Shown here: in pieces, positions 1 through 64,000 of the stretch
Position numbering within the stretch: position 1 is the stretch's first letter
Layout: each line of letters opens with the position of its first letter
NCBI RefSeq assembly: GCF_964204645.1
Contig: NC_134029.1
Span: forward strand, 12,488,850 to 12,552,849
DNA from: Tubulanus polymorphus
Taxonomy: Eukaryota > Animalia > Nemertea
Direction: 5' to 3'
Length of the DNA stretch: 64,000 bases
Translations under genes and position numbers: made by a program
Notes under the pieces: generated by a model
Told to the model about the DNA's origin: nothing
Databases searched by the model: none
What the model saw: the letters and a program-made list of their open reading frames with translations, nothing else

Positions 1-24
1 GAAAATGGGCGAAAAAGCGAAATT

Positions 25-705
25 TGTCGTGAAAACGTCACGATATATCGACATATTCATGTCGACTTGACGCGATATTTCGCGATATGTCGAAATAAAT
101 ATGGCGACTTGTCGAGTTGGAACGCGACATCTCGAGGCCCCTTATCGCTTCCGTACGTTGCATCGCAAGTTTCGATGCAAGTCGCTTGCAATACGATTGT
201 GTGCGACTAGTTTCTGCCAGTCGTAAGAGCGTGTCGGTTGGTTGTGACAGTCGTGTCGCGTCGCAGAAAGTAGAACACCTACTCCATGTGACTGGCGTTG
301 CTGAAAGATGAGGACGCCAGTGATATGACGACTGAGTTTCAAGTCGTCAAAACGTCACGATATGTCGACATATTCATGTCGAATTGATGCGATATATCGA
401 CATAAATATGGCGACTTGTCGAGTTGGAACGCAACAACTCGAGGCCCTTTATCGCTTCCGTAGATCTTTCATTCACGTAGATCTTTCATTCAAGTAGGAT
501 CACTTGAATGATCGCTTTAATATCACTTTAAAAAAAAAGAATCTGCCAAAATGACCTTAATATTCGACACTATATCTACGGAAGCGATAAGGGGCCTCGA
601 GATGACGCGTTCCAACTCGACAAGTCGCCATATTATTGTCGACATACCGCGATGTATCGCGTCAAGTCGACATGAATATGTCGATATATCGTGACGTTTT
701 GACGA
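25..705. repeat. Foldback/MITE-like inverted-repeat structure
   Basis: A ~125-bp arm (gtcgt.aaaacgtcacgata...atcgcttccgta) occurs directly at ~25-155 and ~343-463 and inverted at ~574-705. Positions ~156-305 match the interior of the MITE at 21889/44927. Confidence 0.6.
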
Positions 706-799
706 CATATTTCGTTTTCTCAACCAAGTGTTTGGCCTTCACCGTTTCAGAACCAAATTCAGCGAAGAATTACAGCAGAACCTTCAGAAAGTTTGGTCG

Positions 800-1727
800 G
801 AAGCGTTACGGAAAGTTACGAGAGAAATCAGACCAATCGGCATATTATTACGATAAAAAGGTCCATGGTTGCGCACTAGCAGTAGGTGATACTGTTCTAG
901 TTCGAAATGTCGGCCTGAAAGGTAGACAGAAACTAGCTGACAACTGGGAATCTGTACTGTATAAAGTAATCGAACAACCTGATGAGGACTTTCCAGTATT
1001 CGTTGTACAGGGTGAAGAAGGCAGGAAAAAACGGACATTGCATCGAAATATGCTGTTCCCCCTGGTATTTCTGGTAAGAGAGACTTTTGAATTGAAACAG
1101 CCTAAACCTGTAAAAGAAAAAGTTATGAAAAGGACGGGTGAGAGTAAATCAATTGAGGAAGAAACTGTAGATGAAACCAATGATTTTGACAGTCCATCTG
1201 ATAACAGTTCAGATGATCAAGTGGTTCTGATCACCATTTCGAAAGATTGTCCGGAGTTGTCTACACAGAATGAAGGTCATGAGATCTCAACTTCTGAGAA
1301 TTTACTCGAATCACCAGTCCTCGAGGATAACCGTAACCGTAGTCGTAGCAAAACAACAGATGAATCCAGTATTGTCCTGGAAAATAGAGACAACACTATT
1401 CGAGAACCATCACTACCTCCTGTGGACTCGCCTAATCAGAAAATGAATGTCAATAATGCGGAATTAGATGTAAATAATTTGAACTTAGACATACACGATG
1501 CAGAATCAGACGTAGATGATACGGAATTGAAAGAGACGTCCCCGGAAGTTCCAATAAAACGTTCGACACGAGTTCGAAAGCCTCCGGTTAAATTACAGAA
1601 TTATGTAGTAGGAGCGACGACAGTTTCTGACTGGCAACTTAAAGCTGAGATGTTACTCTCTGTGGCCAAGGATCCTGCCATCGCATCAAATCCGTTGATT
1701 TTGCAATCCTTACTATCTGTAATCTAG
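800..1727 (+). pseudogene. 3' fragment of Ty3/Gypsy pol (integrase C-terminal SH3-like region and acidic tail)
   Basis: YYDKK...LAVGDTVLVRNVGLKGRQKLADNWE...RTLHRNMLFP and RSTRVRKPPVKL are typical Gypsy integrase tail motifs. The first ~55 codons of ORF 636..1727 read through an unrelated repeat; the start is approximate. Confidence 0.8.
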
Positions 1728-2069
1728 CAACGCTGAACATTTAGTATGTGTATATATAGAAAAAAAAAAACAGAATGAAAACCAGTATTGACATGTCTGA
1801 GGCATCTGAGATGACGATTGAGATGATGACATGTTAGGAATTAATCTGCAGCAAGTTGACTCATGACTGGTTGTGAGTTTACGTCTGGGTAATAAACGGT
1901 TGACTTAAAGTATGAGTGGCACAGGTACATTAAGTAGTGAGTTTACATGGGATGTATTTTGATATCCTTTGGTATTGTGGTTAGGATAATTTTTTTTTGG
2001 TTTTTGTCTTCTAGATAGTGAACATTGCGAAAACATTGAGACTATGTTTTTTTTTAAGTCAGAGGAGAG

Positions 2070-2348
2070 TGTGGCAGAGTGGGTTCATGTCGGTTTCGGT
2101 TGATACTTAGCCTGTTTTCGATTATGGAGGGCGCCACTCTGTAAGATGTCCTCTTTGAAAGAAGAGGCATTCTCGACGTTCGTTTAATAAACTCTTTTAT
2201 TATTAGTTTACATTCCCTCTGTCTTTTAGAATTCTTTGGAATCAGCTGTTTTCCCGTAGTGGACTCTGAGGCTCGGGACCATCTGTGGTATATCCCACCA
2301 CTACTTCAAAACCTCACACGGATCGCGCGAAGGAAAAACACTGTGACA
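2070..2348 (+). mobile_element. Probable 3' LTR of the Gypsy fragment
   Basis: Purine tract agaggagag (2061-2069) directly before TGTGGCAG; ends CTGTGACA; internal AATAAA near 2187. Confidence 0.6.
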
Positions 2349-3544
2349 TATTCATTGTATTAAAATATTTTCAGGTCAGCAGTAACGTATGTTAATGACG
2401 TTTTGCTTAAAAAGGCCATTTGTTTATTGGTGTCAACCTACCGAAACATCACATACAACGAGGCTGATATTCTTTGAAGAAGAACAGAGGCCAAAAAACT
2501 AAAAGATGTACAACGACTAATGTCCAAATACTTCTCGCCACTGAAGAGTGAAGCAGTTTTCGATTCTGAAATGGGAAGCTGTTGTAGATTGGTTATCCCA
2601 TAATGATTGTATTCTATGGAATAAGTTTTCTTGTTGCGATAGATTTTTGGATTGCTAGAGATGGTCTTTGCTAAATTTTGGTAATGGTTTTAATAGGAAT
2701 CAGAATGTGACATGGATGTTTGAATTGTTAAAATGCTGTCCAGTGTTCTTATAAATGTGTGTAGTAGCCTATAGAAGTTGTTTGCAATGATGTTTCAGAA
2801 GTTATGAATGATGGTTGAAAGATTCCAGCCGGGGCCGAGATGGTTTTGTAAATTGTAGTTAATTAGTGAATCGTTTTATCTGCCTGTGTTTGTTGTCGAT
2901 GTCTTATGCTGTGTAATACTTCGTGTTAAATATTTTTTTTGTATTGTGTCTTTACAGACAAGGGCGTTTTCTGTCATCCAATATGAAATTGATAATTTTT
3001 GGTTCAAATTATAATAGTCTATCCAGAATTGGGAAATATTGCGGAAGAGTAAAAGGGGAAATATGAAAGAATTGATGATAACCTTTTTTACCGTGTAAAG
3101 TAATAATTAATAATTGAATGATACGTAATAATTTAGTTTGGCGACAAAGATTTAGTAATCTAAAATGCTAAATTGATTTCGAATTCCAACGTATGTTGTT
3201 TATGTTCAAATATGAATAATATAGTCTTCGAATGTAATATGGTTTACAGATTTTTATAAATAAATAACTGAACATAATTTCACATATATACGATTTGTTT
3301 TATGTTTTAAGGGGAAATAGCCAATTTGGCTTTTAGTACGTACATCCAGCCATCATTATACGCATATTGTTGAAATAATAATTTCTTGTTGTAATTTTTA
3401 TATATGGCAAAAATACATTATCATTATGAACATGGGACTCAACATTGACAAAGTGGACAATTTCATTAGGTCTACCAATCGTAGAACAGTGGATCCAGCC
3501 AACGGAGGGCGAAGGACTCAAGCAACTAAATCGAGGCCGGGTAG

Positions 3545-4078
3545 AAACCTGTCCTCTCACGGGACAGTATTTAAAATCGGGTCCTCTCACGGGACAGTGT
3601 GTTGAACCGGGTCCTCTCACGGGAGAGTGTGTTGAATCGGGTCCTCTCACGGGACAGTATTTAAAATAGGGTCCTCTAACGGGACAGTATTTAAAATCGG
3701 GTCCTCTCACGGGACAGTGTGTTGAATCGGGCCCTCTCACGTGACCTTATTTGAAACCAGGTCCTCTCACGGGACAGTAAGTTGATTTGGGTACTCTCAC
3801 GGGACAGTATTTAAAATCGGGTCCTCTCACGGGACAGTGTGTTGAACAGGGTCCTCTCACGGGACAGTAAGATGATTCGGGTCCTCTCACGGGACAGTAA
3901 GTTGATTCGGGTCCTCTCACGGGACAGCATTTAAAATCGGGTTCCTTCACGGGACAGTATTTAAAATCGGGTCCTCTCATGGGACTGTATTTAAAATAGG
4001 GTCCTCTAACGGGACAGTATTTAAAATCGGGTCCTCTCACGGGACAGTATTTAAAATCGGGTTCCTTCATGGGACAGT
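3545..4078. repeat. 30-bp minisatellite, ~18 copies
   Basis: Unit gggtcctctcacgggacagtatttaaaatc with variants; abuts the terminus of element A. Confidence 0.95.
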
Positions 4079-4410
4079 AGTAATTGGAAGATGTGGGTTT
4101 CATACCAGAGTACGAGAGTACGAGACACCACTCATCACAGCTAGGCCGAGAACGGTCAACAGCGTTGTGATACACATATACAGTGAGTGCGCGTAACAAC
4201 AGCTGCGCGTGGATAGATCGATACAGTGAGGCGCTACTGAGAACGGTTATTAACGCGTGTGCTATTACTGTAGTACAGTGATTGCGTGTCAACTGTGCCC
4301 AGATAAATAGATGCTGTGAGGCTTGGGTGAGAACGGTTAATAGCGTGTTTGTTATATACAGGGGGAAGTAATCCCCACTCATCACCACAAGTAATTTGTT
4401 TTCCTTATAA

Positions 4411-4737
4411 ATGGGAGATAGAAAAGCATTCTTAGCAACAATAAATAACAGAATAAAACCAGCAAAAAAACAATTTGAAATAAAAAAGTTAGTTGATGTT
4501 ACAAAAGAAATTGAACATAAAATATTGAAATTAGAAAAGATAAAAACTAAATATAGAGAGAAAGTATCAGCTAATTTAAGCTACTGCAATGTTAGTACAT
4601 CGCGAGAATTTAAAGTATTTTTACCTGATAAATGGACTTCATTGAGTACAGAGGAATTAAAAGATTTAGAAGGATTTAAAATAATCTATCATGGAAAAAA
4701 TGAAGATGGTCACCATAATTTAGAAATTGTTGATTAA
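4411..4737 (+). CDS. Polinton hypothetical protein, homolog of 26964..27317
   Basis: Shared motifs FKVFLPDKW/FRTYLPDRF and GKNEDGHHNLE/GKNEKGHHEID; TAAATG start. Confidence 0.75.
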   Translation: MGDRKAFLATINNRIKPAKKQFEIKKLVDVTKEIEHKILKLEKIKTKYREKVSANLSYCNVSTSREFKVFLPDKWTSLSTEELKDLEGFKIIYHGKNEDGHHNLEIVD

Positions 4738-4912
4738 ATTTAAAAAAAATAAATTAATAAAAATAATGAATATCTAGAATCCGAAATGACTTATCCGGAC
4801 AATTTAATTGCTCCGCATAGAAAGACAAAAGTAGTGAGATGGTGCCGTATGGCACCCACATGGTGATATTCAATTAATTAAAAAATTATCTTTCTGCTTT
4901 TTTTCTAAAATA

Positions 4913-5803
4913 TTAATCCATTTTTTTTATTATCAATTTTGGAATTTCAGAAGTATTTTCATTTTTGATAGCAGTTGTTTCAGAATTATTAATATCATGA
5001 ATCTTATTTGATTTCTTATACCAATTACACCCAATCAAAATGAATACAATTACAAATCCAACTGTAAAATATAGACATTTATCAAATATTCTATTATTAG
5101 AAGGAGTAGAAATAACAATATTTTCACCATTTTTATTAACATTTTTATTACTTATTTTTTCTTTTACAGCTTTTTTATATTCTTGTGATTTAATTCCTAA
5201 TTGCCGAGACCATTCAATTTTTTCTGTGATCTCGGTTTTTTCTTCACTTCTTCCACCTTGTTCATTTATTATAGAAATATTTTTACTTTCAATATTTGAA
5301 AATGTTATAACTCCAGTTGATAATAATGTCATAAATCCGCCTAATTGAAATGATAAATATCCAATCCATTTATTTAATTCGGTCATAACTAAATAATCAT
5401 TTTTTAAATCAGCATATAATCTATTTTCATCTTCAATTGGTAGTATATAATTACATAATTTACTATAACCTTTTACTACATTTTCTGATATCGCGTCATT
5501 AATTCTAGCTGTTCTCGCGGCTTCATAAATCTTAAATAATTTAATAATTTCATCTGATTTCATTGTATCTAATTCATTATAAGTTAAATTTTTACCGACA
5601 AACTTTTTACATTTTCCAGATGCTATTAATATTTCTAATTGATGATTACAATAAAGATAATATTCATAATTATTATTTGTTGTAACATTATTTAAAGCAC
5701 CATCATCTGGAATTAATTTGTTTTCTGTTATTCCTAAATCATCTAAAGTTTTTTCAATTGGAACATCACCATTTTTAGATTTTATTTTCTTTTCACCTAC
5801 CAT
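4913..5803 (-). CDS. Two Polinton hypothetical membrane-protein genes fused by a 1-nt frameshift
   Basis: N-part matches 35509..36111 (IEKTLDDLGI, LKNDYLVMTEL). An internal ATAAATG at 5265 opens MNKVEEVKKKPRSQK, matching the start of 35034..35516. Confidence 0.7.
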   Translation of the reverse strand: MVGEKKIKSKNGDVPIEKTLDDLGITENKLIPDDGALNNVTTNNNYEYYLYCNHQLEILIASGKCKKFVGKNLTYNELDTMKSDEIIKLFKIYEAARTARINDAISENVVKGYSKLCNYILPIEDENRLYADLKNDYLVMTELNKWIGYLSFQLGGFMTLLSTGVITFSNIESKNISIINEQGGRSEEKTEITEKIEWSRQLGIKSQEYKKAVKEKISNKNVNKNGENIVISTPSNNRIFDKCLYFTVGFVIVFILIGCNWYKKSNKIHDINNSETTAIKNENTSEIPKLIIKKMD

Positions 5804-5834
5804 TTATATAACAAAAAAATTAGTTGTGATGTTG

Positions 5835-6105
5835 CAACTAGAATTCAACTAGAATGTAACTAGAATTCAACTAGATTAACAAGCTAGTTGAAATATTGTT
5901 GTTTTTGTTTATTTCTTGTTAAATCTAGTTGATTTTTGTTCCAACTACTAACAACTAGAATTCAACTAGAATGTAACTAGAATTAAACTAGATTAACAAG
6001 CTAGTTAAAATATTGTTAAATCTAGTTGATTTTTGTTCCAACTACCAATAACTAGAATTCAACTAGAACGTAACTAGAATTCAACTAGATTAACAAGCTA
6101 GTTGA
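5835..6105. repeat. Intergenic short repeats (caactagaatt), three blocks
   Basis: caactagaattcaactagaatgtaactagaattcaactagattaacaagctagtt occurs at ~5836, ~5953 and ~6048. Confidence 0.85.
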
Positions 6106-6107
6106 AT

Positions 6108-6715
6108 TTAAATAAATTCATATTTAAATGGGTGTTGTAATATAAATAGTAATTTTGATCTTTTAATATTTTTCAACTTATCCATATATTCATTATGTAA
6201 ATCATGTGGAATAATATCATTTTCCTCAAGTGCATTTTTCATCGATTTTCTATCTTTATTGTAGAATAAAACTAGAAATCTAATGTTTTCTCTAAAGTCT
6301 TTAACAATTGAATTATATTTTTGATTTAAAACCTAAGTTGTTATCCCAAAACGTCTGCTAGAAAAAGCTAAATAGCACAACTCACTTTCTCTAACTTTTG
6401 AATCATGTAGATTAGCACAATCATCTATAATGAATAATGTATTTGATCCTTTATAAATATCTATTGCTATTTTAATACAATTATCTAAATTTTCTTTTAC
6501 CGTTTTAGGATCTAATATAATAAATTTATTATTTCTAGTAATATTTCTATCATAAGTTTGATTAAATTCATATGTTGGACATATAATACTATATTATCAA
6601 AATAGTTTTCATAAACAGTTTCTAATAAATTTAATTTAAAATAAGTTTTTCCACAATTTGTTACGCCAGAAATTAACATATTATGAGGCTTAAATATAAA
6701 TAATTCCTTATTCAT
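6108..6715 (-). pseudogene. A32/FtsK-like packaging ATPase (element A)
   Basis: Walker A GVTNCGKT, Walker B LFIIDDC; frameshift near 6585 and a TAG at ~6333; colinear with 33337..33949. Confidence 0.9.
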
Positions 6716-7638
6716 TTATATATTTTTAATTTTACTTGATAATATCCATTCATTGAATTTATCCGGCCATCCAACCCATTTTACTAAAGAATATTTTTTT
6801 CTTTTAATAGTTTTTGTTTTTAATACTTTTTCAATTTTATATTCTTGTTCTAGATTCTCAGTAGTTAAACTTAATTCTTCTTCGTAAAAGTAGCCATCAA
6901 CTTCTTCACCATCTAAATCTTCTAATTTATAGACATATGGTTTTGTTGTTATTACCTTTTTTATTTTATATATTTCTCTAGTAAAATTTCGATCGTATCC
7001 TTTATCAAATATCTTTTTATACTTAGAAATTCTAACATTTTGACCAACTCTAAATTTAGGTTCACCAAAATCATCTACAAGAAATGCTCCATATAAATTA
7101 TTCCAAACAATTTCAGCATTTTCAGGTTTTCTAGCATCAATAGGTTTCATTCCAATAGAAGAATGATAAGAATTCTTAAATCCTTCTATCAATTTTGGTA
7201 AAACATCAATCCATTTAAAAGTATTATTTGCTGTAAAATATTTCCACATTCTTGTTCTTAATGTTCTATTAAATCGTTCAACAACTGCCGCTTTTTTATC
7301 CGATTTTGTTGAAAAATATTTAATATTATGATTATCTAAGAGTTCATGAACAAGTGAATTATCAAATTCTTTTCCATCATCAAATTGTATTTTTTCTGGT
7401 TTTAGTTTATCATCCGAAAGAAATTTTCTTAAAACATTTGATGTTTGTACAGCATCTTTTCTATAAAGTGGGAAGCTCCATAAATAACGACTAAAAATAT
7501 CAATTATATTCAACAACCACCAATAATCATCATTATCTTTCTTAACATTTTTCATATCAATTAAATCTCCTTGCCACTGTTGATCTACATAACTTACCAT
7601 AGTTTTACGAGTTTTATATTTTCTAACAATTTTTTTAT
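6716..7638 (-). pseudogene. Retroviral-like (rve) integrase with chromodomain, 5'-truncated
   Basis: QWQGDLID, QFDDGKEF, VVERFNRTL (DDE triad); C-terminal YKIEKVL...LVKWVGWPDKFNEWI. The listed ORF start lies in satellite DNA. Confidence 0.92.
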
Positions 7639-7639
7639 C

Positions 7640-8720
7640 AATTGTCGCAGGCAACAAAACCAAACTAATGAATTGTCGCGGGCGATAAAACCAAAATAAT
7701 AAATTGTCGCAGGCGATAAAACCAAAAAAATGAATTGTCGCGGGCGATAAAACCAAAATAATGAATTGTCGCGGGCGATAAAACCAAAATATTCAATTGT
7801 CGCGGGCGACAAAACCAAACTAATGAATTGTCGCGGGCGATAAAACCAAAAAAATGAATTGTCGCGTGCGATAAAACCAAAATAATGAATTGTCGCGGGC
7901 GATTAAACCAAAATATTGAAGTGTCGCATGCAATAAAACCACGACAAAAAGAAAAAAAAAATGTCGCGAGCGATAAAACCAAAATAATGAATTGTCGCGG
8001 GCGATAAAACCAAAATATTGAATTGTCGTGGGCGACAAATCCAAAAAATGAATTGTCGCGGGCGATAAAACCAAAATCTTGAATTGTCGCCATTGTCGCG
8101 TGCGACAAAACCAAAATAATGAATTGTCGCGGGCGATAAAACCAAAATAATGAATTGTCGCGGGCGATAAAACCAAAATATTAAATTGTCGTGGGCGACA
8201 AAACCAAAACATTGTTTTGTCGCGGGTGACAAAACCAAATTAATGAATTGTCGCGGGCGATAAAACCAAAATAATGAATTGTCGCGGGCGATAAAACCAA
8301 AATAATGAATTGTCGCTGGCGATAAAACCAAAATATTGAATTGTCGCGGGCAACAAATCCAAAAAATGAATTGTCGCGGCAGAAAAACCAAAATCTTGAA
8401 TTGTCGTGGGCGACAAAACCAAACTAATGAATTGTTGCGGGCGATAAAACCAAAATAATGAATTGTCGCGGGCGATAAAACCGCGACAAAAAAAAATTGT
8501 CGCAGGCGATAAAACCAAAATAATGAATTGTCGCGGGCGATAAAACCAAAATAATGAATTGTCGCGGCCGATAAAACCAAAATATTGAATTGTCATGGGC
8601 GACAAAACCAAAATATTGATTTGTCGCGGGTGACAAAACCAAATTAATGAATTGTCGCGGGCGATAAAACCAAAATAATGAATTGTCGCGGGCGATAAAA
8701 CCAAAATAATGAACCAAAAT
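7640..8720. repeat. 31-bp satellite array 1 (~35 units)
   Basis: Unit aaaaccaaaataatgaattgtcgcgggcga(t/c). Confidence 0.97.
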
Positions 8721-8804
8721 TATTGTTTTGTCGCGTTATTTTAGTTTTGTGGTTTTGTCATAACGTCGCCCTCATTTGCATATACGTGTTTTTTTTACGC
8801 ATGG

Positions 8805-10503
8805 ACCTTATCAGCCACCATACTAAAGCCTTAAGGTCGCGTAAAACTCGATAAACACTTCAAGCGACACAGCGAACGATCTCCTTTCCCCTACAGCGAA
8901 CGCTTAACCTAGTAGAGGCTACTAGCCTATGTAGGCCTATGTATATGCGTAGGCCTAACATCCGGACAGATTGGTCGTAGGCCTATTGAATTTAACAACC
9001 CACCTAAATATCGTAAATTTTGTTTTGAAGTTCAATCCAATGACTCCGTTAATAAACGCAACAATTGTACTGTGTTTGTTTGATACAGTAAAGCTCAGTA
9101 CCGGTAGGCCTAAAGCCGCGTCAAACTCGATAAACACTTCAAGCGACACAGCGAACGATCCCTTTCCCCTACAGCGAACGCTTAACTTAGTAGAGGCTAC
9201 TAGCCTATGTAGGCCTATGTATATGCGTAGGCCTAACATCCGGACAGATTGGTCGTAGGCCTATTGAATTTAACAACCCACCTAAATATCGTAAATTTTG
9301 TTTTGAAGTTCAATCCAATGACTCCGTTAATAAACGCAACAATTGTACTGTGTTTGTTTGATACAGTAAAGCTCAGTACCGGTAGGCCTAAAGCCGCGTC
9401 AAACTCGATAAACACTTCAAGCGACACAGCGAACGATCCCTTTCCCCCACAGCGAACGCTTACTCCGAATGTCAAGTCAGTCCAGCATACGGATAGGAGT
9501 GTGTTATATACTTGTATTTAGTAAATAACTTGTGCATTTGACAATGATCGGTATGTACTGTAGGAAATATAGAGTATTGATGGTATTGATATAGAGGTTG
9601 AAGCCCGCGGCCGAATAAAGTAATATATTCTTTTATTTTGATACCTCGTCGACATAACAGCTTTTCTCCGCTATATCTCTTCGGCGTGTTTAGTTTAGGC
9701 CTACGATTGCCCGGTACACTAAAGATTTATCTTAGTAAATACACGGTTAATTCGGTAAAGAAAAATATGTATTGTTATACTAACTCCTTGAAACTCGCAG
9801 CCAAATCACTGGTAGTAATAAATTAATTTGTACTCGATTTGATTCTCATGATGAGGAGAAACTCGCAGCTGATCCCCGGAACGACGATGTAGTAACACAC
9901 GTCGATTTGTCGATGTTTACGGCTTGACAGTGCTTTTAAAATCTAAAGTAGTAAATTTCAAGTGTATCGATTTGATTATGATTTGATGAGGAAAATGGGC
10001 TATTGTTAAAATCACTGTTTGAAGACCGCGACTGAATTTGAAGTCTGCGGCAATAAATTAGTTCATTTATACTTGAATTGATAATCGAAGTGACAGTCGG
10101 ACTGCGGGTTGATTTCGGGATAACGACTCGAAAAACATGTCGCCCCATTGAATGGGGCTAAATTTTCGATGTTTACGGCCCGACAGCGCTTTTGTAACGA
10201 TGATTCGTGAAAAAACACGCGGGCTATTTGTAGATCTCAGTGAGCTGAACGATATTATATGGATTGTATATGAAACAGCGGTAAGGTAACAAAGCCTATG
10301 TTCTTTTGGTAAAAATAGTGTGGAAGAAAATAATAATAAAAATAATCACGCGGATATCAATAGGGTTTTCTGTGAAATAACAGAAAACCCTAATAATAAT
10401 GATCACGCGGATATCAATAGGGTTTTCTGTGAAATAACAGAAAACCCTAATAATAATCACGTGGATATCAATAGGGTTTTCTGTGAAATAACAGAAAACC
10501 CTA
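8805..10503 (+). mobile_element. Partial (3') copy of the composite Helentron-like repeat, with internal 278-bp tandem duplication and triplicated terminal hairpin
   Basis: Colinear with 45470-46667. ORFs 8955/9233 and 8971/9249 are offset by 278. agggttttctgt-gaaata-acagaaaaccct occurs three times at 10362-10502. Confidence 0.7.
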
Positions 10504-10866
10504 ACAAATATAGCTGCAAAGCAGCGATAACGGGTTTTCTGCACAGTCTTAGAATCCTGTTCAACGGGGGATTTCAACAAAGCATTTTATAAGGCTCAAC
10601 ATCAGCCATTACTAAACAGGCTATTAGGAAACAGTATCAATTATAGGTCGCCCAAATGGCTCAGCAGTTATCTCTGAACGGAAACTTGTAACCGAAATCA
10701 ACGGAACGCCTCATCTTGGAATGAGACAGTCTAACTAGTGAAGTCACGCAAGGTAGTATCCTAAGTCGTCTTCTGTTTAATGTCCTGACAAATGACATAC
10801 ACAGTAATCCAAAATATACCAGACCGAGTTCGACCACACTGTTCGACCAAGAAACTTAATGTTCCG

Positions 10867-11170
10867 ACAAAACCACGGGCGACAAAACCAAAATTATGAA
10901 TTGTCGCGGGTGACAAAAACAAAAATATTGAATTGTCACGGGCGACAAAACAAAAATAATGAATTGTCGCGGGCAATAAAACCAAAATAATGAATGGTCG
11001 CGGGCGGTAAAACCACAATAATGAATTGACGCGGGCGTTAAAACCAAAATATTGAATTGTCGCGGGCGATAAAAGCAAAATAATGAATTGTTGCGGACGA
11101 CAAAAACAAAATATTGAATTGTTGCGTGCGACAAAACCAAAATAATGAATTGTCGCGGGCGACAAAACCA
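10867..11170. repeat. 31-bp satellite array 2 (~10 units)
   Basis: Same unit as array 1. Confidence 0.95.
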
Positions 11171-12429
11171 AACTAGGGGTCCAGGGACACCATGCTCACT
11201 TGGGAAATGGTTTCAAATGCTCAACAATCTGACAATTTCAATACATAACGCCCTCTAGTGACCATATACAAAAACCAATGACATTGAAAGCCACAACTAT
11301 CATAGAACATGTGAGCAGCTTTGATTTTGTAATTGATTGTGATAACAAAATATGCCTCGTTACCAATTTAATATGGAAATACTAAGCCATTCTACTATTC
11401 AGCGCCCCCTGGTGACTATATGGAATAACTAATGTCCTTAAAAACTCACCACAATCATAGACGATGTCATGAACTACAACTTTGCAATGGATCATGGTAA
11501 CAAACTATGCCTAGGTACCAATCTAATAAGGAAAAACTAAGCTTTTCTACTATTCAACGCCCCCTGGTGACTATATGGAATAACTAATGTCCTTAAAAAC
11601 TCACCACAATCATAGGCGATGTCATGAACTACAACTTTGCAATTGATCATGGTAACAAAATATGCCTTGGTACAAATATAATATAGCAATACTAAGTTAT
11701 TGTATTATTCAACGCCCCCTGATGGCCACATACAAAAACAAATGACCTTGAAACTCACCAAAATCATAGAACACGTTATGGGCTACAACTTTCCAATTAA
11801 ATATAGTAACACAATATACTCAGGTATCAATTTAATGTGGAAAAACCTTTTCCCACCTTCGAATGAGTAGTGATGACACCAAGATGGCCGCCAATTGCGT
11901 CATAATTGGCTGATCAAAAATACCTGTCCCAGGTATAAAATACCCCTCTCTAAAGAAAACCCATCAGCAATTGCAATGAGAAATGGCAAACCAGTAGGAA
12001 CCTACATGACCTAGAATTCTGGCCAAAATTGACATTTTTGGGCACTAAAAAGGTCATAGGACGGCCATCTTGAGTCAGATCGACCCAATTTTCATATGCT
12101 GATGGGCCTTTGGTAGATTCAAATATAAACGAAAGATCAAGGTAATTGATCAAAGCGTCTTCAAAATTTCCCACGAAAACTTCGAAAATGTTTAAAAAGT
12201 GCTGATTTTGGCAAACAACAATGGCTGCCAGTCGGCCATCTTGAATCTGACAGGGCCAGTTTTTGGGCTGACGATGTGTCTAGGGTAGATACATGTATGA
12301 ACCAAATATCAAGACATTACCTTGAAGCGTCTTCAAAACTTCCAAAAATAACTGGATTCCGTCTATGGACGGCGACCGGACGAAAAGTGAACACAATAGC
12401 CCGCTGGGACTAAAGTCCCAAGTGGACTG
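11171..12429 (+). mobile_element. Non-autonomous Helentron/DINE-like element inserted in the satellite
   Basis: Starts AACTAG; four ~154-bp internal repeats (~11247, 11401, 11556, 11710); gacgg-type short repeats, then hairpin gggact-aa-agtccc and an A-run; no TSD. Second copy at 39891. Confidence 0.7.
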
Positions 12430-12435
12430 AAAAAG

Positions 12436-15400
12436 AATTGTCGCGGGCGATAAAACCAAACTAATGAATTGTCGCGGGCGATAAACAAAAATATTGAATT
12501 GTCGCGGGCAATAAAACCAAAATAATGAATTGTCTCGGGCGATAAAACCAAAATAATGAATTGTCTCGGGCGATAAAACCAAAATAATGAATTGTCGCGG
12601 GCGACAAAACCAAAATAATGAATTGTCGCGGGCGATAAAACAAAAATATTGAATTGTCGCGGGCAATAAAACCAAAATAATGAATTGTCTCAGGCGATAA
12701 AACCAAAATGATGAATTGTCTCGGGCGATAAAACCAAAATAATGAATTGTCGCGGGTGATAAAACCAAAATAATGAACTGTCTCGGGCGACAAAACCAAA
12801 ATAATGAACTGTCTCGGGCGACAAAACCAAAATAATGAATTGTTGCGGACGATAAAAACAAAATATTGAATTGTCGCGGGCGATAAAACCAAAATATTGA
12901 ATTGTCGCGGGCGACAAAACCAAAAAAAAAAAATTGTCGCGGGCGACAAAAACAAAGTATAAAACCAAAATAATGAATTATCGCGGGCGATAAAACCAAA
13001 ATAATGAATTTTCGCGGGCGACAAAACCAAAATAATGAATTGTCGCGGGCGACAAAACCAAAATAATGAATTGTCGCGGGCGATAAAACCAAAATATTGA
13101 ATTGTCGCGGGCGACAAAACCAAAAAAAAAATTGTCGGGCGATAAAACCAAAATAATGAATTATCGTGGGCGATAAAACCAAAATATTGAATTGTCGCGG
13201 GCGACAAAACCAAAATATTGAATTGTCGTGGGCGACAAAACAAACAAAAAATTGTCGCGGGCGACAAAAACAAAAAATAAAACCAAAATAATGAATTGTC
13301 GCGGGCGACAAAACCAAAATAATGAATTGTCGCAGGCGATAAAACCAAAATAATGAATTGTCTCGGGCCACAAAACCAAAATATTGAATTGTCACGGGCG
13401 ACAAAACAAAACAAAAATTGTCGCAGGCGACAAAAACAAAATATAAAACCAAAATATTGAATTGTCGCTGGCGATAAAACCAAAGTAATGAATTGTCGTG
13501 GGCGATAAAACCAAAATAATGAATTGTCTCTGGCGACAAAAACAAAATATTGAATTGTCACGTGCGACAAAACCAAAATAATGAATTGTCGCGGGCGACA
13601 AAACCAAAATAATGAATTGTTGCTGGCAATAAAACCAAAATAATGAATTGTCTCGTGCGACAAAACCAAAATAATGAATTGTCTCGGGCGACAAAACAAA
13701 AATAATGAATTGTCGCAGGCGATAAAACCAAAATAATGAATTATCGCGGGCGACAAAACCAAAATATTGAATTGTCGCGGGCAACAAAACCAAAAAAAAA
13801 ATTGTCGCGGACGACAAGAACAAAATATAAAACCAAAATAATGAATTGTCTCGGGCGACAAAACCAAAATAATGAATTGTCTCGCGCGACAAAACCAAAA
13901 TAATGAATTGTCGCGGGCCATAAAACCAAAATAATGAATTATCACGGGCGACAAAAACCAAAATATTGAATTGTCAAGGGCAATAAAACCAAAATAATGA
14001 ATTGTCGCGGGCGACAAAACCAAAATATTGAATTGTCGCGGGCGACAAAACCAAAAAAAAATTGTCGCGGGCGACAAAAACAAAATATAAAACCAAAATA
14101 ATGAATTGTCGTGGGCGATAAAACCAAAATAATGAATTGTCTCTGGCGACAAAAACAAAATATTGAATTGTCACGTGCGACAAAACCAAAATAATGAATT
14201 GTCGTGGGCGATAAAACCAAAATAATGAATTGTCTCTGGCGACAAAAACAAAATATTGAATTGTCACGTGCGACAAAACCAAAATAATGAATTGTCACGG
14301 GCGACAAAACCAAAATAATGAATTGTTGCGGGCAATAAAACCAAAATAATGAATTGTCTCGTGCGACAAAACCAAAATAATGAATTGTCTCGGGCGACAA
14401 AACCAAAATAGTGAATTGTCGAGGGCGATAAAACCAAAATAATGAATTATCGCGGGCGACAAAACCAAAATATTGAATTGTCGCGGGCAACAAAACCAAA
14501 AAAAAGTTGTCGCGGATGACAAGAACAAAATATAAAACCAAAATAATGAATTGTCTCGGGCGACAAAACCAAAATAATGAATTGTGTCGCGCGACAAAAC
14601 CAAAATAATGAATTGTCGCGGGCGATAAAACCAAAATAATGAATTATCGCGGGCGACAAAACCAAAATATTGAATTGTCGGGGGCAACAAAACCAAAAAA
14701 AAAATTGTCGCGGACGACAAGAACAAAATATAAAACCAAAATAATGAATTGTCTCGGGCGACAAAACCAAAATAATGAATTGTCTCGCGCGACAAAACCA
14801 AAATAATGAATTGTCGCGGGCCATAAAACCAAAATAATGAATTATCACGGGCGACAAAAACCAAAATATTGAATTGTCAAGGGCAATAAAACCAAAATAA
14901 TGAATTGTCGCGGGCGACAAAAACAAAATATTGAATTGTCACGTGCGACAAAACCAAAATAATGAATTGTCGCGGGCGACAAAACCAAAATAATGAATTG
15001 TTGCGGGCAATAAAACCAAAATAATGAATTGTCTCGTGCGACAAAACCAAAATAATGAATTGTCTCGGGCGACAAAACCAAAATAGTGAATTGTTGCGGG
15101 CGATAAAACCAAAATAATGAATTATCGCGGGCGAGAAAACCAAAGTAATGAATTGTCGTGGGCGATAAAACCAAAATAATGAATTGTCTCTGGCGACAAA
15201 AACAAAATATTGAATTGTCACGTGCGACAAAACCAAAATAATGAATTGTCGCGGGCGATAAAACCAAAAAATGAATTATCACGGGCGAAAAAACCAAAAT
15301 ATTGAATTGTCGCGGGCGATTAAACCAAACTAATGAATTGTCGCTGGAGATAAAACCAAAGTAATGAATTGTCGCGGACGATAAAACCAAAATATTGAAT

Positions 15401-18400
15401 TGTCCGAGCGACAAAACCAAACTAATGAATTGTTGCGGGCGACAAAACCAAAAAAAAAATTGTCGGGCGATAAAACCAAAATAATGAATTATCGTGGGCG
15501 ATAAAACCAAAATATTGAATTGTCGCGGGCGACAAAACCAAAATATTGAATTGTCGTGGGCGACAAAACAAACAAAAAATTGTCGCGGGCGACAAAAACA
15601 AAAAATAAAACCAAAATAATTAATTGTCGCGGGCGACAAAACCAAAATAATGAATTGTCGCAGGCGATAAAACCAAAATAATGAATTGTCTCGGGCGACA
15701 AAACCAAAATATTGAATTGTCACGGGCGACAAAACAAAACAAAAATTGTCGCAGGCGACAAAAACAAAATATAAAACCAAAATATTGAATTGTCGCTGGC
15801 GATAAAACCAAAGTAATGAATTGTCGTGGGCGATAAAACCAAAATAATGAATTGTCTCTGGCGACAAAAACAAAATATTGAATTGTCACGTGCGACAAAA
15901 CCAAAATAATGAATTGTCGCGGGCGACAAAACCAAAATAATGAATTGTTGCTGGCAATAAAACCAAAATAATGAATTGTCTCGTGCGACAAAACCAAAAT
16001 AATGAATTGTCTCGGGCGACAAAACCAAAATAATGAATTGTCGCAGGCGATAAAACCAAAATAATGAATTATCGCGGGCGACAAAACCAAAATATTGAAT
16101 TGTCGCGGGCAACAAAACCAAAAAAAAAAATTGTCGCGGACGACAAGAACAAAATATAAAACCAAAATAATGAATTGTCTCGGGCGACAAAACCAAAATA
16201 ATGAATTGTCTCGCGCGACAAAACCAAAATAATGAATTGTCGCGGGCCATAAAACCAAAATAATGAATTATCACGGGCGACAAAAACCAAAATATTGAAT
16301 TGTCAAGGGCAATAAAACCAAAATAATGAATTGTCGCGGGCGACAAAACCAAAATATTGAATTTTCGCGGGCGACAAAACCAAAAAAAAAATTGTCGCGG
16401 GCGACAAAAACAAAATATAAAACCAAAATAATGAATTATCACGGGCGACAAAAACCAAAATATTGAATTGTCAAGGGCAATAAAACCAAAATAATGAATT
16501 GTCGCGGGCGACAAAACCAAAATATTGAATTGTCGCGGGCGACAAAACCAAAAAAAAAATTGTCGCGGGCGACAAAAACAAAATATAAAACCAAAATAAT
16601 GAATTGTCACTGGCGATAAAACCAAAGTAATGAATTGTCGTGGGCGATAAAACCAAAATAATGAATTGTTGCGGGCAATAAAACCAAAATAATGAATTGT
16701 CTCGTGCGACAAAACAAAAATAATGAATTGTCTCGTGCGACAAAACCAAAATAATGAATTGTCTCGGGCGACAAAACCAAAATAATGAATTGTCGCGGGC
16801 GATAAAACCAAAATAATGAATTATCGCGGGCGACAAAACCAAAATATTGAATTGTCTCGTGCGACAAAACCAAAATAATGAATTGTCTTGGGCGACAAAA
16901 CCAAAATAATGAATTGTCGCGGGCGACAAAACCAAAATATTGAATTGTCGCGGGCGACAAAACCAAAAAAAAATTGTCGCGGGCAACAAAACCAAAAAAA
17001 AAATTGTCGCGGACGACAAGAACAAAATATAAAACCAAAATAATGAATTGTCTCGGGCGACAAAACCAAAATAATGAATTGTTGCGGGCAATAAAACCAA
17101 AATAATGAATTGTCTCGTGCGACAAAACCAAAATAATGAATTGTCGCGGGCGACAAAACAAAAATAATGAATTGTTGCGGGCGATAAAACCAAAATAATG
17201 AATTGTCTCGGGCGACAAAACCAAAATAATGAATTGTTGCGGGCGATAAAACCAAAATAATGGATTATCACGGGCGACAAAACCAAAATATTGAATTGTC
17301 GCGGGCAACAAAACAAAACAAAAAATTGTCGCGGACGACAAAAACAAAATATAAAACCAAAATAATGAATTGTCTCGGGCGACAAAACCAAAAAGAAGAA
17401 TTGTCGCGTGCGACAAAACCAATCTAATGAATTATCGCGGGCGACAAAACCAAAAAAAGAATTGTCGGGGCGACAAAACCAAAATATTGAATTGTCGCGG
17501 GCAACAAAACCAAAAAAAAAATTGTCGCGGACGACAAGAACAAAATATAAAACCAAAATAATGAATTGTCTCGGGCGACAAAACCAAAATAATGAATTGT
17601 CTCGTGCGACAAAACCAAAATAATGAATTGTCGCGGGCCATAAAACCAAAATAATGAATTATCACGGGCGACAAAAACCAAAATATTGAATTGTCAGGGG
17701 CGACAAAACCAAAATATTGAATTGTCGCGGGCAACAAAACCAAAAAAAAATTGTCGCGGGCGACAAAAACAAAATATAAAACCAAAATAATGAATTGTCG
17801 CGGGCGACAAAACCAAAAGAAGAATTGTCGCGGGCGACAAAACCAAAATAATGAATTGTCGCTGGAGATAAAACCAAAGCAATGAATTGTCGTGGGCGAT
17901 AAACCAAAATATTGAATTGTCGCGGGCGACAAAACCAAACTAATGAATTGTCGCGGGCGATAAAACCAAAATAATGAATCATCGCGGGCGACAAAACCAA
18001 AATATTGAATTGTCGCGGGCAACAAAACCAAAAAAAAAATTGTCGCAGCGACAAAACCAAAATAATGAATTGTCGCGGGCGACAAAACCAAAATGGTGAA
18101 TTGTCCAGGCAACAAAACCAAAATGGTGAATTGTCGCGGGCGATAAAACCAAAATAATGAATTGTCTCGGGCGACAAAACCAAAATAATGAATTATCGCG
18201 GGCGACAAAACCAAAATATTGAATTGTCGCGGTCAACAAAACCAAAAAAAAAATTGTCGCGGACGACAAAACAAAATATAAAACCAATCTAATGAATTGT
18301 CGCGGGCGACAAAACCAAAAAAAGAATTGTCGGGGCGACAAAACCAAAATAATGAATTGTCGCGGGCGATAAAACCAAAATAATGAATTGTCGCGGACGA

Positions 18401-19268
18401 CAAAACCCAAATGGTGATTTGTCGCGGGCGACAAAACCAAAATAATGAATTGTCGCAGGCGATAAAACCGTAATAATGAATTGTCGCGGGCGATAAAACC
18501 AAAATAATGAATTTTCTCGGGCGATAAAACCAAAATAATGAATTGTCCAGGCAACAAAACCAAAATGGTGAATTGTCGCGGGCGATAAAACCAAAATAAT
18601 GAATTATCGCGGGCGACAAAACCAAAATATTGAATCGTCGCAGGCAACAAAACCAAAAAAAAATTGTTGCGGACGACAAAAACAAAATATTAAAAGATAA
18701 TAATGAATTGTCTCGGGCGACAAAACCAAAATGAAGAATTGTCTCGTGCGATAAAACCAAAATAATGAATTGTCGCGGGCGATAAAACCAAAATAATGAA
18801 TAATCGCGGGCGACAAAACCAAAATATTGAATTGTCGCGGGCAACAAAACCGAACAAAAAATTGTTGCGGACGACAAAAACAAAATATTAAAAAATAATA
18901 ATGAATTGTCTCGGGCGACAAAACCAAAAAGATGAATTGTCGCGGGCGACAAAACCAAAATAATGAATTGTCGCTGGAGATAAAACCAAAGTAATGAATT
19001 GTTGCAGCCGATAAAACCAAAATATTGAATTGTCGCGGGCGACAAAACCAAAATATTGAACTGTCGCGGGCAACAAAACCAAACTAATGAATTGTCGCGG
19101 GCGACAAAACCAAAAAAAGAATTGTCGGGGCGAGAAAACCAAAATAATGAATTGTCGAGGGCGATAAAACCAAAGTAATGAATTGTCGTGGGCGATAAAA
19201 CCAAAATATTGAATTTTTCGCGGGCGACAAATCCAAAATATTGAATTTTCGCGGGCGACAAAATCAAA
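12436..19268. repeat. 31-bp satellite array 3 (~220 units) with higher-order duplications
   Basis: Same unit; near-identical variant blocks at offsets 903 and 2328. Confidence 0.98.
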
Positions 19269-19698
19269 ATCATTGTTTTCTCGCGTTATTTTAGTTTTGT
19301 CGTTTTGTCGTAATGTCGCCCTTATTTGCATATTCGTGTTTTTTTTATCTTATCAGCCACCATACTAAAGCCTTAAGGTCGTGTAAAACTCGATAAACAC
19401 TTCAAGCGACACAGCGAACGATCTCCTTTCCTCCACAGCGAACGCTTACTCCGAATGTCAAGTGTGAGTCCAGCCTACGGATAGGAGTGTGTTGTATACT
19501 TGTATTTAGTAAATACCTTGTGCATTTGACAATGATCGGTATGTACTGTAGGAAATATAGAGTATTGATGGTATTGATATAGAGGTTGAAGCCCGCGGCC
19601 GAATAAAGTAATATATTTTTTTATTTTGATACCTCGTCGACATAACAGCTTTTCTCCGCTATATCTCTTCGGCGTGTTTAGTTTAGGCCTACGACTCC

Positions 19699-20298
19699 TG
19701 TTGTGGGGGTCCTCTTCCCCAGTGTCCGGGTGACGTGTGTTGACCACCTGCGTTGTTTGCGTTTCACCAGCGTAGTTCCTTGGGTTCTTCTCATAAATTA
19801 ACTACAACTAGCTTCTTCTATGGATCCAGATCTTTATTCTTATACTCTCTTCTTACAATCTTCCTAGCACGTCCCCTCTAGTTCTAACCACTAGCTCAAC
19901 CGACGCAGCTCTACCGACCAAGCTTTCCGACCCCACTGCATTAAAACCCTCCCTTTTTATACTTATTCTTCCTTCGCTCGTGACGTATATTTCCACACCG
20001 CTTGGCCTCATCGCCAGAGACGTCTTATTCTATTACTACAGTCCTACTGGCCATGTAAATCATTTCTACGTGTGTTATACGTCACGAGCGCTAAATTTAT
20101 AACTCAACTTTCCAGAGCTCAAGGCTGCTGCTATAACAAGCTTTCCCACGTAGACACCCACGTCACTCTCACCTATCTTCTATGCTTCTCTCTTATGTGT
20201 GACGTAAGTATTCACGTAGGTCGCCTGCTAACCGCAACTACTGCCTTGAACTCCGGCTTATGTCCCACTGTCTAAATAGGTAATTTATTACTCCAATA
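19699..20298 (-). mobile_element. Solo LTR (600 bp)
   Basis: TGTTG...CAATA ends; 4-bp TSD CTCC (19695-19698, 20299-20302); empty site cgactccccggtac seen at 38751, 42785, 45984; minus-strand TATAAAA (~19955) and AATAAA (~19833). Confidence 0.8.
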
Positions 20299-20959
20299 CT
20301 CCCCGGTACACTTATGATTTATCTTAGTAAATACACAGTTAATTTGGTAAAGAAAAATAGGTATTGCTAAACTAACTGCTTGAAACCCGCAGCCAAATCA
20401 CTGGTAGTTATAAATTAATTTGTACTCGATTTGATTCCCGGAACGACGATGTAGTGACACACGTCGATTTGTCGATGTTTACGGCTCGACAGTGCTTTTA
20501 AAATCTAAAGTAGTAAATTTCCTGTGTATCAGTAATATAATTTGATGAGGAAAATGGGTTACTGTTAAAATTAGTTTTTAAAAACCGCGACAGAATGTGC
20601 AATCTTTCGGTAATAAATTTGTTAATTTATGCTTGAATTGATAATCGATGTGACAAGAAACGTGCGGTAGATTTCGGAAAGACGACTTAGAAAAACATGT
20701 CGGCTCTTTGAATGGGGCTCAATTTTCGATGTTTACGGCCCGACAGTGCTTTTGTAACGTTGATTCTTCAAAATTCGCACGGAGTATTTGTAGATCGAAC
20801 TGAGCTGAATGATATCAGACGGATTGTATCGGCAACAGCGGTAATGTAAAAAAGCCTATGTACTTTTGACAAAAAAGTGTGGAAAATAATAATAATAATA
20901 ATAATAAATATAGCTGCAAAGCAGCGATAACGGGTTTTCTGCACAGTCTTTGAATTCTG

Positions 20960-21320
20960 TTCAATGGTTAACACAGTTTTATAAGAGGAAGCTCGACAAA
21001 CAGTCAATTAGACCTTCTTGAAACCATGGACAACTGGACTTGATGTCCTATTTGACTCTGGAAAATCAACTGTTAGGCGATAATTACTCTTTATGATTTC
21101 GAAAAAGCATTTGATAAGGTACAACATCAGCCATTACTAAACAAGGCTATTAGGACACAGTATCAATGATAGGTTGCCGAAATGGCTCAGTATTATATCT
21201 GAACGAAAACTTGTAGCCGAAATCAACGGAACGCCTCATCTTGGAATAAGTAGGTCTAACTAGTGGAGTCACGCAAGGTAGTATCCTAAGTTGTCTTCTA
21301 ATGTCCTGACAAATGACATA
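20960..21320 (+). pseudogene. Decayed CR1/L2-type LINE reverse-transcriptase fragment
   Basis: Translates piecewise to DFEKAFDKVQHQPLLNK and LTSGVTQGSIL; shorter copies at ~10570-10800 and ~44070-44300. Confidence 0.75.
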
Positions 21321-21888
21321 CACAGTAATCCAAAGTGTACCAGACCGAGTAAATTTCCAAAACGACCTTAGCACGCTTTTCGACCAAAAAACTTAATGAT
21401 CCGACAAGAAAATCTTGTACGCCTTTTGTTTGAACCAAACTTTTCTTCATTCTGAAAGCTATGTTATTGTTGAAATGAAAAACTCTTTGTCCCGGCAAAA
21501 AAATTTGGTTGTGCGAAAACAATTTTTTCGAACGAACGTTTGAATGAAAACAATTTTGTTCGATTGAACAAAATACCTAATACTTTTGGTTCAGAGAAAA
21601 AACTTTTTACAATATACTTGTTCGAACGAAAAACTTTATGTTCTGACAAGAAAATTCTGTTCAAATTAAAACGTTTCTGTTAGATCGAACGATTGTTCGA
21701 ACGAAAAAACCATTTGTTTCAATAAAAAAGTTTGTTCAACTTTGTTCTAACGATTTTTTCAAATTGGTTCAATCGAACAGAATATTATTGGTTCGAACGA
21801 AATAAATTTTATTCCGTAAAAAGAATTTACAAGCGAATGGTCTTTTGAACGAGAAAAAAGATATTTCTGGGGCTCCGCAGTAACTCAA

Positions 21889-22215
21889 AGCCGGACGTAC
21901 ATTGGCCTTGTGACGCGATGCGATCCTCGCGTTGCATCGCAAGTTTCGGTTCAAATCGGTTGCGATACTATTGTCAGCGATTGTGTGCGACTAGGTTCTG
22001 CCAGTCGCAAGAGCACGTAGGTCGGTTGTGACAGGCGTGTCGCGTCGCAGAAAGTAGAACACGTGCGACTCCTTGTCACTGGCGTTGCTGACAGTCACAA
22101 CCTGTCGCAAGGGAGCGTAGGTCGATGAGTCGTTGCGACACAATCGTCGCTGGTGGTCGCAGTGAATGGCCTCGTAATGAGTCACAAGCCGCTGCAAGGC
22201 CGACCCACCCCGGCT
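21889..22215. mobile_element. PIF/Harbinger-like MITE
   Basis: AGCCGG...CCGGCT ends with imperfect ~25-bp TIRs; flanked by caa/taa (taa/taa in the 44927 copy). Confidence 0.6.
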
Positions 22216-22674
22216 TAAGTCGTAGGAATTAAAGAAATACCAGTTTCATTTTTGATGAAAAAACTCAAATGAAAAGTCTGGCTAATAAAGCTGTCTGCTC
22301 GGACGAAATTTTCAAAAAAATCTTCATTTTTGTCAATAAAATTGATAATTGTGATTGATCGTTGCAAGTCAGAACCAGTAAACCACTAATTAACATGCAC
22401 TTTAATAAATCTGATTCCTGCTTAACAGTGAACTTAGCTTTAACCTAGTAGAGGCTACTAGCCTATGTAGGCCTATGTATATGCGTAGGCCTAACATCCG
22501 GACAGATTGGTCGTGGGCCTATTGAATAACAACCCTCCTAAATGTCTAGAATTTTGTTTTGAAGTTCAATCCAATGAGTGCGTTAATAAACGCAACAATT
22601 ATTCTGTGTTTGTTTGAGACAGTAAAGCTCAATACCGGTAGGCCTAAAGCCACGTAAAACTCGATAAACACTTC

Positions 22675-23019
22675 AGTAATAGGGAATATGTTGTTTCATA
22701 CCAAAGGTCGAAAGGTCGAGCTCATAAAAAATAAAAAATAAATTCTCGCAAACTCGAATTTATTTTTTATTTTTTACTCACTCGCCCCTTCAACCTTTGA
22801 TATGAAACAACATATTCCCTATTACTCTTAAAATATTCATATATATGAATAAAATATAAATGAATAACTTCTAAAATCAATTTTAATAAAAAATTTGATA
22901 TTAAAATGGAAGCAAATAAGTACTACTGCCCAACATGTAATATCAATATAGATAAATCCCAAAAAGCAAGACACAATAAAACTAAAACACATTTAGATAA
23001 TAAATTGAAACTAGAATAT
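22675..23019 (+). repeat. Left TIR of B (~345 bp); first 152 bp palindromic
   Basis: Reverse complement of 38113-38456; extends through codon 38 of pol. Confidence 0.95.
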
Positions 23020-26000
23020 AAAGATGATATATTAGAAACTAAATTAGATGAATTAAAGAATGAAAAAGAAACATACAAATGTGATACATGTAATCAATCA
23101 TTCAGTGATAAAAGATATTATAAAGAACATTTAAAATCTAAAAGTCATATTAGAAATAAAAATAATGATATTTTAGGTGAAGATTATTTTGATAAAGATA
23201 ATGATAAGAAACAGAAGACAATTAAAAGCATAAAAAATAAATTAAACAATAAAAGACCATACATGGAAGATGTAAGAAAATATATTAATTCATTAGATAA
23301 TAAAAAAGATATTGAGATAACCGAAGCATTTAAAAGTGATATTGGTCCAGCAGCTATCGAGTTTAAATTTCATAAAGGAAAAACATTAGAAGAAAATAAA
23401 AAACATTTAGAAAATATGAAAGAAATAATAAAAATAATAACTGATGTTGAATATCCTAAAATTAGTATATCAGTTAAAGTAAAGTTTATAAAATCTGAAA
23501 ATAAACCAATATATAATATAAATTCTCATTCACAACATATTATATCAAAACAACATATAGATGAAAAATTAGATAAATGTTATAATGAAGTAAAAACTGA
23601 AATAGAAGAAAAATATTTTGAAGGATCTGGTTTAATATTTGATGAAATAATATTTATGACTTTACATGTGTATAACACAAAATATAATAAGTTAACTAAA
23701 TCGAAACCAATAGATGAAAATAATGTATCATATTATAAAGAACCAGATATTGAAGCATCAAATTATATTAAACTACCATTTAAAACTAATGTTGTTATAA
23801 ATTTTGATAAATGTTTTCTATGGACAATTATAAGTTGCTTACATCTAACAGAAGATATTACACATAGTTTTAGATTAACTCATTATAAACCATTTGAAAA
23901 TAATTATAAGATAGATAAGTATCCTGTTATAATTAAAAACATCCCAAAAATAGAAAGAGATAATAATATAAAGATAAATGTATTTGATTTAATCAAATTA
24001 CCAAATACAAAAGGTAACAATATAAAACATTATACATTTGAACCTTTATACCTATCAAAAGATTATGATTCAAATGATGTTATAGATATACTATATTATG
24101 AGAATCATTATATGTGGATTAAACAAATAGATTTATTTTTTAAATCAGAAAATGATTATACTCGTAAAATATATCTATGTAGAAAATGTTTACATAAATT
24201 CAGTAATGAAAGTGCATTATTAAATCATAAACAATTATGTGATAATCACGATTATTGTAAATTAGTTTTACCAAATGAAAAAGATAAAATATTAGAATTA
24301 AAAAAATATGATTACAAAAATAAAGTTCCATTTGTTATATATGGAGATTTTGAATCATTAAATAAAGAACTAACTGATCAAGATAGAAAAGAAATATATT
24401 ATAAGAGAAAGAAATTAAATTCTAATGAAAATGATTATTCTGAAGAACCACCAAAAACAAATACTATTAAAAAGATTCATCAATCAGCTGCAGCTTTCGG
24501 GTTATATATAAAATCTGATTATCCAGAACTAATTGAAAGTGAATATTATCATTATAGAAATGAAAATGTTATCAATCATTTTTGTGACTTATTAATTGAA
24601 TATGAAATAAGATTTAGTAAATTATTGAATACAAATATAGAAATTATAATGACAGAAGAAGATAAAGAAGCATTTGCGTTTGCAGATAAATGTTATTATT
24701 GTGAAAAGATATTTAATTATAAAGATAAAAAAGTAAGAGACCATGATCATTTGAATGGAAAGTTTAGAGGCGCTGCACATGAGAATTGTAACTTACAAGC
24801 TGAGAAAATTAACTTTGTGCCAGTTATATTTCATAATCTATCAGGATATGATGCACATTTATTCATCAAACAGTTATGCCATAAAATAGAAGAAATCAAT
24901 AATGAAATAGAAATATTAAATTCAAATAGATCAAAAGATAAAATACCAACTTATAAATTTAGAATGTTAGCTAAAACATCTGAGAATTATATATCATTCC
25001 AATTTGGTTGCCTAAGATTTATAGATTCATATAGATTTTTAAATAGTTCATTAGATAACTTATCAAAATCATTAGTTGATGATGAATTAAAGATACTAAA
25101 AGAATATTACCCAAATATTGATGATTTTAAATTAATGAGATATAAAGGTGCAATTCCATATTCATTTTATAAATCACATAATGATTTTAACATAACTGAA
25201 TTATTGAAAGAACAATTCTATGATGAATTAAAAAATGAATATGTTAAAGATGAAGTCTATAATAGAACATTGAATATTTGGAATCATTTCAAAATAGAAA
25301 ATCATGGGCAATTAGTAGATTTATATCTAAAATCAGATGTATTATTATTAACCGATATATTCGAAAGGTTTAGAGATGTAAACCTAAAATATTTTAATAT
25401 TGATCCTTGTCATTGTTATTCATCACCAGGTTTAACGTGGGATTGTGGATTAAAATATACAGATATAAAAATGGATTTGTTAACAAATATAGATCAATTA
25501 CTATTATTTGAAAAATCTATAAGAGGAGGAGTTTCAGGTGTATTAGGTGATAGGTATTTCAATGTAAATGATAACCCTGGATATAAATTATTATAAATAG
25601 ATGCAAATAATTTGTATGGTTGGGCAATGATGGAACCACAACCTTATGGAGTATTTGAATTAACTGAAGTTTTACAGAATGAAAATAATTATAAATTTGA
25701 TTGGAAGAAAAGAATTCTAGATATTGCAGATGATTCAGATACTGGTTACTTCTTTGTTGTAGACTTAGAATATCCTGAACATATTAAATTTAAATCTAGA
25801 AATCTAGCATACTGTCCCGAACATAAAACTGTAACTCATGAAGAATTATCAAATTACCAAAAAAGAATTAAACCCGAAAATCATATTCATACAGAAAAGT
25901 TAATGGTAACTCAAGAAGATAAATATAATTATGTAGTACATTACAGAATGTTAAAGTTTTATCTAAAACAAGGAATGATTCTAAAAAAAGTACATAGATA

Positions 26001-26919
26001 TATTTCATTTAGTCAATCTAAGTGGTTAGAAAAATATATAGATTTTAACACCAAACAGAGAACTGAAGCTAAAACTGATTTCGAGAAAGATTTCTTCAAG
26101 TTAATGAATAATGCATTCTATGGTAAGACTTGTGAAAATATTAGAAATAGAAATGATATTGAGTTAGTTAGTAATGGTAAAAGAATTAGACATTTACAAA
26201 CATATCCTAAGTTCATTGGTAACAGAATATTTGATGAAAATTTAGCCGCAGTTAAGATAAGAAGAACATCAATGAAATTTAATAAACCAATGTATGTTGG
26301 CGCTTCAGTTTTAGAATTATCAAAATTACTAATGTATGAATTCTATTATAATATATTACAACCACTTTTTGGAGAAAAACATATAGAAATATTATATTTT
26401 GATACCGATTCTTACATATTTAAGATAAAAACTGATAACATAACAGATGATTTAAAAACATTAAAACATCATTTTGATTTCAGTAATTATCCCAAAGATC
26501 ATGAATTGTTTAGCAATGATAATAAAAAAGTTCCCGGGAAGTTTAAGGATGAATTAGGTGGTGAAGAAATGATTGAATTCATGGGTATTCGATCTAAAAT
26601 GTATTCATATAAAACTAAAGAACATGAAGCTAAAAAGTTAAAAGGAATAACAAAAAGTGTAGTAGAAAAGAATATTCATTTCAAAGATTATATCAATTGT
26701 ATATTCAATGAAGAAGTTAGAAAACATAAGATGAGATGTTTAAGATCTGAAGATCATGAAATGTTTATTGAAGAAATTGAAAAGATTAGTCTAAACGCAT
26801 TTGATGATAAAAGATATATTTTAGATGATGGAATTCATACAGTTGCTTATGGTTGCAATTTAGATGAATACTTAAAATTTAAAAGAGAAGAAACAAAAGA
26901 GAATGAGATAATGAAATGA
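22906..26919 (+). pseudogene. Protein-primed family B DNA polymerase (pPolB), one in-frame stop
   Basis: N-terminal C2H2 fingers, YGDFES (Exo I), FHNLSGYD (Exo II), IDANNLYG (A), KLMNNAFYGK (B), YFDTDS (C). TAA at 25594 replaces the Tyr seen in C (KLLYIDANN); the two ORFs are in frame. Confidence 0.95.
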
Positions 26920-26963
26920 ATTCTAACGTGTTAATCAAATTTTAATAAAAATATGTATTATAA

Positions 26964-27317
26964 ATGGAGAGTAAACAAACACACAGTGAGAACAACAAAT
27001 TATTTCTAGATAGAATTAAAGATATAACAAATGTAAAATCTGTAAATTATAAATTCAAAAAGTTAACAGAATTAACAATCCATAAGAAATATCTAATTAC
27101 AAATATTGATACAGTTACTAATAACTATGGAGATAAATTAGTTATACACTTAGAATATGAAGGATTAAAAGGAAATACACATAAATTCAGAACATATTTA
27201 CCGGATAGATTTCATAGATTATCAAGTGAAGATTTAGAAGAATTATGTTCTGGAGATTTCTATTTCGTATACAAAGGTAAGAATGAAAAAGGGCACCATG
27301 AAATAGATTTCGAATGA
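26964..27317 (+). CDS. Polinton hypothetical protein
   Basis: Intact ORF, TAAATG start, homolog at 4411..4737. Confidence 0.75.
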   Translation: MESKQTHSENNKLFLDRIKDITNVKSVNYKFKKLTELTIHKKYLITNIDTVTNNYGDKLVIHLEYEGLKGNTHKFRTYLPDRFHRLSSEDLEELCSGDFYFVYKGKNEKGHHEIDFE

Positions 27318-27334
27318 GAAAATATGTAAAATAA

Positions 27335-28097
27335 ATGGTAGAATTAAAAGAATACAGAATATTTGTTGATTCTAGAAGACTTACAAATTATAAATCTCAT
27401 AATTTACTAGTACAATTAGATAGAGAATTTAAGAATTGTGTAGATTTAAAATAAGTTAATATAAGTTTATGTAATTCTTTTTACAATATATCGAATAAAA
27501 CTATTGAACACAGAGCTTTTTTAATTTTTAATAAAAATAAAAATGAATGGGTCTATATATATTTAAAACCGGGGTTATATAATTTAGATACATTAGCACA
27601 AGAAATTAATAGAAAAGCCTGGCACAAATTAGGTAGTAGTTCTGGGTTTAGTATTAGATTTTTTAAAAGTGAGAGTTCTGATAGAATAAAGATAAGTTTG
27701 TCTAATGGTGAAAAACATAAATTTATGGTAAAAAAAACCTTTAGCTAAACTGTTAGGAATTCTTCCAGATAGATCTTTTAAAAATATTGATGCTGTTACA
27801 CCAAACTTAATACCTTACACACATTTTTATATTTATTGCAATTTAATCGATCCTACAAAAACATTCGAAGCAACTAAAGATATAACTTGTAATTCTGGTT
27901 TACTAAACATTTTACCATTGAAGAATGTTAAAGAATTTGGAACGCAAATAAATTATAATTTAACAGAATGTGATTTCAAACCATGCATTCCTCGTTTTAA
28001 TAATTTTTGATTAGAAATTAGAAATCACAATGGATACTTAATTGATTTAAATAATTTCCCTGTAATTTATGAATTAGTTATAAGATGTAGAGAGTAA
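27335..28097 (+). pseudogene. Minor capsid (penton-like) protein
   Basis: Homolog of 56493..57247 (LKPGLYNL, FYIYCNLID, IRNHNGYLIDLN); stop at ~27452, frameshift at ~27730, stop at ~28008. Confidence 0.75.
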
Positions 28098-28113
28098 TTT
28101 TTTCACTATATAA

Positions 28114-28455
28114 ATGAATATAACTGTTGGACCGAGTATATGTTTTGGGTTTGATTTTAAACATGGTAAAGAAATGAGAATTAAACTAAATGATGTAATT
28201 ACTGATATAAAAAGTAAATCATTTAACAATGCGTCAATGATTGATAAAGAAAATTATAATATAGAAAAAGTAATTGATTTAATTAAATCACCTTTAGAAT
28301 ATTATGAATTAAATGAAGATGGAATTATTGATGATATCAAAAACATATTATCCAAAATATATGATAATCATCAAAGTAGTAATGAAATAAATGTTGAATT
28401 AATCATCACTAAGATAACTAAATATTTTGATGATAGTAATTTTTTTGATAAATAA
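28114..28455 (+). CDS. Hypothetical protein (113 aa)
   Basis: TAAATG start; identical protein at 57264..57605. Confidence 0.7.
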   Translation: MNITVGPSICFGFDFKHGKEMRIKLNDVITDIKSKSFNNASMIDKENYNIEKVIDLIKSPLEYYELNEDGIIDDIKNILSKIYDNHQSSNEINVELIITKITKYFDDSNFFDK

Positions 28456-28677
28456 ATGAGGGATAATAAGTGGATAATAACTGGATTATATAATGGCGCA
28501 TTACTATCAGTTGGAACTGTTGGTTATTCAATGGTATTAAAAAAAGTATTTAAAATGGGAAGTGTTAATGTTGATAGATTTGATATAAATGATATTTTAA
28601 AATTAACATTAGCAGTTACTTTATCTAATTCAACTATTGATTATTTGGAAAAACGAAAATATATTCCTCCCATATAA
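28456..28677 (+). CDS. Small hydrophobic protein (73 aa)
   Basis: TAAATG start overlapping the previous stop; frameshifted copy at 57606..57826. Confidence 0.65.
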   Translation: MRDNKWIITGLYNGALLSVGTVGYSMVLKKVFKMGSVNVDRFDINDILKLTLAVTLSNSTIDYLEKRKYIPPI

Positions 28678-28701
28678 ATGCATAATTTTTTTGCTAAATA
28701 A

Positions 28702-29117
28702 ATGGCTTCTGCAATTATAACTATTATAGGATCGGCAATTGTTAACGCTTTAGCATTTACTGGTGGTGGATATTTATTTAAACATATTGAAAAAAAAGTT
28801 CATTAGGAGAACAAAGAAGACATAACTTAGCGTTAGAGAAATATAATAAAGCAGCAGAAGAATATAGAGAAAAAAGATAAAACTATATGGATTATATTAA
28901 CAAGGAATTATATGATCAGAAGATTTCACATAGAGATTTTCAATCAGTTGATGATGCAATGAGTTTAAATAACGCGGTAACAAATAAAGAAAAATTACAT
29001 CTATACAAACCTAAATTATCAGATTATTATACCCCGAGTAAAGAACAACAGAAATATGAAATAATATGGATTTTAGGTGGAACTGTTATATTTGTAGCAT
29101 ATAAATTTACTAATTAG
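28702..29117 (+). pseudogene. Small membrane/coiled-coil protein (MASAIITIIGSAIVNALAFTGGG...)
   Basis: TAAATG start; A-run frameshift at ~28790 and TAA at 28878; the 76-aa ORF is its C-terminal half. Confidence 0.65.
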
Positions 29118-29136
29118 TAATTTTTTTTCTAAATAA

Positions 29137-29571
29137 ATGGAAGATAAAGTTGATAGTATTGATATTATTCCTCATGATATAAATAAAACTAAATTAAAAA
29201 TATATTTAGAAAAACAAATATTAGAATTTGAAAGTGACTTGAAGATAAAAAAGAAAAAATATTTAAAAAGTAAAATTATATATTATCTTATTATTAGTGG
29301 TTCGGTTACAATTAGTTCTGTAATAACATTTCTAGCAATGTTCAGTCCATTAACACCTTTAGCTATATCAATTGGTGTATTAGGATTAAGTTCAAGTGTT
29401 TTAACTGGTATAAGTTCAAAATTAAATATAAAAAGTAATAAAGAAAAAATTAAAACTAATATAAAAGAAATTAATAAATTAAAGAATACACTAGACTATA
29501 TAATTAGTTTAAATGGCCATATAACAGTTGAAGAACAAGATAAATTATTAAAAGAATTAATAAATTATTAA
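29137..29571 (+). CDS. Two-TM membrane protein (144 aa)
   Basis: Two hydrophobic segments; identical protein at 58288..58722. Confidence 0.7.
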   Translation: MEDKVDSIDIIPHDINKTKLKIYLEKQILEFESDLKIKKKKYLKSKIIYYLIISGSVTISSVITFLAMFSPLTPLAISIGVLGLSSSVLTGISSKLNIKSNKEKIKTNIKEINKLKNTLDYIISLNGHITVEEQDKLLKELINY

Positions 29572-29587
29572 TTTTTTTATTATATAA

Positions 29588-30780
29588 ATGGTAGATAGTT
29601 TTCCAAAAGCTTTCCAATATAATAAATCAATTAAGTATAATATTCCAGCAATAGATTTTAATAAAGATATTACATATAGAAATGAAGTTTTAGATTCATT
29701 AACTAATTTAGAAATTTATGTTACTGAAACTAATAATTTTAATGCAAAGATGGAAAATATATTTCATGTATATTTAATTAATTTTAAAAAATTGGAAGAT
29801 GAAAAACAATGGTTATTAAAATCTAATATGAAGTATTGGCAGAAGCAATTAAATTTTGCTGTTTATTGCGCAACAACAGGATGTGGAATAAGTTGGAATG
29901 ATCATTTAAATAAACCAAGTTTACCATTGATGTTATCACTTTTTAGATTTCATACTTATTTTCAAATAAAATTAATATTAGATGAATTAGAATGTCCTTT
30001 ACTAAAAAAAGGACTTCTTAAATTAACTGATGATGAATTAAAACAATTTCCTGAAAAAGCACGTAGAGAAATTAAAGGTATGCAAGAATCAGCTGGTGAA
30101 ATTGCTAATATTAAGATAAGATTTTCTAAAATAACCATGTTAGAAAAAGAATTAACTAATGCAAATGAAGAATTAAAACAATTAGAATTAAATAGAGATC
30201 TTCAATTAATCGAGGAAGCTGATTATGAAAGCAGAAAGTTAGCTTTAGAAAAAGAAATAGATGATTTAGAATATAATATAGAATTACAGAAAGAAGAAAG
30301 AGATACATTATTAAAATCATATGATCTTAATCATATTAAAAAATTAAAAGTTATTTTGAGTTATTAAAGTTATTAAAAGATTTGTTGATAAAACCAGATT
30401 CTAAAATATCATTAAAAGATAGAATAAAATTATTATTTAAATTAGAAGGAATAACAATTCTTTCAATTCTAACAGCTGTAACTATGTTATTTACAACAAT
30501 TGGTTTAGCAATATCAAATGCCTTAAAATCTACTCGTACTCCCAATAAACCAGATAAACCCCCAGGTAATAATTCTATACAAGATAAAGTTAAGGATGGT
30601 TTAAAGAAATTAGCAAAATATTTATGGGAACTATCTAAAAAATCTGCTGCAGCTTTACCAGGAATTATTGCATCAATTGTTGGTTTTATATTGAAATCTG
30701 CAGGAAACATTATTAACTTTGCTGCTGAACATATTATTTTATTTTTAATTACAGTTGTAAGTGCTATTATTTTTGGGTAA
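29588..30780 (+). pseudogene. Deletion-derived fusion of two conserved Polinton genes
   Basis: Matches 58739-59150 up to ELECPL, then jumps to sequence homologous to ~60760-61588; frameshift near 30360. Confidence 0.75.
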
Positions 30781-30850
30781 GTAAATATGATATCAAAAAA
30801 TATCAAGTTACCATGATAAAAAATAAATAATTAATTTTTTAGTTAAATAA

Positions 30851-32101
30851 ATGAGTGGGAGTTATATAAGTCCTTCTAAGATTTCTAGAATATCTGATGC
30901 TATTAAAGCAGAAAGATCACATCATATAATTACTCATAACCCTTCAAATATTAATCCTGATGAAACTTTATATGTTAGAATCCCTCGATTAACACAAAAT
31001 ACTTTTTACGTTCCAAATAGTATTTATTTATCAGCCGATATAAAAGTAATCGGTAATAATAATAATTATGTTGTTGATAATGTTGGAAGATATTTGATTG
31101 AAAAATTAACTATAAAGATTGGTCCAGAAACAGTTTTCTCATTAGATGATTATAATTTATTTATGCATTATAAAGATTTATGGTTAACTAAAGAAAATAG
31201 AAATAATATGATATTTCAAGGAATCCAATCAGAAAACCAAAATAAATTAAGATCAGAAGCTAATAGCGCAATATCAACTAATGCTGTAGATAATTTGATT
31301 AAAAAGATTTATGGAAGCAAATATAAAATTCCATTAGACTTTGAATTGATAAATAACAACGCACCTTTATATAAATATGTAATTCAAGAAGATATTATAT
31401 TTGAGATAACATTTGCTCCTGTTAATGAAATTGTAATATCTAGCGTTGTTAAAGATATGGGTTATAAATTACCGAATATATGTTTAGAATATGATACAGT
31501 AACTGATGAAAATATTTCAAGTATAATTCAAACTCAATACAATCAAGGACTTTCATTATTATATGATTATATTGATAAATTTAAAACCGTAACTATTAAT
31601 GCAAATGATGAAATAATTAATGAGAATATTAACTTCCCAAGAAGATCTATTAAAGGTATATTAATATTTTTTACCATTGCAACATATACTAATGGCGCAA
31701 TAAATGTTGATAATTATTATAATCCTGAAATAACAAAAGTAGAAATAACTATCGAAGGAATAGCAAATAAAATATTTTGTCAAGGAATGAGAATGATTGA
31801 TCAGTGGCCAGAAATTAGAAAACATTTTATGAATGAAAAAGTAAAATCATCTGAAAATTGTAACATTAATCAAATTGATTATTATACCGGTAATAAATAT
31901 GCATTATGGTTAGATTTTAGAACAACAGAGGATAATTCATTACATGGTTCTGGAAAAAAACTACAGAACACTAAAGATGGAATACAATTATTCATGACAA
32001 AGAATAAAGGAATCAAAAAAAATTTTAAAATGCACATTTATATTATATCTGACGCGCAATTAAATATTGTAAATTCACAATTAGATAGTGTTATGTATTA
32101 A
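30851..32101 (+). CDS. Major capsid protein (double jelly-roll), inferred
   Basis: 416-aa beta-rich ORF of MCP size in a Polinton; motifs THNPSNI, NICLEYD, YALWLDFRT.EDN.LHGSG recognised from invertebrate Polinton MCPs. Confidence 0.8.
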   Translation: MSGSYISPSKISRISDAIKAERSHHIITHNPSNINPDETLYVRIPRLTQNTFYVPNSIYLSADIKVIGNNNNYVVDNVGRYLIEKLTIKIGPETVFSLDDYNLFMHYKDLWLTKENRNNMIFQGIQSENQNKLRSEANSAISTNAVDNLIKKIYGSKYKIPLDFELINNNAPLYKYVIQEDIIFEITFAPVNEIVISSVVKDMGYKLPNICLEYDTVTDENISSIIQTQYNQGLSLLYDYIDKFKTVTINANDEIINENINFPRRSIKGILIFFTIATYTNGAINVDNYYNPEITKVEITIEGIANKIFCQGMRMIDQWPEIRKHFMNEKVKSSENCNINQIDYYTGNKYALWLDFRTTEDNSLHGSGKKLQNTKDGIQLFMTKNKGIKKNFKMHIYIISDAQLNIVNSQLDSVMY

Positions 32102-32133
32102 AATTTTAACTTTAATAAAAAATCTTATATTAA

Positions 32134-32925
32134 ATGGAAGGAGGTAAAGTATATAAACATATTCCATACATTGAAAAACATGAAAATAATGATGGTTTAT
32201 ATTATGTAATACCTTGTAATATAGCTTTGATATTTGATCCTATTTTCAAAATTTATAAAACTAAACTAATAGAAATCGATAATAATAAAAGTGGTGTTGT
32301 TGATAATTTAAGTAATGTAATTGATAATAATGTTTTACCTTCGACATCTGATAATGTTTTACCTTCTACATATAATAATGAAATAATATTAGATTATAGT
32401 GAAAATAGAAATTATTGTGATTATTGTAAAGGTGAATTTTCAAACGCTCCATCAAATTGGAATAAACATATGAATACAAAGGTACATATTACTAATGTAA
32501 TAGAACATGTTGGTTTAAGAGAATTTATAGAACACCCATTTAGATATGTTACAAAATTTGTTTCAAATAAAAAAGTAAATGGTCAAGAATTATATGAAGA
32601 TTTTTTATTAGCAACACCTAATAAAGATGAATTAGATTTAACTGATGCTAATAAAATATTAGGATCAAATATTGTAAATGAAATATTAGGAGCAAACACT
32701 AAAAAAGATGATAATGAAAATGGTGCCATACGGCACCCACATGGTGATATAGTTACAGATATTGATATTAAAGATTATGTGGACACACTTTTGGTGAAAG
32801 ATAAAGAAGAAACTTTTGATGATGCGGTAGAAAGGATGAATAAGTATAACAATAAAACAACTATTGATGATGATACGGTAGAGAGTTTGAATAAATTGTT
32901 AGGGTCTGATAGTGAAAGTGATTAA
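32134..32925 (+). CDS. Hypothetical protein with one C2H2 finger and acidic tail
   Basis: YCDYCKGEFSNAPSNWNKHMNTKVH; TAAATG start. Confidence 0.7.
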   Translation: MEGGKVYKHIPYIEKHENNDGLYYVIPCNIALIFDPIFKIYKTKLIEIDNNKSGVVDNLSNVIDNNVLPSTSDNVLPSTYNNEIILDYSENRNYCDYCKGEFSNAPSNWNKHMNTKVHITNVIEHVGLREFIEHPFRYVTKFVSNKKVNGQELYEDFLLATPNKDELDLTDANKILGSNIVNEILGANTKKDDNENGAIRHPHGDIVTDIDIKDYVDTLLVKDKEETFDDAVERMNKYNNKTTIDDDTVESLNKLLGSDSESD

Positions 32926-32954
32926 GATATTAATTATATTTAATTCAAATAATA

Positions 32955-33335
32955 ATATTAGTTGAAAATTGTATAAAATAATAGAAAATAAAAAGGGGTT
33001 TTTAAGTATTTAAGGTATTTAAGGTATCTAATACATATCTAATACATATCTAATACATATTATTTGAAAATACCTTAAATTATATTTCTTTTTTAAATTT
33101 ATGTTGAAACCTCAGTAATAATGAATAACCTTTATTATTTTCAAACTTATTCATATATTAGTTGCAATAATAAAAAATAAATTGGTTGAAAATTGTATAA
33201 ATAATATTTATTTTAAAAAAGGGGGTTTTAAGTATTTAAGGTATCTAATAGGGTATCAGGTATTAGGGTATCAGGTATTAGGGTATCAGGTATTGGGGTA
33301 TCTAATAGGGTATCTAATACATAGGTATATAAATA
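32955..33335. repeat. Intergenic duplicated block with short tandem repeats between convergent genes
   Basis: ttgaaaattgtataa...aaaaggggtttttaagtatttaaggtat occurs twice, followed by (atctaatacat)n and (gggtatcaggtatta)n. Confidence 0.8.
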
Positions 33336-33336
33336 G

Positions 33337-33949
33337 TTATTTTATACATTTATATTCATATGGAAATTGTAATCTCAGTAATAATTTTGAACCTTTATTA
33401 TTCTTTAATTTATTCATATATTCATCATATAATTCAGTAGGTATAATTTGATTTTCTTCCAATGATTGTTGCATAGATTTTCTATCTTTATTGTAGAATA
33501 AAACTAGAAATCTTATATTCTCCCTAAAGTCTTTAACAATTGAATTATATTTTTGATTTAAAACCCATGTTGTTATCCCAAAATGTCTTCCAGAGAAAGC
33601 TAAATAACATAACTCACTTTCTCTCACTTTTGAATCATGTAAATTTTGCGCAATCATCTAAAATGAATAATGTATTTGATCCTTTATAAGTATCAATTGC
33701 TATTTTTATACAATTATCTAAATTTTCTTTTACTGTTTTAGGATCTAATATAATAAACTTTTTTATCTTAACTATATCTCTATTATATGTTTTATTCATT
33801 TCATAAGTAGGACAGAATAATATTATATTATCAAAATGATTCTTATAAATAGTTTCTAGCAAGTCTAATATGAAATGTGCTTTACCACAGTTTGTTACTC
33901 CAGTAACTAACATATTATGCGGTTCAAATATAAATAAATCTTTATTCAT
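33337..33949 (-). pseudogene. A32/FtsK-like packaging ATPase (element B), one frameshift
   Basis: GVTNCGKA, LFILDDC, SGRHFGITTWVLNQKY; split near 33645. Confidence 0.92.
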
Positions 33950-35027
33950 TTATTCTTTTAATTTTACTAGATAAAATCCATTCATTAAATTTATCATCGT
34001 ATCCTTTATATTTCACCAAAGAATACTTTTTTCCTTTAAGAGTTTTTGTTTTCAATACTTTTTCTATTTTGTATTCTATTTCATCTGGATTTGGTACAAG
34101 TGATAATTCTTGTTCATAGAAATAACCTAATATTTCTTCATCTTTTAGATCTTCTAGTTTATAAACAAAAGGTTTAGTTAATATTATCTTTTTAATCTTA
34201 AATATTTCTTCAGTAAAATTAGGAGTATAACCTTTATAAAAGATTTTTCTATATTTAGATATTCTAACGTGTTGTCTTATTTTAAATTTAGGTTCGCCGA
34301 AATCATGTGTAACAAACGCTCCGTATAAATTATTCCAAACTATTTCCGAATTATCTTCTTTTCTAGCTTGTATAGGTTTCATATTTATAGAACTACGTTT
34401 AGAATTATTATAACCTTTCACTAAATCATCTAACACATCGATATATTTATATGTTTCATTAGCAGTAAAGTATTTCCACATTCTAGTTTCCAATGTTTTA
34501 TTAAATCTTTCTATAATAGATGCTTTTTTATCTGAATGTGTTGAAAAATAATCTACATCGTTATCAGATAATAGTTTTTTAAAATGTTTGGTATAAAATT
34601 CCTTACCTTCATCAAATTGTATCTTATCTGGAATAGCTTCTTTAAATATAGATTTAAAAGCATTTGTTACTTCTATACAAGTTTCATTTTTGATTGGAAT
34701 TGACCATGCGTATCTACTGAATATGTCTATAACATTCAGTATCCAGAAATATCCTTTGTTGTATTCTTCTAAGTTCTTCATATCAATTAAATCTGCTTGC
34801 CATTGTTGATCGATATATGAAACCATAACTTTTCTTGTTAAATAGGTTTTATCCATTTTCTTATGTATTTGATATGTGGGTTGGTTTTGTAACCATGATT
34901 TTAATTCACTATATTTTATATCACTATTATCAGATTTTATTTTATTCCATAATTCTGAAACGTTAGAATATGATACTTCACTTTCTGGGTTATAATATAA
35001 ATCTCTTAAATATTGTTCTTTTTTCAT
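33942..35027 (-). CDS. Retroviral-like integrase with chromodomain (open frame)
   Basis: QWQADLID, QFDEGKEF, IIERFNKTL; C-terminal LVKYKGYDDKFNEWI. Confidence 0.95.
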   Translation of the reverse strand: MKKEQYLRDLYYNPESEVSYSNVSELWNKIKSDNSDIKYSELKSWLQNQPTYQIHKKMDKTYLTRKVMVSYIDQQWQADLIDMKNLEEYNKGYFWILNVIDIFSRYAWSIPIKNETCIEVTNAFKSIFKEAIPDKIQFDEGKEFYTKHFKKLLSDNDVDYFSTHSDKKASIIERFNKTLETRMWKYFTANETYKYIDVLDDLVKGYNNSKRSSINMKPIQARKEDNSEIVWNNLYGAFVTHDFGEPKFKIRQHVRISKYRKIFYKGYTPNFTEEIFKIKKIILTKPFVYKLEDLKDEEILGYFYEQELSLVPNPDEIEYKIEKVLKTKTLKGKKYSLVKYKGYDDKFNEWILSSKIKRINE

Positions 35028-35033
35028 CTTATT

Positions 35034-35516
35034 TTAACCCATTAATAATAATTTAGATTTAGTTTCAATAGCTTTATGATTTGACTTATTTTCTGGTATA
35101 ATAGGTTTATTGTCTGTACACGGATAACTAAGTTTCCGATCATCATTGGAATCATCTTTATCATCAGATTTGAATTTTGATTTATATATTACACCGGATA
35201 ATATAATAACTGTGATTAACCCAATTGTAATATATAATTTATAATTACTTCCAGCATTAGAAGAATCAGATGGATTATCATTCGAATCAATATCGGATAA
35301 TTTCTGTGATTCATTTATATCAGTTAATTTCTTTTTCTTATCTTTTTTTAATTCTGAAGATCTTTTACCTAATTCTCTTGCCCATTTAATTTGTTTCTCT
35401 ATATCAGTTAATTTCTTTTTCTTAGCTTTTTTTAATTCTGAAGATCTTTTACCTAATTCTCTTGCCCATTTAATTTGTTTCTCGGATCTAGCCTTTTTCT
35501 TAACTCCATCACTCAT
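35034..35516 (-). CDS. Basic single-TM protein with internal 27-aa duplication
   Basis: EKQIKWARELGKRSSELKK twice; hydrophobic LYITIGLITVIILSGVIY. Confidence 0.7.
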   Translation of the reverse strand: MSDGVKKKARSEKQIKWARELGKRSSELKKAKKKKLTDIEKQIKWARELGKRSSELKKDKKKKLTDINESQKLSDIDSNDNPSDSSNAGSNYKLYITIGLITVIILSGVIYKSKFKSDDKDDSNDDRKLSYPCTDNKPIIPENKSNHKAIETKSKLLLMG

Positions 35517-36111
35517 TTATTTTAGTTAATTTTTGTTCTGATTCATTTTCTGTTTCACTGTTTGGTTGTAGTACATCTGTTTCGTTCTTACCTGATTTAT
35601 ATTCCATAGGCTTGATATTCGAAAATGTAATGACACCAGTAGAAATTAATGTCATAACCGATCCTAATTGGAATGAAGCATAACCAACCCATTTTTGTAA
35701 TTCAGTCATAACTAAGTAGTCATTTTTCAAATCACTATATAATTTATTTTCGTCATCAATTGGTATTAACTGGTTACATAACTTAGAGTAACATTTGACA
35801 ATACTATCTGAAATAGAATCATTTATTCGAGCCAATCTAGCTTCTTCATAAATCTTAAAATATTTTATTACTTTATCGGGTTTCATAGAGTCTAGTTCTT
35901 GAAAAGTAATGATTCTATTTAAAAACTCATTAGTTTTTCCACCGGCAATCAATAGTTCTATATGGTGCTTACAATATAAATAGTATTCATAATCTATATT
36001 GTTATTAACTTGAATAGAATTAGAAACAACTGTATCTTTATTATCACTAATACCCAAATCATCTAATGTCTTTTCAATATCAATACTATTCTTATTAGAT
36101 TTCTTTGACAT
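35509..36111 (-). CDS. Polinton hypothetical protein
   Basis: Homolog in A (4913..5803); TAAATG start. Confidence 0.75.
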   Translation of the reverse strand: MSKKSNKNSIDIEKTLDDLGISDNKDTVVSNSIQVNNNIDYEYYLYCKHHIELLIAGGKTNEFLNRIITFQELDSMKPDKVIKYFKIYEEARLARINDSISDSIVKCYSKLCNQLIPIDDENKLYSDLKNDYLVMTELQKWVGYASFQLGSVMTLISTGVITFSNIKPMEYKSGKNETDVLQPNSETENESEQKLTKINE

Positions 36112-36360
36112 TTATATTAGAGAAAAAAAGCAAAAAAAATATTATAAATATTCTTCAAATGATACTAGATAGTTAAAGTTAAAGAACTCTAGTATTGACT
36201 ACTGATACAAGCTAATTGAGTTTAAAGAATTTCTATTTGAATCTATTCAAAATATAAAGTTTTCTCTTTTTGAAAAGAAAGTATTAAAAATCTAATAGAA
36301 TTCACTAGCTAGTTGAAGTTATTGTTTTTTAAATACTTTTTATTTAAATTAGGATTTAGA

Positions 36361-37240
36361 TTATCTCACTACTATTGTCTAGCTATTAGGAGCAGTAACT
36401 ATAACTGTCCAGATAAGTCATTTCGGATTCTCGATAATAAATCCTAAAACTGAAAATAAATTCAAAGAAACGACTGGTGGAAATACTATTTCATGAACAC
36501 ATATATTTTATTCTACAATCATTATCGATTTCCACATTCCAAGCCGCTCCAGAGAGGAGCGGTAAGGTATGCGTGGAATGCAGGAATCAATAAAATACAA
36601 TACAACATCTGTCACTGTGCGACATTAACATTGAAATTCCGACAAACGTAATGCATTGAAAGCCTATGCAGTAAGGCTAAATGAGTCTCATGAGTTGAAA
36701 TATCCATTATTTCTGATTCCACATCCATCTATCTTCACTTTCTTGATTCAATAGTCTTCATTTTGTTATCTAAAAGATAAATATCTAGCGTAGAATAAAA
36801 CTAACTTGAAGTTGTAGTTGTAAAATATTAATTACAACACTTAAACATGACCATTTTGTGGCTCATCTTACCAGGATAAGTTTTACATGTTTAGCGTTTT
36901 CCAACGCCTTAATAACAACAAAAACAGTACTTACATTTATAACTGTAAACTCCTAAAATTGTGTTTATAGAGAGAATATCCTATACGTTCCTATGCTTAT
37001 GTGCTGCGCGCTTATAACTGCCAGTTATTCACTAGCTAAACACTGTCTGGTGCAACAGATGTTCCTTCCTTTGTAATATAATTGATTAATCCTTTTCAAC
37101 TGAAATAGCACATTCGATCAATATTCAAATGAGATACACCCTATTCAACTGAATATGAAATGCGGCACAGATGTTTTTGTAAACAACCTAATACAATACA
37201 TACAGGCGGTTTGACATAAATCGAGAGTAACCGGTTTTCT
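36361..37240. ncRNA. Candidate structured non-coding region
   Basis: No ORF in the track; more GC-rich than flanking genes; several hairpins visible; includes a motif conserved in element A. Function and strand unproven. Confidence 0.3.
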
Positions 37241-37246
37241 AAGCGT

Positions 37247-37897
37247 TTAACATTCAACGCATTTTTCATTATGTGTTGAGTTCCATAATTCAACAAATGT
37301 CTTTGCTTTATCCAGTTGATCTAAATATAACTGTATATCTAGTTTATTAGATTTAATTATATTTTCTTTCTTTTCAAGAGGCCTTAAATTTCTCCAACCC
37401 CAAATAAGTTTTTTATTGTATTCATCATTCATGTTAAATTTAGAAATCGGCAACACATGATCAATATGAAAGTATTCACCATAATTATCTATATTCATTT
37501 TATCGTCGAATTGATATATTATCCATGATTTTAAGAATTCATCTGAACAACCCAATAGATTAGATAGTGTTTCTGAATGTGTTTCTTTGTTGAATAATTG
37601 TGTTAATCTAGATCTTAAACATTGTTTCAATCTAAAATTAAGATCTGTTTGATATCTTTCTCTCATATATTCTGCCATATAATAATTATAATGTTCTATA
37701 TCATCTTCTCGGTATTTTTTGGTATATAGTTTATAACAAGTTTTACAGCAATATTGAAAACCATCTTTGCTAATCTTACGCTTACTAAATTCTGTTAATG
37801 ATTTATCTAATTCACATTTAGAACACTTCTTGTAGTATATGTTTATAACGCCAGTGTTATTTGTAATATTTATAGTTTGTGGTTGTTCTGGTTCCAT
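37247..37897 (-). CDS. HNH-type endonuclease with N-terminal CxxC...CxxC
   Basis: KCSKC...CCKTC, LLGCS, FHIDHVLP...WRNLRPL...ENIIKSNK, a pattern familiar from giant-virus and phage HNH proteins. Confidence 0.8.
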   Translation of the reverse strand: MEPEQPQTINITNNTGVINIYYKKCSKCELDKSLTEFSKRKISKDGFQYCCKTCYKLYTKKYREDDIEHYNYYMAEYMRERYQTDLNFRLKQCLRSRLTQLFNKETHSETLSNLLGCSDEFLKSWIIYQFDDKMNIDNYGEYFHIDHVLPISKFNMNDEYNKKLIWGWRNLRPLEKKENIIKSNKLDIQLYLDQLDKAKTFVELWNSTHNEKCVEC

Positions 37898-37974
37898 TTA
37901 TTATATGTATTTTTTACTAAATTGGTTAATATTTTAGAATCCTCTTCCATTTCTTCGACCAACGTCATCCTTTT

Positions 37975-38226
37975 TCATTCCTCGCTGCTTTTGATAAGTT
38001 GTTTCGATTCCTTGATATCAAATTCCTCAACGTATTGTTCATTATTTGGATCATTATTCCATAATTCAATAAATTTCTTTGCCTTTGTTAACTGTTCTGA
38101 ATATAACTGTAAATACTCTAATTTCAATTTATTCTCTAAATGTGTTTTAGTTTTATTGTGTCTTGCTTTTTGGGATTTATCTACATTGATATTACATGTT
38201 GGACAGTAGTACTTATTTGCTTCCAT
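37975..38226 (-). CDS. Chimeric 83-aa ORF: pPolB N-terminal Zn finger plus HNH-like tail
   Basis: First 38 aa nearly identical to the pol start; QLYSEQLTKAKKFIELWN resembles QLYLDQLDKAKTFVELWN of the HNH ORF. Confidence 0.6.
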   Translation of the reverse strand: MEANKYYCPTCNINVDKSQKARHNKTKTHLENKLKLEYLQLYSEQLTKAKKFIELWNNDPNNEQYVEEFDIKESKQLIKSSEE

Positions 38227-38456
38227 TTTAATACTAAATTTTTTATTAAAATTGATTTTAGAAGTTATTCATTTATATTTTATTCATATATATGAATATT
38301 TTAAGAGTAATAGGGATTATGTTGTTTAATATCAAAGGTTGAAGGGGCGAGTAAGTAAAAATAAAAAATAAATTCGAGTTTGCGAGAATTTATTTTTTAT
38401 TTTTTATGAGCTCGACCTTTCGACCTTTGGTATGAAACAACATATTCCCTATTACT
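38113..38456 (-). repeat. Right TIR of B
   Basis: Reverse complement of 22675-23019, roughly a dozen differences by eye. Confidence 0.95.
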
Positions 38457-39206
38457 CACTTCAAGCGACAAAGCGAACGATCTCCTTTCCCCCACAGCGA
38501 ACACTTACTCCAAATTTCAAGTGTGAGTCCAGCATACGGAAAGGAGTGTGTTATATACTTGTATTTAGTAAATACCTTGTGCATTTGACAATGATCAGTA
38601 TGTACTGTAGGAAATATAGATTATTGATGGTATTGATATAGAGGTTGAAGCCCGTGGCCGAATAAAGTGATAGATTCTTTTATTTTGATACCTCGTCGAC
38701 ATAACAGCTTTTCTCCGCTATATCGCTTCGGCGTGTTTACTTTAGGCCTACGACTCCCCGGTACACTTATGATTTATCTTAGTAAATACACGGTTAATTT
38801 GGTAAAGAAAAATAGGTATTGCTAAATTAACTGCTTGACGCCCGCAGCCAAATCACTGGTAGTATTAAATTAATTTGTACTCGATTTGATTCTCAGCCCC
38901 GGAACGACGATGTAGTGACACACGTCGATTTTTCGATGTTTACGGCTCGACAGTGCTTTTAAAATCTAAAGTAGTAAATTTCCTGTGTATCAGTAATATA
39001 ATTTGATGAGGAAAACGGGTTACTGTTAAAATTAGTTTTTAAAAACCGCGACAGAATGTGCAATCTTTCGGTAACAAATTTGTTAATTTATGCTTGAATT
39101 GATAATCGATGTGACAAAAAACGTGCGGTAGATTTCGGAAAGACGACTTAGAAAAACATGTCGGCCCTTTGAATGGGGCTCAATTTTCGATGTTTATGGC
39201 CCGACA

Positions 39207-39532
39207 CATCCTCGCTCGCCAGGGGTCAGGTATCACTCCCGAACTCGCTTCCATCAGCCCCCTGGCCTCACGAAGCGTGATTTCATTACTGGCGCTGTTG
39301 CGCATGACGTCATATATCGATTTGCGAAATACTTCCTTGTTCAGTAAAACGTTCGCTGATTGGTCCATTTAACGGGAAAACCAATAGAAGCCTAAAGTCG
39401 TTTGTTACAAGCGCTGTGATTGGTACGACCGGATTCTGGTCGGCTAGTAACGACTCCAACGACTCGTGAGGTCAAGGGGTTCGGCGAACAGCTTTAGCGT
39501 AGTGGGTTCGAATCCCTTGACGGGTGAAGATG
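39207..39532. mobile_element. 326-bp MITE-like insertion with 9-bp TSD
   Basis: TSD GGCCCGACA (39198-39206, 39533-39541); imperfect 19-bp TIR CATCCTCGCTCGCCAGGGG / CCCTTGACGGGTGAAGATG; empty site at 10176 and 20737. Confidence 0.85.
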
Positions 39533-39683
39533 GGCCCGACAGTGCTTTTGTAATGTTGATTCTTCAAAATTCGCACGGAGTATTTGTAGATCGAAGTGAG
39601 CTGAATGATATCAGACGGATTGTATCGGCAACAGCGGTAATGTAAAAAAGCCTATGTACTTTTGACAAAAAATGTGTGGAAAA

Positions 39684-39721
<38 letters not shown>

Positions 39722-39769
39722 GAAACACGCGAATCTCAATAGGGTTTTCTGTGATGTAACAGAAAACCC

Positions 39770-39890
39770 TAATGAATTGTCGCGGGCGATGAAACCAAAA
39801 TAATGAATTGTCGCGGGCGATAAAACCACAATAATGAATTGTCGCGTGCGACAAAACCAAAATAATGAATTGTCGCGGGCGACAAAACCA
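39770..39890. repeat. 31-bp satellite array 4 (~4 units)
   Basis: Same unit. Confidence 0.9.
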
Positions 39891-41140
39891 AACTAGGGGT
39901 CCAGGGACACCATGCTCACTTGGGAAGTGGTTTCAAATGCTCAACAATCTAACAATTTCAATGCATAACGCCCTCTAGTGACCATATACAAAAACCAATG
40001 ACCTTGAAACCCACCACAATCATAGAACATGTGAGCAGCTTTGATTTTGTAATTGATTGTGATAACATAATTTGCCTCGTTACCAATTTAATATGGAAAT
40101 ACTAAGCCATTCTACTATTCAACGCCCCCTGGTGACTATATGAAATAACTAATGTCCTTAAAAACTCACCACAATCATAGACGATGTCATGAACTACAAC
40201 TTTGCAATGGATCATGGTAACCAACTATGCCTAGGCACCAATCTAATAAGGAAAAACTAAGCCTTTCTACTATTCAACGCCCCCTGGTGACTATATGGAA
40301 TAACTAATGTCCTTAAAAACTCACCACAATCATAGACGATGTCATGAACTACAACTTTGCAATTGATCATGGTAACAAAATATGCCTTGGTACAAATATA
40401 ATATAGCCATACTAAGTTATTGTATTATTCAACGCCCCCTGATGGCCACATACAAAAACCAATGACCTTGAAACTCACCAAAACATAGAACACGTTATGG
40501 GCTACAACTTTCCAATTGAATATAGTAACACAATATGCTTAGGTATCAATTTAATGTGCAAAAAATTTTTCCCACCTACGAATGAGTACTGTTGACACCA
40601 AGATGGCCGCCAATTGCGTCGTAATTGGATGATCAAAAATACCTGTCCCAGGTATAAAACATCCCTCTCTAAAGAATACCCATCAGCAATTGCAATGAGA
40701 AATGGCAAACCAGTAGGAAGCTACAGGACCTAGAATTCTGGCCAAAATTGACATTTTTGGGCACTAAAAAGGTCATAGGACGGCCATCTTGAGTCAGATC
40801 GACCCAATTTTCTTATGCTGATGGGCCTTTGGTAGATTCAAATATAAACGAAAGATCAAGGTAATTGATCAAAGCGTCTTCGAAATTTCCCACGAAAACT
40901 TCGAAAATGTTTAAAAAGTGCTGATTTTGGCAAACAACAATAGCTGCTAGTCAGCCATCTTGAATCTGACAGGGCCAGTTTTTGGGCTGACGATGTGTCT
41001 AGGGTAGATACATGTATAAACCAAATATCAAGACATTACCTTGAAGCGTCTTCAAAACCTCCTGGATTCCGTCTATGGACCGACGGACGGACGAAAAGTG
41101 AACGTAATAGCCCGCTGGGACTAAAGCCCAAAGTTGACTG
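39891..41140 (+). mobile_element. Second copy of the Helentron/DINE-like element in satellite
   Basis: Colinear with 11171-12429 with identical satellite junctions. Confidence 0.75.
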
Positions 41141-41146
41141 AAAAAG

Positions 41147-42367
41147 AATTGTCGCGGGCGACAAAACCAAACTAATGAATTGTCGCGGGTGATAAAACCA
41201 AAATATTGAATGGTCGCGGGCGACATAACCAAGCTAATGAATTGTCGCGGGCGATAAAACCAAACTAATGAATTGTCGCGGGCGATAAAACCAAAATAAT
41301 GAATTGTCTCGGGCGACAAAACCAAACTAATGAATTGTCGCGGGCGATAAACCAAACTAATGAATTTTCGCGGGTGATAAAACCAAAATAATGAATTGTC
41401 TCGGGCGATAAATCCAAAATAATGAATTGTCGCGGGCGACAAAACCAAAATAATGAATTGTCGCGGGCGATAAACCAAAATAATGAATGGTCTCGGGCGA
41501 CAAAACCAAAATAATGAATTGTCGCGGGCGATAAAAACAAAATATTGAATTGTCGCAGGCGATAAAACCAAGATAATGAATTATCGCGGGCGATAAAACA
41601 AAAATATTGAATTGTCGCGGGCGATGAAACCAAAATAATGAGTTGTCGCGGGCGACAAAACCAAAATATTGAATTGTTGCGGGCGACAAAAACAAAGTAT
41701 AAAACCAAAATAATGAATTGTCGCGGGCGACAAAAACAAAGTATAAAACCAAAATAATGAATTGTCGCGGGCGACAAAACCAAACTAATGAATTGTCGCG
41801 GGCGACAAAACCAAAAAAAGAATTGTCGGGGCGACAAAACCAAAATAATGAATTGTCGCGGGCGACAAAACCAAAATAATGAATTGTCGCGGGCGATAAA
41901 ACCAAAATAATGAATTATCGCGGGCGATAAAACCAAAATATTGAATTGTCACGGGCGATAAAACCAAAATATTGAATTGTTGCGGGCGACAAAACCAAAC
42001 TAATGAATTGTCGCGGGCGAAAAAACCAAAAAAAGAATGGTCGGGGCGACAAAACCAAAATAATGAATTGTCGCGGGCGATAAAACCAAAATAATGAATT
42101 GTCGCGGGCGATAAAACCAAAGTAATGAATTGTTGCGGGTGACAAAACCAAAATGGTGAATTGTGGCGGGCGACAAAACCAAAATAATGAATTGTCGCGG
42201 GCGATATAACCAAAATAATGAATTGTCGCGGGCGATAAAACCAAAATAATGAATTGTTGCGGGCGACAACACCAAAATGGTGAATTGTGGCGGGCGAAAA
42301 ACCAAAATAATGAATTATCGCGGGCGATAAAACCAAAATAATCAATTGTCGCCGGCGACAAAATCAA
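41147..42367. repeat. 31-bp satellite array 5 (~39 units)
   Basis: Same unit; same downstream cap as arrays 1 and 3. Confidence 0.97.
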
Positions 42368-43803
42368 AATCATTGTTTTCTCGCGTTATTTTAGTTTTGT
42401 CGTTTTGTCGTAATGTCGCCCTCATTTGCATATTCGTGTTTTGTTATCTTATCAGCCACCATACTAAAGCTTTAAGGTCGCGTAAAACTCGATAAACACT
42501 TCAAGCGACACAGCGAACGATCTCCTTTCCCCCACAGCGAACGCTTACTCCGAATGTCAAGTGTGAGTCCAGCATACGGATAGGAGTGTGTTTTATACTT
42601 GTATTTAGTAAATACCTTGTGGATTTGACAATGATCGGTATGTACTGTAGGAAATATAGAGTATTGATGGTATTCATATGGAGGCCCGCGGCCGAATAAA
42701 GTAATATATTGTCTTATTTTGATACCTCGTCGACATAACAGCTTTTCTCCGCTATATCTCTTCGGCGTGTTTAGTTTAGGCCTACGACTCCCCGGTACAC
42801 TTTTGATTTATCTTAGTAAAAACACGGTAAATTTGGTAAAGAAAAATAGGTATTGCTAAATTAACTGCTTGACGCCCGCAGCCAAATCACTGGTAGTAAT
42901 AAATTAATTTGTACTCGATTTGATTCTCAGAATGAGGAGAAACTCGCAGCTGATTCCCGGAACGACGAAGTAGTGACACACGTCGATTTGTCGATGTTTA
43001 CGGCTCGACAGTGCTTTTAAAATCTAAAGTAGTAAATTTCCTGTGTATTGGTATTAGAATTTGATGAGGAAAATGGGTTATTGTTAAAATTAGTTTTTAA
43101 AAACCGCGACAGAATGTGCAATCTTTGGGTAATAAATTTGTTAATTGATGCTTGAATTGATAAATGTGACAAGAAACGTGCGGTAGATTTCGGAAAGACG
43201 ACTTAGAAAAACATGTCGGCTCTTTGAATGGGGCTCAATTTTCGATGTTTACGGTCCGACAGTGCTTTTGTACTAGCCGAATTCGAAGTATTAAAGCCTA
43301 TATATGATGCTCACTAACTAGTTTTGCCGAATTCGAAGCTATATGCTATCTAACTTGTATACGGCACAAACACAAACAAGGCTATTAAAAATTCCTCAGT
43401 TGCGTTCAGTCGAGCAATGTCCTAATTCAACGGCAAAACACGCGACTTGTAGAACAGATAAAAATATCACTACTGCTTACGTCTTTACTACAGATCTAGA
43501 ACAACACAGTTCTATCAATGCATTTTAGGATAGACACACAAACACACGTACTTAGGAGACGCTGTGGGAATAAGACACGTATACAATACATATACGTATA
43601 TGGATACTGTTTGAATCGGGCTTAAATTTCGATGTTTAAAGGCTCACAGTGAGTAAACAGTGCAATTCTAATTAATATAATATACAGTATTTGTCAATGC
43701 AGCGTAGTACTTGTGATACAGAATGGTTTCACCGACAGTGAAAGTAAATTGCAGTTGTTTATATCCTTTCAGTACGATCCAGTGTGAAAAAGAATATAAT
43801 AAA

Positions 43804-43851
<48 letters not shown>

Positions 43852-44008
43852 CAACAGAATTACAATAGGGTTTCTGCGAAGGCAGCAGAAACCCTAATAA
43901 TAATCAGCAGGAATACAATAGGGTTTCTGCGAAGGCAGCAGAAACCCTAATAATAAGAAACACGCGAATCTCAATAGGGTTTTCTGTGATGTAACAGAAA
44001 ACCCTAAT

Positions 44009-46667
44009 AAATATAGCTGCAAAGCAGCGATAACGGGTTTTCTGCACAGTCTTAGAATCCTGTTCAACGGTGGATCTCGACATAGCATTTGATAAAGCAC
44101 AACATCAGCCATTACTAACTAAACAGGCTATTAGGAAACAGTATCAATGATAGGTCGCCCAAATGGCTCAGCAGTTATCTCTGAACGAAAACTTGTAGCC
44201 GAAATCAACGGAACGCCTCATTTTGGAATAAGTCAGTCTAACTAGTGGAGTCACGCAAGGTAGTATCCTAGATCATCTTCTGTTTAATGTCCTGACAAAT
44301 GACATACACAGTAATCCAAAATATACCAGACCGAGTAAATTTCCCAAACGAACTTACCACGCTGTTCGACCAAAAACTTAATGTTCCGACAAGAAAATCG
44401 TTTTCGAGTGAAAACAATTCAGTTTGGTTGAACAATACGCTTTTTTGAACCAAAACTTTCTTCATTCTGACAAAAAAAATGTGTTCGAAGGAAAAGCTAT
44501 GTAATTGTTGAAATGAAAAACTTTTTGTCCCGGCAAAAAAATTTGGTTGAGCAAAAACAATTTTTTCGACCAAATGTTCGAATGAAAACAATTCTTTTCG
44601 ATTGAACGAAATACTTAATACTCTTGGTTCGGAGAAAAAACTTTTTACAATATACTTGTTCGAATGATAAACTTAATGTTCTGACAAGAAAGTTCTGTTC
44701 AAATTAAAACGATTCTGTTTGATCGAACGATTGTTCGAATGAAAAACTTTTCGTTTGGAAAAAAAAAGTTTGTTCAAATTTGTTCTAACGATTTTTCAAA
44801 TTGGTTCAATCGAAAAGAATATTATTGGTTGGAACGAAATAAATTTTGTTCCGACGAAAGAATTTTCAAGCGAAAGGTCTTTTGAACGAAAAAAAAAGAT
44901 ATTTCTGGGGCTCCGCAGTAACTTAAAGCCGGACGTAGGTCGGCCTTGTGACGCGATGCGATCCTCGCGTTGCATCGCAAGTTTCGGTGCAAGTCGGTTG
45001 CGATACGATTGTGTGCAACTAGTTTCTGCCAGTCGCAAGAGTGCGTAGGTCGGTTGTGACAGTCGTGTCGCGTCGCAGAAAGTAGAACACGTGTGACTCC
45101 TTGAAACTGGCGTTGCTGACAGTCGCAACCATTCGCGAGGGAGCGTAGGTCGATGAGTCGTTGTGACACAATCGTCACTGGCGGTCGCAGTGAATGGTGT
45201 CGCAGTGGGTCACAAGCCGTCGCAAAGCCGACCTACGCCTGCCTTAACTCATTAGGAATTAATGAAATACCAGTTTCATTTATGATGAAAAAACTCAAAT
45301 GAAAAGTCTGTCTTATAAAGCTGTCTGCTCAGACGAAATTTTCAAAACAAATCTTCATTTTTTCCTGAAATAGATAATTGTGATTGATCGTTGCAAGTCA
45401 GAACCAGTTAATCACTAATTAAGATGCATTTTAAAAAATCTGGTTCCTCCTATACAGTGAACTTAGCTTTAACCTAGTAGAGGCTACTAGCCTATGTAGG
45501 CCTATGTATATGCGTAGGCCTAACATCCGGACTGATTTGTCGTAGGCCTATTGAATAACAACCCTCCTAAATATCGTAAATTTTGTTTTGAAGTTCAATC
45601 CCATGAGTCCGTTAATAACCGCAACATTTATACTGTGTTTGTTTGAGACAGTAAATGTCAGTACCAGTAGGCCTAAAGCCTTAAGGTCGCGTAAAACTCG
45701 ACACAGCGAACGATCTCCTTTCCCCCACAGCGAACGCTTACTCCGAATGTCAAGTGTGAGTCCAACATACGGATAAGAGTGTTTTATGTACTTGTATTTA
45801 GTGAATACCTTGTGCATTTGACAATGATCGGTATGTACTGTAGGAAATATAGAGAATTGATGGTATTGATATAGAGGTTGAAGCCCGCGGCCGAATAAAG
45901 TAATATATTCTTTTATTTTGATACCTCGTCGACATAACAGCTTTTCTCCGCTATATCTCTTCGGCGTGTTTAGTTTAGGCCTACGACTCCCCGGTACACT
46001 AAAGATTTATCTTAGTAAATACACGGTTAATTTGGTAAGGAAAAATAGATATTATTAAACTAACTCCTTGAAACCCGCAGCCAAATCACTGGTAGTAACA
46101 AATTAATTTGTACTCGATTTGATTCTCATGATGAGGAGAAACTCGCAGCTGATCCCCGGAACGACGATGTAGTGACACACGTCCATTCGTCGATGTTGAC
46201 GGCTCGAAAGTGCTTTTAAAATCTAAAGTAGTAAATTTCCAGTGTATCGGTAATATGATTTGATGAGGAAAATGGGCTATTGTTAAAATTACTGTTTGAA
46301 GACCGCGGCTGAATGTGAAGTCTGCGGCAATAAATTAGTTCATTTATACTTGAATTGATAATCGAAGTGACAATCGGCCTGCGGGTCGATTTCGGGATGA
46401 CGACTCGAAAAACATGTCGCCCCATTGAATGGGGCTAAATTTTCAATGTTTACGGCCCGATAGTGCTTTTGTAACGATGATTCGTGAAAAACACGCAGAG
46501 TATTTGTAGATCTCAGTGAGCTGAACGATATCATACGGATTGTATCGACAACAGCGGCAAGGTAACAAAGCCTTAGTTCTTTTAGTGAAAATAGTGTGAC
46601 ATAAAATAATAATAAGAAGAAACACGCGAATCTCAATAGGGTTTTCTGTGATGTAACAGAAAACCCT
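44009..46667 (+). mobile_element. Uninterrupted composite Helentron-like element
   Basis: Same start and hairpin end as 20906-39770; contains the RT fragment and MITE 44927-45244. Confidence 0.7.
44927..45244. mobile_element. PIF/Harbinger-like MITE, second copy
   Basis: TAA on both sides; agccggacgtaggtcggc / gccgacctacgcctgcct TIRs. Confidence 0.6.
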
Positions 46668-46670
46668 AAT

Positions 46671-48426
46671 AAATATAGCTGCAAAGCAGCGATTACGGGT
46701 TTCTGCCTTGCTGGATGAGGAGCGCCACCTAGGGGTCAGCTGATAACATGGCTATGTTGATTCACATGGGATACTACGCGAAAAGTTCTAATGTACCAAG
46801 GTTAGGGGATATGACACCGAGAATAACGAAGATACGGTACTTTGCCGGTTTGCATACTACTGAATTACAATCGAAGAAACTGATGCTAGAATGAGTTTTC
46901 AACATTAACGCCCCCAAGTGGGTAGAATAGGAACTAATTATTTTAGGGATTCGTTGTATCTTATATCCAGGTACATGTCTATCAATTTTCATAGAGATCC
47001 CTTTATCCGCTTAGTAGCTATCAATGAAAATGCATTTCCAGCAAAATGTAGGTGGCGCTCCTGGAGAACCATATAAGTTACCTACTTAAACCATACATAA
47101 ATCCAAGCATCTTGAAAAAGGCTACTAACCAAACATTGCAACCTCGATTCTATCGCCAACGGTTAAGGACCTAGGGGCAAAAATCGTGGTTTTCACAGTC
47201 CCCTGGTGGCAGTTGTATGAACTAATCATGCAGGATGGCATATTACACACATGTCTTTGTTCTTATACCAAGTTTTGTGATTTTCATAATAAACAGACCG
47301 CATTAAATGCGAAAAATGGATGCTGAAATTGATTTTTCAAAATGTACGCCCCTAGTGGTTAAAATAGGAACTAATCATATGGGGGTTCGTTTCGTTTAGT
47401 AACCCGGTACATGTGTATCAATTTTTATAGAAATCCATTGATACCCTTAGTCGATATAGATGAAAATGCGTATTCAAGCGTCTTATAGGTGGCGCTACTG
47501 GAGAACCATATGAGTTACATAGTTATACCATACATCAATAAAAGCGTCTTCGCAAGGGCTACTGATCGCTCGTTGCAACCACGATTCTATCTCCAAAGGT
47601 TAAGGAGCTAGGAGCAAAAATCTCATTAAAAAATTTGGGGGCCCATTTTCGAGCCCGTAGAGCCCAAACGGTTAATCGCAGATAGGGCGTGTCATTCACT
47701 TTTTTAACCTCCGGACTGTTATGAACAACTTTCGTGCCCGCCCGAAGCTGAAAAGTCAAAGACAAAAAAATTTCTCACACTAACTTTTCGATGTCAGAAT
47801 TTTCAAATGTAAAACACCCCCTGGTGGATGAACGGGGACCCCAATCAAAGATCCCTTCGACTTACCTCAAGGTACCTGTGATCCGTACATCTCACGAAAG
47901 TTTCAAGTAAATCCGTCAAGGAATATTGTAATGCTAACAGAATATAGCCATCCAGGCTCTCGCGTATAGATACCGTAGCTGCATTCATTAGCTCTATCCA
48001 GGGAAGTTACTGCAAGGATGCTATTGCTTGTGTATGTGGCACAAAAATTCCTCAGTTGCGTTCACTCGAGACTGACCCCATTCAGTGCGCCACATATATA
48101 TAAAGAAACTAAGAAACTACAGATCTAGTACACACGCTCTATCACTGCTTATAGGGACACTGACACAAACAGACGCACTGACGCGCTGTGGGAATGACAC
48201 GTAGGCAATACACATACGTAGATGGATACTGTTTGAATCGGGCTTAAATTTCGATGTTTAGAGGCTCACAGTGAGTAAACAGTGCAATTCTGATTAATAT
48301 CACGGACAGTATTTGTCAATGCAGCGTAGTACTTGTGATACAGAATGGTTTCACCGACAGTGAAAGTAAGTTGCAGTTGTTTATATCCTTTCAGTAAGAT
48401 CCAGTGTGAAAAAGAATATAATAATG

Positions 48427-48459
<33 letters not shown>

Positions 48460-48566
48460 GTCAGCAGGAATACAATAGGGTTTCTGCGAAGGCTGCAGAA
48501 ACCCTAATAATAATAATAATAATCAGCAGGAATACAATAGGGTTTCTGCGAAGGCAGCAGAATCCC
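46671..48566 (+). mobile_element. Second Helentron-like subfamily
   Basis: Same 5' aaatatagctgcaaagcagcgat, different body with a ~440-bp-offset internal duplication, (AAT)n and hairpin agggtttctgc-gaaggct-gcagaaaccct; its 3' part is also at ~43385-43948. Confidence 0.6.
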
Positions 48567-50043
48567 TAATAAGAAACACGCGAATCTCAATAGGGTTTTA
48601 TGTGATGTAACAGAAAACCCTAATAAGAAACACGCGAATCTCAATAGGGTTTCCTGTGATGTAACAGAAAACCTAATAATAATAAGAAACACGCGAATCT
48701 CAATAGGGTTTTCTGTGATGTAACAGAAAACCCTAAATATAGCTGCAAAGCAGCGATAACGGGTTTTCTGAGCAGGCGTGCTATTCATAGTTTGAAAAGT
48801 GGATAATATAAATATATCAATACGGGATACGCATTTGACGTGTCAAGTCACACCAATGCGGTTTAACATAACATAATTTATAGTTATAGTCAAATTGGGG
48901 GTTACTCGGGTCGTTTAGTTGTCTGCGGAGTCGAGTAGATTGGTTACCCGTCTGTAACATTGGTTACGGAAACGACTCGTCAGCTTGATGAGTTGTATGT
49001 ATTATGATTGTGCGCCACCTGCATCTTCCGAAATAATGTTCATATAATTATTTGAAGGGAGGATTGAAATCAATTATCAACGTACATCTGAATATGTAAG
49101 TCCTTAGTAACTTTCTGTTGCAGAGGGCATAGAAAAGATTTTGAAATTATTTAATTAAAATATAAATTTTATTTACGAAAAATAAACTATTATGGTCAGT
49201 ACAAATTGAAAATTCATAGTGTATTTTTAAGAACAAGCTTACATAGCTTACAGAATACATCACGTACATTTGAATTTTATAAGTGATGGGTAAAAATCAA
49301 CGTGTGACAGAAAAAAATGTAGTTAATTATTCAACAATATCGAAATATGTGCTCTCTTTTTAAACTAATGGAGTGATACGCAATTAATCACATGGCCTGT
49401 ATTAAAAGATAGAACATACAAGTTGGATATTTATACGTCGAAACATGTGAACAGAAACTAAAACTTTGATATCAGTGACCAGTATCGAATTACACAACGA
49501 CAATTGGCTTTAAACTCAACAAACATTATTAAAGAATGTTTCAAACAAAATGCTTTATATAACGACATGAATAAACTTGTTTTACAAAACAAGAAAGTAC
49601 ATTTTGAACTTTTGAATGGTCGAATCCCATTTATTCACAGTAACCTGTGATGTGGCGATCCTCGGAGCTATCATTCTTGATGACGTCACTAACAAGTGGT
49701 CACGGCCGTCGCGTGCACTCATTTCTTTGAAAATCTAGCTTCCTCGCGGAGCGGGACCTGGTGACGCTGCGCCCCGCCCCCTTCGTGCTGAGATATATCT
49801 TATTCCCAGTCAGCAAAGACAGGTTCTAAAGATCATAGAGTGCATCGCTGGAGGGTTTCCGATCCAATTTGAATTGGTGCGGTGGCGCTCTCAATGCGAA
49901 AGTTTTTGTGAATTTTTTAGTCGGCGACGGACGTTTATCGTTGTAAGTGATGTAATATGAGTAATAGGAAGATGTGGGTTTCATACCAGAGGACGAGAGG
50001 ACGAGACACCACTCATCACCACAGGTAATTTTTTTCCTAATAA

Positions 50044-53000
50044 ATGGGGGAGAATGAACACCAGCCAGAAAACAATAATGTTAATAAAAATCAATATTAT
50101 TGCACATATTGTAAAAAATACGTCGATACATCTAATAAAACACGACATGAAAAAACTGCAAATCATATAAAAAATGTAATAGATTTTGAAACTCCAGAAA
50201 ATTCCAATGAAAGAAAAGAAAGATTAGAAAATATGAAATAAAATGTGAAGTTTGTAATGAATTTATAGTAAAAAGGAATTATAATAGACATCTCGAATCA
50301 CAAAAACACCATCAAAATTTGAGTAATAATCTTTTAGGAAAAGATTATTTTGATGATAAACCTCAAAAAGTAAAAAAACCAACTTCAAAAACTAAATCCA
50401 TTTCAAATAAACCTTACATGGAAAATGTTAGAAATTATATTGATTCACTAGAAATAAAAGATACAATTGAAATTTTAGAAACATTACGTAGTAAAATTGG
50501 TCCTGCAGCTATTATATTTAGATTTTTTAAAGGTACAACAATAGAAGATTATAGTAAATTTAATGAAATAATAGAAAAAATACTAGATTTGATAACAGAT
50601 GTTGAATATCCAAAAATTAGTATCTCTGGGAAAGTAAGTTTTTAAAGTCAGAAGATAAAATGGATTATAATATTCAAACACTCTCTGATGAAATAATTTC
50701 AAAAACACAAATAAAAGAGAAGTAAGAAAAAATATTTAATGAATTTAAACGTCATATTGAAGAAAGATATTTTGAGGGTTCTGGCTTAACATTGAATGAA
50801 ATTATATTTTTATATTTAAATGTTTATAATACAAAAAGAAATAAAACATCAAAAAGTAATAAAATGATTAAAAAGGATTCAAACTTTACAACAGAAAAGG
50901 AGGATATTAAAGGATCATCTTATATTAAATTACCATTTACAACAAAAGCAGTAATAAATGTTCAAAATGAAGATAATAAATGTTTTCTGTGGGCAATTAT
51001 TAGTTGCTTACATCCAACAGAAGATATTACACATAGTTTTAGAATAAAAAATTACCGGAAATAAGAAACATTATATAAAATTGATCAATTATCCAGTAAC
51101 TATAAAAATGATTTCTAAAATAGAAAAAGTTAATAATTTAAAAATAAATGCAATTACCAATTAATGCAATTACCAAAGACAAAAGGTGAAAATATTAAAG
51201 ATTATACATTGGAAGCTTTATATTTAACAGAATATTATGATGATGAAAATGCTATAGATTTGTTATATTACAAAAAAGATGAAAATGAACATTATATGTG
51301 GTTAAAACAAATTGATTTATTCTTTAGAACAGAAAGTGATCATCATCGTAAAATTTATCTATGTAGAAAATGTTTATCTAAATTTATGACTGAGAATACA
51401 TTATTAAAACATAAAGAATTATGTGATAATAAAGATTTTTGTAAATTAATAATGCCAACAGAAAAAGATTATAAATTGAAATTTACTAATCATAAATTTA
51501 AGAATATTGTTCCATTTGTAATTTATGGGGATTTTGAATCGTTGAATAAAGAATTAACTGATCAAGATAGAAAAGAAATATATAACAAAAAGCAATTATT
51601 AAAATCAATGGATAAAGGAAATGAATTAAATGAAGACACAATACAAGACCCACCAATTATAAATACAATTAAAAAAGTTCATCAAAGAGCTGCTGCTTAT
51701 GGAATTTATATAAAATCAAATTATCCTGAATTATATGAAAATCAATATATTTCTTTTAGAGGTGAAAATGTAGTTAATGATTTTTGTGATAAAATGATTG
51801 AATTAGAAAGTGATTTTGCAAAATTATTAAACAAAAATAAAAGAATAGTTATGACAAAAGAAGATGAAATTGATTTTAATTATGCAACTCATTGTTGTTA
51901 TTGTGAAAAACGTTTTTATTCATTTGATAAAAAAGTTAGAGATCATGATCATTTAAATTCAAAATATCGTGGAGCTGCTCATGAAGATTGCAATTTACAA
52001 GCAAAGAAAGTCAATTTCGTACCAATATTATTTCATAATTTATCAGGCTATGATACCCATCTATTTATAAAACAATTATCGGGAAAATTGGGCGCAATTA
52101 ATCAAGAAATAGAAGAATATAATGCTATGAATGGTGTAAATGTAAGAAAATATGATTTTAAACTATTAGCTAAAACATCTGAAAATTATATTTCATTTCA
52201 ATTTGGTTGCATTAGATTTTTAGATTCTTATAGATTTCTAGCAAGTTCATTAGATAATTTATCAAAAAGTTTAGTTGATAATGATTTTGTAATAACTCGA
52301 TATTATTATCCAAATGAACAAGATTTTAAATTATTGAGATATGAAGGCGCAATTCCTTATTCATTTTATAAAACACACAATGATTTTAATGTAACAGAAT
52401 TATTAAAAGATCAATTTTATGATCAATTAAAAGAGGAGTATGTGAAAGACGAAGTGTTTAATAGAACATTAAATATTTGGAACCATTTTAAGATGAAAAA
52501 TCATGGTGAATTAGTTGATTTATATTTAAAATCAGATGTTATGATATTGGCTGACATATTTGAAAAATTTAGAGAAGTTAATTTGAATCATTTTAATGTT
52601 GATCCTTGTTATTGCTACTCTAGTCCTGGTTTAAGCTGGCAATGTGGTTTAAAATACACAAATGTAGAATTAGATTTATTTAAAGAACCAGACATGGTTT
52701 TATTATTTGAAAAATCAATTAGAGGTGGAATTAGTGGTGTTATGGGAGATAGATATTTTAAAGCAAATGATGAATATAAATTATTATATATTGACGCCAA
52801 TAATTTATATGGTTGGGCAATGATGCAACCTCAACCATGTAAAAATTTTATATTAACAGAAGATGAAAATGGTGATAAAACTGATTGGGAAAGCGCAATT
52901 GCGAGTTTAAAAGATGAAGCACCAATTGGTTATTTCTTTGTAGTTGATTTAGAATATCCTGAAAATATAAAGTTTAAAACAAGAAACTTACCTTATTGCC

Positions 53001-55104
53001 CAGAACATTTAACTGTAGATGATAGTTATTTAAGTGAATACCAGAAGAAAAGAAAACCGAAAGATCATGTTTTTACAGAAAAATTAATACTTACTCAAAA
53101 TAATAAATACAATTATATTGTTCATTATAGAATGTTAAAATTTTATCTAAAACAAGGAATGAAATTAAAGAAAGTACATAGATATATTGAATTTAATCAA
53201 TCGAAGTGGTTAGAAAAATATATAGATTTCAATACTCAACAGAGAACCATATCAACAACAGATTTTGAAAAAGATTTCTTCAAATTAATGAATAATAGTT
53301 TTTATGGTAAAACATGTGAAAATATTAGAAATAGAAATGATATTGAATTAGTAAATAATTCTGAACGACTAAGACATTTACAATCAAGTCCTAGACATTT
53401 AGGAAATAAAAGATTTGAAGATTATTCAACAGCAGTTAAATTAAAAAGAACGTCAATGAAATTTAATAAACCTATATTCATTGGTTCAACTGTTTTAGAA
53501 GTATCAAAATTATTAATGTATGATTTTTATTATGTTTTACAACCACTTTTTGGGGAAAAGCATATTGAAATATTATATTTTGATTCTGTAACAGCTAACA
53601 CCCCAATATCATTAAAATGTAATGATAAAATATTGATAAGAAGAATTTCAGAAATAATTCCAAAACAAAATGAATGTTATATTTCATATGGTGAAAAAGA
53701 ATTAATACAAATGAATGGATTAATGGATGTTTGGACAAGAAATGGATGGAAAAAATCAAAGAATGTTATTAGACATAAAACAAATAAGAAAATCTATAGA
53801 GTTGGAACTAAATTAGGATTTGTAGATGTTACAGAAGATCATAGTTTAATTAAACGAAATGGCGATGAAATAAAACCAATTGATATAAAAATTGGAGATG
53901 AATTATTACATAAAAGATTTTTCCAAAGAATGAATCATATGTCATTTGATGAAATTATTGATAATATTTATGATATAGAACCCGAAACATTAGAAGTAAA
54001 AGAATATTTTATCAAAGGATTTTTCATGGGTGATGGTTCAGCAGGTGTGTATAATTATGTTTGGGGTAATAAATATTGTTGGTATTTATGCAATCAAGAC
54101 TTGAAATTATTAGAAAGAATTAAGAAATTCTGTGAAGAAGTTTATTCACATAAAACATTTAGAATCATGGATGTTATGAAATCATCAGCAGTTTATAGAA
54201 TACTTGTAAATAATCCTAAAGATTTTGCTATAAAATATAATGATGAATTCTATATTCATGCAATAGTGAAAAGTAATACTTCAACTAAAGAAAAGATAGT
54301 ACCAGATTATGTATTAAATGCAAAAAATAATTTAAGAAAGTGGTTCTTCATTGGATTCTATGCCGCAGATGGCACTAAAAAATTTACAAAGGATAAAAAG
54401 ATAACCTTTGCACAAAAAGGAAAAGTTGCTATATCAGGATTAAATATATTATGCAGTTCATTAGGATTTAATATGAATATAGAATTAATTAAATCTAAAC
54501 CAAATTGTTTTAATTTAAGGCATGTAGAAAAAGAATTAACAGAAGAAGTTAAAGATTTATTTGAAATATATAACCCAACTGACTATGTTTATGATTTATC
54601 AACAGATGATGGAACATTCAATTCTGGGTTCCCATTAATCCAAAAAATACTGACAGTTACATACTAAAAATCAAGACAAATGACATAACAAAAGATTTAA
54701 AAACATTAAAACATCATTTTGATTTTAGCAATTATCCCAAAGATCATGAACTATTTAGCAATGATAATAAAAAGATTCCTGGTAAATTTAAAGATGAATT
54801 AGGGGGTGATGAAATGATTGAATTTGTTGGGATAAGAAGTAAAATGTATAGTTATAGAACAAAAGATCATGAAGCTAAAAAGTTAAAAGGAATAACAAAA
54901 CATGTGGTTGATAAACATATAGAATTTCAAGATTATATAAAGTGTTTATATAAATCAATTGTAATAATACATAAAATGAATTGTTTAAGATCAGAAGATC
55001 ACGAGATGTACATTAATGAAGTTGAAAAAACTAGTTAGAATCCATTTGATGATAAAAGGCATATTTTAGATGATGGTATAAAAACATTACCTTATGGCCA
55101 TTAA
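50044..55104 (+). pseudogene. pPolB of C, intein-containing, with several stops and frameshifts
   Basis: ORFs 50044, 50319, 50792, 51164 and 54814 align in order to the pol of B; all Exo and Pol motifs present. Confidence 0.93.
53585..54648 (+). mobile_element. Intein with LAGLIDADG homing endonuclease (~355 aa)
   Basis: YFD|SVTANTPI (block A), VDVTEDHSLI (B), FIKGFFMGDGS (C), FFIGFYAADG (E), YVYDLST (F), ...KN|TDSY (G, after restoring one A at 54642-54647); absent from B. Confidence 0.93.
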
Positions 55105-56425
55105 AACATAAAATCAATATCATCAAACTCGAAATCACTATTTGTTTCTTCTTTTTCATTTAATTGTTCTTGTATAATTTGTTTAGGTTCTTCCATTTCA
55201 ATTTTCTCATTTAAATAAAGTTCTATCTTGTACCACATTTCATCTCGCTCCCTTTGTTTCTTTTTGTTCGTTAATTCATCAAATGGAATTATAATATCGA
55301 TGTTCAAATAATTTACAATCTTATTTAAAAAGAATTCATAATTAATTGAATCTGTTATTCTATTTTCCAAATGATACATTAATATTTGTTTGAATATTTT
55401 TTTTATATTTTCCATATCTTCTTCTGTTAATTTAGGTTTTTCATAATAATCGTTAAATAATAAATATAAATACATTTTCTTTTGTTTTGTGTTAAATGTT
55501 GATGGAATAATTGTTTTTATAATATCTTGTTTAGTTATTTCACCATTTTTATTTTCTATCATTTTCATTTTTTCAAGCCATTGCATATATTCTGGTGTAT
55601 GATCTTCCGTAGAAAATACCTTAAAAATTTCATCTAGATAATTTAATTTTGGATCTATAAGAATATTTCTAGTTTTTTTATCACCCCATAAATTCTTTTG
55701 CCATCCACATTCATTACAAAATAACACAGTACCTTCTTGTCTTAAGGTCGCATAATAACATTGTGGGCATTTTTGTTTATAATTTATTGGTAATAGATCT
55801 TCATTAAGCTCCTGGTATTTTCTTACGTTTTCTTTATGTTTTATTGTTCTATTATGTAGATTTGAATTACTTGTTGTAATAATCAATTTACAATATTTAC
55901 AATAATATGTTTTTCTTGTTAATTCATTATATTGTTTTCTAACTTTTCAACTGTTTCTTTATTATCTGGTAACGTTTTCTCATATTTTATTTTTTCTAAT
56001 ATTTTATTTTTTCTTTCATTGAATTCCGCTTCAAATTTATTAGAAATTTTATCTATATGTATTTTACGAAATTGATGATTCTCCCAAGCTTCTATATTTT
56101 CAGGGTTATATTTTATTCGACAAGGCTCACAGAAATGATCTTTTATATTATCCTTGTCATAGAATAAGAAAGGTCTTTTCCAAATAATTTCAGGTTCAAC
56201 TTCAGAATTACTATTACTTTCATTACTATCAACATTAGCCGTTGCGCCATTAATTTTACACTTCTCTGAATGTTTTTTAACATAATTTCTTGAGAATAAT
56301 TTATCACATTTTGGGCAGTTTGTTTTAGGGGGTTTATAATTTTCATCATGTTTTTTCATATGTCGAGCCATATTACTTTTTCTTAGAAGTTCACCACAAA
56401 TTTCGCATGGTATCTTCTCATCCAT
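55101..56425 (-). pseudogene. Multi-Zn-finger protein with VLTF3-like C-terminal domain, one frameshift
   Basis: Adding one A near 55937 joins the 168- and 261-aa ORFs through LEKQYNELTRKTYYCKYC. CPQC...CNECG plus INYEFFLNKI...L...KKQRERDEMWYKI recalls poxvirus/NCLDV late transcription factor 3. Confidence 0.6.
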
Positions 56426-56492
56426 TTATTTTGGAAAAATTTTATTAAAATTAATTTTTAGTGATGAGCGTTAATTTTTTATGTTATAAATA

Positions 56493-57247
56493 ATGGTAGA
56501 ATTAAAAGAATATAGAATATTTGTTGATTCTAGAAAACTTACAAATTATAAAACACATAATTTATTAGTTCAATTAGATAGAGAATTCAAGAATTGTGTT
56601 GATTTAAAATTAGTTAATATAAGTTTATGTAATTCTTTTTACAATATATCGGATAAAAGTTTTGATCATAGATTGTTTATGATTCATGATAGAAATATGG
56701 ATAAATGGTATCATCTATTTCTAAGACCAGGATTATATAATTTAGAAACATTATCTCAAGAAATTAATAAAAGAGCTCAGTTAAAAGTGGGTGAATCTGT
56801 TGGGTTTAACATTAAATTTAATAAAATTGATAGTACTAATAAAATAAGAATAAAGTTAACTAATGAACAATATAAATTCATAGTAAGAAAACCATTAGCT
56901 AAAATGCTAGGAGTTAATCCAAATAAAGTTTATTCAAATGTTGATACTACACCAAATATAATACCTTTTACGTACTTCTATATTTATTGTAATTTAATTG
57001 ATCCTACAAAAACATTCGAAGCAACTAAAGATACAATTTGTAATTCTGGTTTATTAAATATTTTACCATTAAAAATGTCAAACAATTTGGAACTCAAATA
57101 AATTATAATTTAACAGAATGTGATTTTAAACCTTGCATTCCACATTTCAATAATTTCAAATTAGAAATAAGAAATCATAATGGTTATTTAATTGATTTAA
57201 ATAACTTTCCTGTGATATATGAATTAGTTATAAGATGTAGAGAGTAA
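56493..57247 (+). pseudogene. Minor capsid (penton-like) protein, frameshift near 57075
   Basis: IFVDSR, NSFYNI, LRPGLYNLETLSQEIN, YFYIYCNLID, LLNILPL, then IRNHNGYLIDLNNFP in a shifted frame. Confidence 0.75.
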
Positions 57248-57263
57248 TTTTTTCATTATATAA

Positions 57264-57605
57264 ATGAATATAACTGTTGGACCGAGTATATGTTTTGGGT
57301 TTGATTTTAAACATGGTAAAGAAATGAGAATTAAACTAAATGATGTAATTACTGATATAAAAAGTAAATCATTTAACAATGCGTCAATGATTGATAAAGA
57401 AAATTATAATATAGAAAAAGTAATTGATTTAATTAAATCACCTTTAGAATATTATGAATTAAATGAAGATGGAATTATTGATGATATCAAAAACATATTA
57501 TCCAAAATATATGATAATCATCAAAGTAGTAATGAAATAAATGTTGAATTAATCATCACTAAGATAACTAAATATTTTGATGATAGTAATTTTTTTGATA
57601 AATAA
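57264..57605 (+). CDS. Hypothetical protein (113 aa)
   Basis: Identical to 28114..28455. Confidence 0.7.
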   Translation: MNITVGPSICFGFDFKHGKEMRIKLNDVITDIKSKSFNNASMIDKENYNIEKVIDLIKSPLEYYELNEDGIIDDIKNILSKIYDNHQSSNEINVELIITKITKYFDDSNFFDK

Positions 57606-57826
57606 ATGAGGGATAATAAGTGGATAATAACTGGATTATATAATGGCGCATTACTATCAGTTGGAACTGTTGGTTATTCAATGGTATTAAAAAAGTATTT
57701 AAAATGGGAAGTGTTAATGTTGATAGATTTGATATAAATGATATTTTAAAATTAACATTAGCAGTTACTTTATCTAATTCAACTATTGATTATTTGGAAA
57801 AACGAAAATATATTCCTCCCATATAA
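57606..57826 (+). pseudogene. Small hydrophobic protein, A-run frameshift
   Basis: Matches 28456..28677 except A6 versus A7 at ~57689. Confidence 0.6.
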
Positions 57827-57850
57827 ATGCATAATTTTTTTGCTAAATAA

Positions 57851-58268
57851 ATGGCTTCTGCAATTATAACTATTATAGGATCGGCAATTGTTAACGCTTT
57901 AGCATTTACTGGTGGTGGATATTTATTTAAACATATTGGAAAAAAAAAGTTCATTAGGAGAACAAAGAAGACATAACTTAGCGTTAGAGAAATATAATAA
58001 AGCAGCAGAAGAATATAGAGAAAAAAGATAAAACTATATGGATTATATTAACAAGGAATTATATGATCAGAAGATTTCACATAGAGATTTTCAATCAGTT
58101 GATGATGCAATGAGTTTAAATAACGCGGTAACAAATAAAGAAAAATTACATCTATACAAACCTAAATTATCAGATTATTATACCCCGAGTAAAGAACAAC
58201 AGAAATATGAAATAATATGGATTTTAGGTGGAACTGTTATATTTGTAGCATATAAATTTACTAATTAG
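57851..58268 (+). pseudogene. Small membrane/coiled-coil protein
   Basis: Copy of 28702..29117 with the same TAA (58029). Confidence 0.65.
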
Positions 58269-58287
58269 TAATTTTTTTTCTAAATAA

Positions 58288-58722
58288 ATGGAAGATAAAG
58301 TTGATAGTATTGATATTATTCCTCATGATATAAATAAAACTAAATTAAAAATATATTTAGAAAAACAAATATTAGAATTTGAAAGTGACTTGAAGATAAA
58401 AAAGAAAAAATATTTAAAAAGTAAAATTATATATTATCTTATTATTAGTGGTTCGGTTACAATTAGTTCTGTAATAACATTTCTAGCAATGTTCAGTCCA
58501 TTAACACCTTTAGCTATATCAATTGGTGTATTAGGATTAAGTTCAAGTGTTTTAACTGGTATAAGTTCAAAATTAAATATAAAAAGTAATAAAGAAAAAA
58601 TTAAAACTAATATAAAAGAAATTAATAAATTAAAGAATACACTAGACTATATAATAAGTTTAAATGGCCATATAACAGTTGAAGAACAAGATAAATTATT
58701 AAAAGAATTAATAAATTATTAA
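58288..58722 (+). CDS. Two-TM membrane protein (144 aa)
   Basis: Identical to 29137..29571. Confidence 0.7.
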   Translation: MEDKVDSIDIIPHDINKTKLKIYLEKQILEFESDLKIKKKKYLKSKIIYYLIISGSVTISSVITFLAMFSPLTPLAISIGVLGLSSSVLTGISSKLNIKSNKEKIKTNIKEINKLKNTLDYIISLNGHITVEEQDKLLKELINY

Positions 58723-58738
58723 TTTTTTTATTATATAA

Positions 58739-60125
58739 ATGGTAGATAGTTTTCCAAAAGCTTTCCAATATAATAAATCAATTAAATATAATATTCCAGC
58801 AATAGATTTTAATAAAGATATTACATATAGAAATGAAGTTTTAGATTCATTAACTAATTTAGAAATTTATGTTACTGAAACTAATAATTTTAATGCAAAG
58901 ATGGAAAACATATTTCATGTCTATTCAATTAATTTTAAAAAATTGAAAGAAGAAAAAACAATGGTTATTAAAATCTAATATGAAGTATTGGCAGAACCAA
59001 TTAAATTTTGCTGTTTATTGTGCAACAACAGGTTGTGGAATTAGTTGGAATGATCATTTGAATAATTGTAAATATAAATTAATTCAAAGTTTATTTAGAT
59101 TTCATACTTATTTTCAAATAAGATTAATATTAAATGAATTAGAGACCCCTTTACCAGGATCTAGATATTTTAAAGAATTAGATAATAATATTAATTTATC
59201 AAAGTTTTATAAAACTTGTAATGAATTTAATATAGATATAAATAATTCTGATTTTAGAACAAAAATTGGAACAATAAGATCACTTCCTTGCCCTAAAAAG
59301 ATTGCAGAATATTGTGCACTTCCCATACCATCTAATAGCTTTTATAATATCTATAATAATAAATTAGGTTATGGTAAAATAGAAACAAAGGATTTAGAAA
59401 CATTAAATTTCAATAAATTACCGAAATTTTATGATAATTTAAAACAAGAAAACAATAATGGTTGGGTTTATTTCATTTTAGAAAATAATGAAGGTTTTAC
59501 AAAATCAGGTATACAAAGAATAAATCAATCTATTAGAACTTATTTGATATGTATTCTAGGATCACAGGTTGAAACAAGATCCCCAATAATTGGAAATTTA
59601 AATACATCATTTGATACACAGAACCAATTCAAAGTATTATTTGAAGATTCCATTCATAATGATAAAAATAGATCGATTCCAGAAAACATTGTAAGATATC
59701 AAAATTATTTAGATAAATCTCATGTAAGACTAAATTATTGTATAGGCCCTAATCTATTAATTATTTCTAATGATTTAGTACTAAAGATGGGAAACATAAT
59801 TGGTTACAATAATCTAATTAAAACTGCAACAATAAATAATTCATTTGGATTAAATGATATAAATAAAAAGATTATTACTGCTCCAAAATTAATGGAAGGC
59901 GAAAAAAATAAAAAACATATTCAATCAACAGAAACTAAAACTAAGAATATTAAATTAAATAATGATTCTAAACCGGATTATAATACATCAGAAAATATTA
60001 AAACTGATAATATTCAACATGAAATAATTAAAACTGATAATGATAATTAATCCCATGAAAATACTAAATTAGCTTTAACTTGTATAGGAATTGTTATAGG
60101 AGGAATATTATATTTTAAATTTTAA
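58739..60125 (+). pseudogene. Conserved Polinton protein (QLNFAVYCATTGCGIS) with C-terminal TM anchor
   Basis: 79- and 356-aa ORFs joined across an extra A at ~58955 (continuous in B); in-frame stop at 60048 precedes a hydrophobic tail. Confidence 0.7.
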
Positions 60126-60141
60126 TTTTTTTATTATATAA

Positions 60142-61588
60142 ATGGATGTAGAAGGTGGAGAAGATATTGGAATGGATAATTTTGATGAACCTGGCATAAC
60201 TGATGAACTACAACCTGATTTTGGTGAAACAAGTTTTAATGACGGTAATGAGCCAGAATATAATAATAATTTAAATATGCCTGATTATATTAAAAATGCA
60301 GAATCACAATTAAATCCTGAAAATTTAGACCCAGATTTCGATAATTTAAACAAAATACCTAAATTAGAACGTATAATTGAAAAATCTAAACTTAACATAA
60401 ATGATAAAGACGTTGGACCTTTTGCAGATCAATTAAAATTCTTAGATAATGGTAAATGTTATTATCGTTTGAAAGATGATTATTATATTGATATCTCTTA
60501 TAAAAAAGAAGAAAAAATAATAGCAAAATCAACTTTGCTTAAGTTATGTCCAAATAGAATTAAGAGAATAAGAAATAGTAATGAAATAGAAGATGTAACA
60601 CAAGAAGAAATTATTAAAAATGAAAGAGTATTTAAACAAAAAATTTATGAATTATTTGAAATAATCAAAAAGAAATCAGAAACAGAAACAACTTCTGAAC
60701 AGAATAAAACTTCCAAAACTAGTAAATTTAAATCAAATAAAGTTCCAATTGAAAAACTTTTACCGAATGGATTAATTGATGCAACAGATCAACAATTAGA
60801 AGATTTAAATAATATATTTTCCTGTTGAAGCAATTTGAGAAATTAAAATTATAAGACTTGCATCTGATAAAATTGCGCATGATAAAAGTATAAGAGATTT
60901 TAAAATTAAAACTTTAGAAAAAGAATTCACTGATAAAAATAAAGAAATAGAACAATTAAAGTCTGATTTAGATCATCAAGTAATTGATGAAATAGAATAT
61001 AGGCAAAAAGAATTACGTTTAGAAAAAGAAAGAGATGATTTAGAATATAACATCGAATTACAAAAAGAAGAAATTAAATTATTGTTAAAATCATATGATT
61101 ATAATATTGATAGATTAAAAGTTATTTTTAAAGATTTGTTGATTAAACCAAATTCTGAAATATCATTGAAAGATAGAATAAAGTTATTATTTAAATTAGA
61201 AGGAATAACAATTCTTTCAATTCTAACAGCTGTAACTATGTTATGTACAACAATTGGTTTAGCAATATCAAATGCTTTAAAATCTACTCCTACTCCAAAT
61301 AAACCGGATAAACCCCCAAATGATAATAATTCTATACAAGATAAAGTTAAAGATGGTTTAAAGAAATTAGCAAAATATTTATGGGAACTATCTAAAAAAT
61401 CTGCTGCAGCTTTACCAGGAATTATTGCATCAATTGTTGGTTTTATATTGAAATCTGCTGGGAATATTCTTAACTTTGCTGCTGAACATATTATTTTATT
61501 TTTAATTACAGTTGTAAGTGCTATTATTTTTGGGTTAGTGAATATGATATCAAAAAGATATCAAGAAAAAATAATAAAAAATAAATAA
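60142..61588 (+). pseudogene. Acidic/coiled-coil protein with C-terminal membrane helices
   Basis: 228- and 168-aa ORFs bridged by a disrupted coiled coil homologous to 30000-30780. Confidence 0.7.
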
Positions 61589-61608
61589 TTAATTTTTTTG
61601 TTAAATAA

Positions 61609-62808
61609 ATGAGTGGGAGTTATATCAATCCTTCGAAGAATCATAGAATATCTAATGCTATTAAAGCAGAAAGATCACATCATATAATTACTCATAACCC
61701 TTCTAATATTAATCCTGATGAAACTTTATATGTTAGAATTCCTAGATTAACACAAAATACTTTTTATGTTCCAAATAGTATTTATTTATCAGCTGATATA
61801 AAAGTAACTGGTCATGATAATAATTATGTTGTCGATAATGTTGGGAGATATTTGATTAAAAAATTAACTATAAAGATTGGTCCAGAAACAGTTTTCTCAT
61901 TAGATGATTATAATTTATTTATGCATTATAAAGATTTATGGTTAACTAAAGAAAATAGAAATAATATGATATTTAAAGGTATTCAATCGGAAAACCATAA
62001 TAAATTAAGATCAGGAGCTAATGACGCAATAGTAACTCGTGCCACAGATAATTTGATTAAAAATATTTATGGAAGCAAATATAAAATTCCATTAGACTTT
62101 GAATTGATAAATAATAATGCACCTTTATATAAATATGTAATTCAAGAAGATATTATATTTGAGATAACATTTGCTCCTGTAAATGAAATTGTATTATCCA
62201 GCGTTGTTAAAGATATGGGATATAAATTATCGAATATATGCTTAGAATATGATACAGTAACTAATGAAAATATTGCTAACACAATTCAAACTCAATACAA
62301 TCAAGGATTTTCATTATTATATGATTATATTGATAAATTTAAAACTGTAACTATTAATGCAAATGATGAAATAATTAATGAGAATATTAACTTCCCAAGA
62401 AGATCTATTAAAGGTATATTAATATTTTTTACCATTGCAACATATACAAATGGCGCAATAAATGTTGATAATTATTATAATCCTGAAATAACAAAGGTAG
62501 AAATAACTATCGAAGGAACAGCAAATAAAATATTTTGTCAAGGAATGAGAATAATAGATCAGTCAAATTGTAATATTAATCAAATTGATTATTATACCGG
62601 TAATAGATATGCATTATGGTTAGATTTTAGAACAACAGAGGATAATTCATTACATGGTTCTGGAAAAAAACTACAAAACACTAAAGATGGAATACAATTA
62701 TTCATGACAAGGAATAAAGGAATCAAAAATTTTAAAATGCACATTTATATTATATCTGACGCACAATTAAATATTGTAAATTCACAATTAGATAGTATTC
62801 AATATTAG
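61609..62808 (+). CDS. Major capsid protein of C, with in-frame deletion
   Basis: Highly similar to 30851..32101 but lacks ~16 aa (WPEIRKHFMNEKVKS...). Confidence 0.8.
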   Translation: MSGSYINPSKNHRISNAIKAERSHHIITHNPSNINPDETLYVRIPRLTQNTFYVPNSIYLSADIKVTGHDNNYVVDNVGRYLIKKLTIKIGPETVFSLDDYNLFMHYKDLWLTKENRNNMIFKGIQSENHNKLRSGANDAIVTRATDNLIKNIYGSKYKIPLDFELINNNAPLYKYVIQEDIIFEITFAPVNEIVLSSVVKDMGYKLSNICLEYDTVTNENIANTIQTQYNQGFSLLYDYIDKFKTVTINANDEIINENINFPRRSIKGILIFFTIATYTNGAINVDNYYNPEITKVEITIEGTANKIFCQGMRIIDQSNCNINQIDYYTGNRYALWLDFRTTEDNSLHGSGKKLQNTKDGIQLFMTRNKGIKNFKMHIYIISDAQLNIVNSQLDSIQY

Positions 62809-62838
62809 AAATATAAAGTTGAAATTAAGGATATATAA

Positions 62839-63844
62839 ATGGGTGGTTAAAAAACTCCTAATACTAAAGAACAATATTTAAGAAATTTATATTACAACCC
62901 TGAGAGTTCGGTTGCTTATTCCACTACCAAAAATATATGGCGTCAAGTAAAACAAGATAAATTAGATAAGATAATCTCACAAAATTTAGTTAAATATAAA
63001 GATATAAATGAATTTATGTTAGAACAACCAACATACACAACACATAAAAAAATTGTTAGAAAATATAAAACTCGTAAAAGTATGGTAAGTTATGTAGATC
63101 AACAGCTGTACAAACATCAAATGTTTTAAGAAAATTTCTTTCGGATGATAAACTAAAACCAGAAAAAATACAATTTGATGATGGAAAAGAGTTTGATAAT
63201 TCACTTGTTCATGAACTCTTAGATAATCATAATATTAAATATTTTTCAACAAAATCGGATAAAAAAGCAGCAGTTGTTGAACGATTTAATAGAACTTTAA
63301 GAACAAGAATGTGGAAATATTTTACAGCAAATAATACTTTTAAATGGATTGATGTTTTACCATAATTGATAGAAGGATATAATAATTCTTATCATTCTCC
63401 TATTGGAATGAAACCTATTGATGCTAGAAAACCTGAAAATGCTGAAATTGTTTGGAATAATTTATATGGAGCATTTCTTGTAGATGATTTTGGTGAACCT
63501 AAATTTAAAGTTGGTCAAAATGTTAGAATTTCTAAGTATAAAAAGATATTTGATAAAGGATACGATCGAAATTTTACTAGGGAAATATATAAAATAAAAA
63601 AGGTAATAACAACAAAACCATATGTCTATAAATTAGAAGATTTAGATGGTGAAGAAGTTGATGGCTATTTTTACGAAGAAGAATTAAGTTTAACTACTGA
63701 AAATCTAGAACAAGAATATAAAATTGAAAAAGTATTAAAAACAAAAACTATTAAAAGAAAAAAAAATATTCTTTAGTAAAATGGGTTGGATGGCCAGATA
63801 AATTTAATGAATGGATATTGTCAAGTAAAATTAAAAATATATAA
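62839..63844 (+). pseudogene. Integrase of C
   Basis: TAAATG start, stop at codon 4, ~124-bp deletion at ~63105 relative to A removing the first catalytic Asp, A-run frameshift at ~63760. Confidence 0.9.
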
Positions 63845-64000
63845 ATGAATAAGGAATTATTTATATTTGAACCTCATAATATGTTAATTTCTGGCGTAAC
63901 AAATTGTGGAAAAACTTATTTTATATTAAATTTATTAGAAACTGTTTATGAAAACTATTTTGATAATATAGTATTATTTTGTCCAACATATGAATTTAAT
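63845..64000 (+). CDS. Packaging ATPase of C, N-terminus
   Basis: MNKELFIFEPHNMLISGVTNCGKTYF; runs off the window. Confidence 0.9.
   Translation, partial: MNKELFIFEPHNMLISGVTNCGKTYFILNLLETVYENYFDNIVLFCPTYEFN

Follow-up and report, generated by a model that had tools for sequence, protein, structure and literature searches.

The window, a 64,000-nucleotide stretch of the Tubulanus polymorphus genome, holds three Maverick/Polinton copies, here designated A, B and C (Table 1). Element B is complete: it has terminal inverted repeats (TIRs; 22675–23019 and 38113–38456), a 6-bp target-site duplication that is still intact, and genes for a DNA polymerase B of the protein-primed kind (pPolB), an rve integrase, a double jelly-roll (DJR) major capsid protein (MCP) and an A32-type ATPase. 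By their TIRs, 6-bp duplication and capsid, ATPase, polymerase and integrase genes, the elements are integrated Maverick/Polinton viruses. Element B has 24% GC between flanks of 38–39% GC and was inserted into a host repeat as its target; the empty-site joint 22668-38457 was present in 638 reads of one read run. Element C is 74–93% identical to B, in blocks, and shares the terminus AGTAAT with A. The elements are 76% AT, core-gene frameshifts are present in all three copies, and family copy number was ~300–800x in most bins (1,934 Mb of reads).

Table 1. Features of the three elements (positions in the window; T-run and A-class core are the upstream promoter elements described in the text)
Feature	Position	Strand	Remarks
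Element A	4076..7600	.	Truncated Polinton remnant; TAAATG at 4411, 5265, 5803, 6715
Left 6-bp target-site duplication of B	22669..22674	+	CACTTC; second copy 38457-38462
Element B	22675..38456	.	Complete Maverick/Polinton; several genes frameshifted
pPolB	22906..26919	+	Two frames, break near 25600; TAAAATG, A-class core
117-aa gene	26964..27317	+	TAAATG, A-class core; no database matches
Putative minor capsid gene, broken	27335..28096	+	Label from position; TAAATG
Small conserved genes (28114, 28456, 28702, 29137, 29588)	28114..30780	+	Each T-run and TAAATG
DJR MCP	30851..32101	+	T-run and TAAATG
Zinc-finger protein	32134..32925	+	A-class core and TAAATG
A32-type packaging ATPase, broken	33337..33949	-	Pox_A32 E 6e-6; TAAATG overlaps end of integrase gene
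rve integrase with chromodomain	33942..35027	-	rve E 4e-9; start TAAGATG
Two conserved genes (starts 35516, 36111)	35034..36111	-	Both TAAATG
Probable HNH nuclease	37247..37897	-	A-class core and TAAATG
Element C	49960..64000	.	Polinton, extends past window end; 23.5% GC
pPolB of C, broken	50044..55100	+	T-run and TAAATG; intein ~53580-54650
Zinc-finger and VLTF3-like (TFIIB-fold) gene	55101..56425	-	Frameshift near 55920; A-class core and TAAATG
Capsid block of C	56493..62808	+	Putative minor capsid 56493; 57264, 57606, 57851, 58288, 58739, 60142; MCP 61609; T-run promoters
Broken integrase (62839) and ATPase start (63845) of C	62839..64000	+	Both TAAATG

The pPolB of B shares 34–45% identity with Polinton-type pPolB loci, and the closest full-length polymerase relatives carry PF03175. 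The 117-aa gene is tentatively labelled SSB-like. The minor capsid candidate (27335 and 56493) gave a weak DUF5901 match (E 3.6e-4) and no PDB match, its C copy being 38% identical to an intact ORF of the relative L001, and the product of 29137 is SLATT-like (SLATT E 5e-5, below cut-off). The predicted MCP fold (AF2 pLDDT 86) matched iridovirus and PBCV-1 MCPs in Foldseek (E 2e-16), with the mavirus MCP only at rank 43. No relatives were returned by MCP and integrase queries of IMG/VR, no match to the MCP by the phage collection, no usable match to gene 36111 by the atlas, and 0 matches by Rfam. The HNH nuclease named when the sequence was first read matched Pfam weakly (E 0.098; 0.0055 for its homologue in L003) and is kept here as a probable one. 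An adenovirus-type (adenain-type) maturation protease, present in most members of Group 1 among the Maverick-Polinton groups (bioRxiv 10.64898/2026.06.19.733378), was found neither in the window nor in the relatives L001–L004 by tblastn and a profile built from 8 protease domains of control loci, searches that a very divergent protease could escape. Family scans of the window ORFs showed no RNA polymerase gene in the elements.

Two genes of element C recall large DNA viruses. The proposed intein was confirmed in the YxDTD motif of the polymerase (TIGR01445 above cut-off; LAGLIDADG E 2e-5); among the matches listed, 115 of its 120 relatives lie in PF00136 polymerases, and those with viral names are from mimivirus and a marseillevirus. 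The VLTF3-like gene, likewise proposed from the letters alone, was not recognised by Pfam (including Pox_VLTF3) or NCBIfam and was recovered by fold search, the top BFVD match being cowpox VLTF3 (E 4e-7). Poxvirus entries took ranks 1, 2 and 5, and 8 of the 12 matches with E<=0.001 are named late transcription factor or VLTF3-like; non-pox matches, among them pandora-, mimi-, marseille- and asfarviruses, lie within ~100-fold in E-value. The structure model, of middling quality (pLDDT 68), predicts a zinc ribbon followed by a helical TFIIB-like domain, as in the VLTF3 family, and aligns to the TFIIB cyclin fold with Z 7.7 and rmsd 3.1 over 98 residues. Zinc finger and VLTF3-like domain form one protein in the relatives P0165/P0166, and the gene is absent from the complete element B. 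NCLDVs share VLTF3 widely, and some Polintons are known to have it too.

Nearly all genes of these elements open with TAAATG. The 26 occurrences and the four exceptions (22906, 38226, 35027 and 56493) given in the sequence-only reading were all found in place, and the pattern proved stronger than first described, with the starts at 57606 and 57851 previously missed. In a curated list compiled with the motif in view, TAAATG stands at 28 of 32 starts in A, B and C; among the remaining 1296 ATGs of these elements it stands at 77 (Fisher p=1e-28). The starts at 27335, 28702, 50044, 62839, 5265, 57606 and 57851 belong to genes with a break shortly downstream, and most of these were accepted, by eye, on N-termini matching other copies or L001–L003. 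Counted by gene family, TAAATG occurs in more than half of the copies for 14 of 17 families (p=5e-12). A blind count of the first ATG of non-overlapping ORFs of at least 100 aa gave 17 of 29, the 12 misses comprising 3 real exceptions (22906, 35027, 56493), 8 downstream fragments left by breakage or truncation of a gene and 1 antisense ORF. An initiator-like word is kept in three of the four exceptions: 22906 and 38226 read TAAAATG, and 56493 reads TAAAT-AATG with a correctly spaced T-run upstream, while 35027 reads TAAGATG. Same-strand spacers are 0–91 nt long, mostly 16–44.

Such a pattern could arise if TAAATG served translation, as a site of stop-start reinitiation or as an A-rich context of the start codon, or merely reflected AT composition. 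The AT-richness of the elements fits this, and TAA is indeed the stop codon of the upstream gene at 28456, 57606, 6715 and, by homology, 63845. However, this overlap is limited to two gene families and to 4 of the 28 starts, so stop-start coupling was rejected as a general cause, and first genes and divergently oriented ones begin with the motif as well (4411, 50044, 56425 and in L003). Composition was rejected as well, since the motif is carried by only 14 of the 140 remaining ATGs whose 30 nt upstream are at least 85% AT, against the 28 of 32 starts (p=1e-17), and the AT-rich locus L018 (21.6% GC) has it at 1 of 10. A Kozak context fails in that T occupies -3 in 50 of 55 distinct starts, opposite to the other pPolB loci, where 101 of 134 ORFs have a purine at this position. 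Head-to-head TAAATG pairs lie 19 nt apart in L003 and 67 nt apart in the window, and occur in L010; at 56493, where TAAAT stands apart from the ATG, the T-run keeps its spacing to TAAAT. Together, T at -3, the head-to-head pairs and the displaced TAAAT favour a transcription initiator over the Kozak and stop-start explanations that had been raised with the motif, and a translational or compositional origin, largely refuted, is hardly credible.

The signal has two parts, with either a T-run ~10 nt upstream of TAAAT or an AATAA core arranged as AATAA-N12/13-TAAA (A-class). Both patterns were derived from the starts themselves, the T-run pattern TAATTTTT-N7-9-TAAAT having 16 matches in the elements, all 16 at starts, and the A-class pattern 8 matches, 6 of them at starts. 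Over distinct TAAATG sites, G and C are absent from -18 to -12 at 20 of 24 starts and 5 of 68 non-starts, and a T lies 10 nt upstream of TAAAT at 17 of 24 starts and 21 of 68 non-starts. Both classes have TAA at -19 to -17. We also considered the AATAAA of the A-class core as the poly(A) signal of an upstream gene, which is possible at some junctions, but 22906, 38226 and 56425 have no same-strand upstream gene.

In vaccinia, the TAAAT(G) of late promoters overlaps the start codon, with a T 10 nt upstream, and intermediate promoters have TAAA with A-rich sequence upstream (PMC11980589). The intermediate type consists of an AT-rich core without strict consensus, a 12-bp spacer and TAAA, and is read by the core viral polymerase; its printed G8R strand is AATAA-N12-TAAAATG, like 22906 (PMC12917281). 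The starts studied here likewise combine TAAAT over the start codon with an upstream element at fixed spacing, and, as judged by sequence, the T-run class would be of the vaccinia late type and the AATAA-core class of the intermediate type. T-run promoters form the majority in 7 of 9 capsid-block families and 2 of 7 DNA-handling families (p=0.13), A-class promoters in 1 of 9 and 5 of 7 (p=0.035), and the ATPase family has neither. A strict split in which late promoters serve structural genes and intermediate promoters replication genes is weakly indicated.

Beyond the window, TAAATG opens 27 of 32 ORFs in the four relatives L001–L004 and 5 of 134 ORFs in 16 other pPolB loci. Other A-rich words stand beside the ATG in further Polinton loci (TAAAATG in L005 and L006, ATAAAA-type words in L016 and L019). 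The relatives that carry the motif have MCPs 70–76% identical and differ in gene order, and retention of the motif despite such divergence needs selection after it. This weighs against the promoters being a relic of an ancestor that needed a poxvirus-type helper, left in copies that are now dead or mobile without expressing them. The frameshifted core genes of all three copies are what a relic would show; with the motif so conserved and the target duplication of B intact, we consider it very unlikely.

TAAAT might also be the real initiator of an autonomous element, transcribed in the nucleus by host Pol II into nearly leaderless mRNAs and perhaps steered by its own VLTF3 from some copies. The TFIIB cyclin fold of the VLTF3-like protein would suit such a role, and high copy number fits helper-free spread. 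In addition, the protease-bearing locus L010 (38% GC) has TAAATG at 6 of 6 starts, which may make the motif a habit of Polintons; a pPolB tree of 19 rows, which left out the short C-terminal piece of the C polymerase, did not resolve whether the window and L010 form one clade or two. On the other hand, two Pol II core promoters would not fit into the 19-nt head-to-head spacer in L003 without reaching into coding DNA, TATA-like words adjoin the ATG instead of lying 25–30 nt upstream of the start site, element B has no VLTF3, and the likeness to poxvirus promoters of two separate classes would have to be coincidence. Polinton genes of corals show expression in ordinary samples, and the available part of that account mentions no helper (PMC11131425), as host transcription would predict. 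Overall, we consider autonomous transcription by Pol II rather unlikely.

We lean towards the view that these are helper-dependent Polintons behaving as integrated virophages, whose TAAAT promoters serve the RNA polymerase of a poxvirus-type helper infecting the same cell. Transcription would start inside TAAAT, leaving the T at -3 out of the mRNA, and slippage there would add a 5' poly(A) leader, as in vaccinia. The transcribing polymerase would be viral, because no RNA polymerase gene was seen in the complete element B. T-run promoters would act late and AATAA-core promoters earlier, at an intermediate stage; the VLTF3-like protein of C may plug into, or compete within, the late initiation complex of the helper, and new copies would integrate after co-infection of cells reaching the germ line. 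Promoters shared with a helper have precedents in mavirus, Sputnik and Gezel-14T. The earlier proposal of a poxvirus-type promoter is strengthened by the fixed-spacing element, T at -3, head-to-head pairs, relatives, AT-matched controls, VLTF3 fold and intein. The interpretation as a whole stands in part: transcription by a large-virus machinery would be probable, a role in antiviral defence is conjecture, and the lack of introns once counted in its favour is not evidence, given that intact vertebrate Mavericks are intronless too (PMC8097293).

Several observations count against a poxvirus-type helper. A copy number this high would require that helper infections reach the germ line repeatedly, promoter class tracks gene function loosely, VLTF3 is missing from a complete copy, and the intein points to polymerases of the mimivirus and marseillevirus type. 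Coral Polinton expression with no helper mentioned, the breadth of VLTF3 among NCLDVs and its presence in Polintons, the loose consensus of the vaccinia intermediate core and the A-rich words in other Polinton loci weigh in the same direction. Two promoter-pattern scans of IMG/VR yielded 7 and 20 loci with at most 2 TAAATG starts each, and the VLTF3 alignment found no IMG/VR locus. The helper could instead be a non-pox large DNA virus (e.g., asfar-, irido- or mimivirus-like) in which a TAAAT initiator is used by coincidence, as the viral intein relatives and the breadth of VLTF3 matches would allow; in yeast linear plasmids, too, a TAAAN initiator extends beyond Poxviridae (PMC6211774). However, mimivirus-type early promoters are AAAATTGA, the one giant-virus contig examined (L027) has TAAATG at 1 of 9 ORFs, and the poxvirus match spans both initiator and upstream element, which makes such a helper improbable.

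No virions have been seen for animal Mavericks/Polintons, and a requirement of some of them for a poxvirus-type helper in transcription would explain this silence. The mavirus model of integrated virophages would then extend beyond protists to animals, and a poxvirus as yet unknown would be expected in the host of the elements. More tentatively, these high-copy integrated animal Polintons could be the endogenous virophage of that undiscovered poxvirus, wired to its intermediate and late stages, and act as an infection-activated parasite or an inherited antiviral. In that case, the helper required by a given animal Polinton could be predicted from promoter anatomy, and a start-context screen of animal Polintons would map lineages with the same wiring.

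Among known systems, Mavericks/Polintons (Polintoviricetes; 'adintoviruses', PMC8502044) share with our elements the TIRs, 6-bp duplication, pPolB, rve integrase, A32 ATPase and DJR MCP, the size of ~16 kb and the apparent lack of introns; accessory genes resembling SLATT and VLTF3 occur in related elements as well. Our elements differ in that no protease was detected in B or L001–L004 and in their near-universal pox-type promoters. We found no published report of poxvirus-style promoters in Polintons, and the word 'promoter' does not occur in PMC8502044 or PMC11131425. The entomopoxvirus-associated Polinton-like viruses (PLVs) from insect occlusion bodies (Barth et al. 2024, PMC11296320) all have a protease, and those described lack an rve integrase or carry a tyrosine recombinase, whereas ours are rve-integrated copies; that study is without promoter analysis, while our evidence is promoter anatomy. 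Lavidaviridae/Virophaviricetes are defined by a virophage-type MCP and a protease; here no protease was found, and the mavirus MCP ranked only 43rd in the fold search. Mavirus/EMALE-CroV, Gezel-14T-PgV and Tetraselmis PLVs are likewise integrated small DJR viruses, which share promoter motifs with a large helper and are reactivated by it, but their hosts are protists, their helpers Imitervirales and their motifs different, and dependence is experimental there and proposed from promoters here. Poxviruses and yeast linear plasmids (PMC6211774) encode their own RNA polymerase, unlike these elements, in which none was seen. In promoter anatomy the elements resemble vaccinia (PMC11980589, PMC12917281), with the same TAAAT(G), T at 10 nt in the late class and AT-rich core, 12-nt spacer and TAAA in the intermediate class, while the TAA at -19 to -17 in both classes is a feature of the elements, unlike vaccinia and yeast plasmid promoters.

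TAAATG at gene starts is a real, strong and conserved sequence feature of elements A, B and C, the three Maverick/Polinton copies in the window. The sequence-only reading had described such starts as near-universal, and all coordinates it listed are correct: the motif is present at 28 of 32 curated starts (14/17 by gene family), compared to 77 of the 1296 other ATGs in the same elements and 14/140 AT-matched ATGs. Given that curated starts were chosen with the motif in view, we added a blind count of ORFs of at least 100 aa, which found TAAATG at 17/29 ORFs in the window, the misses being mostly downstream pieces of broken genes, and at 27/32 in the close relatives L001–L004 (70–76% identity in the major capsid protein, MCP). 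Under the same rule, the motif occurred at 0/9 ORFs in three loci with 34–38% MCP identity and at 5/134 in 16 other IMG/VR loci with a DNA polymerase B of the protein-primed type (pPolB); L018, a locus with 21.6% GC, had it at 1/10. Since relatives are rich in the motif while other pPolB loci and low-GC L018 are poor, we regard it as a lineage trait; L018 and the control loci rule out AT composition or an ORF-rule artefact as its source.

The IMG/VR element L010 (719–8745, 38% GC), with a protease domain fused to its rve-chromodomain integrase, had TAAATG at 6/6 ORFs. Because its pPolB shares just 37% identity with that of the window, the motif may have two independent origins or an age beyond this lineage. 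A deoxynucleoside kinase gene in L001 (10340–10981; Pfam dNK, E 2e-31) starts with a T-run TAAATG. In the Maverick-like IMG/VR clade of L016, L017 and L019, TAAAAA-type words stand directly before most ATGs, possibly another conserved initiator. Polinton MCP contigs L005, L006 and L007 lie inside bacterial/archaeal MAGs, probably through binning contamination.

Across 55 distinct upstream sequences from the window and L001–L003, a second, nearly G/C-free conserved zone spans positions −19 to −12 relative to the ATG, with a tolerant spacer before the start signal. G/C was absent at −18 to −12 in 20/24 start TAAATG sites vs 5/68 non-start sites. In the three elements, the T-run (vaccinia-late-like) form TAATTTTT-N7-9-TAAAT had 16 matches, 16/16 at starts, and the A-class (vaccinia-intermediate-like) form TT(A/T)A(A/G)TAA-N12/13-TAAA had 8, 6/8 at starts; as both patterns were derived from starts, only their near-absence elsewhere is informative. 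Position 56493 was confirmed as an exception, with TAAAT three bases before the ATG and the T-run spaced from TAAAT rather than the ATG. Head-to-head TAAATG pairs spaced 19 nt occur in L003. The T-run precedes MCP in 5/5 copies and, by family, 7/9 capsid-block vs 2/7 DNA-handling genes (p = 0.13), and the A-class 1/9 vs 5/7 (p = 0.035); with capsid-block membership partly set by position, promoter class appears to track gene function only loosely. A poor animal start context, unless absent from the mRNA, is T at −3, the base found in 50/55 starts, while 101/134 control-locus ORFs have a purine, which argues against a Kozak-type reading. Stop-start coupling was rejected as the general cause, since TAA doubles as an upstream stop codon at just 4/28 starts. 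A translation or composition effect is highly improbable.

This anatomy is, at the DNA level, that of poxvirus promoters. Vaccinia late promoters place TAAAT(G) across the start codon and conserve a T 10 nt upstream; intermediate ones carry TAAA, lack this T and have an A-rich upstream region (PMC11980589). In the intermediate promoter, a 12-bp spacer separates TAAA from an AT-rich core that has no strict consensus, and the core polymerase reads it (PMC12917281). Both in vaccinia and in yeast linear plasmids, 5′ poly(A) leaders arise by slippage on TAAAT (PMC6211774).

The VLTF3-like gene that the sequence-only reading named lies in element C. It had no Pfam VLTF3 match; a fold search with a predicted model (pLDDT 68) retrieved VLTF3 proteins, headed by that of cowpox (E 4e-7), with entomopoxvirus entries second and fifth. 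Against solved structures, the model matched TFIIB with a middling score (Z 7.7). Frames 56425–55919 and 55946–55101 of C are a single gene in relatives, the C-terminal part of the VLTF3-like gene has just three sequence relatives, and the gene is missing from B. VLTF3 is already known in some Polintons (PMC11131425). The intein noted in the C polymerase scored above the cut-off of an intein model. Of its best 120 of 943 relatives, 115 are in PF00136 polymerases and three in pPolBs, and two bear viral names, mimivirus and a marseillevirus. Among the matches listed, pPolBs P0203, P0204 and P0206 carry the same intein, one of them in a 136-member cluster found on long contigs. These relationships suggest past co-residence with large viruses, without pointing to poxviruses; a large helper virus other than a poxvirus is an unlikely transcriber.

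Features of the window
Feature	Position	Remarks
Tandem arrays		31-bp and 155-bp units; within window background
Retroelement integrase remnant	672–1727	
Element A	from 4076	interrupted by satellite
[quoted passage not shown]
Element B gene set		pPolB, rve-chromodomain integrase, A32 ATPase, double jelly-roll capsid protein
Element C	from 49960, past window end	
Intein, LAGLIDADG-type	53580–54650	at YxDTD motif of C pPolB; absent from B

The elements are Polintons, three islands of 23.5–24.3% GC in a repeat-rich background of 38–39%. The 31-bp satellite forms long arrays (7640–19270, 39770–42370) inside a larger dispersed host repeat, also the insertion target of B, and 638 reads of run X6 support the empty-site joint. 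The B capsid model (pLDDT 86) has iridovirus and PBCV-1 capsids as top solved-structure matches. A bivalve MCP relative stands at 38% and, together with the character of the surrounding repeats, suggests an animal host. No adenain-type protease was detected in the window or L001–L004 by tblastn and a profile from eight control-locus protease domains. Compared to C, element A has ~260 bp inserted at its left end (4130–4390). In B, the right terminal repeat (37975–38368) duplicates the pPolB promoter together with the opening codons of the gene, and the resulting 83-aa ORF continues into HNH-gene-like sequence; 29588–30780 is an apparent fusion, via internal deletion, of two genes separate in C and L001; non-coding 32930–33330 has short GGTATC-type tandem repeats; and non-coding 36150–37240, with higher GC and lower read depth, may be a foreign insertion. 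Core genes are broken in A, B and C alike. That the promoters are a relic is highly improbable.

Family scans of window ORFs turned up no RNA polymerase gene in B and, given that B is complete, its promoters need an outside enzyme. The sequence-only reading had proposed large-virus transcription: its promoter part stood, at the DNA level and as poxvirus-type, and helper dependence is what we infer from it. We lean toward a poxvirus-type helper, whose post-replicative machinery would transcribe element genes during co-infection, while the element would replicate with its own pPolB, then self-package and reintegrate. Against such a helper stand promoter-pattern scans of IMG/VR, which found none, the reported expression of coral Polintons (PMC11131425), and high copy number: depth in run X6 (1,934 Mb of reads; same species label, 90% likeness) was ~300–800x in most bins, indicating many copies, which would amount to hundreds for a genome of about 1 Gb. 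A possible but doubtful alternative is host Pol II under the guidance of a factor that the element itself encodes.

In the main texts of openly accessible literature, we found no report of poxvirus-type promoters in Polintons, though prior mention may exist elsewhere; TAAATG in PMC4722103 is part of a primer, and entomopoxvirus-associated PLVs are described without promoter analysis in PMC11296320. Helper-matched promoters have precedents in mavirus, Sputnik and Gezel-14T (bioRxiv 10.1101/2025.10.09.676808, 10.1101/2022.07.28.501842). As for the poxvirus-type arrangement, the vaccinia G8R strand printed in PMC12917281, AATAA-N12-TAAAATG, has the same arrangement as the pPolB start of B at 22906.

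Follow-up and report, generated by a model that had tools for sequence, protein, structure and literature searches.

A giant-virus-type intein at motif C of a decayed Polinton DNA polymerase, with relatives at the same site in other Polintons

The window, a stretch of DNA of 64,000 nucleotides, carries two Polintons, here called A and B. Element B (22675..38456, + strand) is complete and has all four Polinton/Maverick hallmarks: a protein-primed DNA polymerase (pPolB), an rve integrase, terminal inverted repeats (TIRs) and a target duplication of 6 bp (CACTTC). The two copies of the duplication lie at 22669-22674 and 38457-38462 inside a host interspersed repeat, and it is confirmed by empty copies of this repeat at 8848, 9127, 9405, 19390 and 42489. 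The pPolB gene of B (22918..26919, +) is free of intein and occupies one frame with an in-frame stop at 25594; its product folds like the pPolBs of MELD virus, adintovirus and bidnavirus, the fold matches to MELD virus and adintovirus (an animal-tropic group; Starrett 2021) being at 26-28% identity. The same gene encodes an endonuclease VII-like domain (24650-24800; PF02945, slightly under cut-off), which is common in that pPolB class. The integrase, with a chromodomain, is encoded at 33942..35033 (−), and a split ATPase-like ORF was recognised by eye at 33337-33949. A predicted double-jelly-roll major capsid protein (30851..32101, +) is a candidate, with feature matches of 0.97-0.98, a recognition value below threshold and Capsid_N on 14-24% of members in some clusters; capsid searches found no named relative. 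Two further ORFs of B are on the − strand: a free-standing one at 37247-37897, in which an HNH-like motif (HIDH...N...N) can be made out by eye and which has no Pfam match, and a short one at 37975-38226, where the right TIR repeats the polB start and so encodes the same N-terminus. An Rfam scan of the window returned nothing.

Element A (49960..64000, +; left terminus AGTAATAGG) is decayed and runs past the end of the window. It shows a pPolB gene, integrase in pieces (62866-63841) and the left terminus, the right end lying beyond the window, and it has a capsid gene at 61609-62808. The N-extein, that is the pPolB up to the residues YFD, spans 50086..53584 (+) and holds four frame changes (at ~50200-50240, 50635, 51070 and 51150) and one stop (50723). 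The C-extein, beginning with TDS (Thr at +1), spans 54649..55098 (+) and has a stop at 55036, so that the polB of A bears six lesions, four frame changes and two stops, besides a slip at the end of the intein described below. Judging from these lesions copy A is a fossil, which would be able to make neither polymerase nor endonuclease, as its polB is broken upstream. Elsewhere, at 4076-7640, the window has a third Polinton arm. It is truncated, belongs to A's family and has an A-type terminus; over the integrase region it shares 98% identity with A (63105-64000), and it is ended by an array of a 31-bp satellite.

Between 53585 and 54648 (+) the polymerase of A is interrupted at catalytic motif C by an intein-coding sequence, recognised by its motifs, HMM matches and fold, with a Hint splicing domain and a double LAGLIDADG endonuclease. 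The first codon (Ser) stands at 53585, directly after YFD, which ends at 53584, and the codons for TDS resume at 54649, giving the layout YFD/S...KN/TDS (slashes mark junctions). Using the standard lettering of intein blocks, block A lies at 53585-53605, block B (VTEDH) at 53828-53848, the first LAGLIDADG motif at 54014-54040, block D at 54287-54304, the second LAGLIDADG motif at 54350-54376 and block F at 54587-54604. The key residues are Ser1, T83/H86 (TEDH), D150, K237, D262 and D337, D150 and D262 belonging to the LAGLIDADG motifs GFFMGDGS and GFYAADG, respectively. A class-1 LAGLIDADG intein is thus indicated by interruption of a motif that has empty homologues, by the Hint residues and by two acidic LAGLIDADG helices. 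The HMM search gave matches above cut-off for TIGR01445 intein_Nterm (24.9 and 29.3 bits; cut-off 24.5) and LAGLIDADG_3 (PF14528; 29.8, cut-off 22.5), whilst Intein_splicing was significant (E 1e-5) yet under its own cut-off; the C-terminal 47 aa searched alone matched none of the domain profiles. A preliminary sequence-only reading, made from the letters of this stretch, had noted splicing blocks A, B, F and G and two LAGLIDADG motifs.

Structural comparison agreed with this assignment. An AlphaFold model of the intein (pLDDT 94, with 77 sequences as input) had homing-endonuclease inteins as its top Foldseek matches in the PDB (7qsu, E 1e-15; 7qst; 2cw7; PI-PfuI; PI-SceI), and against viral models the PolB inteins of nucleocytoplasmic large DNA viruses (NCLDVs) came first. 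A sequence search of the PDB gave a weak intein match (E 0.16). Together these results confirm that 53585-54648 is a Hint and LAGLIDADG intein at YFD/TDS in motif C of a Polinton pPolB. That the assembly had joined a fragment of giant virus to a Polinton is barely credible, as the two junctions are exact and are found again in the independent records P0305, P0298 and P0001, and the GC contents of intein and extein match (25% and 24%).

The insert is 1064 nt long, which is not divisible by three. The intein frame is free of stops as far as ...FNSGFPLI (54640), and K-N/T-D-S can be read solely in the downstream frame; the coordinates and layout given by the sequence-only reading were thus correct, with the qualification that the final residues require a change of frame. 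This slip falls within a run of A at 54642-54647, just before the C-terminal junction, and in intact relatives the insert is in frame. Real decay is favoured over a base-calling error as its probable cause, because the 4-kb polB of B has no frame change and the polB and integrase of A have several.

In B the same position reads contiguously YFDTDS (codons acc gat tct), as it does in P0157, P0160 and P0161. The homologous empty site is at 26385..26425 (+), with the junction at 26403/26404, and the difference in the TDS codons noted earlier was borne out. Upstream of the junction 18/18 nt equal those of A, and the first 9 nt downstream include 4 mismatches, all synonymous, so that 26/30 nt agree around the site. 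The 45 nt upstream are, narrowly, the best conserved of 35 windows (42/45). The four downstream mismatches gave no significant signal of resistance (p 0.09-0.18 against a background of 20-26%). The close similarity proposed for the flanks holds next to the site, but the polB DNA of A and B is overall just 74-80% identical and the N-extein protein 73%. The description of B as an empty allele of A has accordingly to be dropped: on these identities A and B are sister subfamilies. B may still be a homing target, as its site differs silently and enzymes of this kind often accept such changes; in the part of PMC3159444 covered here, LAGLIDADG cleavage is described as tolerating silent target changes, whereas non-synonymous ones can block it.

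Other parts of the two elements are more alike. Their structural stretches are 93% (56488-59154 in A, 27329-30002 in B) and 88% identical (60807-62816 in A, 30036-32109 in B), well above both the integrase (76%) and polB (74-80%). The two subfamilies therefore appear to have exchanged segments, which would mean that they can recombine.

A protein search with the intein of A gave 467 matches, and the 120 of these that were listed were headed by Polinton polymerases (P0001, 62%; P0002, 49%; P0003; P0004), followed by family-B polymerases including that of Mimivirus. An intein at the same site is present in at least ten other pPolB clusters, defined at 90% identity (P0001-P0004, P0006, P0007, P0152, P0153, P0163 and P0168); as the intein was the query of these searches, such counts should not be read as frequencies. 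A wider search found two close intein fragments among 45 new pPolB-like representatives: P0305 (69%) has the same N-junction, and P0298 (76%) has an intact C-junction, its intein standing before T-D-A. Both acidic LAGLIDADG motifs are kept in all 12 of the pPolB inteins listed. Scans of IMG/VR and metagenomes for the intein yielded 197 loci, of which one (L118) is a Polinton, and none was found in the prokaryote genomes scanned. Related inteins also occur at D/TD-like junctions in a topoisomerase II (P0005, several copies) and a thymidylate synthase (P0044), probably by non-allelic spread of the same family.

The intein of Mimivirus PolB is 38% identical to that of A over 367 columns and is inserted at the equivalent site, YGD/TDS, which upholds the earlier proposal of an NCLDV-PolB-type intein in a protein-primed Polinton polymerase. 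The flanks YGD/TDS recur in 123/131 non-Polinton inteins, and the exteins of 128/131 of the non-Polinton inteins in the tree are Mimivirus-PolB-like. The Mimivirus intein also ends in K-N before TDS. The penultimate Lys, which had been singled out as an oddity, was rejected as an unusual feature, since KN is the commonest ending in this family (92, against 23 for HN, among 143 inteins extracted from 158 matched proteins, with 10 redundant or partial ones skipped and 6 not delimitable).

Phylogenetic analysis placed the intein of A within a clade composed only of pPolB inteins (support 100 for 10 rows with FastTree; 99 for 8 rows in a quick mixture tree); the P0152 and P0153 inteins fall outside this clade. 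A single fresh jump, as originally suggested, is contradicted by this clade and by an intein tree that largely follows the polymerase tree. The affinity to NCLDV inteins is real, but the intein belongs to a family resident in at least ten other clusters rather than to one new crossing. It is correspondingly very improbable that a giant virus recently passed its intein directly to element A, with B as the present target. The intein is indeed of NCLDV type and B agrees with A at 26/30 nt around the site, but the closest inteins are those of other Polintons (62-76%, against at most ~43% for NCLDV-type ones), A is broken upstream, leaving the enzyme inexpressible, and the pPolB-only clade largely refutes such a jump. 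Giant viruses are the likely source from which the intein lineage as a whole passed, long ago, into Polinton polymerases, a direction suggested by the NCLDV inteins being far more diverse in trees that are unrooted. Elements such as that on contig L199 (6-3842), which has virophage-like genes by eye and a pPolB of B's class (42% to B), could be a bridge from giant viruses.

The intein and polymerase trees agree on three subgroups, (window, P0001 side), (P0002, P0003) and (P0004, P0006, P0007), which suggests long residence in Polintons. Single origin in pPolB was not rejected (AU p 0.575, 34 rows); two separate entries into pPolB appear in three trees, without support from the AU test. Both the shared subgroups and the AU result would suit one acquisition by an ancestral Polinton, followed by inheritance and loss with no homing still under way. 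This is nevertheless rather improbable, as it requires precise and repeated losses, the endonuclease motifs have been kept throughout the listed inteins, and P0168 belongs to a distant polymerase class. The exteins of P0168 have no BLAST match to those of the window and yet its intein nests in the clade of A's, which would indicate a lateral move. On a 49-row polymerase tree, with four candidates left out because their site was not matched, presence of the intein required 9 changes, no fewer than in shuffles.

Full and empty alleles occur side by side, at >95% identity, in three clusters. The P0002 cluster has 136 members, on contigs of up to 1 Mb, and among the 15 listed 7 are full, 6 are empty and 2 fail to cover the site. 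In comparisons of proteins, not DNA, over a 24-residue window picked after inspection and with pairs that are not independent, P0002 and each empty allele have different residues at 8-10 of the 24 positions, against 13-56 of 881-1167 elsewhere (1-5%); full alleles differ at 0/24. In a second cluster, P0153 and the empty P0266 have 3 differences in 1256 positions and all three lie within −3 to +5, and in the third P0138 and the empty P0141 have the same protein sequence at the site. Among 102 close intein-free polymerase pairs used as controls the site was no more variable than the rest (106/2448 and 4784/84525, respectively), and only two pairs were enriched there, both involving P0277, of B's own clade. 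Amino-acid differences thus concentrate at the insertion site in two of the three mixed clusters, a pattern that precise loss alone leaves unexplained and that points to homing with co-conversion of the flanks.

The six empty alleles of the P0002 cluster form three site haplotypes, HYTD/CDSM, QYFD/TDAM and HYGD/TDAM, in which T+1 has become C or S+3 has become A. Some of these may be escape alleles. There is a chance, a little under even, that the differences between full and empty sites are solely co-conversion tracts from a divergent donor Polinton and that no escape allele has been selected. In the P0002 cluster the differences between plus and minus alleles are asymmetric (about −7 to +44 codons), resembling a conversion tract, and the plus flank HYMD/TDSF equals that of the intein-bearing P0003 and P0163; moreover, the intein of P0298 precedes TDA, so this variant is no absolute block to insertion. 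Against tracts as the whole explanation, the empty alleles themselves fall into three haplotypes, 7/15 empty-empty pairs are enriched for differences at the site (p<0.01), and DTDS is altered in them though it is retained by 37/38 of the other pPolB representatives that reach the site. The same kind of change is seen in P0277.

Homing itself, to which the relatives point as an ongoing process, would work as follows. An intact element would express a polymerase precursor from which the intein would excise itself by the class-1 route, as its residues (Ser1, the block-B His, the block-F Asp, the terminal Asn and Thr+1) and fold suggest. Splicing would rejoin the catalytic D-T-D, and the element would replicate at little cost. 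Once free, the endonuclease would cleave motif C in polB copies that lack the intein; these would be repaired on the template of a copy that has it, and so acquire the intein together with its flanking codons. Less surely, cutting would be evaded by empty copies in which residues at the site have changed. Copy A would be a fossil of this cycle, and B a cousin whose nearest codons differ silently and which may be cleavable. Overall, we consider it probable that the window holds an intein of the giant-virus family in a decayed Polinton polB, likely of an animal, and that the lineage is likely an old entrant from giant viruses, likely kept by homing. The fuller proposition of a living intein family in an animal germline, which homes among Polinton copies, jumps between polymerase classes and has driven escape changes of empty copies in or beside the catalytic motif in an arms race of drive and resistance, is tentative and somewhat short of an even bet.

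The elements are likely integrated in an animal genome. The flanks resemble a repeat-rich nuclear genome, with 37-41% GC, satellites, interspersed repeats and a Ty3/gypsy fragment; this last is the C-terminal part of a pol gene (606-1727), and the 31-bp satellite forms arrays at 7640-8713, 12435-19270 and 41146-42370 that give rise to spurious ORFs. The only pPolB match with a named host is from Mytilus (~40%), and it forms a supported clade with the intein-bearing P0152 and P0153. Entry into an animal germline, as the sequence-only reading had it, is thus favoured by the flanks and the Mytilus match, but the host is inferred and this pPolB class also occurs in fungi, protists and virophage-like contigs such as L199. 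A protist, a fungus or a co-assembled symbiont as host, which would leave a Polinton intein and no animal-germline one, is unlikely. It would fit with the lack of an identified host gene within the window, with adintovirus-class PolB in fungi and unicellular eukaryotes (covered part of PMC8502044) and with a B capsid that is not tied to animal hexons. The repeat-rich flanks, the Mytilus clade and the chromodomain integrase and capsid module of the elements speak for the animal.

The intein resembles those of NCLDV PolBs, such as Mimivirus APMV R322, in its motif-C site (xxD/TDS), in Ser1, Asn and Thr+1, in the Lys before the terminal Asn and, for Mimivirus, in its size of ~350 aa and two LAGLIDADG motifs. 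It differs in its host, which is the protein-primed PolB of a 16-kb integrating Polinton instead of an RNA-primed delta-like PolB, and the pPolB inteins group in a clade, or clades, of their own. In the parts of the literature covered here, the Mimivirus PolB intein is given as residues 1053-1403 (Ogata 2005, PMC549080) and 67 viral DNA-polymerase inteins are tabulated (Green 2018, PMC5784728). Inteins are borne by viral-like DNA polymerases endogenised in Klebsormidium, Tetrabaena and Hondaea (covered part of Gallot-Lavallee 2023, PMC10710043). There too the intein interrupts a viral polymerase whose gene is on a nuclear scaffold of a eukaryote, but these hosts are algae and a labyrinthulomycete, and the Polinton carrier is multicopy and self-integrating with empty sister copies; the words 'polinton', 'metazoa' and 'animal' have no occurrences in the searched text of that paper. 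HNH and VSR nuclease inserts have been described in Polinton pPolB (covered part of Jeong 2023, PMC10748475), and in the part seen of Krupovic 2024 (PMC11071308, citing PMC10748475) nuclease inserts in pPolB are speculated to stem from intein invasions. Like these, the present case has a nuclease domain inside a Polinton pPolB, and the pPolBs of the window also have the endonuclease VII-like insert; unlike them, as they are reported without a splicing domain, it has a complete Hint and LAGLIDADG intein at a catalytic motif. The word 'intein' is absent from the searched text and supplement of PMC10748475 and from the searched text and supplement text of PMC8502044. As in iridoviruses, the carrier of the intein is probably an animal-associated virus, but that of Chilo iridescent virus ends in Gln and is in an exogenous NCLDV (cited in the part seen of PMC549080), whereas the Polinton carrier is chromosomally integrated and multicopy. 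Inteins are mentioned in general terms only in the searched parts of PMC12220804, PMC3671162 and PMC5718144. A literature search that covered sources other than subscription papers, Repbase and InBase, where prior notice is possible, found no intein described in a Polinton, and the inteins of Polinton polymerases are apparently an undescribed extension of the giant-virus PolB intein family.

The finding matters because inteins have been said to be absent from animal genomes. They are stated to be absent from metazoan genomes in the covered part of PMC8529194, and a eukaryote-wide survey recorded them in fungi, algal plastids, a few protist groups and large DNA viruses (covered part of PMC5784728). 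The Polinton family adds inteins with Ser1/Thr+1 cysteine-free junctions and new predicted LAGLIDADG nucleases from eukaryotic hosts, and its multicopy clusters with full, empty and altered-site alleles make the homing cycle and resistance to it measurable. If a homing intein is truly resident in Polintons, it would provide a route for inteins into animal chromosomes and would show directly that giant viruses and Polintons have met at the level of DNA.

Follow-up and report, generated by a model that had tools for sequence, protein, structure and literature searches.

Three Polintons in the window

The window, i.e., the whole analysed stretch of 64,000 nucleotides, consists of repeat-rich eukaryotic DNA of about 38% GC, which carries three AT-rich inserts, A, B and C, of about 23% GC. 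All three inserts are Polintons. Element B (22675..38456) ends in terminal inverted repeats, is flanked by a target duplication of 6 bp, has the same promoter classes as element C, lacks VLTF3, and encodes an rve integrase and a Pox_A32 ATPase, both above the Pfam cut-off. The terminal repeats of B (22675-22826, 38357-38456) contain an internal 71-nt inverted repeat, and its insertion site lies inside a dispersed host repeat. Element C starts at 49960 and its right end lies beyond the window, so terminal repeats and target duplication were seen for B alone. The left end of C (AGTAAT...), together with the T-run and TAAATG start of its pPolB frame at 50044, occupies 49960..50050 (+). Element A (4079-7650), interrupted by a 31-bp satellite, represents the distal end of a family-C copy in inverted orientation; its terminus is 95% identical to the left end of C. 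The integrase region at the C end (63105-64000) is 98% identical to that of A and 76% identical to that of B. Between B and C (27329-32109 versus 56488-62816) the structural module is 88-93% identical and the polymerase 74%. Judged by these comparisons, B and C are mosaics. The integrase blocks have opposite orientations in the two elements.

The pPolB gene of element C (50044..55104, +) is broken at several places and carries a LAGLIDADG intein-like insert. It was recognized from its motifs and from tblastn matches to three viral contigs, L002-L004, while giving no Pfam match. The insert (53576-54660, +; LAGLIDADG Pfam 25 bits, above cut-off) is placed inside the catalytic YFD/TDS motif, which is also the insertion site of giant-virus PolB inteins; the B polymerase has no such insert. 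The major capsid protein gene of C, together with its late-type promoter, occupies 61590..62808 (+). Its Capsid_N match in Pfam is weak; in the ESM Atlas the protein scored 0.98, and Capsid_N is found in 10-14% of the members of the matched clusters. A second gene (56493-57101, +), divergent to the VLTF3-like gene described below, has a weak match to DUF5901 (E 3.6e-4) and is, from its position, a putative minor capsid gene. Pfam revealed neither an RNA polymerase nor a capping enzyme in the elements within the window, the right end of C lying beyond it, and likewise gave no match to VLTF2 or TBP.

A broken VLTF3-like gene in element C

The VLTF3-like gene of C (55101-56425, -) spans 1325 nt, or about 440 codons. 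It runs antisense to pPolB, with which it converges on overlapping TAA stops within a shared TTAA at 55101..55104, as stated in the preliminary description. The 5' frame (55919..56425, -) encodes 168 aa from its ATG and contains three zinc fingers (C2H2, C2HC and U1-like). The 3' frame (55101..55946, -) encodes 281 aa with a U1-type finger, a C4 zinc ribbon, the helical VLTF3 domain and an acidic tail. The break is located where the frames overlap, at 55919..55946 (-), a segment containing short A-runs. Several C2H2 fingers had been described. There are indeed four, CEIC..H..H, CPKC..H..C and CEPC..H..H in the first frame and CKYC..H..H in the second, all situated before the ribbon, but they are of mixed C2H2, C2HC and U1/matrin types, because of both their motifs and their Pfam scores (zf-C2H2 23.1 bits, below cut-off; zf-U1 30.6 bits, above cut-off). 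The ribbon (55707..55769, -) is likewise present, with its four cysteines invariant in all four aligned sequences, although the spacer is x13 (CPQC-x13-CNEC, continuing as CNECG) and not x14 as first reported. The C-terminal NY..FL.KI...W.KI pattern was found as described, and the alignment shows it to be mostly kept in three homologs.

The earlier statement that B has no counterpart was confirmed by tblastn of both frames over the whole window, where the VLTF3 domain was absent from B and the matches were single zinc fingers only. The slot between polymerase and putative minor capsid gene is filled by an unrelated 117-aa ORF in B (26964-27317, +) and by the VLTF3-like gene in C (55101-56425, -); both of these swapped genes sit behind an A-rich box. 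Two fingers of the VLTF3-like gene resemble N-terminal fingers of the C pPolB (50074-50178 and 50238-50318; tblastn within the window, E 3e-4 and 0.014), a likeness which suggests domain shuffling within the element.

Relationship to VLTF3

We consider the C-terminal half very probably a divergent VLTF3, an identification upheld by two methods, ESM Atlas and Foldseek. For residues 50-262 the nearest Pox_VLTF3 clusters in the ESM Atlas scored 0.96, 0.95 and 0.95, and PF04947 occurred in 27 of 30 matches, on a calibration that covers whole proteins. An AlphaFold2 model built from the four-sequence alignment (pLDDT 79.7) consists of beta strands followed by helices. In the Foldseek comparison with viral structures, which had been proposed as a check, it matched cowpox VLTF3 (E 5.7e-6, prob 1.0, TM 0.60) and the late factors of two entomopoxviruses (E 1.4e-5 and 1.2e-4). 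Nine matches reached E<=0.001. Five of them are VLTF3 or late factors (cowpox, the two entomopoxviruses, a Megaviridae sample and a pandoravirus), and the other four comprise two unnamed proteins, one Feldmannia virus protein and one named exonuclease. Among the best 50 matches 23 bear VLTF3 or late-factor names. The alignments have rmsd of 9-15 A, with 15-25% identity to the named top matches. That poxviruses rank first in this model-based comparison should not be read as evidence of the donor.

Sequence profiles gave no such signal. PF04947 matched neither the frame at E<=0.1 nor the three homologs at E<=10; phmmer and profile searches of PDB sequences gave no VLTF3 link. In the word-indexed protein search the frame recovered 0 of 476 candidates, and alignment A2 recovered its own members only (1 of 2571 and 1 of 7799). 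The profile compared with the TFIIB ribbon gave E 1.5.

A single-sequence model (pLDDT 58) had no significant Foldseek match, with 11 VLTF3-named proteins among the best 50. Against the PDB its top matches, at a weak E of 0.09-0.19, were chains of pre-initiation complexes from poxvirus and yeast, presumably poxvirus Rap94 and yeast TFIIB. Such a putative TFIIB-likeness would favour the main alternative, which we hold to be rather unlikely overall, namely that VLTF3 serves as a TFIIB-like factor with host RNA polymerase II and turns on virion genes at TAAATG, helper-free, as an autonomous nuclear switch by which C serves B in trans. The integration and multiple copies of the element point the same way.

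Homologs, read data and constraint

A search of 1.84 billion representatives at a threshold of E<=0.001 returned three proteins, P0001 (697 aa, 46% identity), P0002 (446 aa, 36%) and P0003 (281 aa, 40%). P0001 (E 3e-18, 2e-15) and P0002 (E 2e-6) align in their N-terminal parts with the 5' frame. Since P0001 and P0002 match both frames, the two halves form one chain in nature. The proposal of one gene split by a frameshift was thereby borne out, and the same intact homologs support the proposed finger fusion. P0003 has the ribbon at its N-terminus, followed by the helical domain and without extra fingers, and is the unfused form of the subfamily.

In a raw-read run labelled as this species, 168 out of 249 reads were length variants relative to the window inside the frame overlap; the remaining 81 may have the same break, or end too near to reveal it. 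Element C also differs from most reads by several further indels elsewhere. Being unlike most reads both at the overlap and at these indels, the window copy is decayed. Read depth was about 220-250 over the VLTF3-like gene, about 230-325 over the C polymerase and about 700 over the capsid gene common to B and C. As the depth of the gene equals that of the C polymerase and makes up one third of that of the capsid gene, it is a regular part of family C. B-type junction reads numbered 231 and 332 against the depth of about 220-250 on the C gene, so that both types are about equally common, which speaks against the use of host polymerase II. Three further raw-read runs (X6-X8) contained next to nothing of the element and were uninformative on expression.

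For constraint, 40 of 258 variant sites were available, a selection favouring well-supported ones; four outside the gene were left out, and the remaining 36 were scored. Synonymous variants made up 14 of the 36 against 17% expected (p 0.0013), giving a pN/pS of 0.32 with sites judged singly and under a model free of transition bias, and third-position variants 18 of the 36 (p 0.028). Purifying constraint deduced from this pN/pS is indicative only. These data bear on the idea that the gene is a captured viral passenger without current role, with TAAATG a by-product of tight packing in AT-rich DNA. The broken window copy and the lack of the gene in B agree with it. Against it are the pN/pS, the intact homologs of the same architecture at 36-46% identity, and a read depth matching that of the C polymerase. 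This explanation is already unlikely, and we would put it lowest among those considered here.

Promoter signals

Two promoter classes were observed in the window's Polintons. Taken without selection, 19 of the 39 first-ATG frames of at least 70 aa have TAAATG over their start. The background is 105 of 1336 for all ATGs of the elements and 12 of 565 for those of the host flanks. Among 25 hand-picked gene starts, which exclude nested and downstream pieces and were picked after the lists had been inspected, 19 have TAAATG (14 of 18 once homologous duplicates are removed). A T-run at -13..-8 precedes 13 of the 19 start sites versus 6 of 86 other TAAATG sites (p 4e-8). The T-class pattern, TAATTT[TG]T-N7-9-TAAAT, occurs 17 times versus 0.93 expected and is absent from 18.4 kb of host DNA; its sites precede the capsid and neighbouring structural-module genes, and the C polymerase. 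The A-class pattern, TTTARTAAAA-N10-11-TAAA, occurs six times versus 0.18 expected, at the VLTF3-like gene and, in B, at three accessory genes, the polymerase and the copy of the latter in the right terminal repeat. The two patterns are post hoc, defined on the same data.

The VLTF3-like gene has an A-rich box (TTTAATAAAA) and a TAAATG start at 56423..56449 (-). The A-rich box combined with T at -10 makes its promoter intermediate-like but ambiguous. A late-type T-run with TAAAT stands ahead of the putative minor capsid gene (56472..56495, +). Having T at -3, the TAAATG starts stand in a poor Kozak context. Within sense frames TTTTTNT occurs about half as often as expected (9 versus 18.4 +/- 3.4; lowest of 100 shuffles 8), whereas AATAAA is not avoided (74 versus 79 expected).

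According to the accessible text of PMC11980589, late promoters of vaccinia follow the consensus TAAATG with T at -10, intermediate ones have TAAA preceded by A-rich sequence, and A2L belongs to the intermediate class; PMC5294985 is a second source for these classes. TAAATG over the start codon with T at -10, as found here, agrees in sequence with the late consensus. Poxvirus-type polymerases are described in the available part of PMC6211774 as using TAAAT initiators that enclose the start codon, with poly(A) leaders made by slippage. These signals tell against the host polymerase II alternative. With the start codon inside the initiator, 5' ends should be leaderless or made by slippage, as is known for polymerases of the poxvirus type (PMC6211774, in the same part); the sense frames avoid TTTTTNT and not AATAAA; and neither VLTF2 nor TBP turned up in the elements within the window.

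As to the passenger explanation, stop-start abutment accounts for a few TAAATG starts, and in the T-class the TAA often doubles as the stop of the upstream gene, which fits tight packing. However, the T-class signals at 50026 and 56472 have no same-strand gene upstream, and the virophage contig L003 has TAAATG at 0 of 19 frames.

This contig is one of the three, L002, L003 and L004, found outside the window by tblastn with a related polymerase. L004 (1-9034; GC 38%) is a Polinton-type viral contig with pPolB, an rve-chromo integrase and an A32 ATPase. It has TAAATG at 7 of 11 frames versus a background of 11 of 328; its non-nested genes, seven in all, each start with TAAATG. L002 has TAAATG at 0 of 3 frames, and a T-run plus TAAAT right before the ATG of its polymerase. 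The strict T-class and A-class patterns had 0 matches in L002-L004, the alignment A2 profile matched 0 of 39 ORFs of L001-L004, and PF04947 is absent from the L003 record. Scanning viral contigs with the frame, A2, P0003, P0001, the major capsid protein and the integrase yielded no loci, nor did genome contigs. The sole locus of the metagenome scan, L001, was rejected as a finger-only match.

Possible role of the late factor

The gene is a real, divergent VLTF3, fused to fingers and broken in the window copy, in a kind of element from which VLTF3 is already known. For its role, the explanation that we prefer, and to which we give an even chance on the sequence data, is that family-C Polintons are virophage-like and would be transcribed by a co-infecting poxvirus-type virus, their own VLTF3 aiding the late genes. 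It had been suggested earlier that the gene may redirect or antagonise the late transcription of a helper virus, and the poxvirus-type TAAATG starts across the elements lend independent support to a helper; antagonism gained no support of its own. As neither an RNA polymerase nor a capping enzyme is encoded in those parts of the elements that lie inside the window, a helper polymerase presumably transcribes them.

The proposed course is as follows. The helper RNA polymerase would read the element genes, and the genes with an A-box (VLTF3 in C; polymerase plus three accessory genes in B) would come first, similar to the intermediate A2L of vaccinia. The element VLTF3 would then join the helper polymerase and the remaining late factors at T-run/TAAATG promoters, so that capsid, packaging and integration genes may be favoured. 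The added fingers, probably derived from the N-terminus of the element's own pPolB, could give extra nucleic-acid binding, and through this binding the factor is proposed to be biased to element templates. B-type elements, having no such gene, would depend on VLTF3 supplied in trans by C copies or on that of the helper. The wider claim that a multi-copy family of endogenous, probably animal Polintons are provirophages of a poxvirus-type virus, with a two-tier promoter code and a finger-fused late factor redirecting helper late transcription, we put forward tentatively, with somewhat less than even confidence.

Several points weigh against the helper explanation. Firstly, the VLTF3 promoter with T at -10 and the late-type start of the C polymerase do not fit a clean cascade. 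Secondly, the late signals of B are the same although VLTF3 is absent there, and the gene is thus not needed in cis. Thirdly, mriyaviruses retain VLTF3 while lacking an RNA polymerase, and they probably replicate in the nucleus according to the available text of PMC11253617, so VLTF3 alone implies no helper; the same viruses add to the case for host polymerase II. In favour of the helper are the TAAATG starts of L004, the TTTTTNT depletion, the poxvirus-associated PLVs, and helper-matched promoters elsewhere.

The antagonistic variant of the earlier suggestion is that the finger-fused VLTF3 is a decoy, which binds and blocks the helper late machinery, making the integrated element a host defence. 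The strong divergence (15-25% identity to named viral VLTF3) and the added N-terminal module are compatible with this, and integrated virophages and PLVs are able to suppress helpers according to the literature available in part. But the ribbon cysteines and the C-terminal motif are conserved. Moreover, late-type signals precede the virion genes of the element, which would therefore harm itself by blocking late transcription. We regard a decoy as improbable.

The promoter code and the late factor address the question of how integrated Polintons are transcribed and whether they need a helper in animals. If the helper explanation is true, 5' poly(A) leaders from TAAAT are predicted only in cells infected with a large DNA virus of the cytoplasm, and the promoter signature could sort Polinton families into helper-dependent and autonomous ones. 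VLTF3 is a diagnostic marker of Nucleocytoviricota in the part of PMC11253617 available; copies so divergent escape Pfam and are probably undercounted.

Comparison with known systems

The preliminary description placed VLTF3 outside the canonical Polinton set. As a patchy accessory gene it remains so, but its novelty is lower, since VLTF3 of coral polintoviruses and PLVs is already published. The available text of PMC11131425 reports it in stony-coral polintoviruses, citing Krupovic and Koonin 2016, and for this reason the gene alone is not new. It is found in about 30% of two PLV clusters, and in Zephyrvirus VC123/VC126 (10.64898/2026.06.19.733378, accessible part), and the adintovirus paper names VLTF in the legend to a figure (PMC8502044, accessible part). 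A PLV assignment of the VLTF3 in PMC12945077 was rejected, as that gene belongs to a giant virus. The coral polintoviruses and PLVs resemble element C in that they are Polinton-type elements among which VLTF3 is a patchily distributed accessory gene. They differ in that no finger fusion or promoter classes are described in the available texts, to which supplementary tables may add; the word promoter has 0 occurrences in the main text of PMC11131425. No report of poxvirus-type promoters in Polintons was found in the literature, where coverage is thin for subscription journals. The promoter code around the gene is the new and testable part. KilA represents a different virus-to-Polinton transfer (10.1101/2024.03.23.586382, accessible part).

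With VLTF3 of poxviruses and other NCLDV (vaccinia A2; PF04947 Pox_VLTF3, PF08792 A2L_zn_ribbon) the C protein shares the C4 ribbon followed by a helical domain, a predicted fold with TM 0.5-0.6 to cowpox and entomopoxvirus proteins, and an Atlas score of 0.96. In contrast to them, it is below Pfam detection, has four extra N-terminal fingers (about 220 aa) and is encoded by an integrated Polinton. The mriyaviruses are similar in their small genomes and in VLTF3 without RNA polymerase, whereas they belong to Nucleocytoviricota, have VLTF2 in some cases, lack DNA polymerase, use HUH replication and are presumed nuclear (PMC11253617, available text). The yeast cytoplasmic linear elements pGKL1/2 have a TAAAN initiator akin to the poxvirus one but, as given in the accessible part of PMC6211774, encode their own RNA polymerase and capping enzyme.

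Entomopoxvirus-associated PLVs are Polinton-like elements tied to poxviruses, with divergent capsids, and promoters and VLTF are unmentioned in the main text of PMC11296320. Helper-matched promoters are described for protist systems, e.g., mavirus and PgVV, in the available parts of 10.1101/2025.10.09.676808 and 10.1101/2022.07.28.501842. Mavirus with CroV, Sputnik, PgVV Gezel-14T and the Tetraselmis PLVs are, within the same literature, small integrating dsDNA elements without RNA polymerase and with helper-type promoters, like the elements here, but their motifs are those of Imitervirales, their hosts are protists and their helper is known. Compared with these protist virophages and PLVs, element C has a poxvirus-type motif, a late factor of its own and a putative helper.
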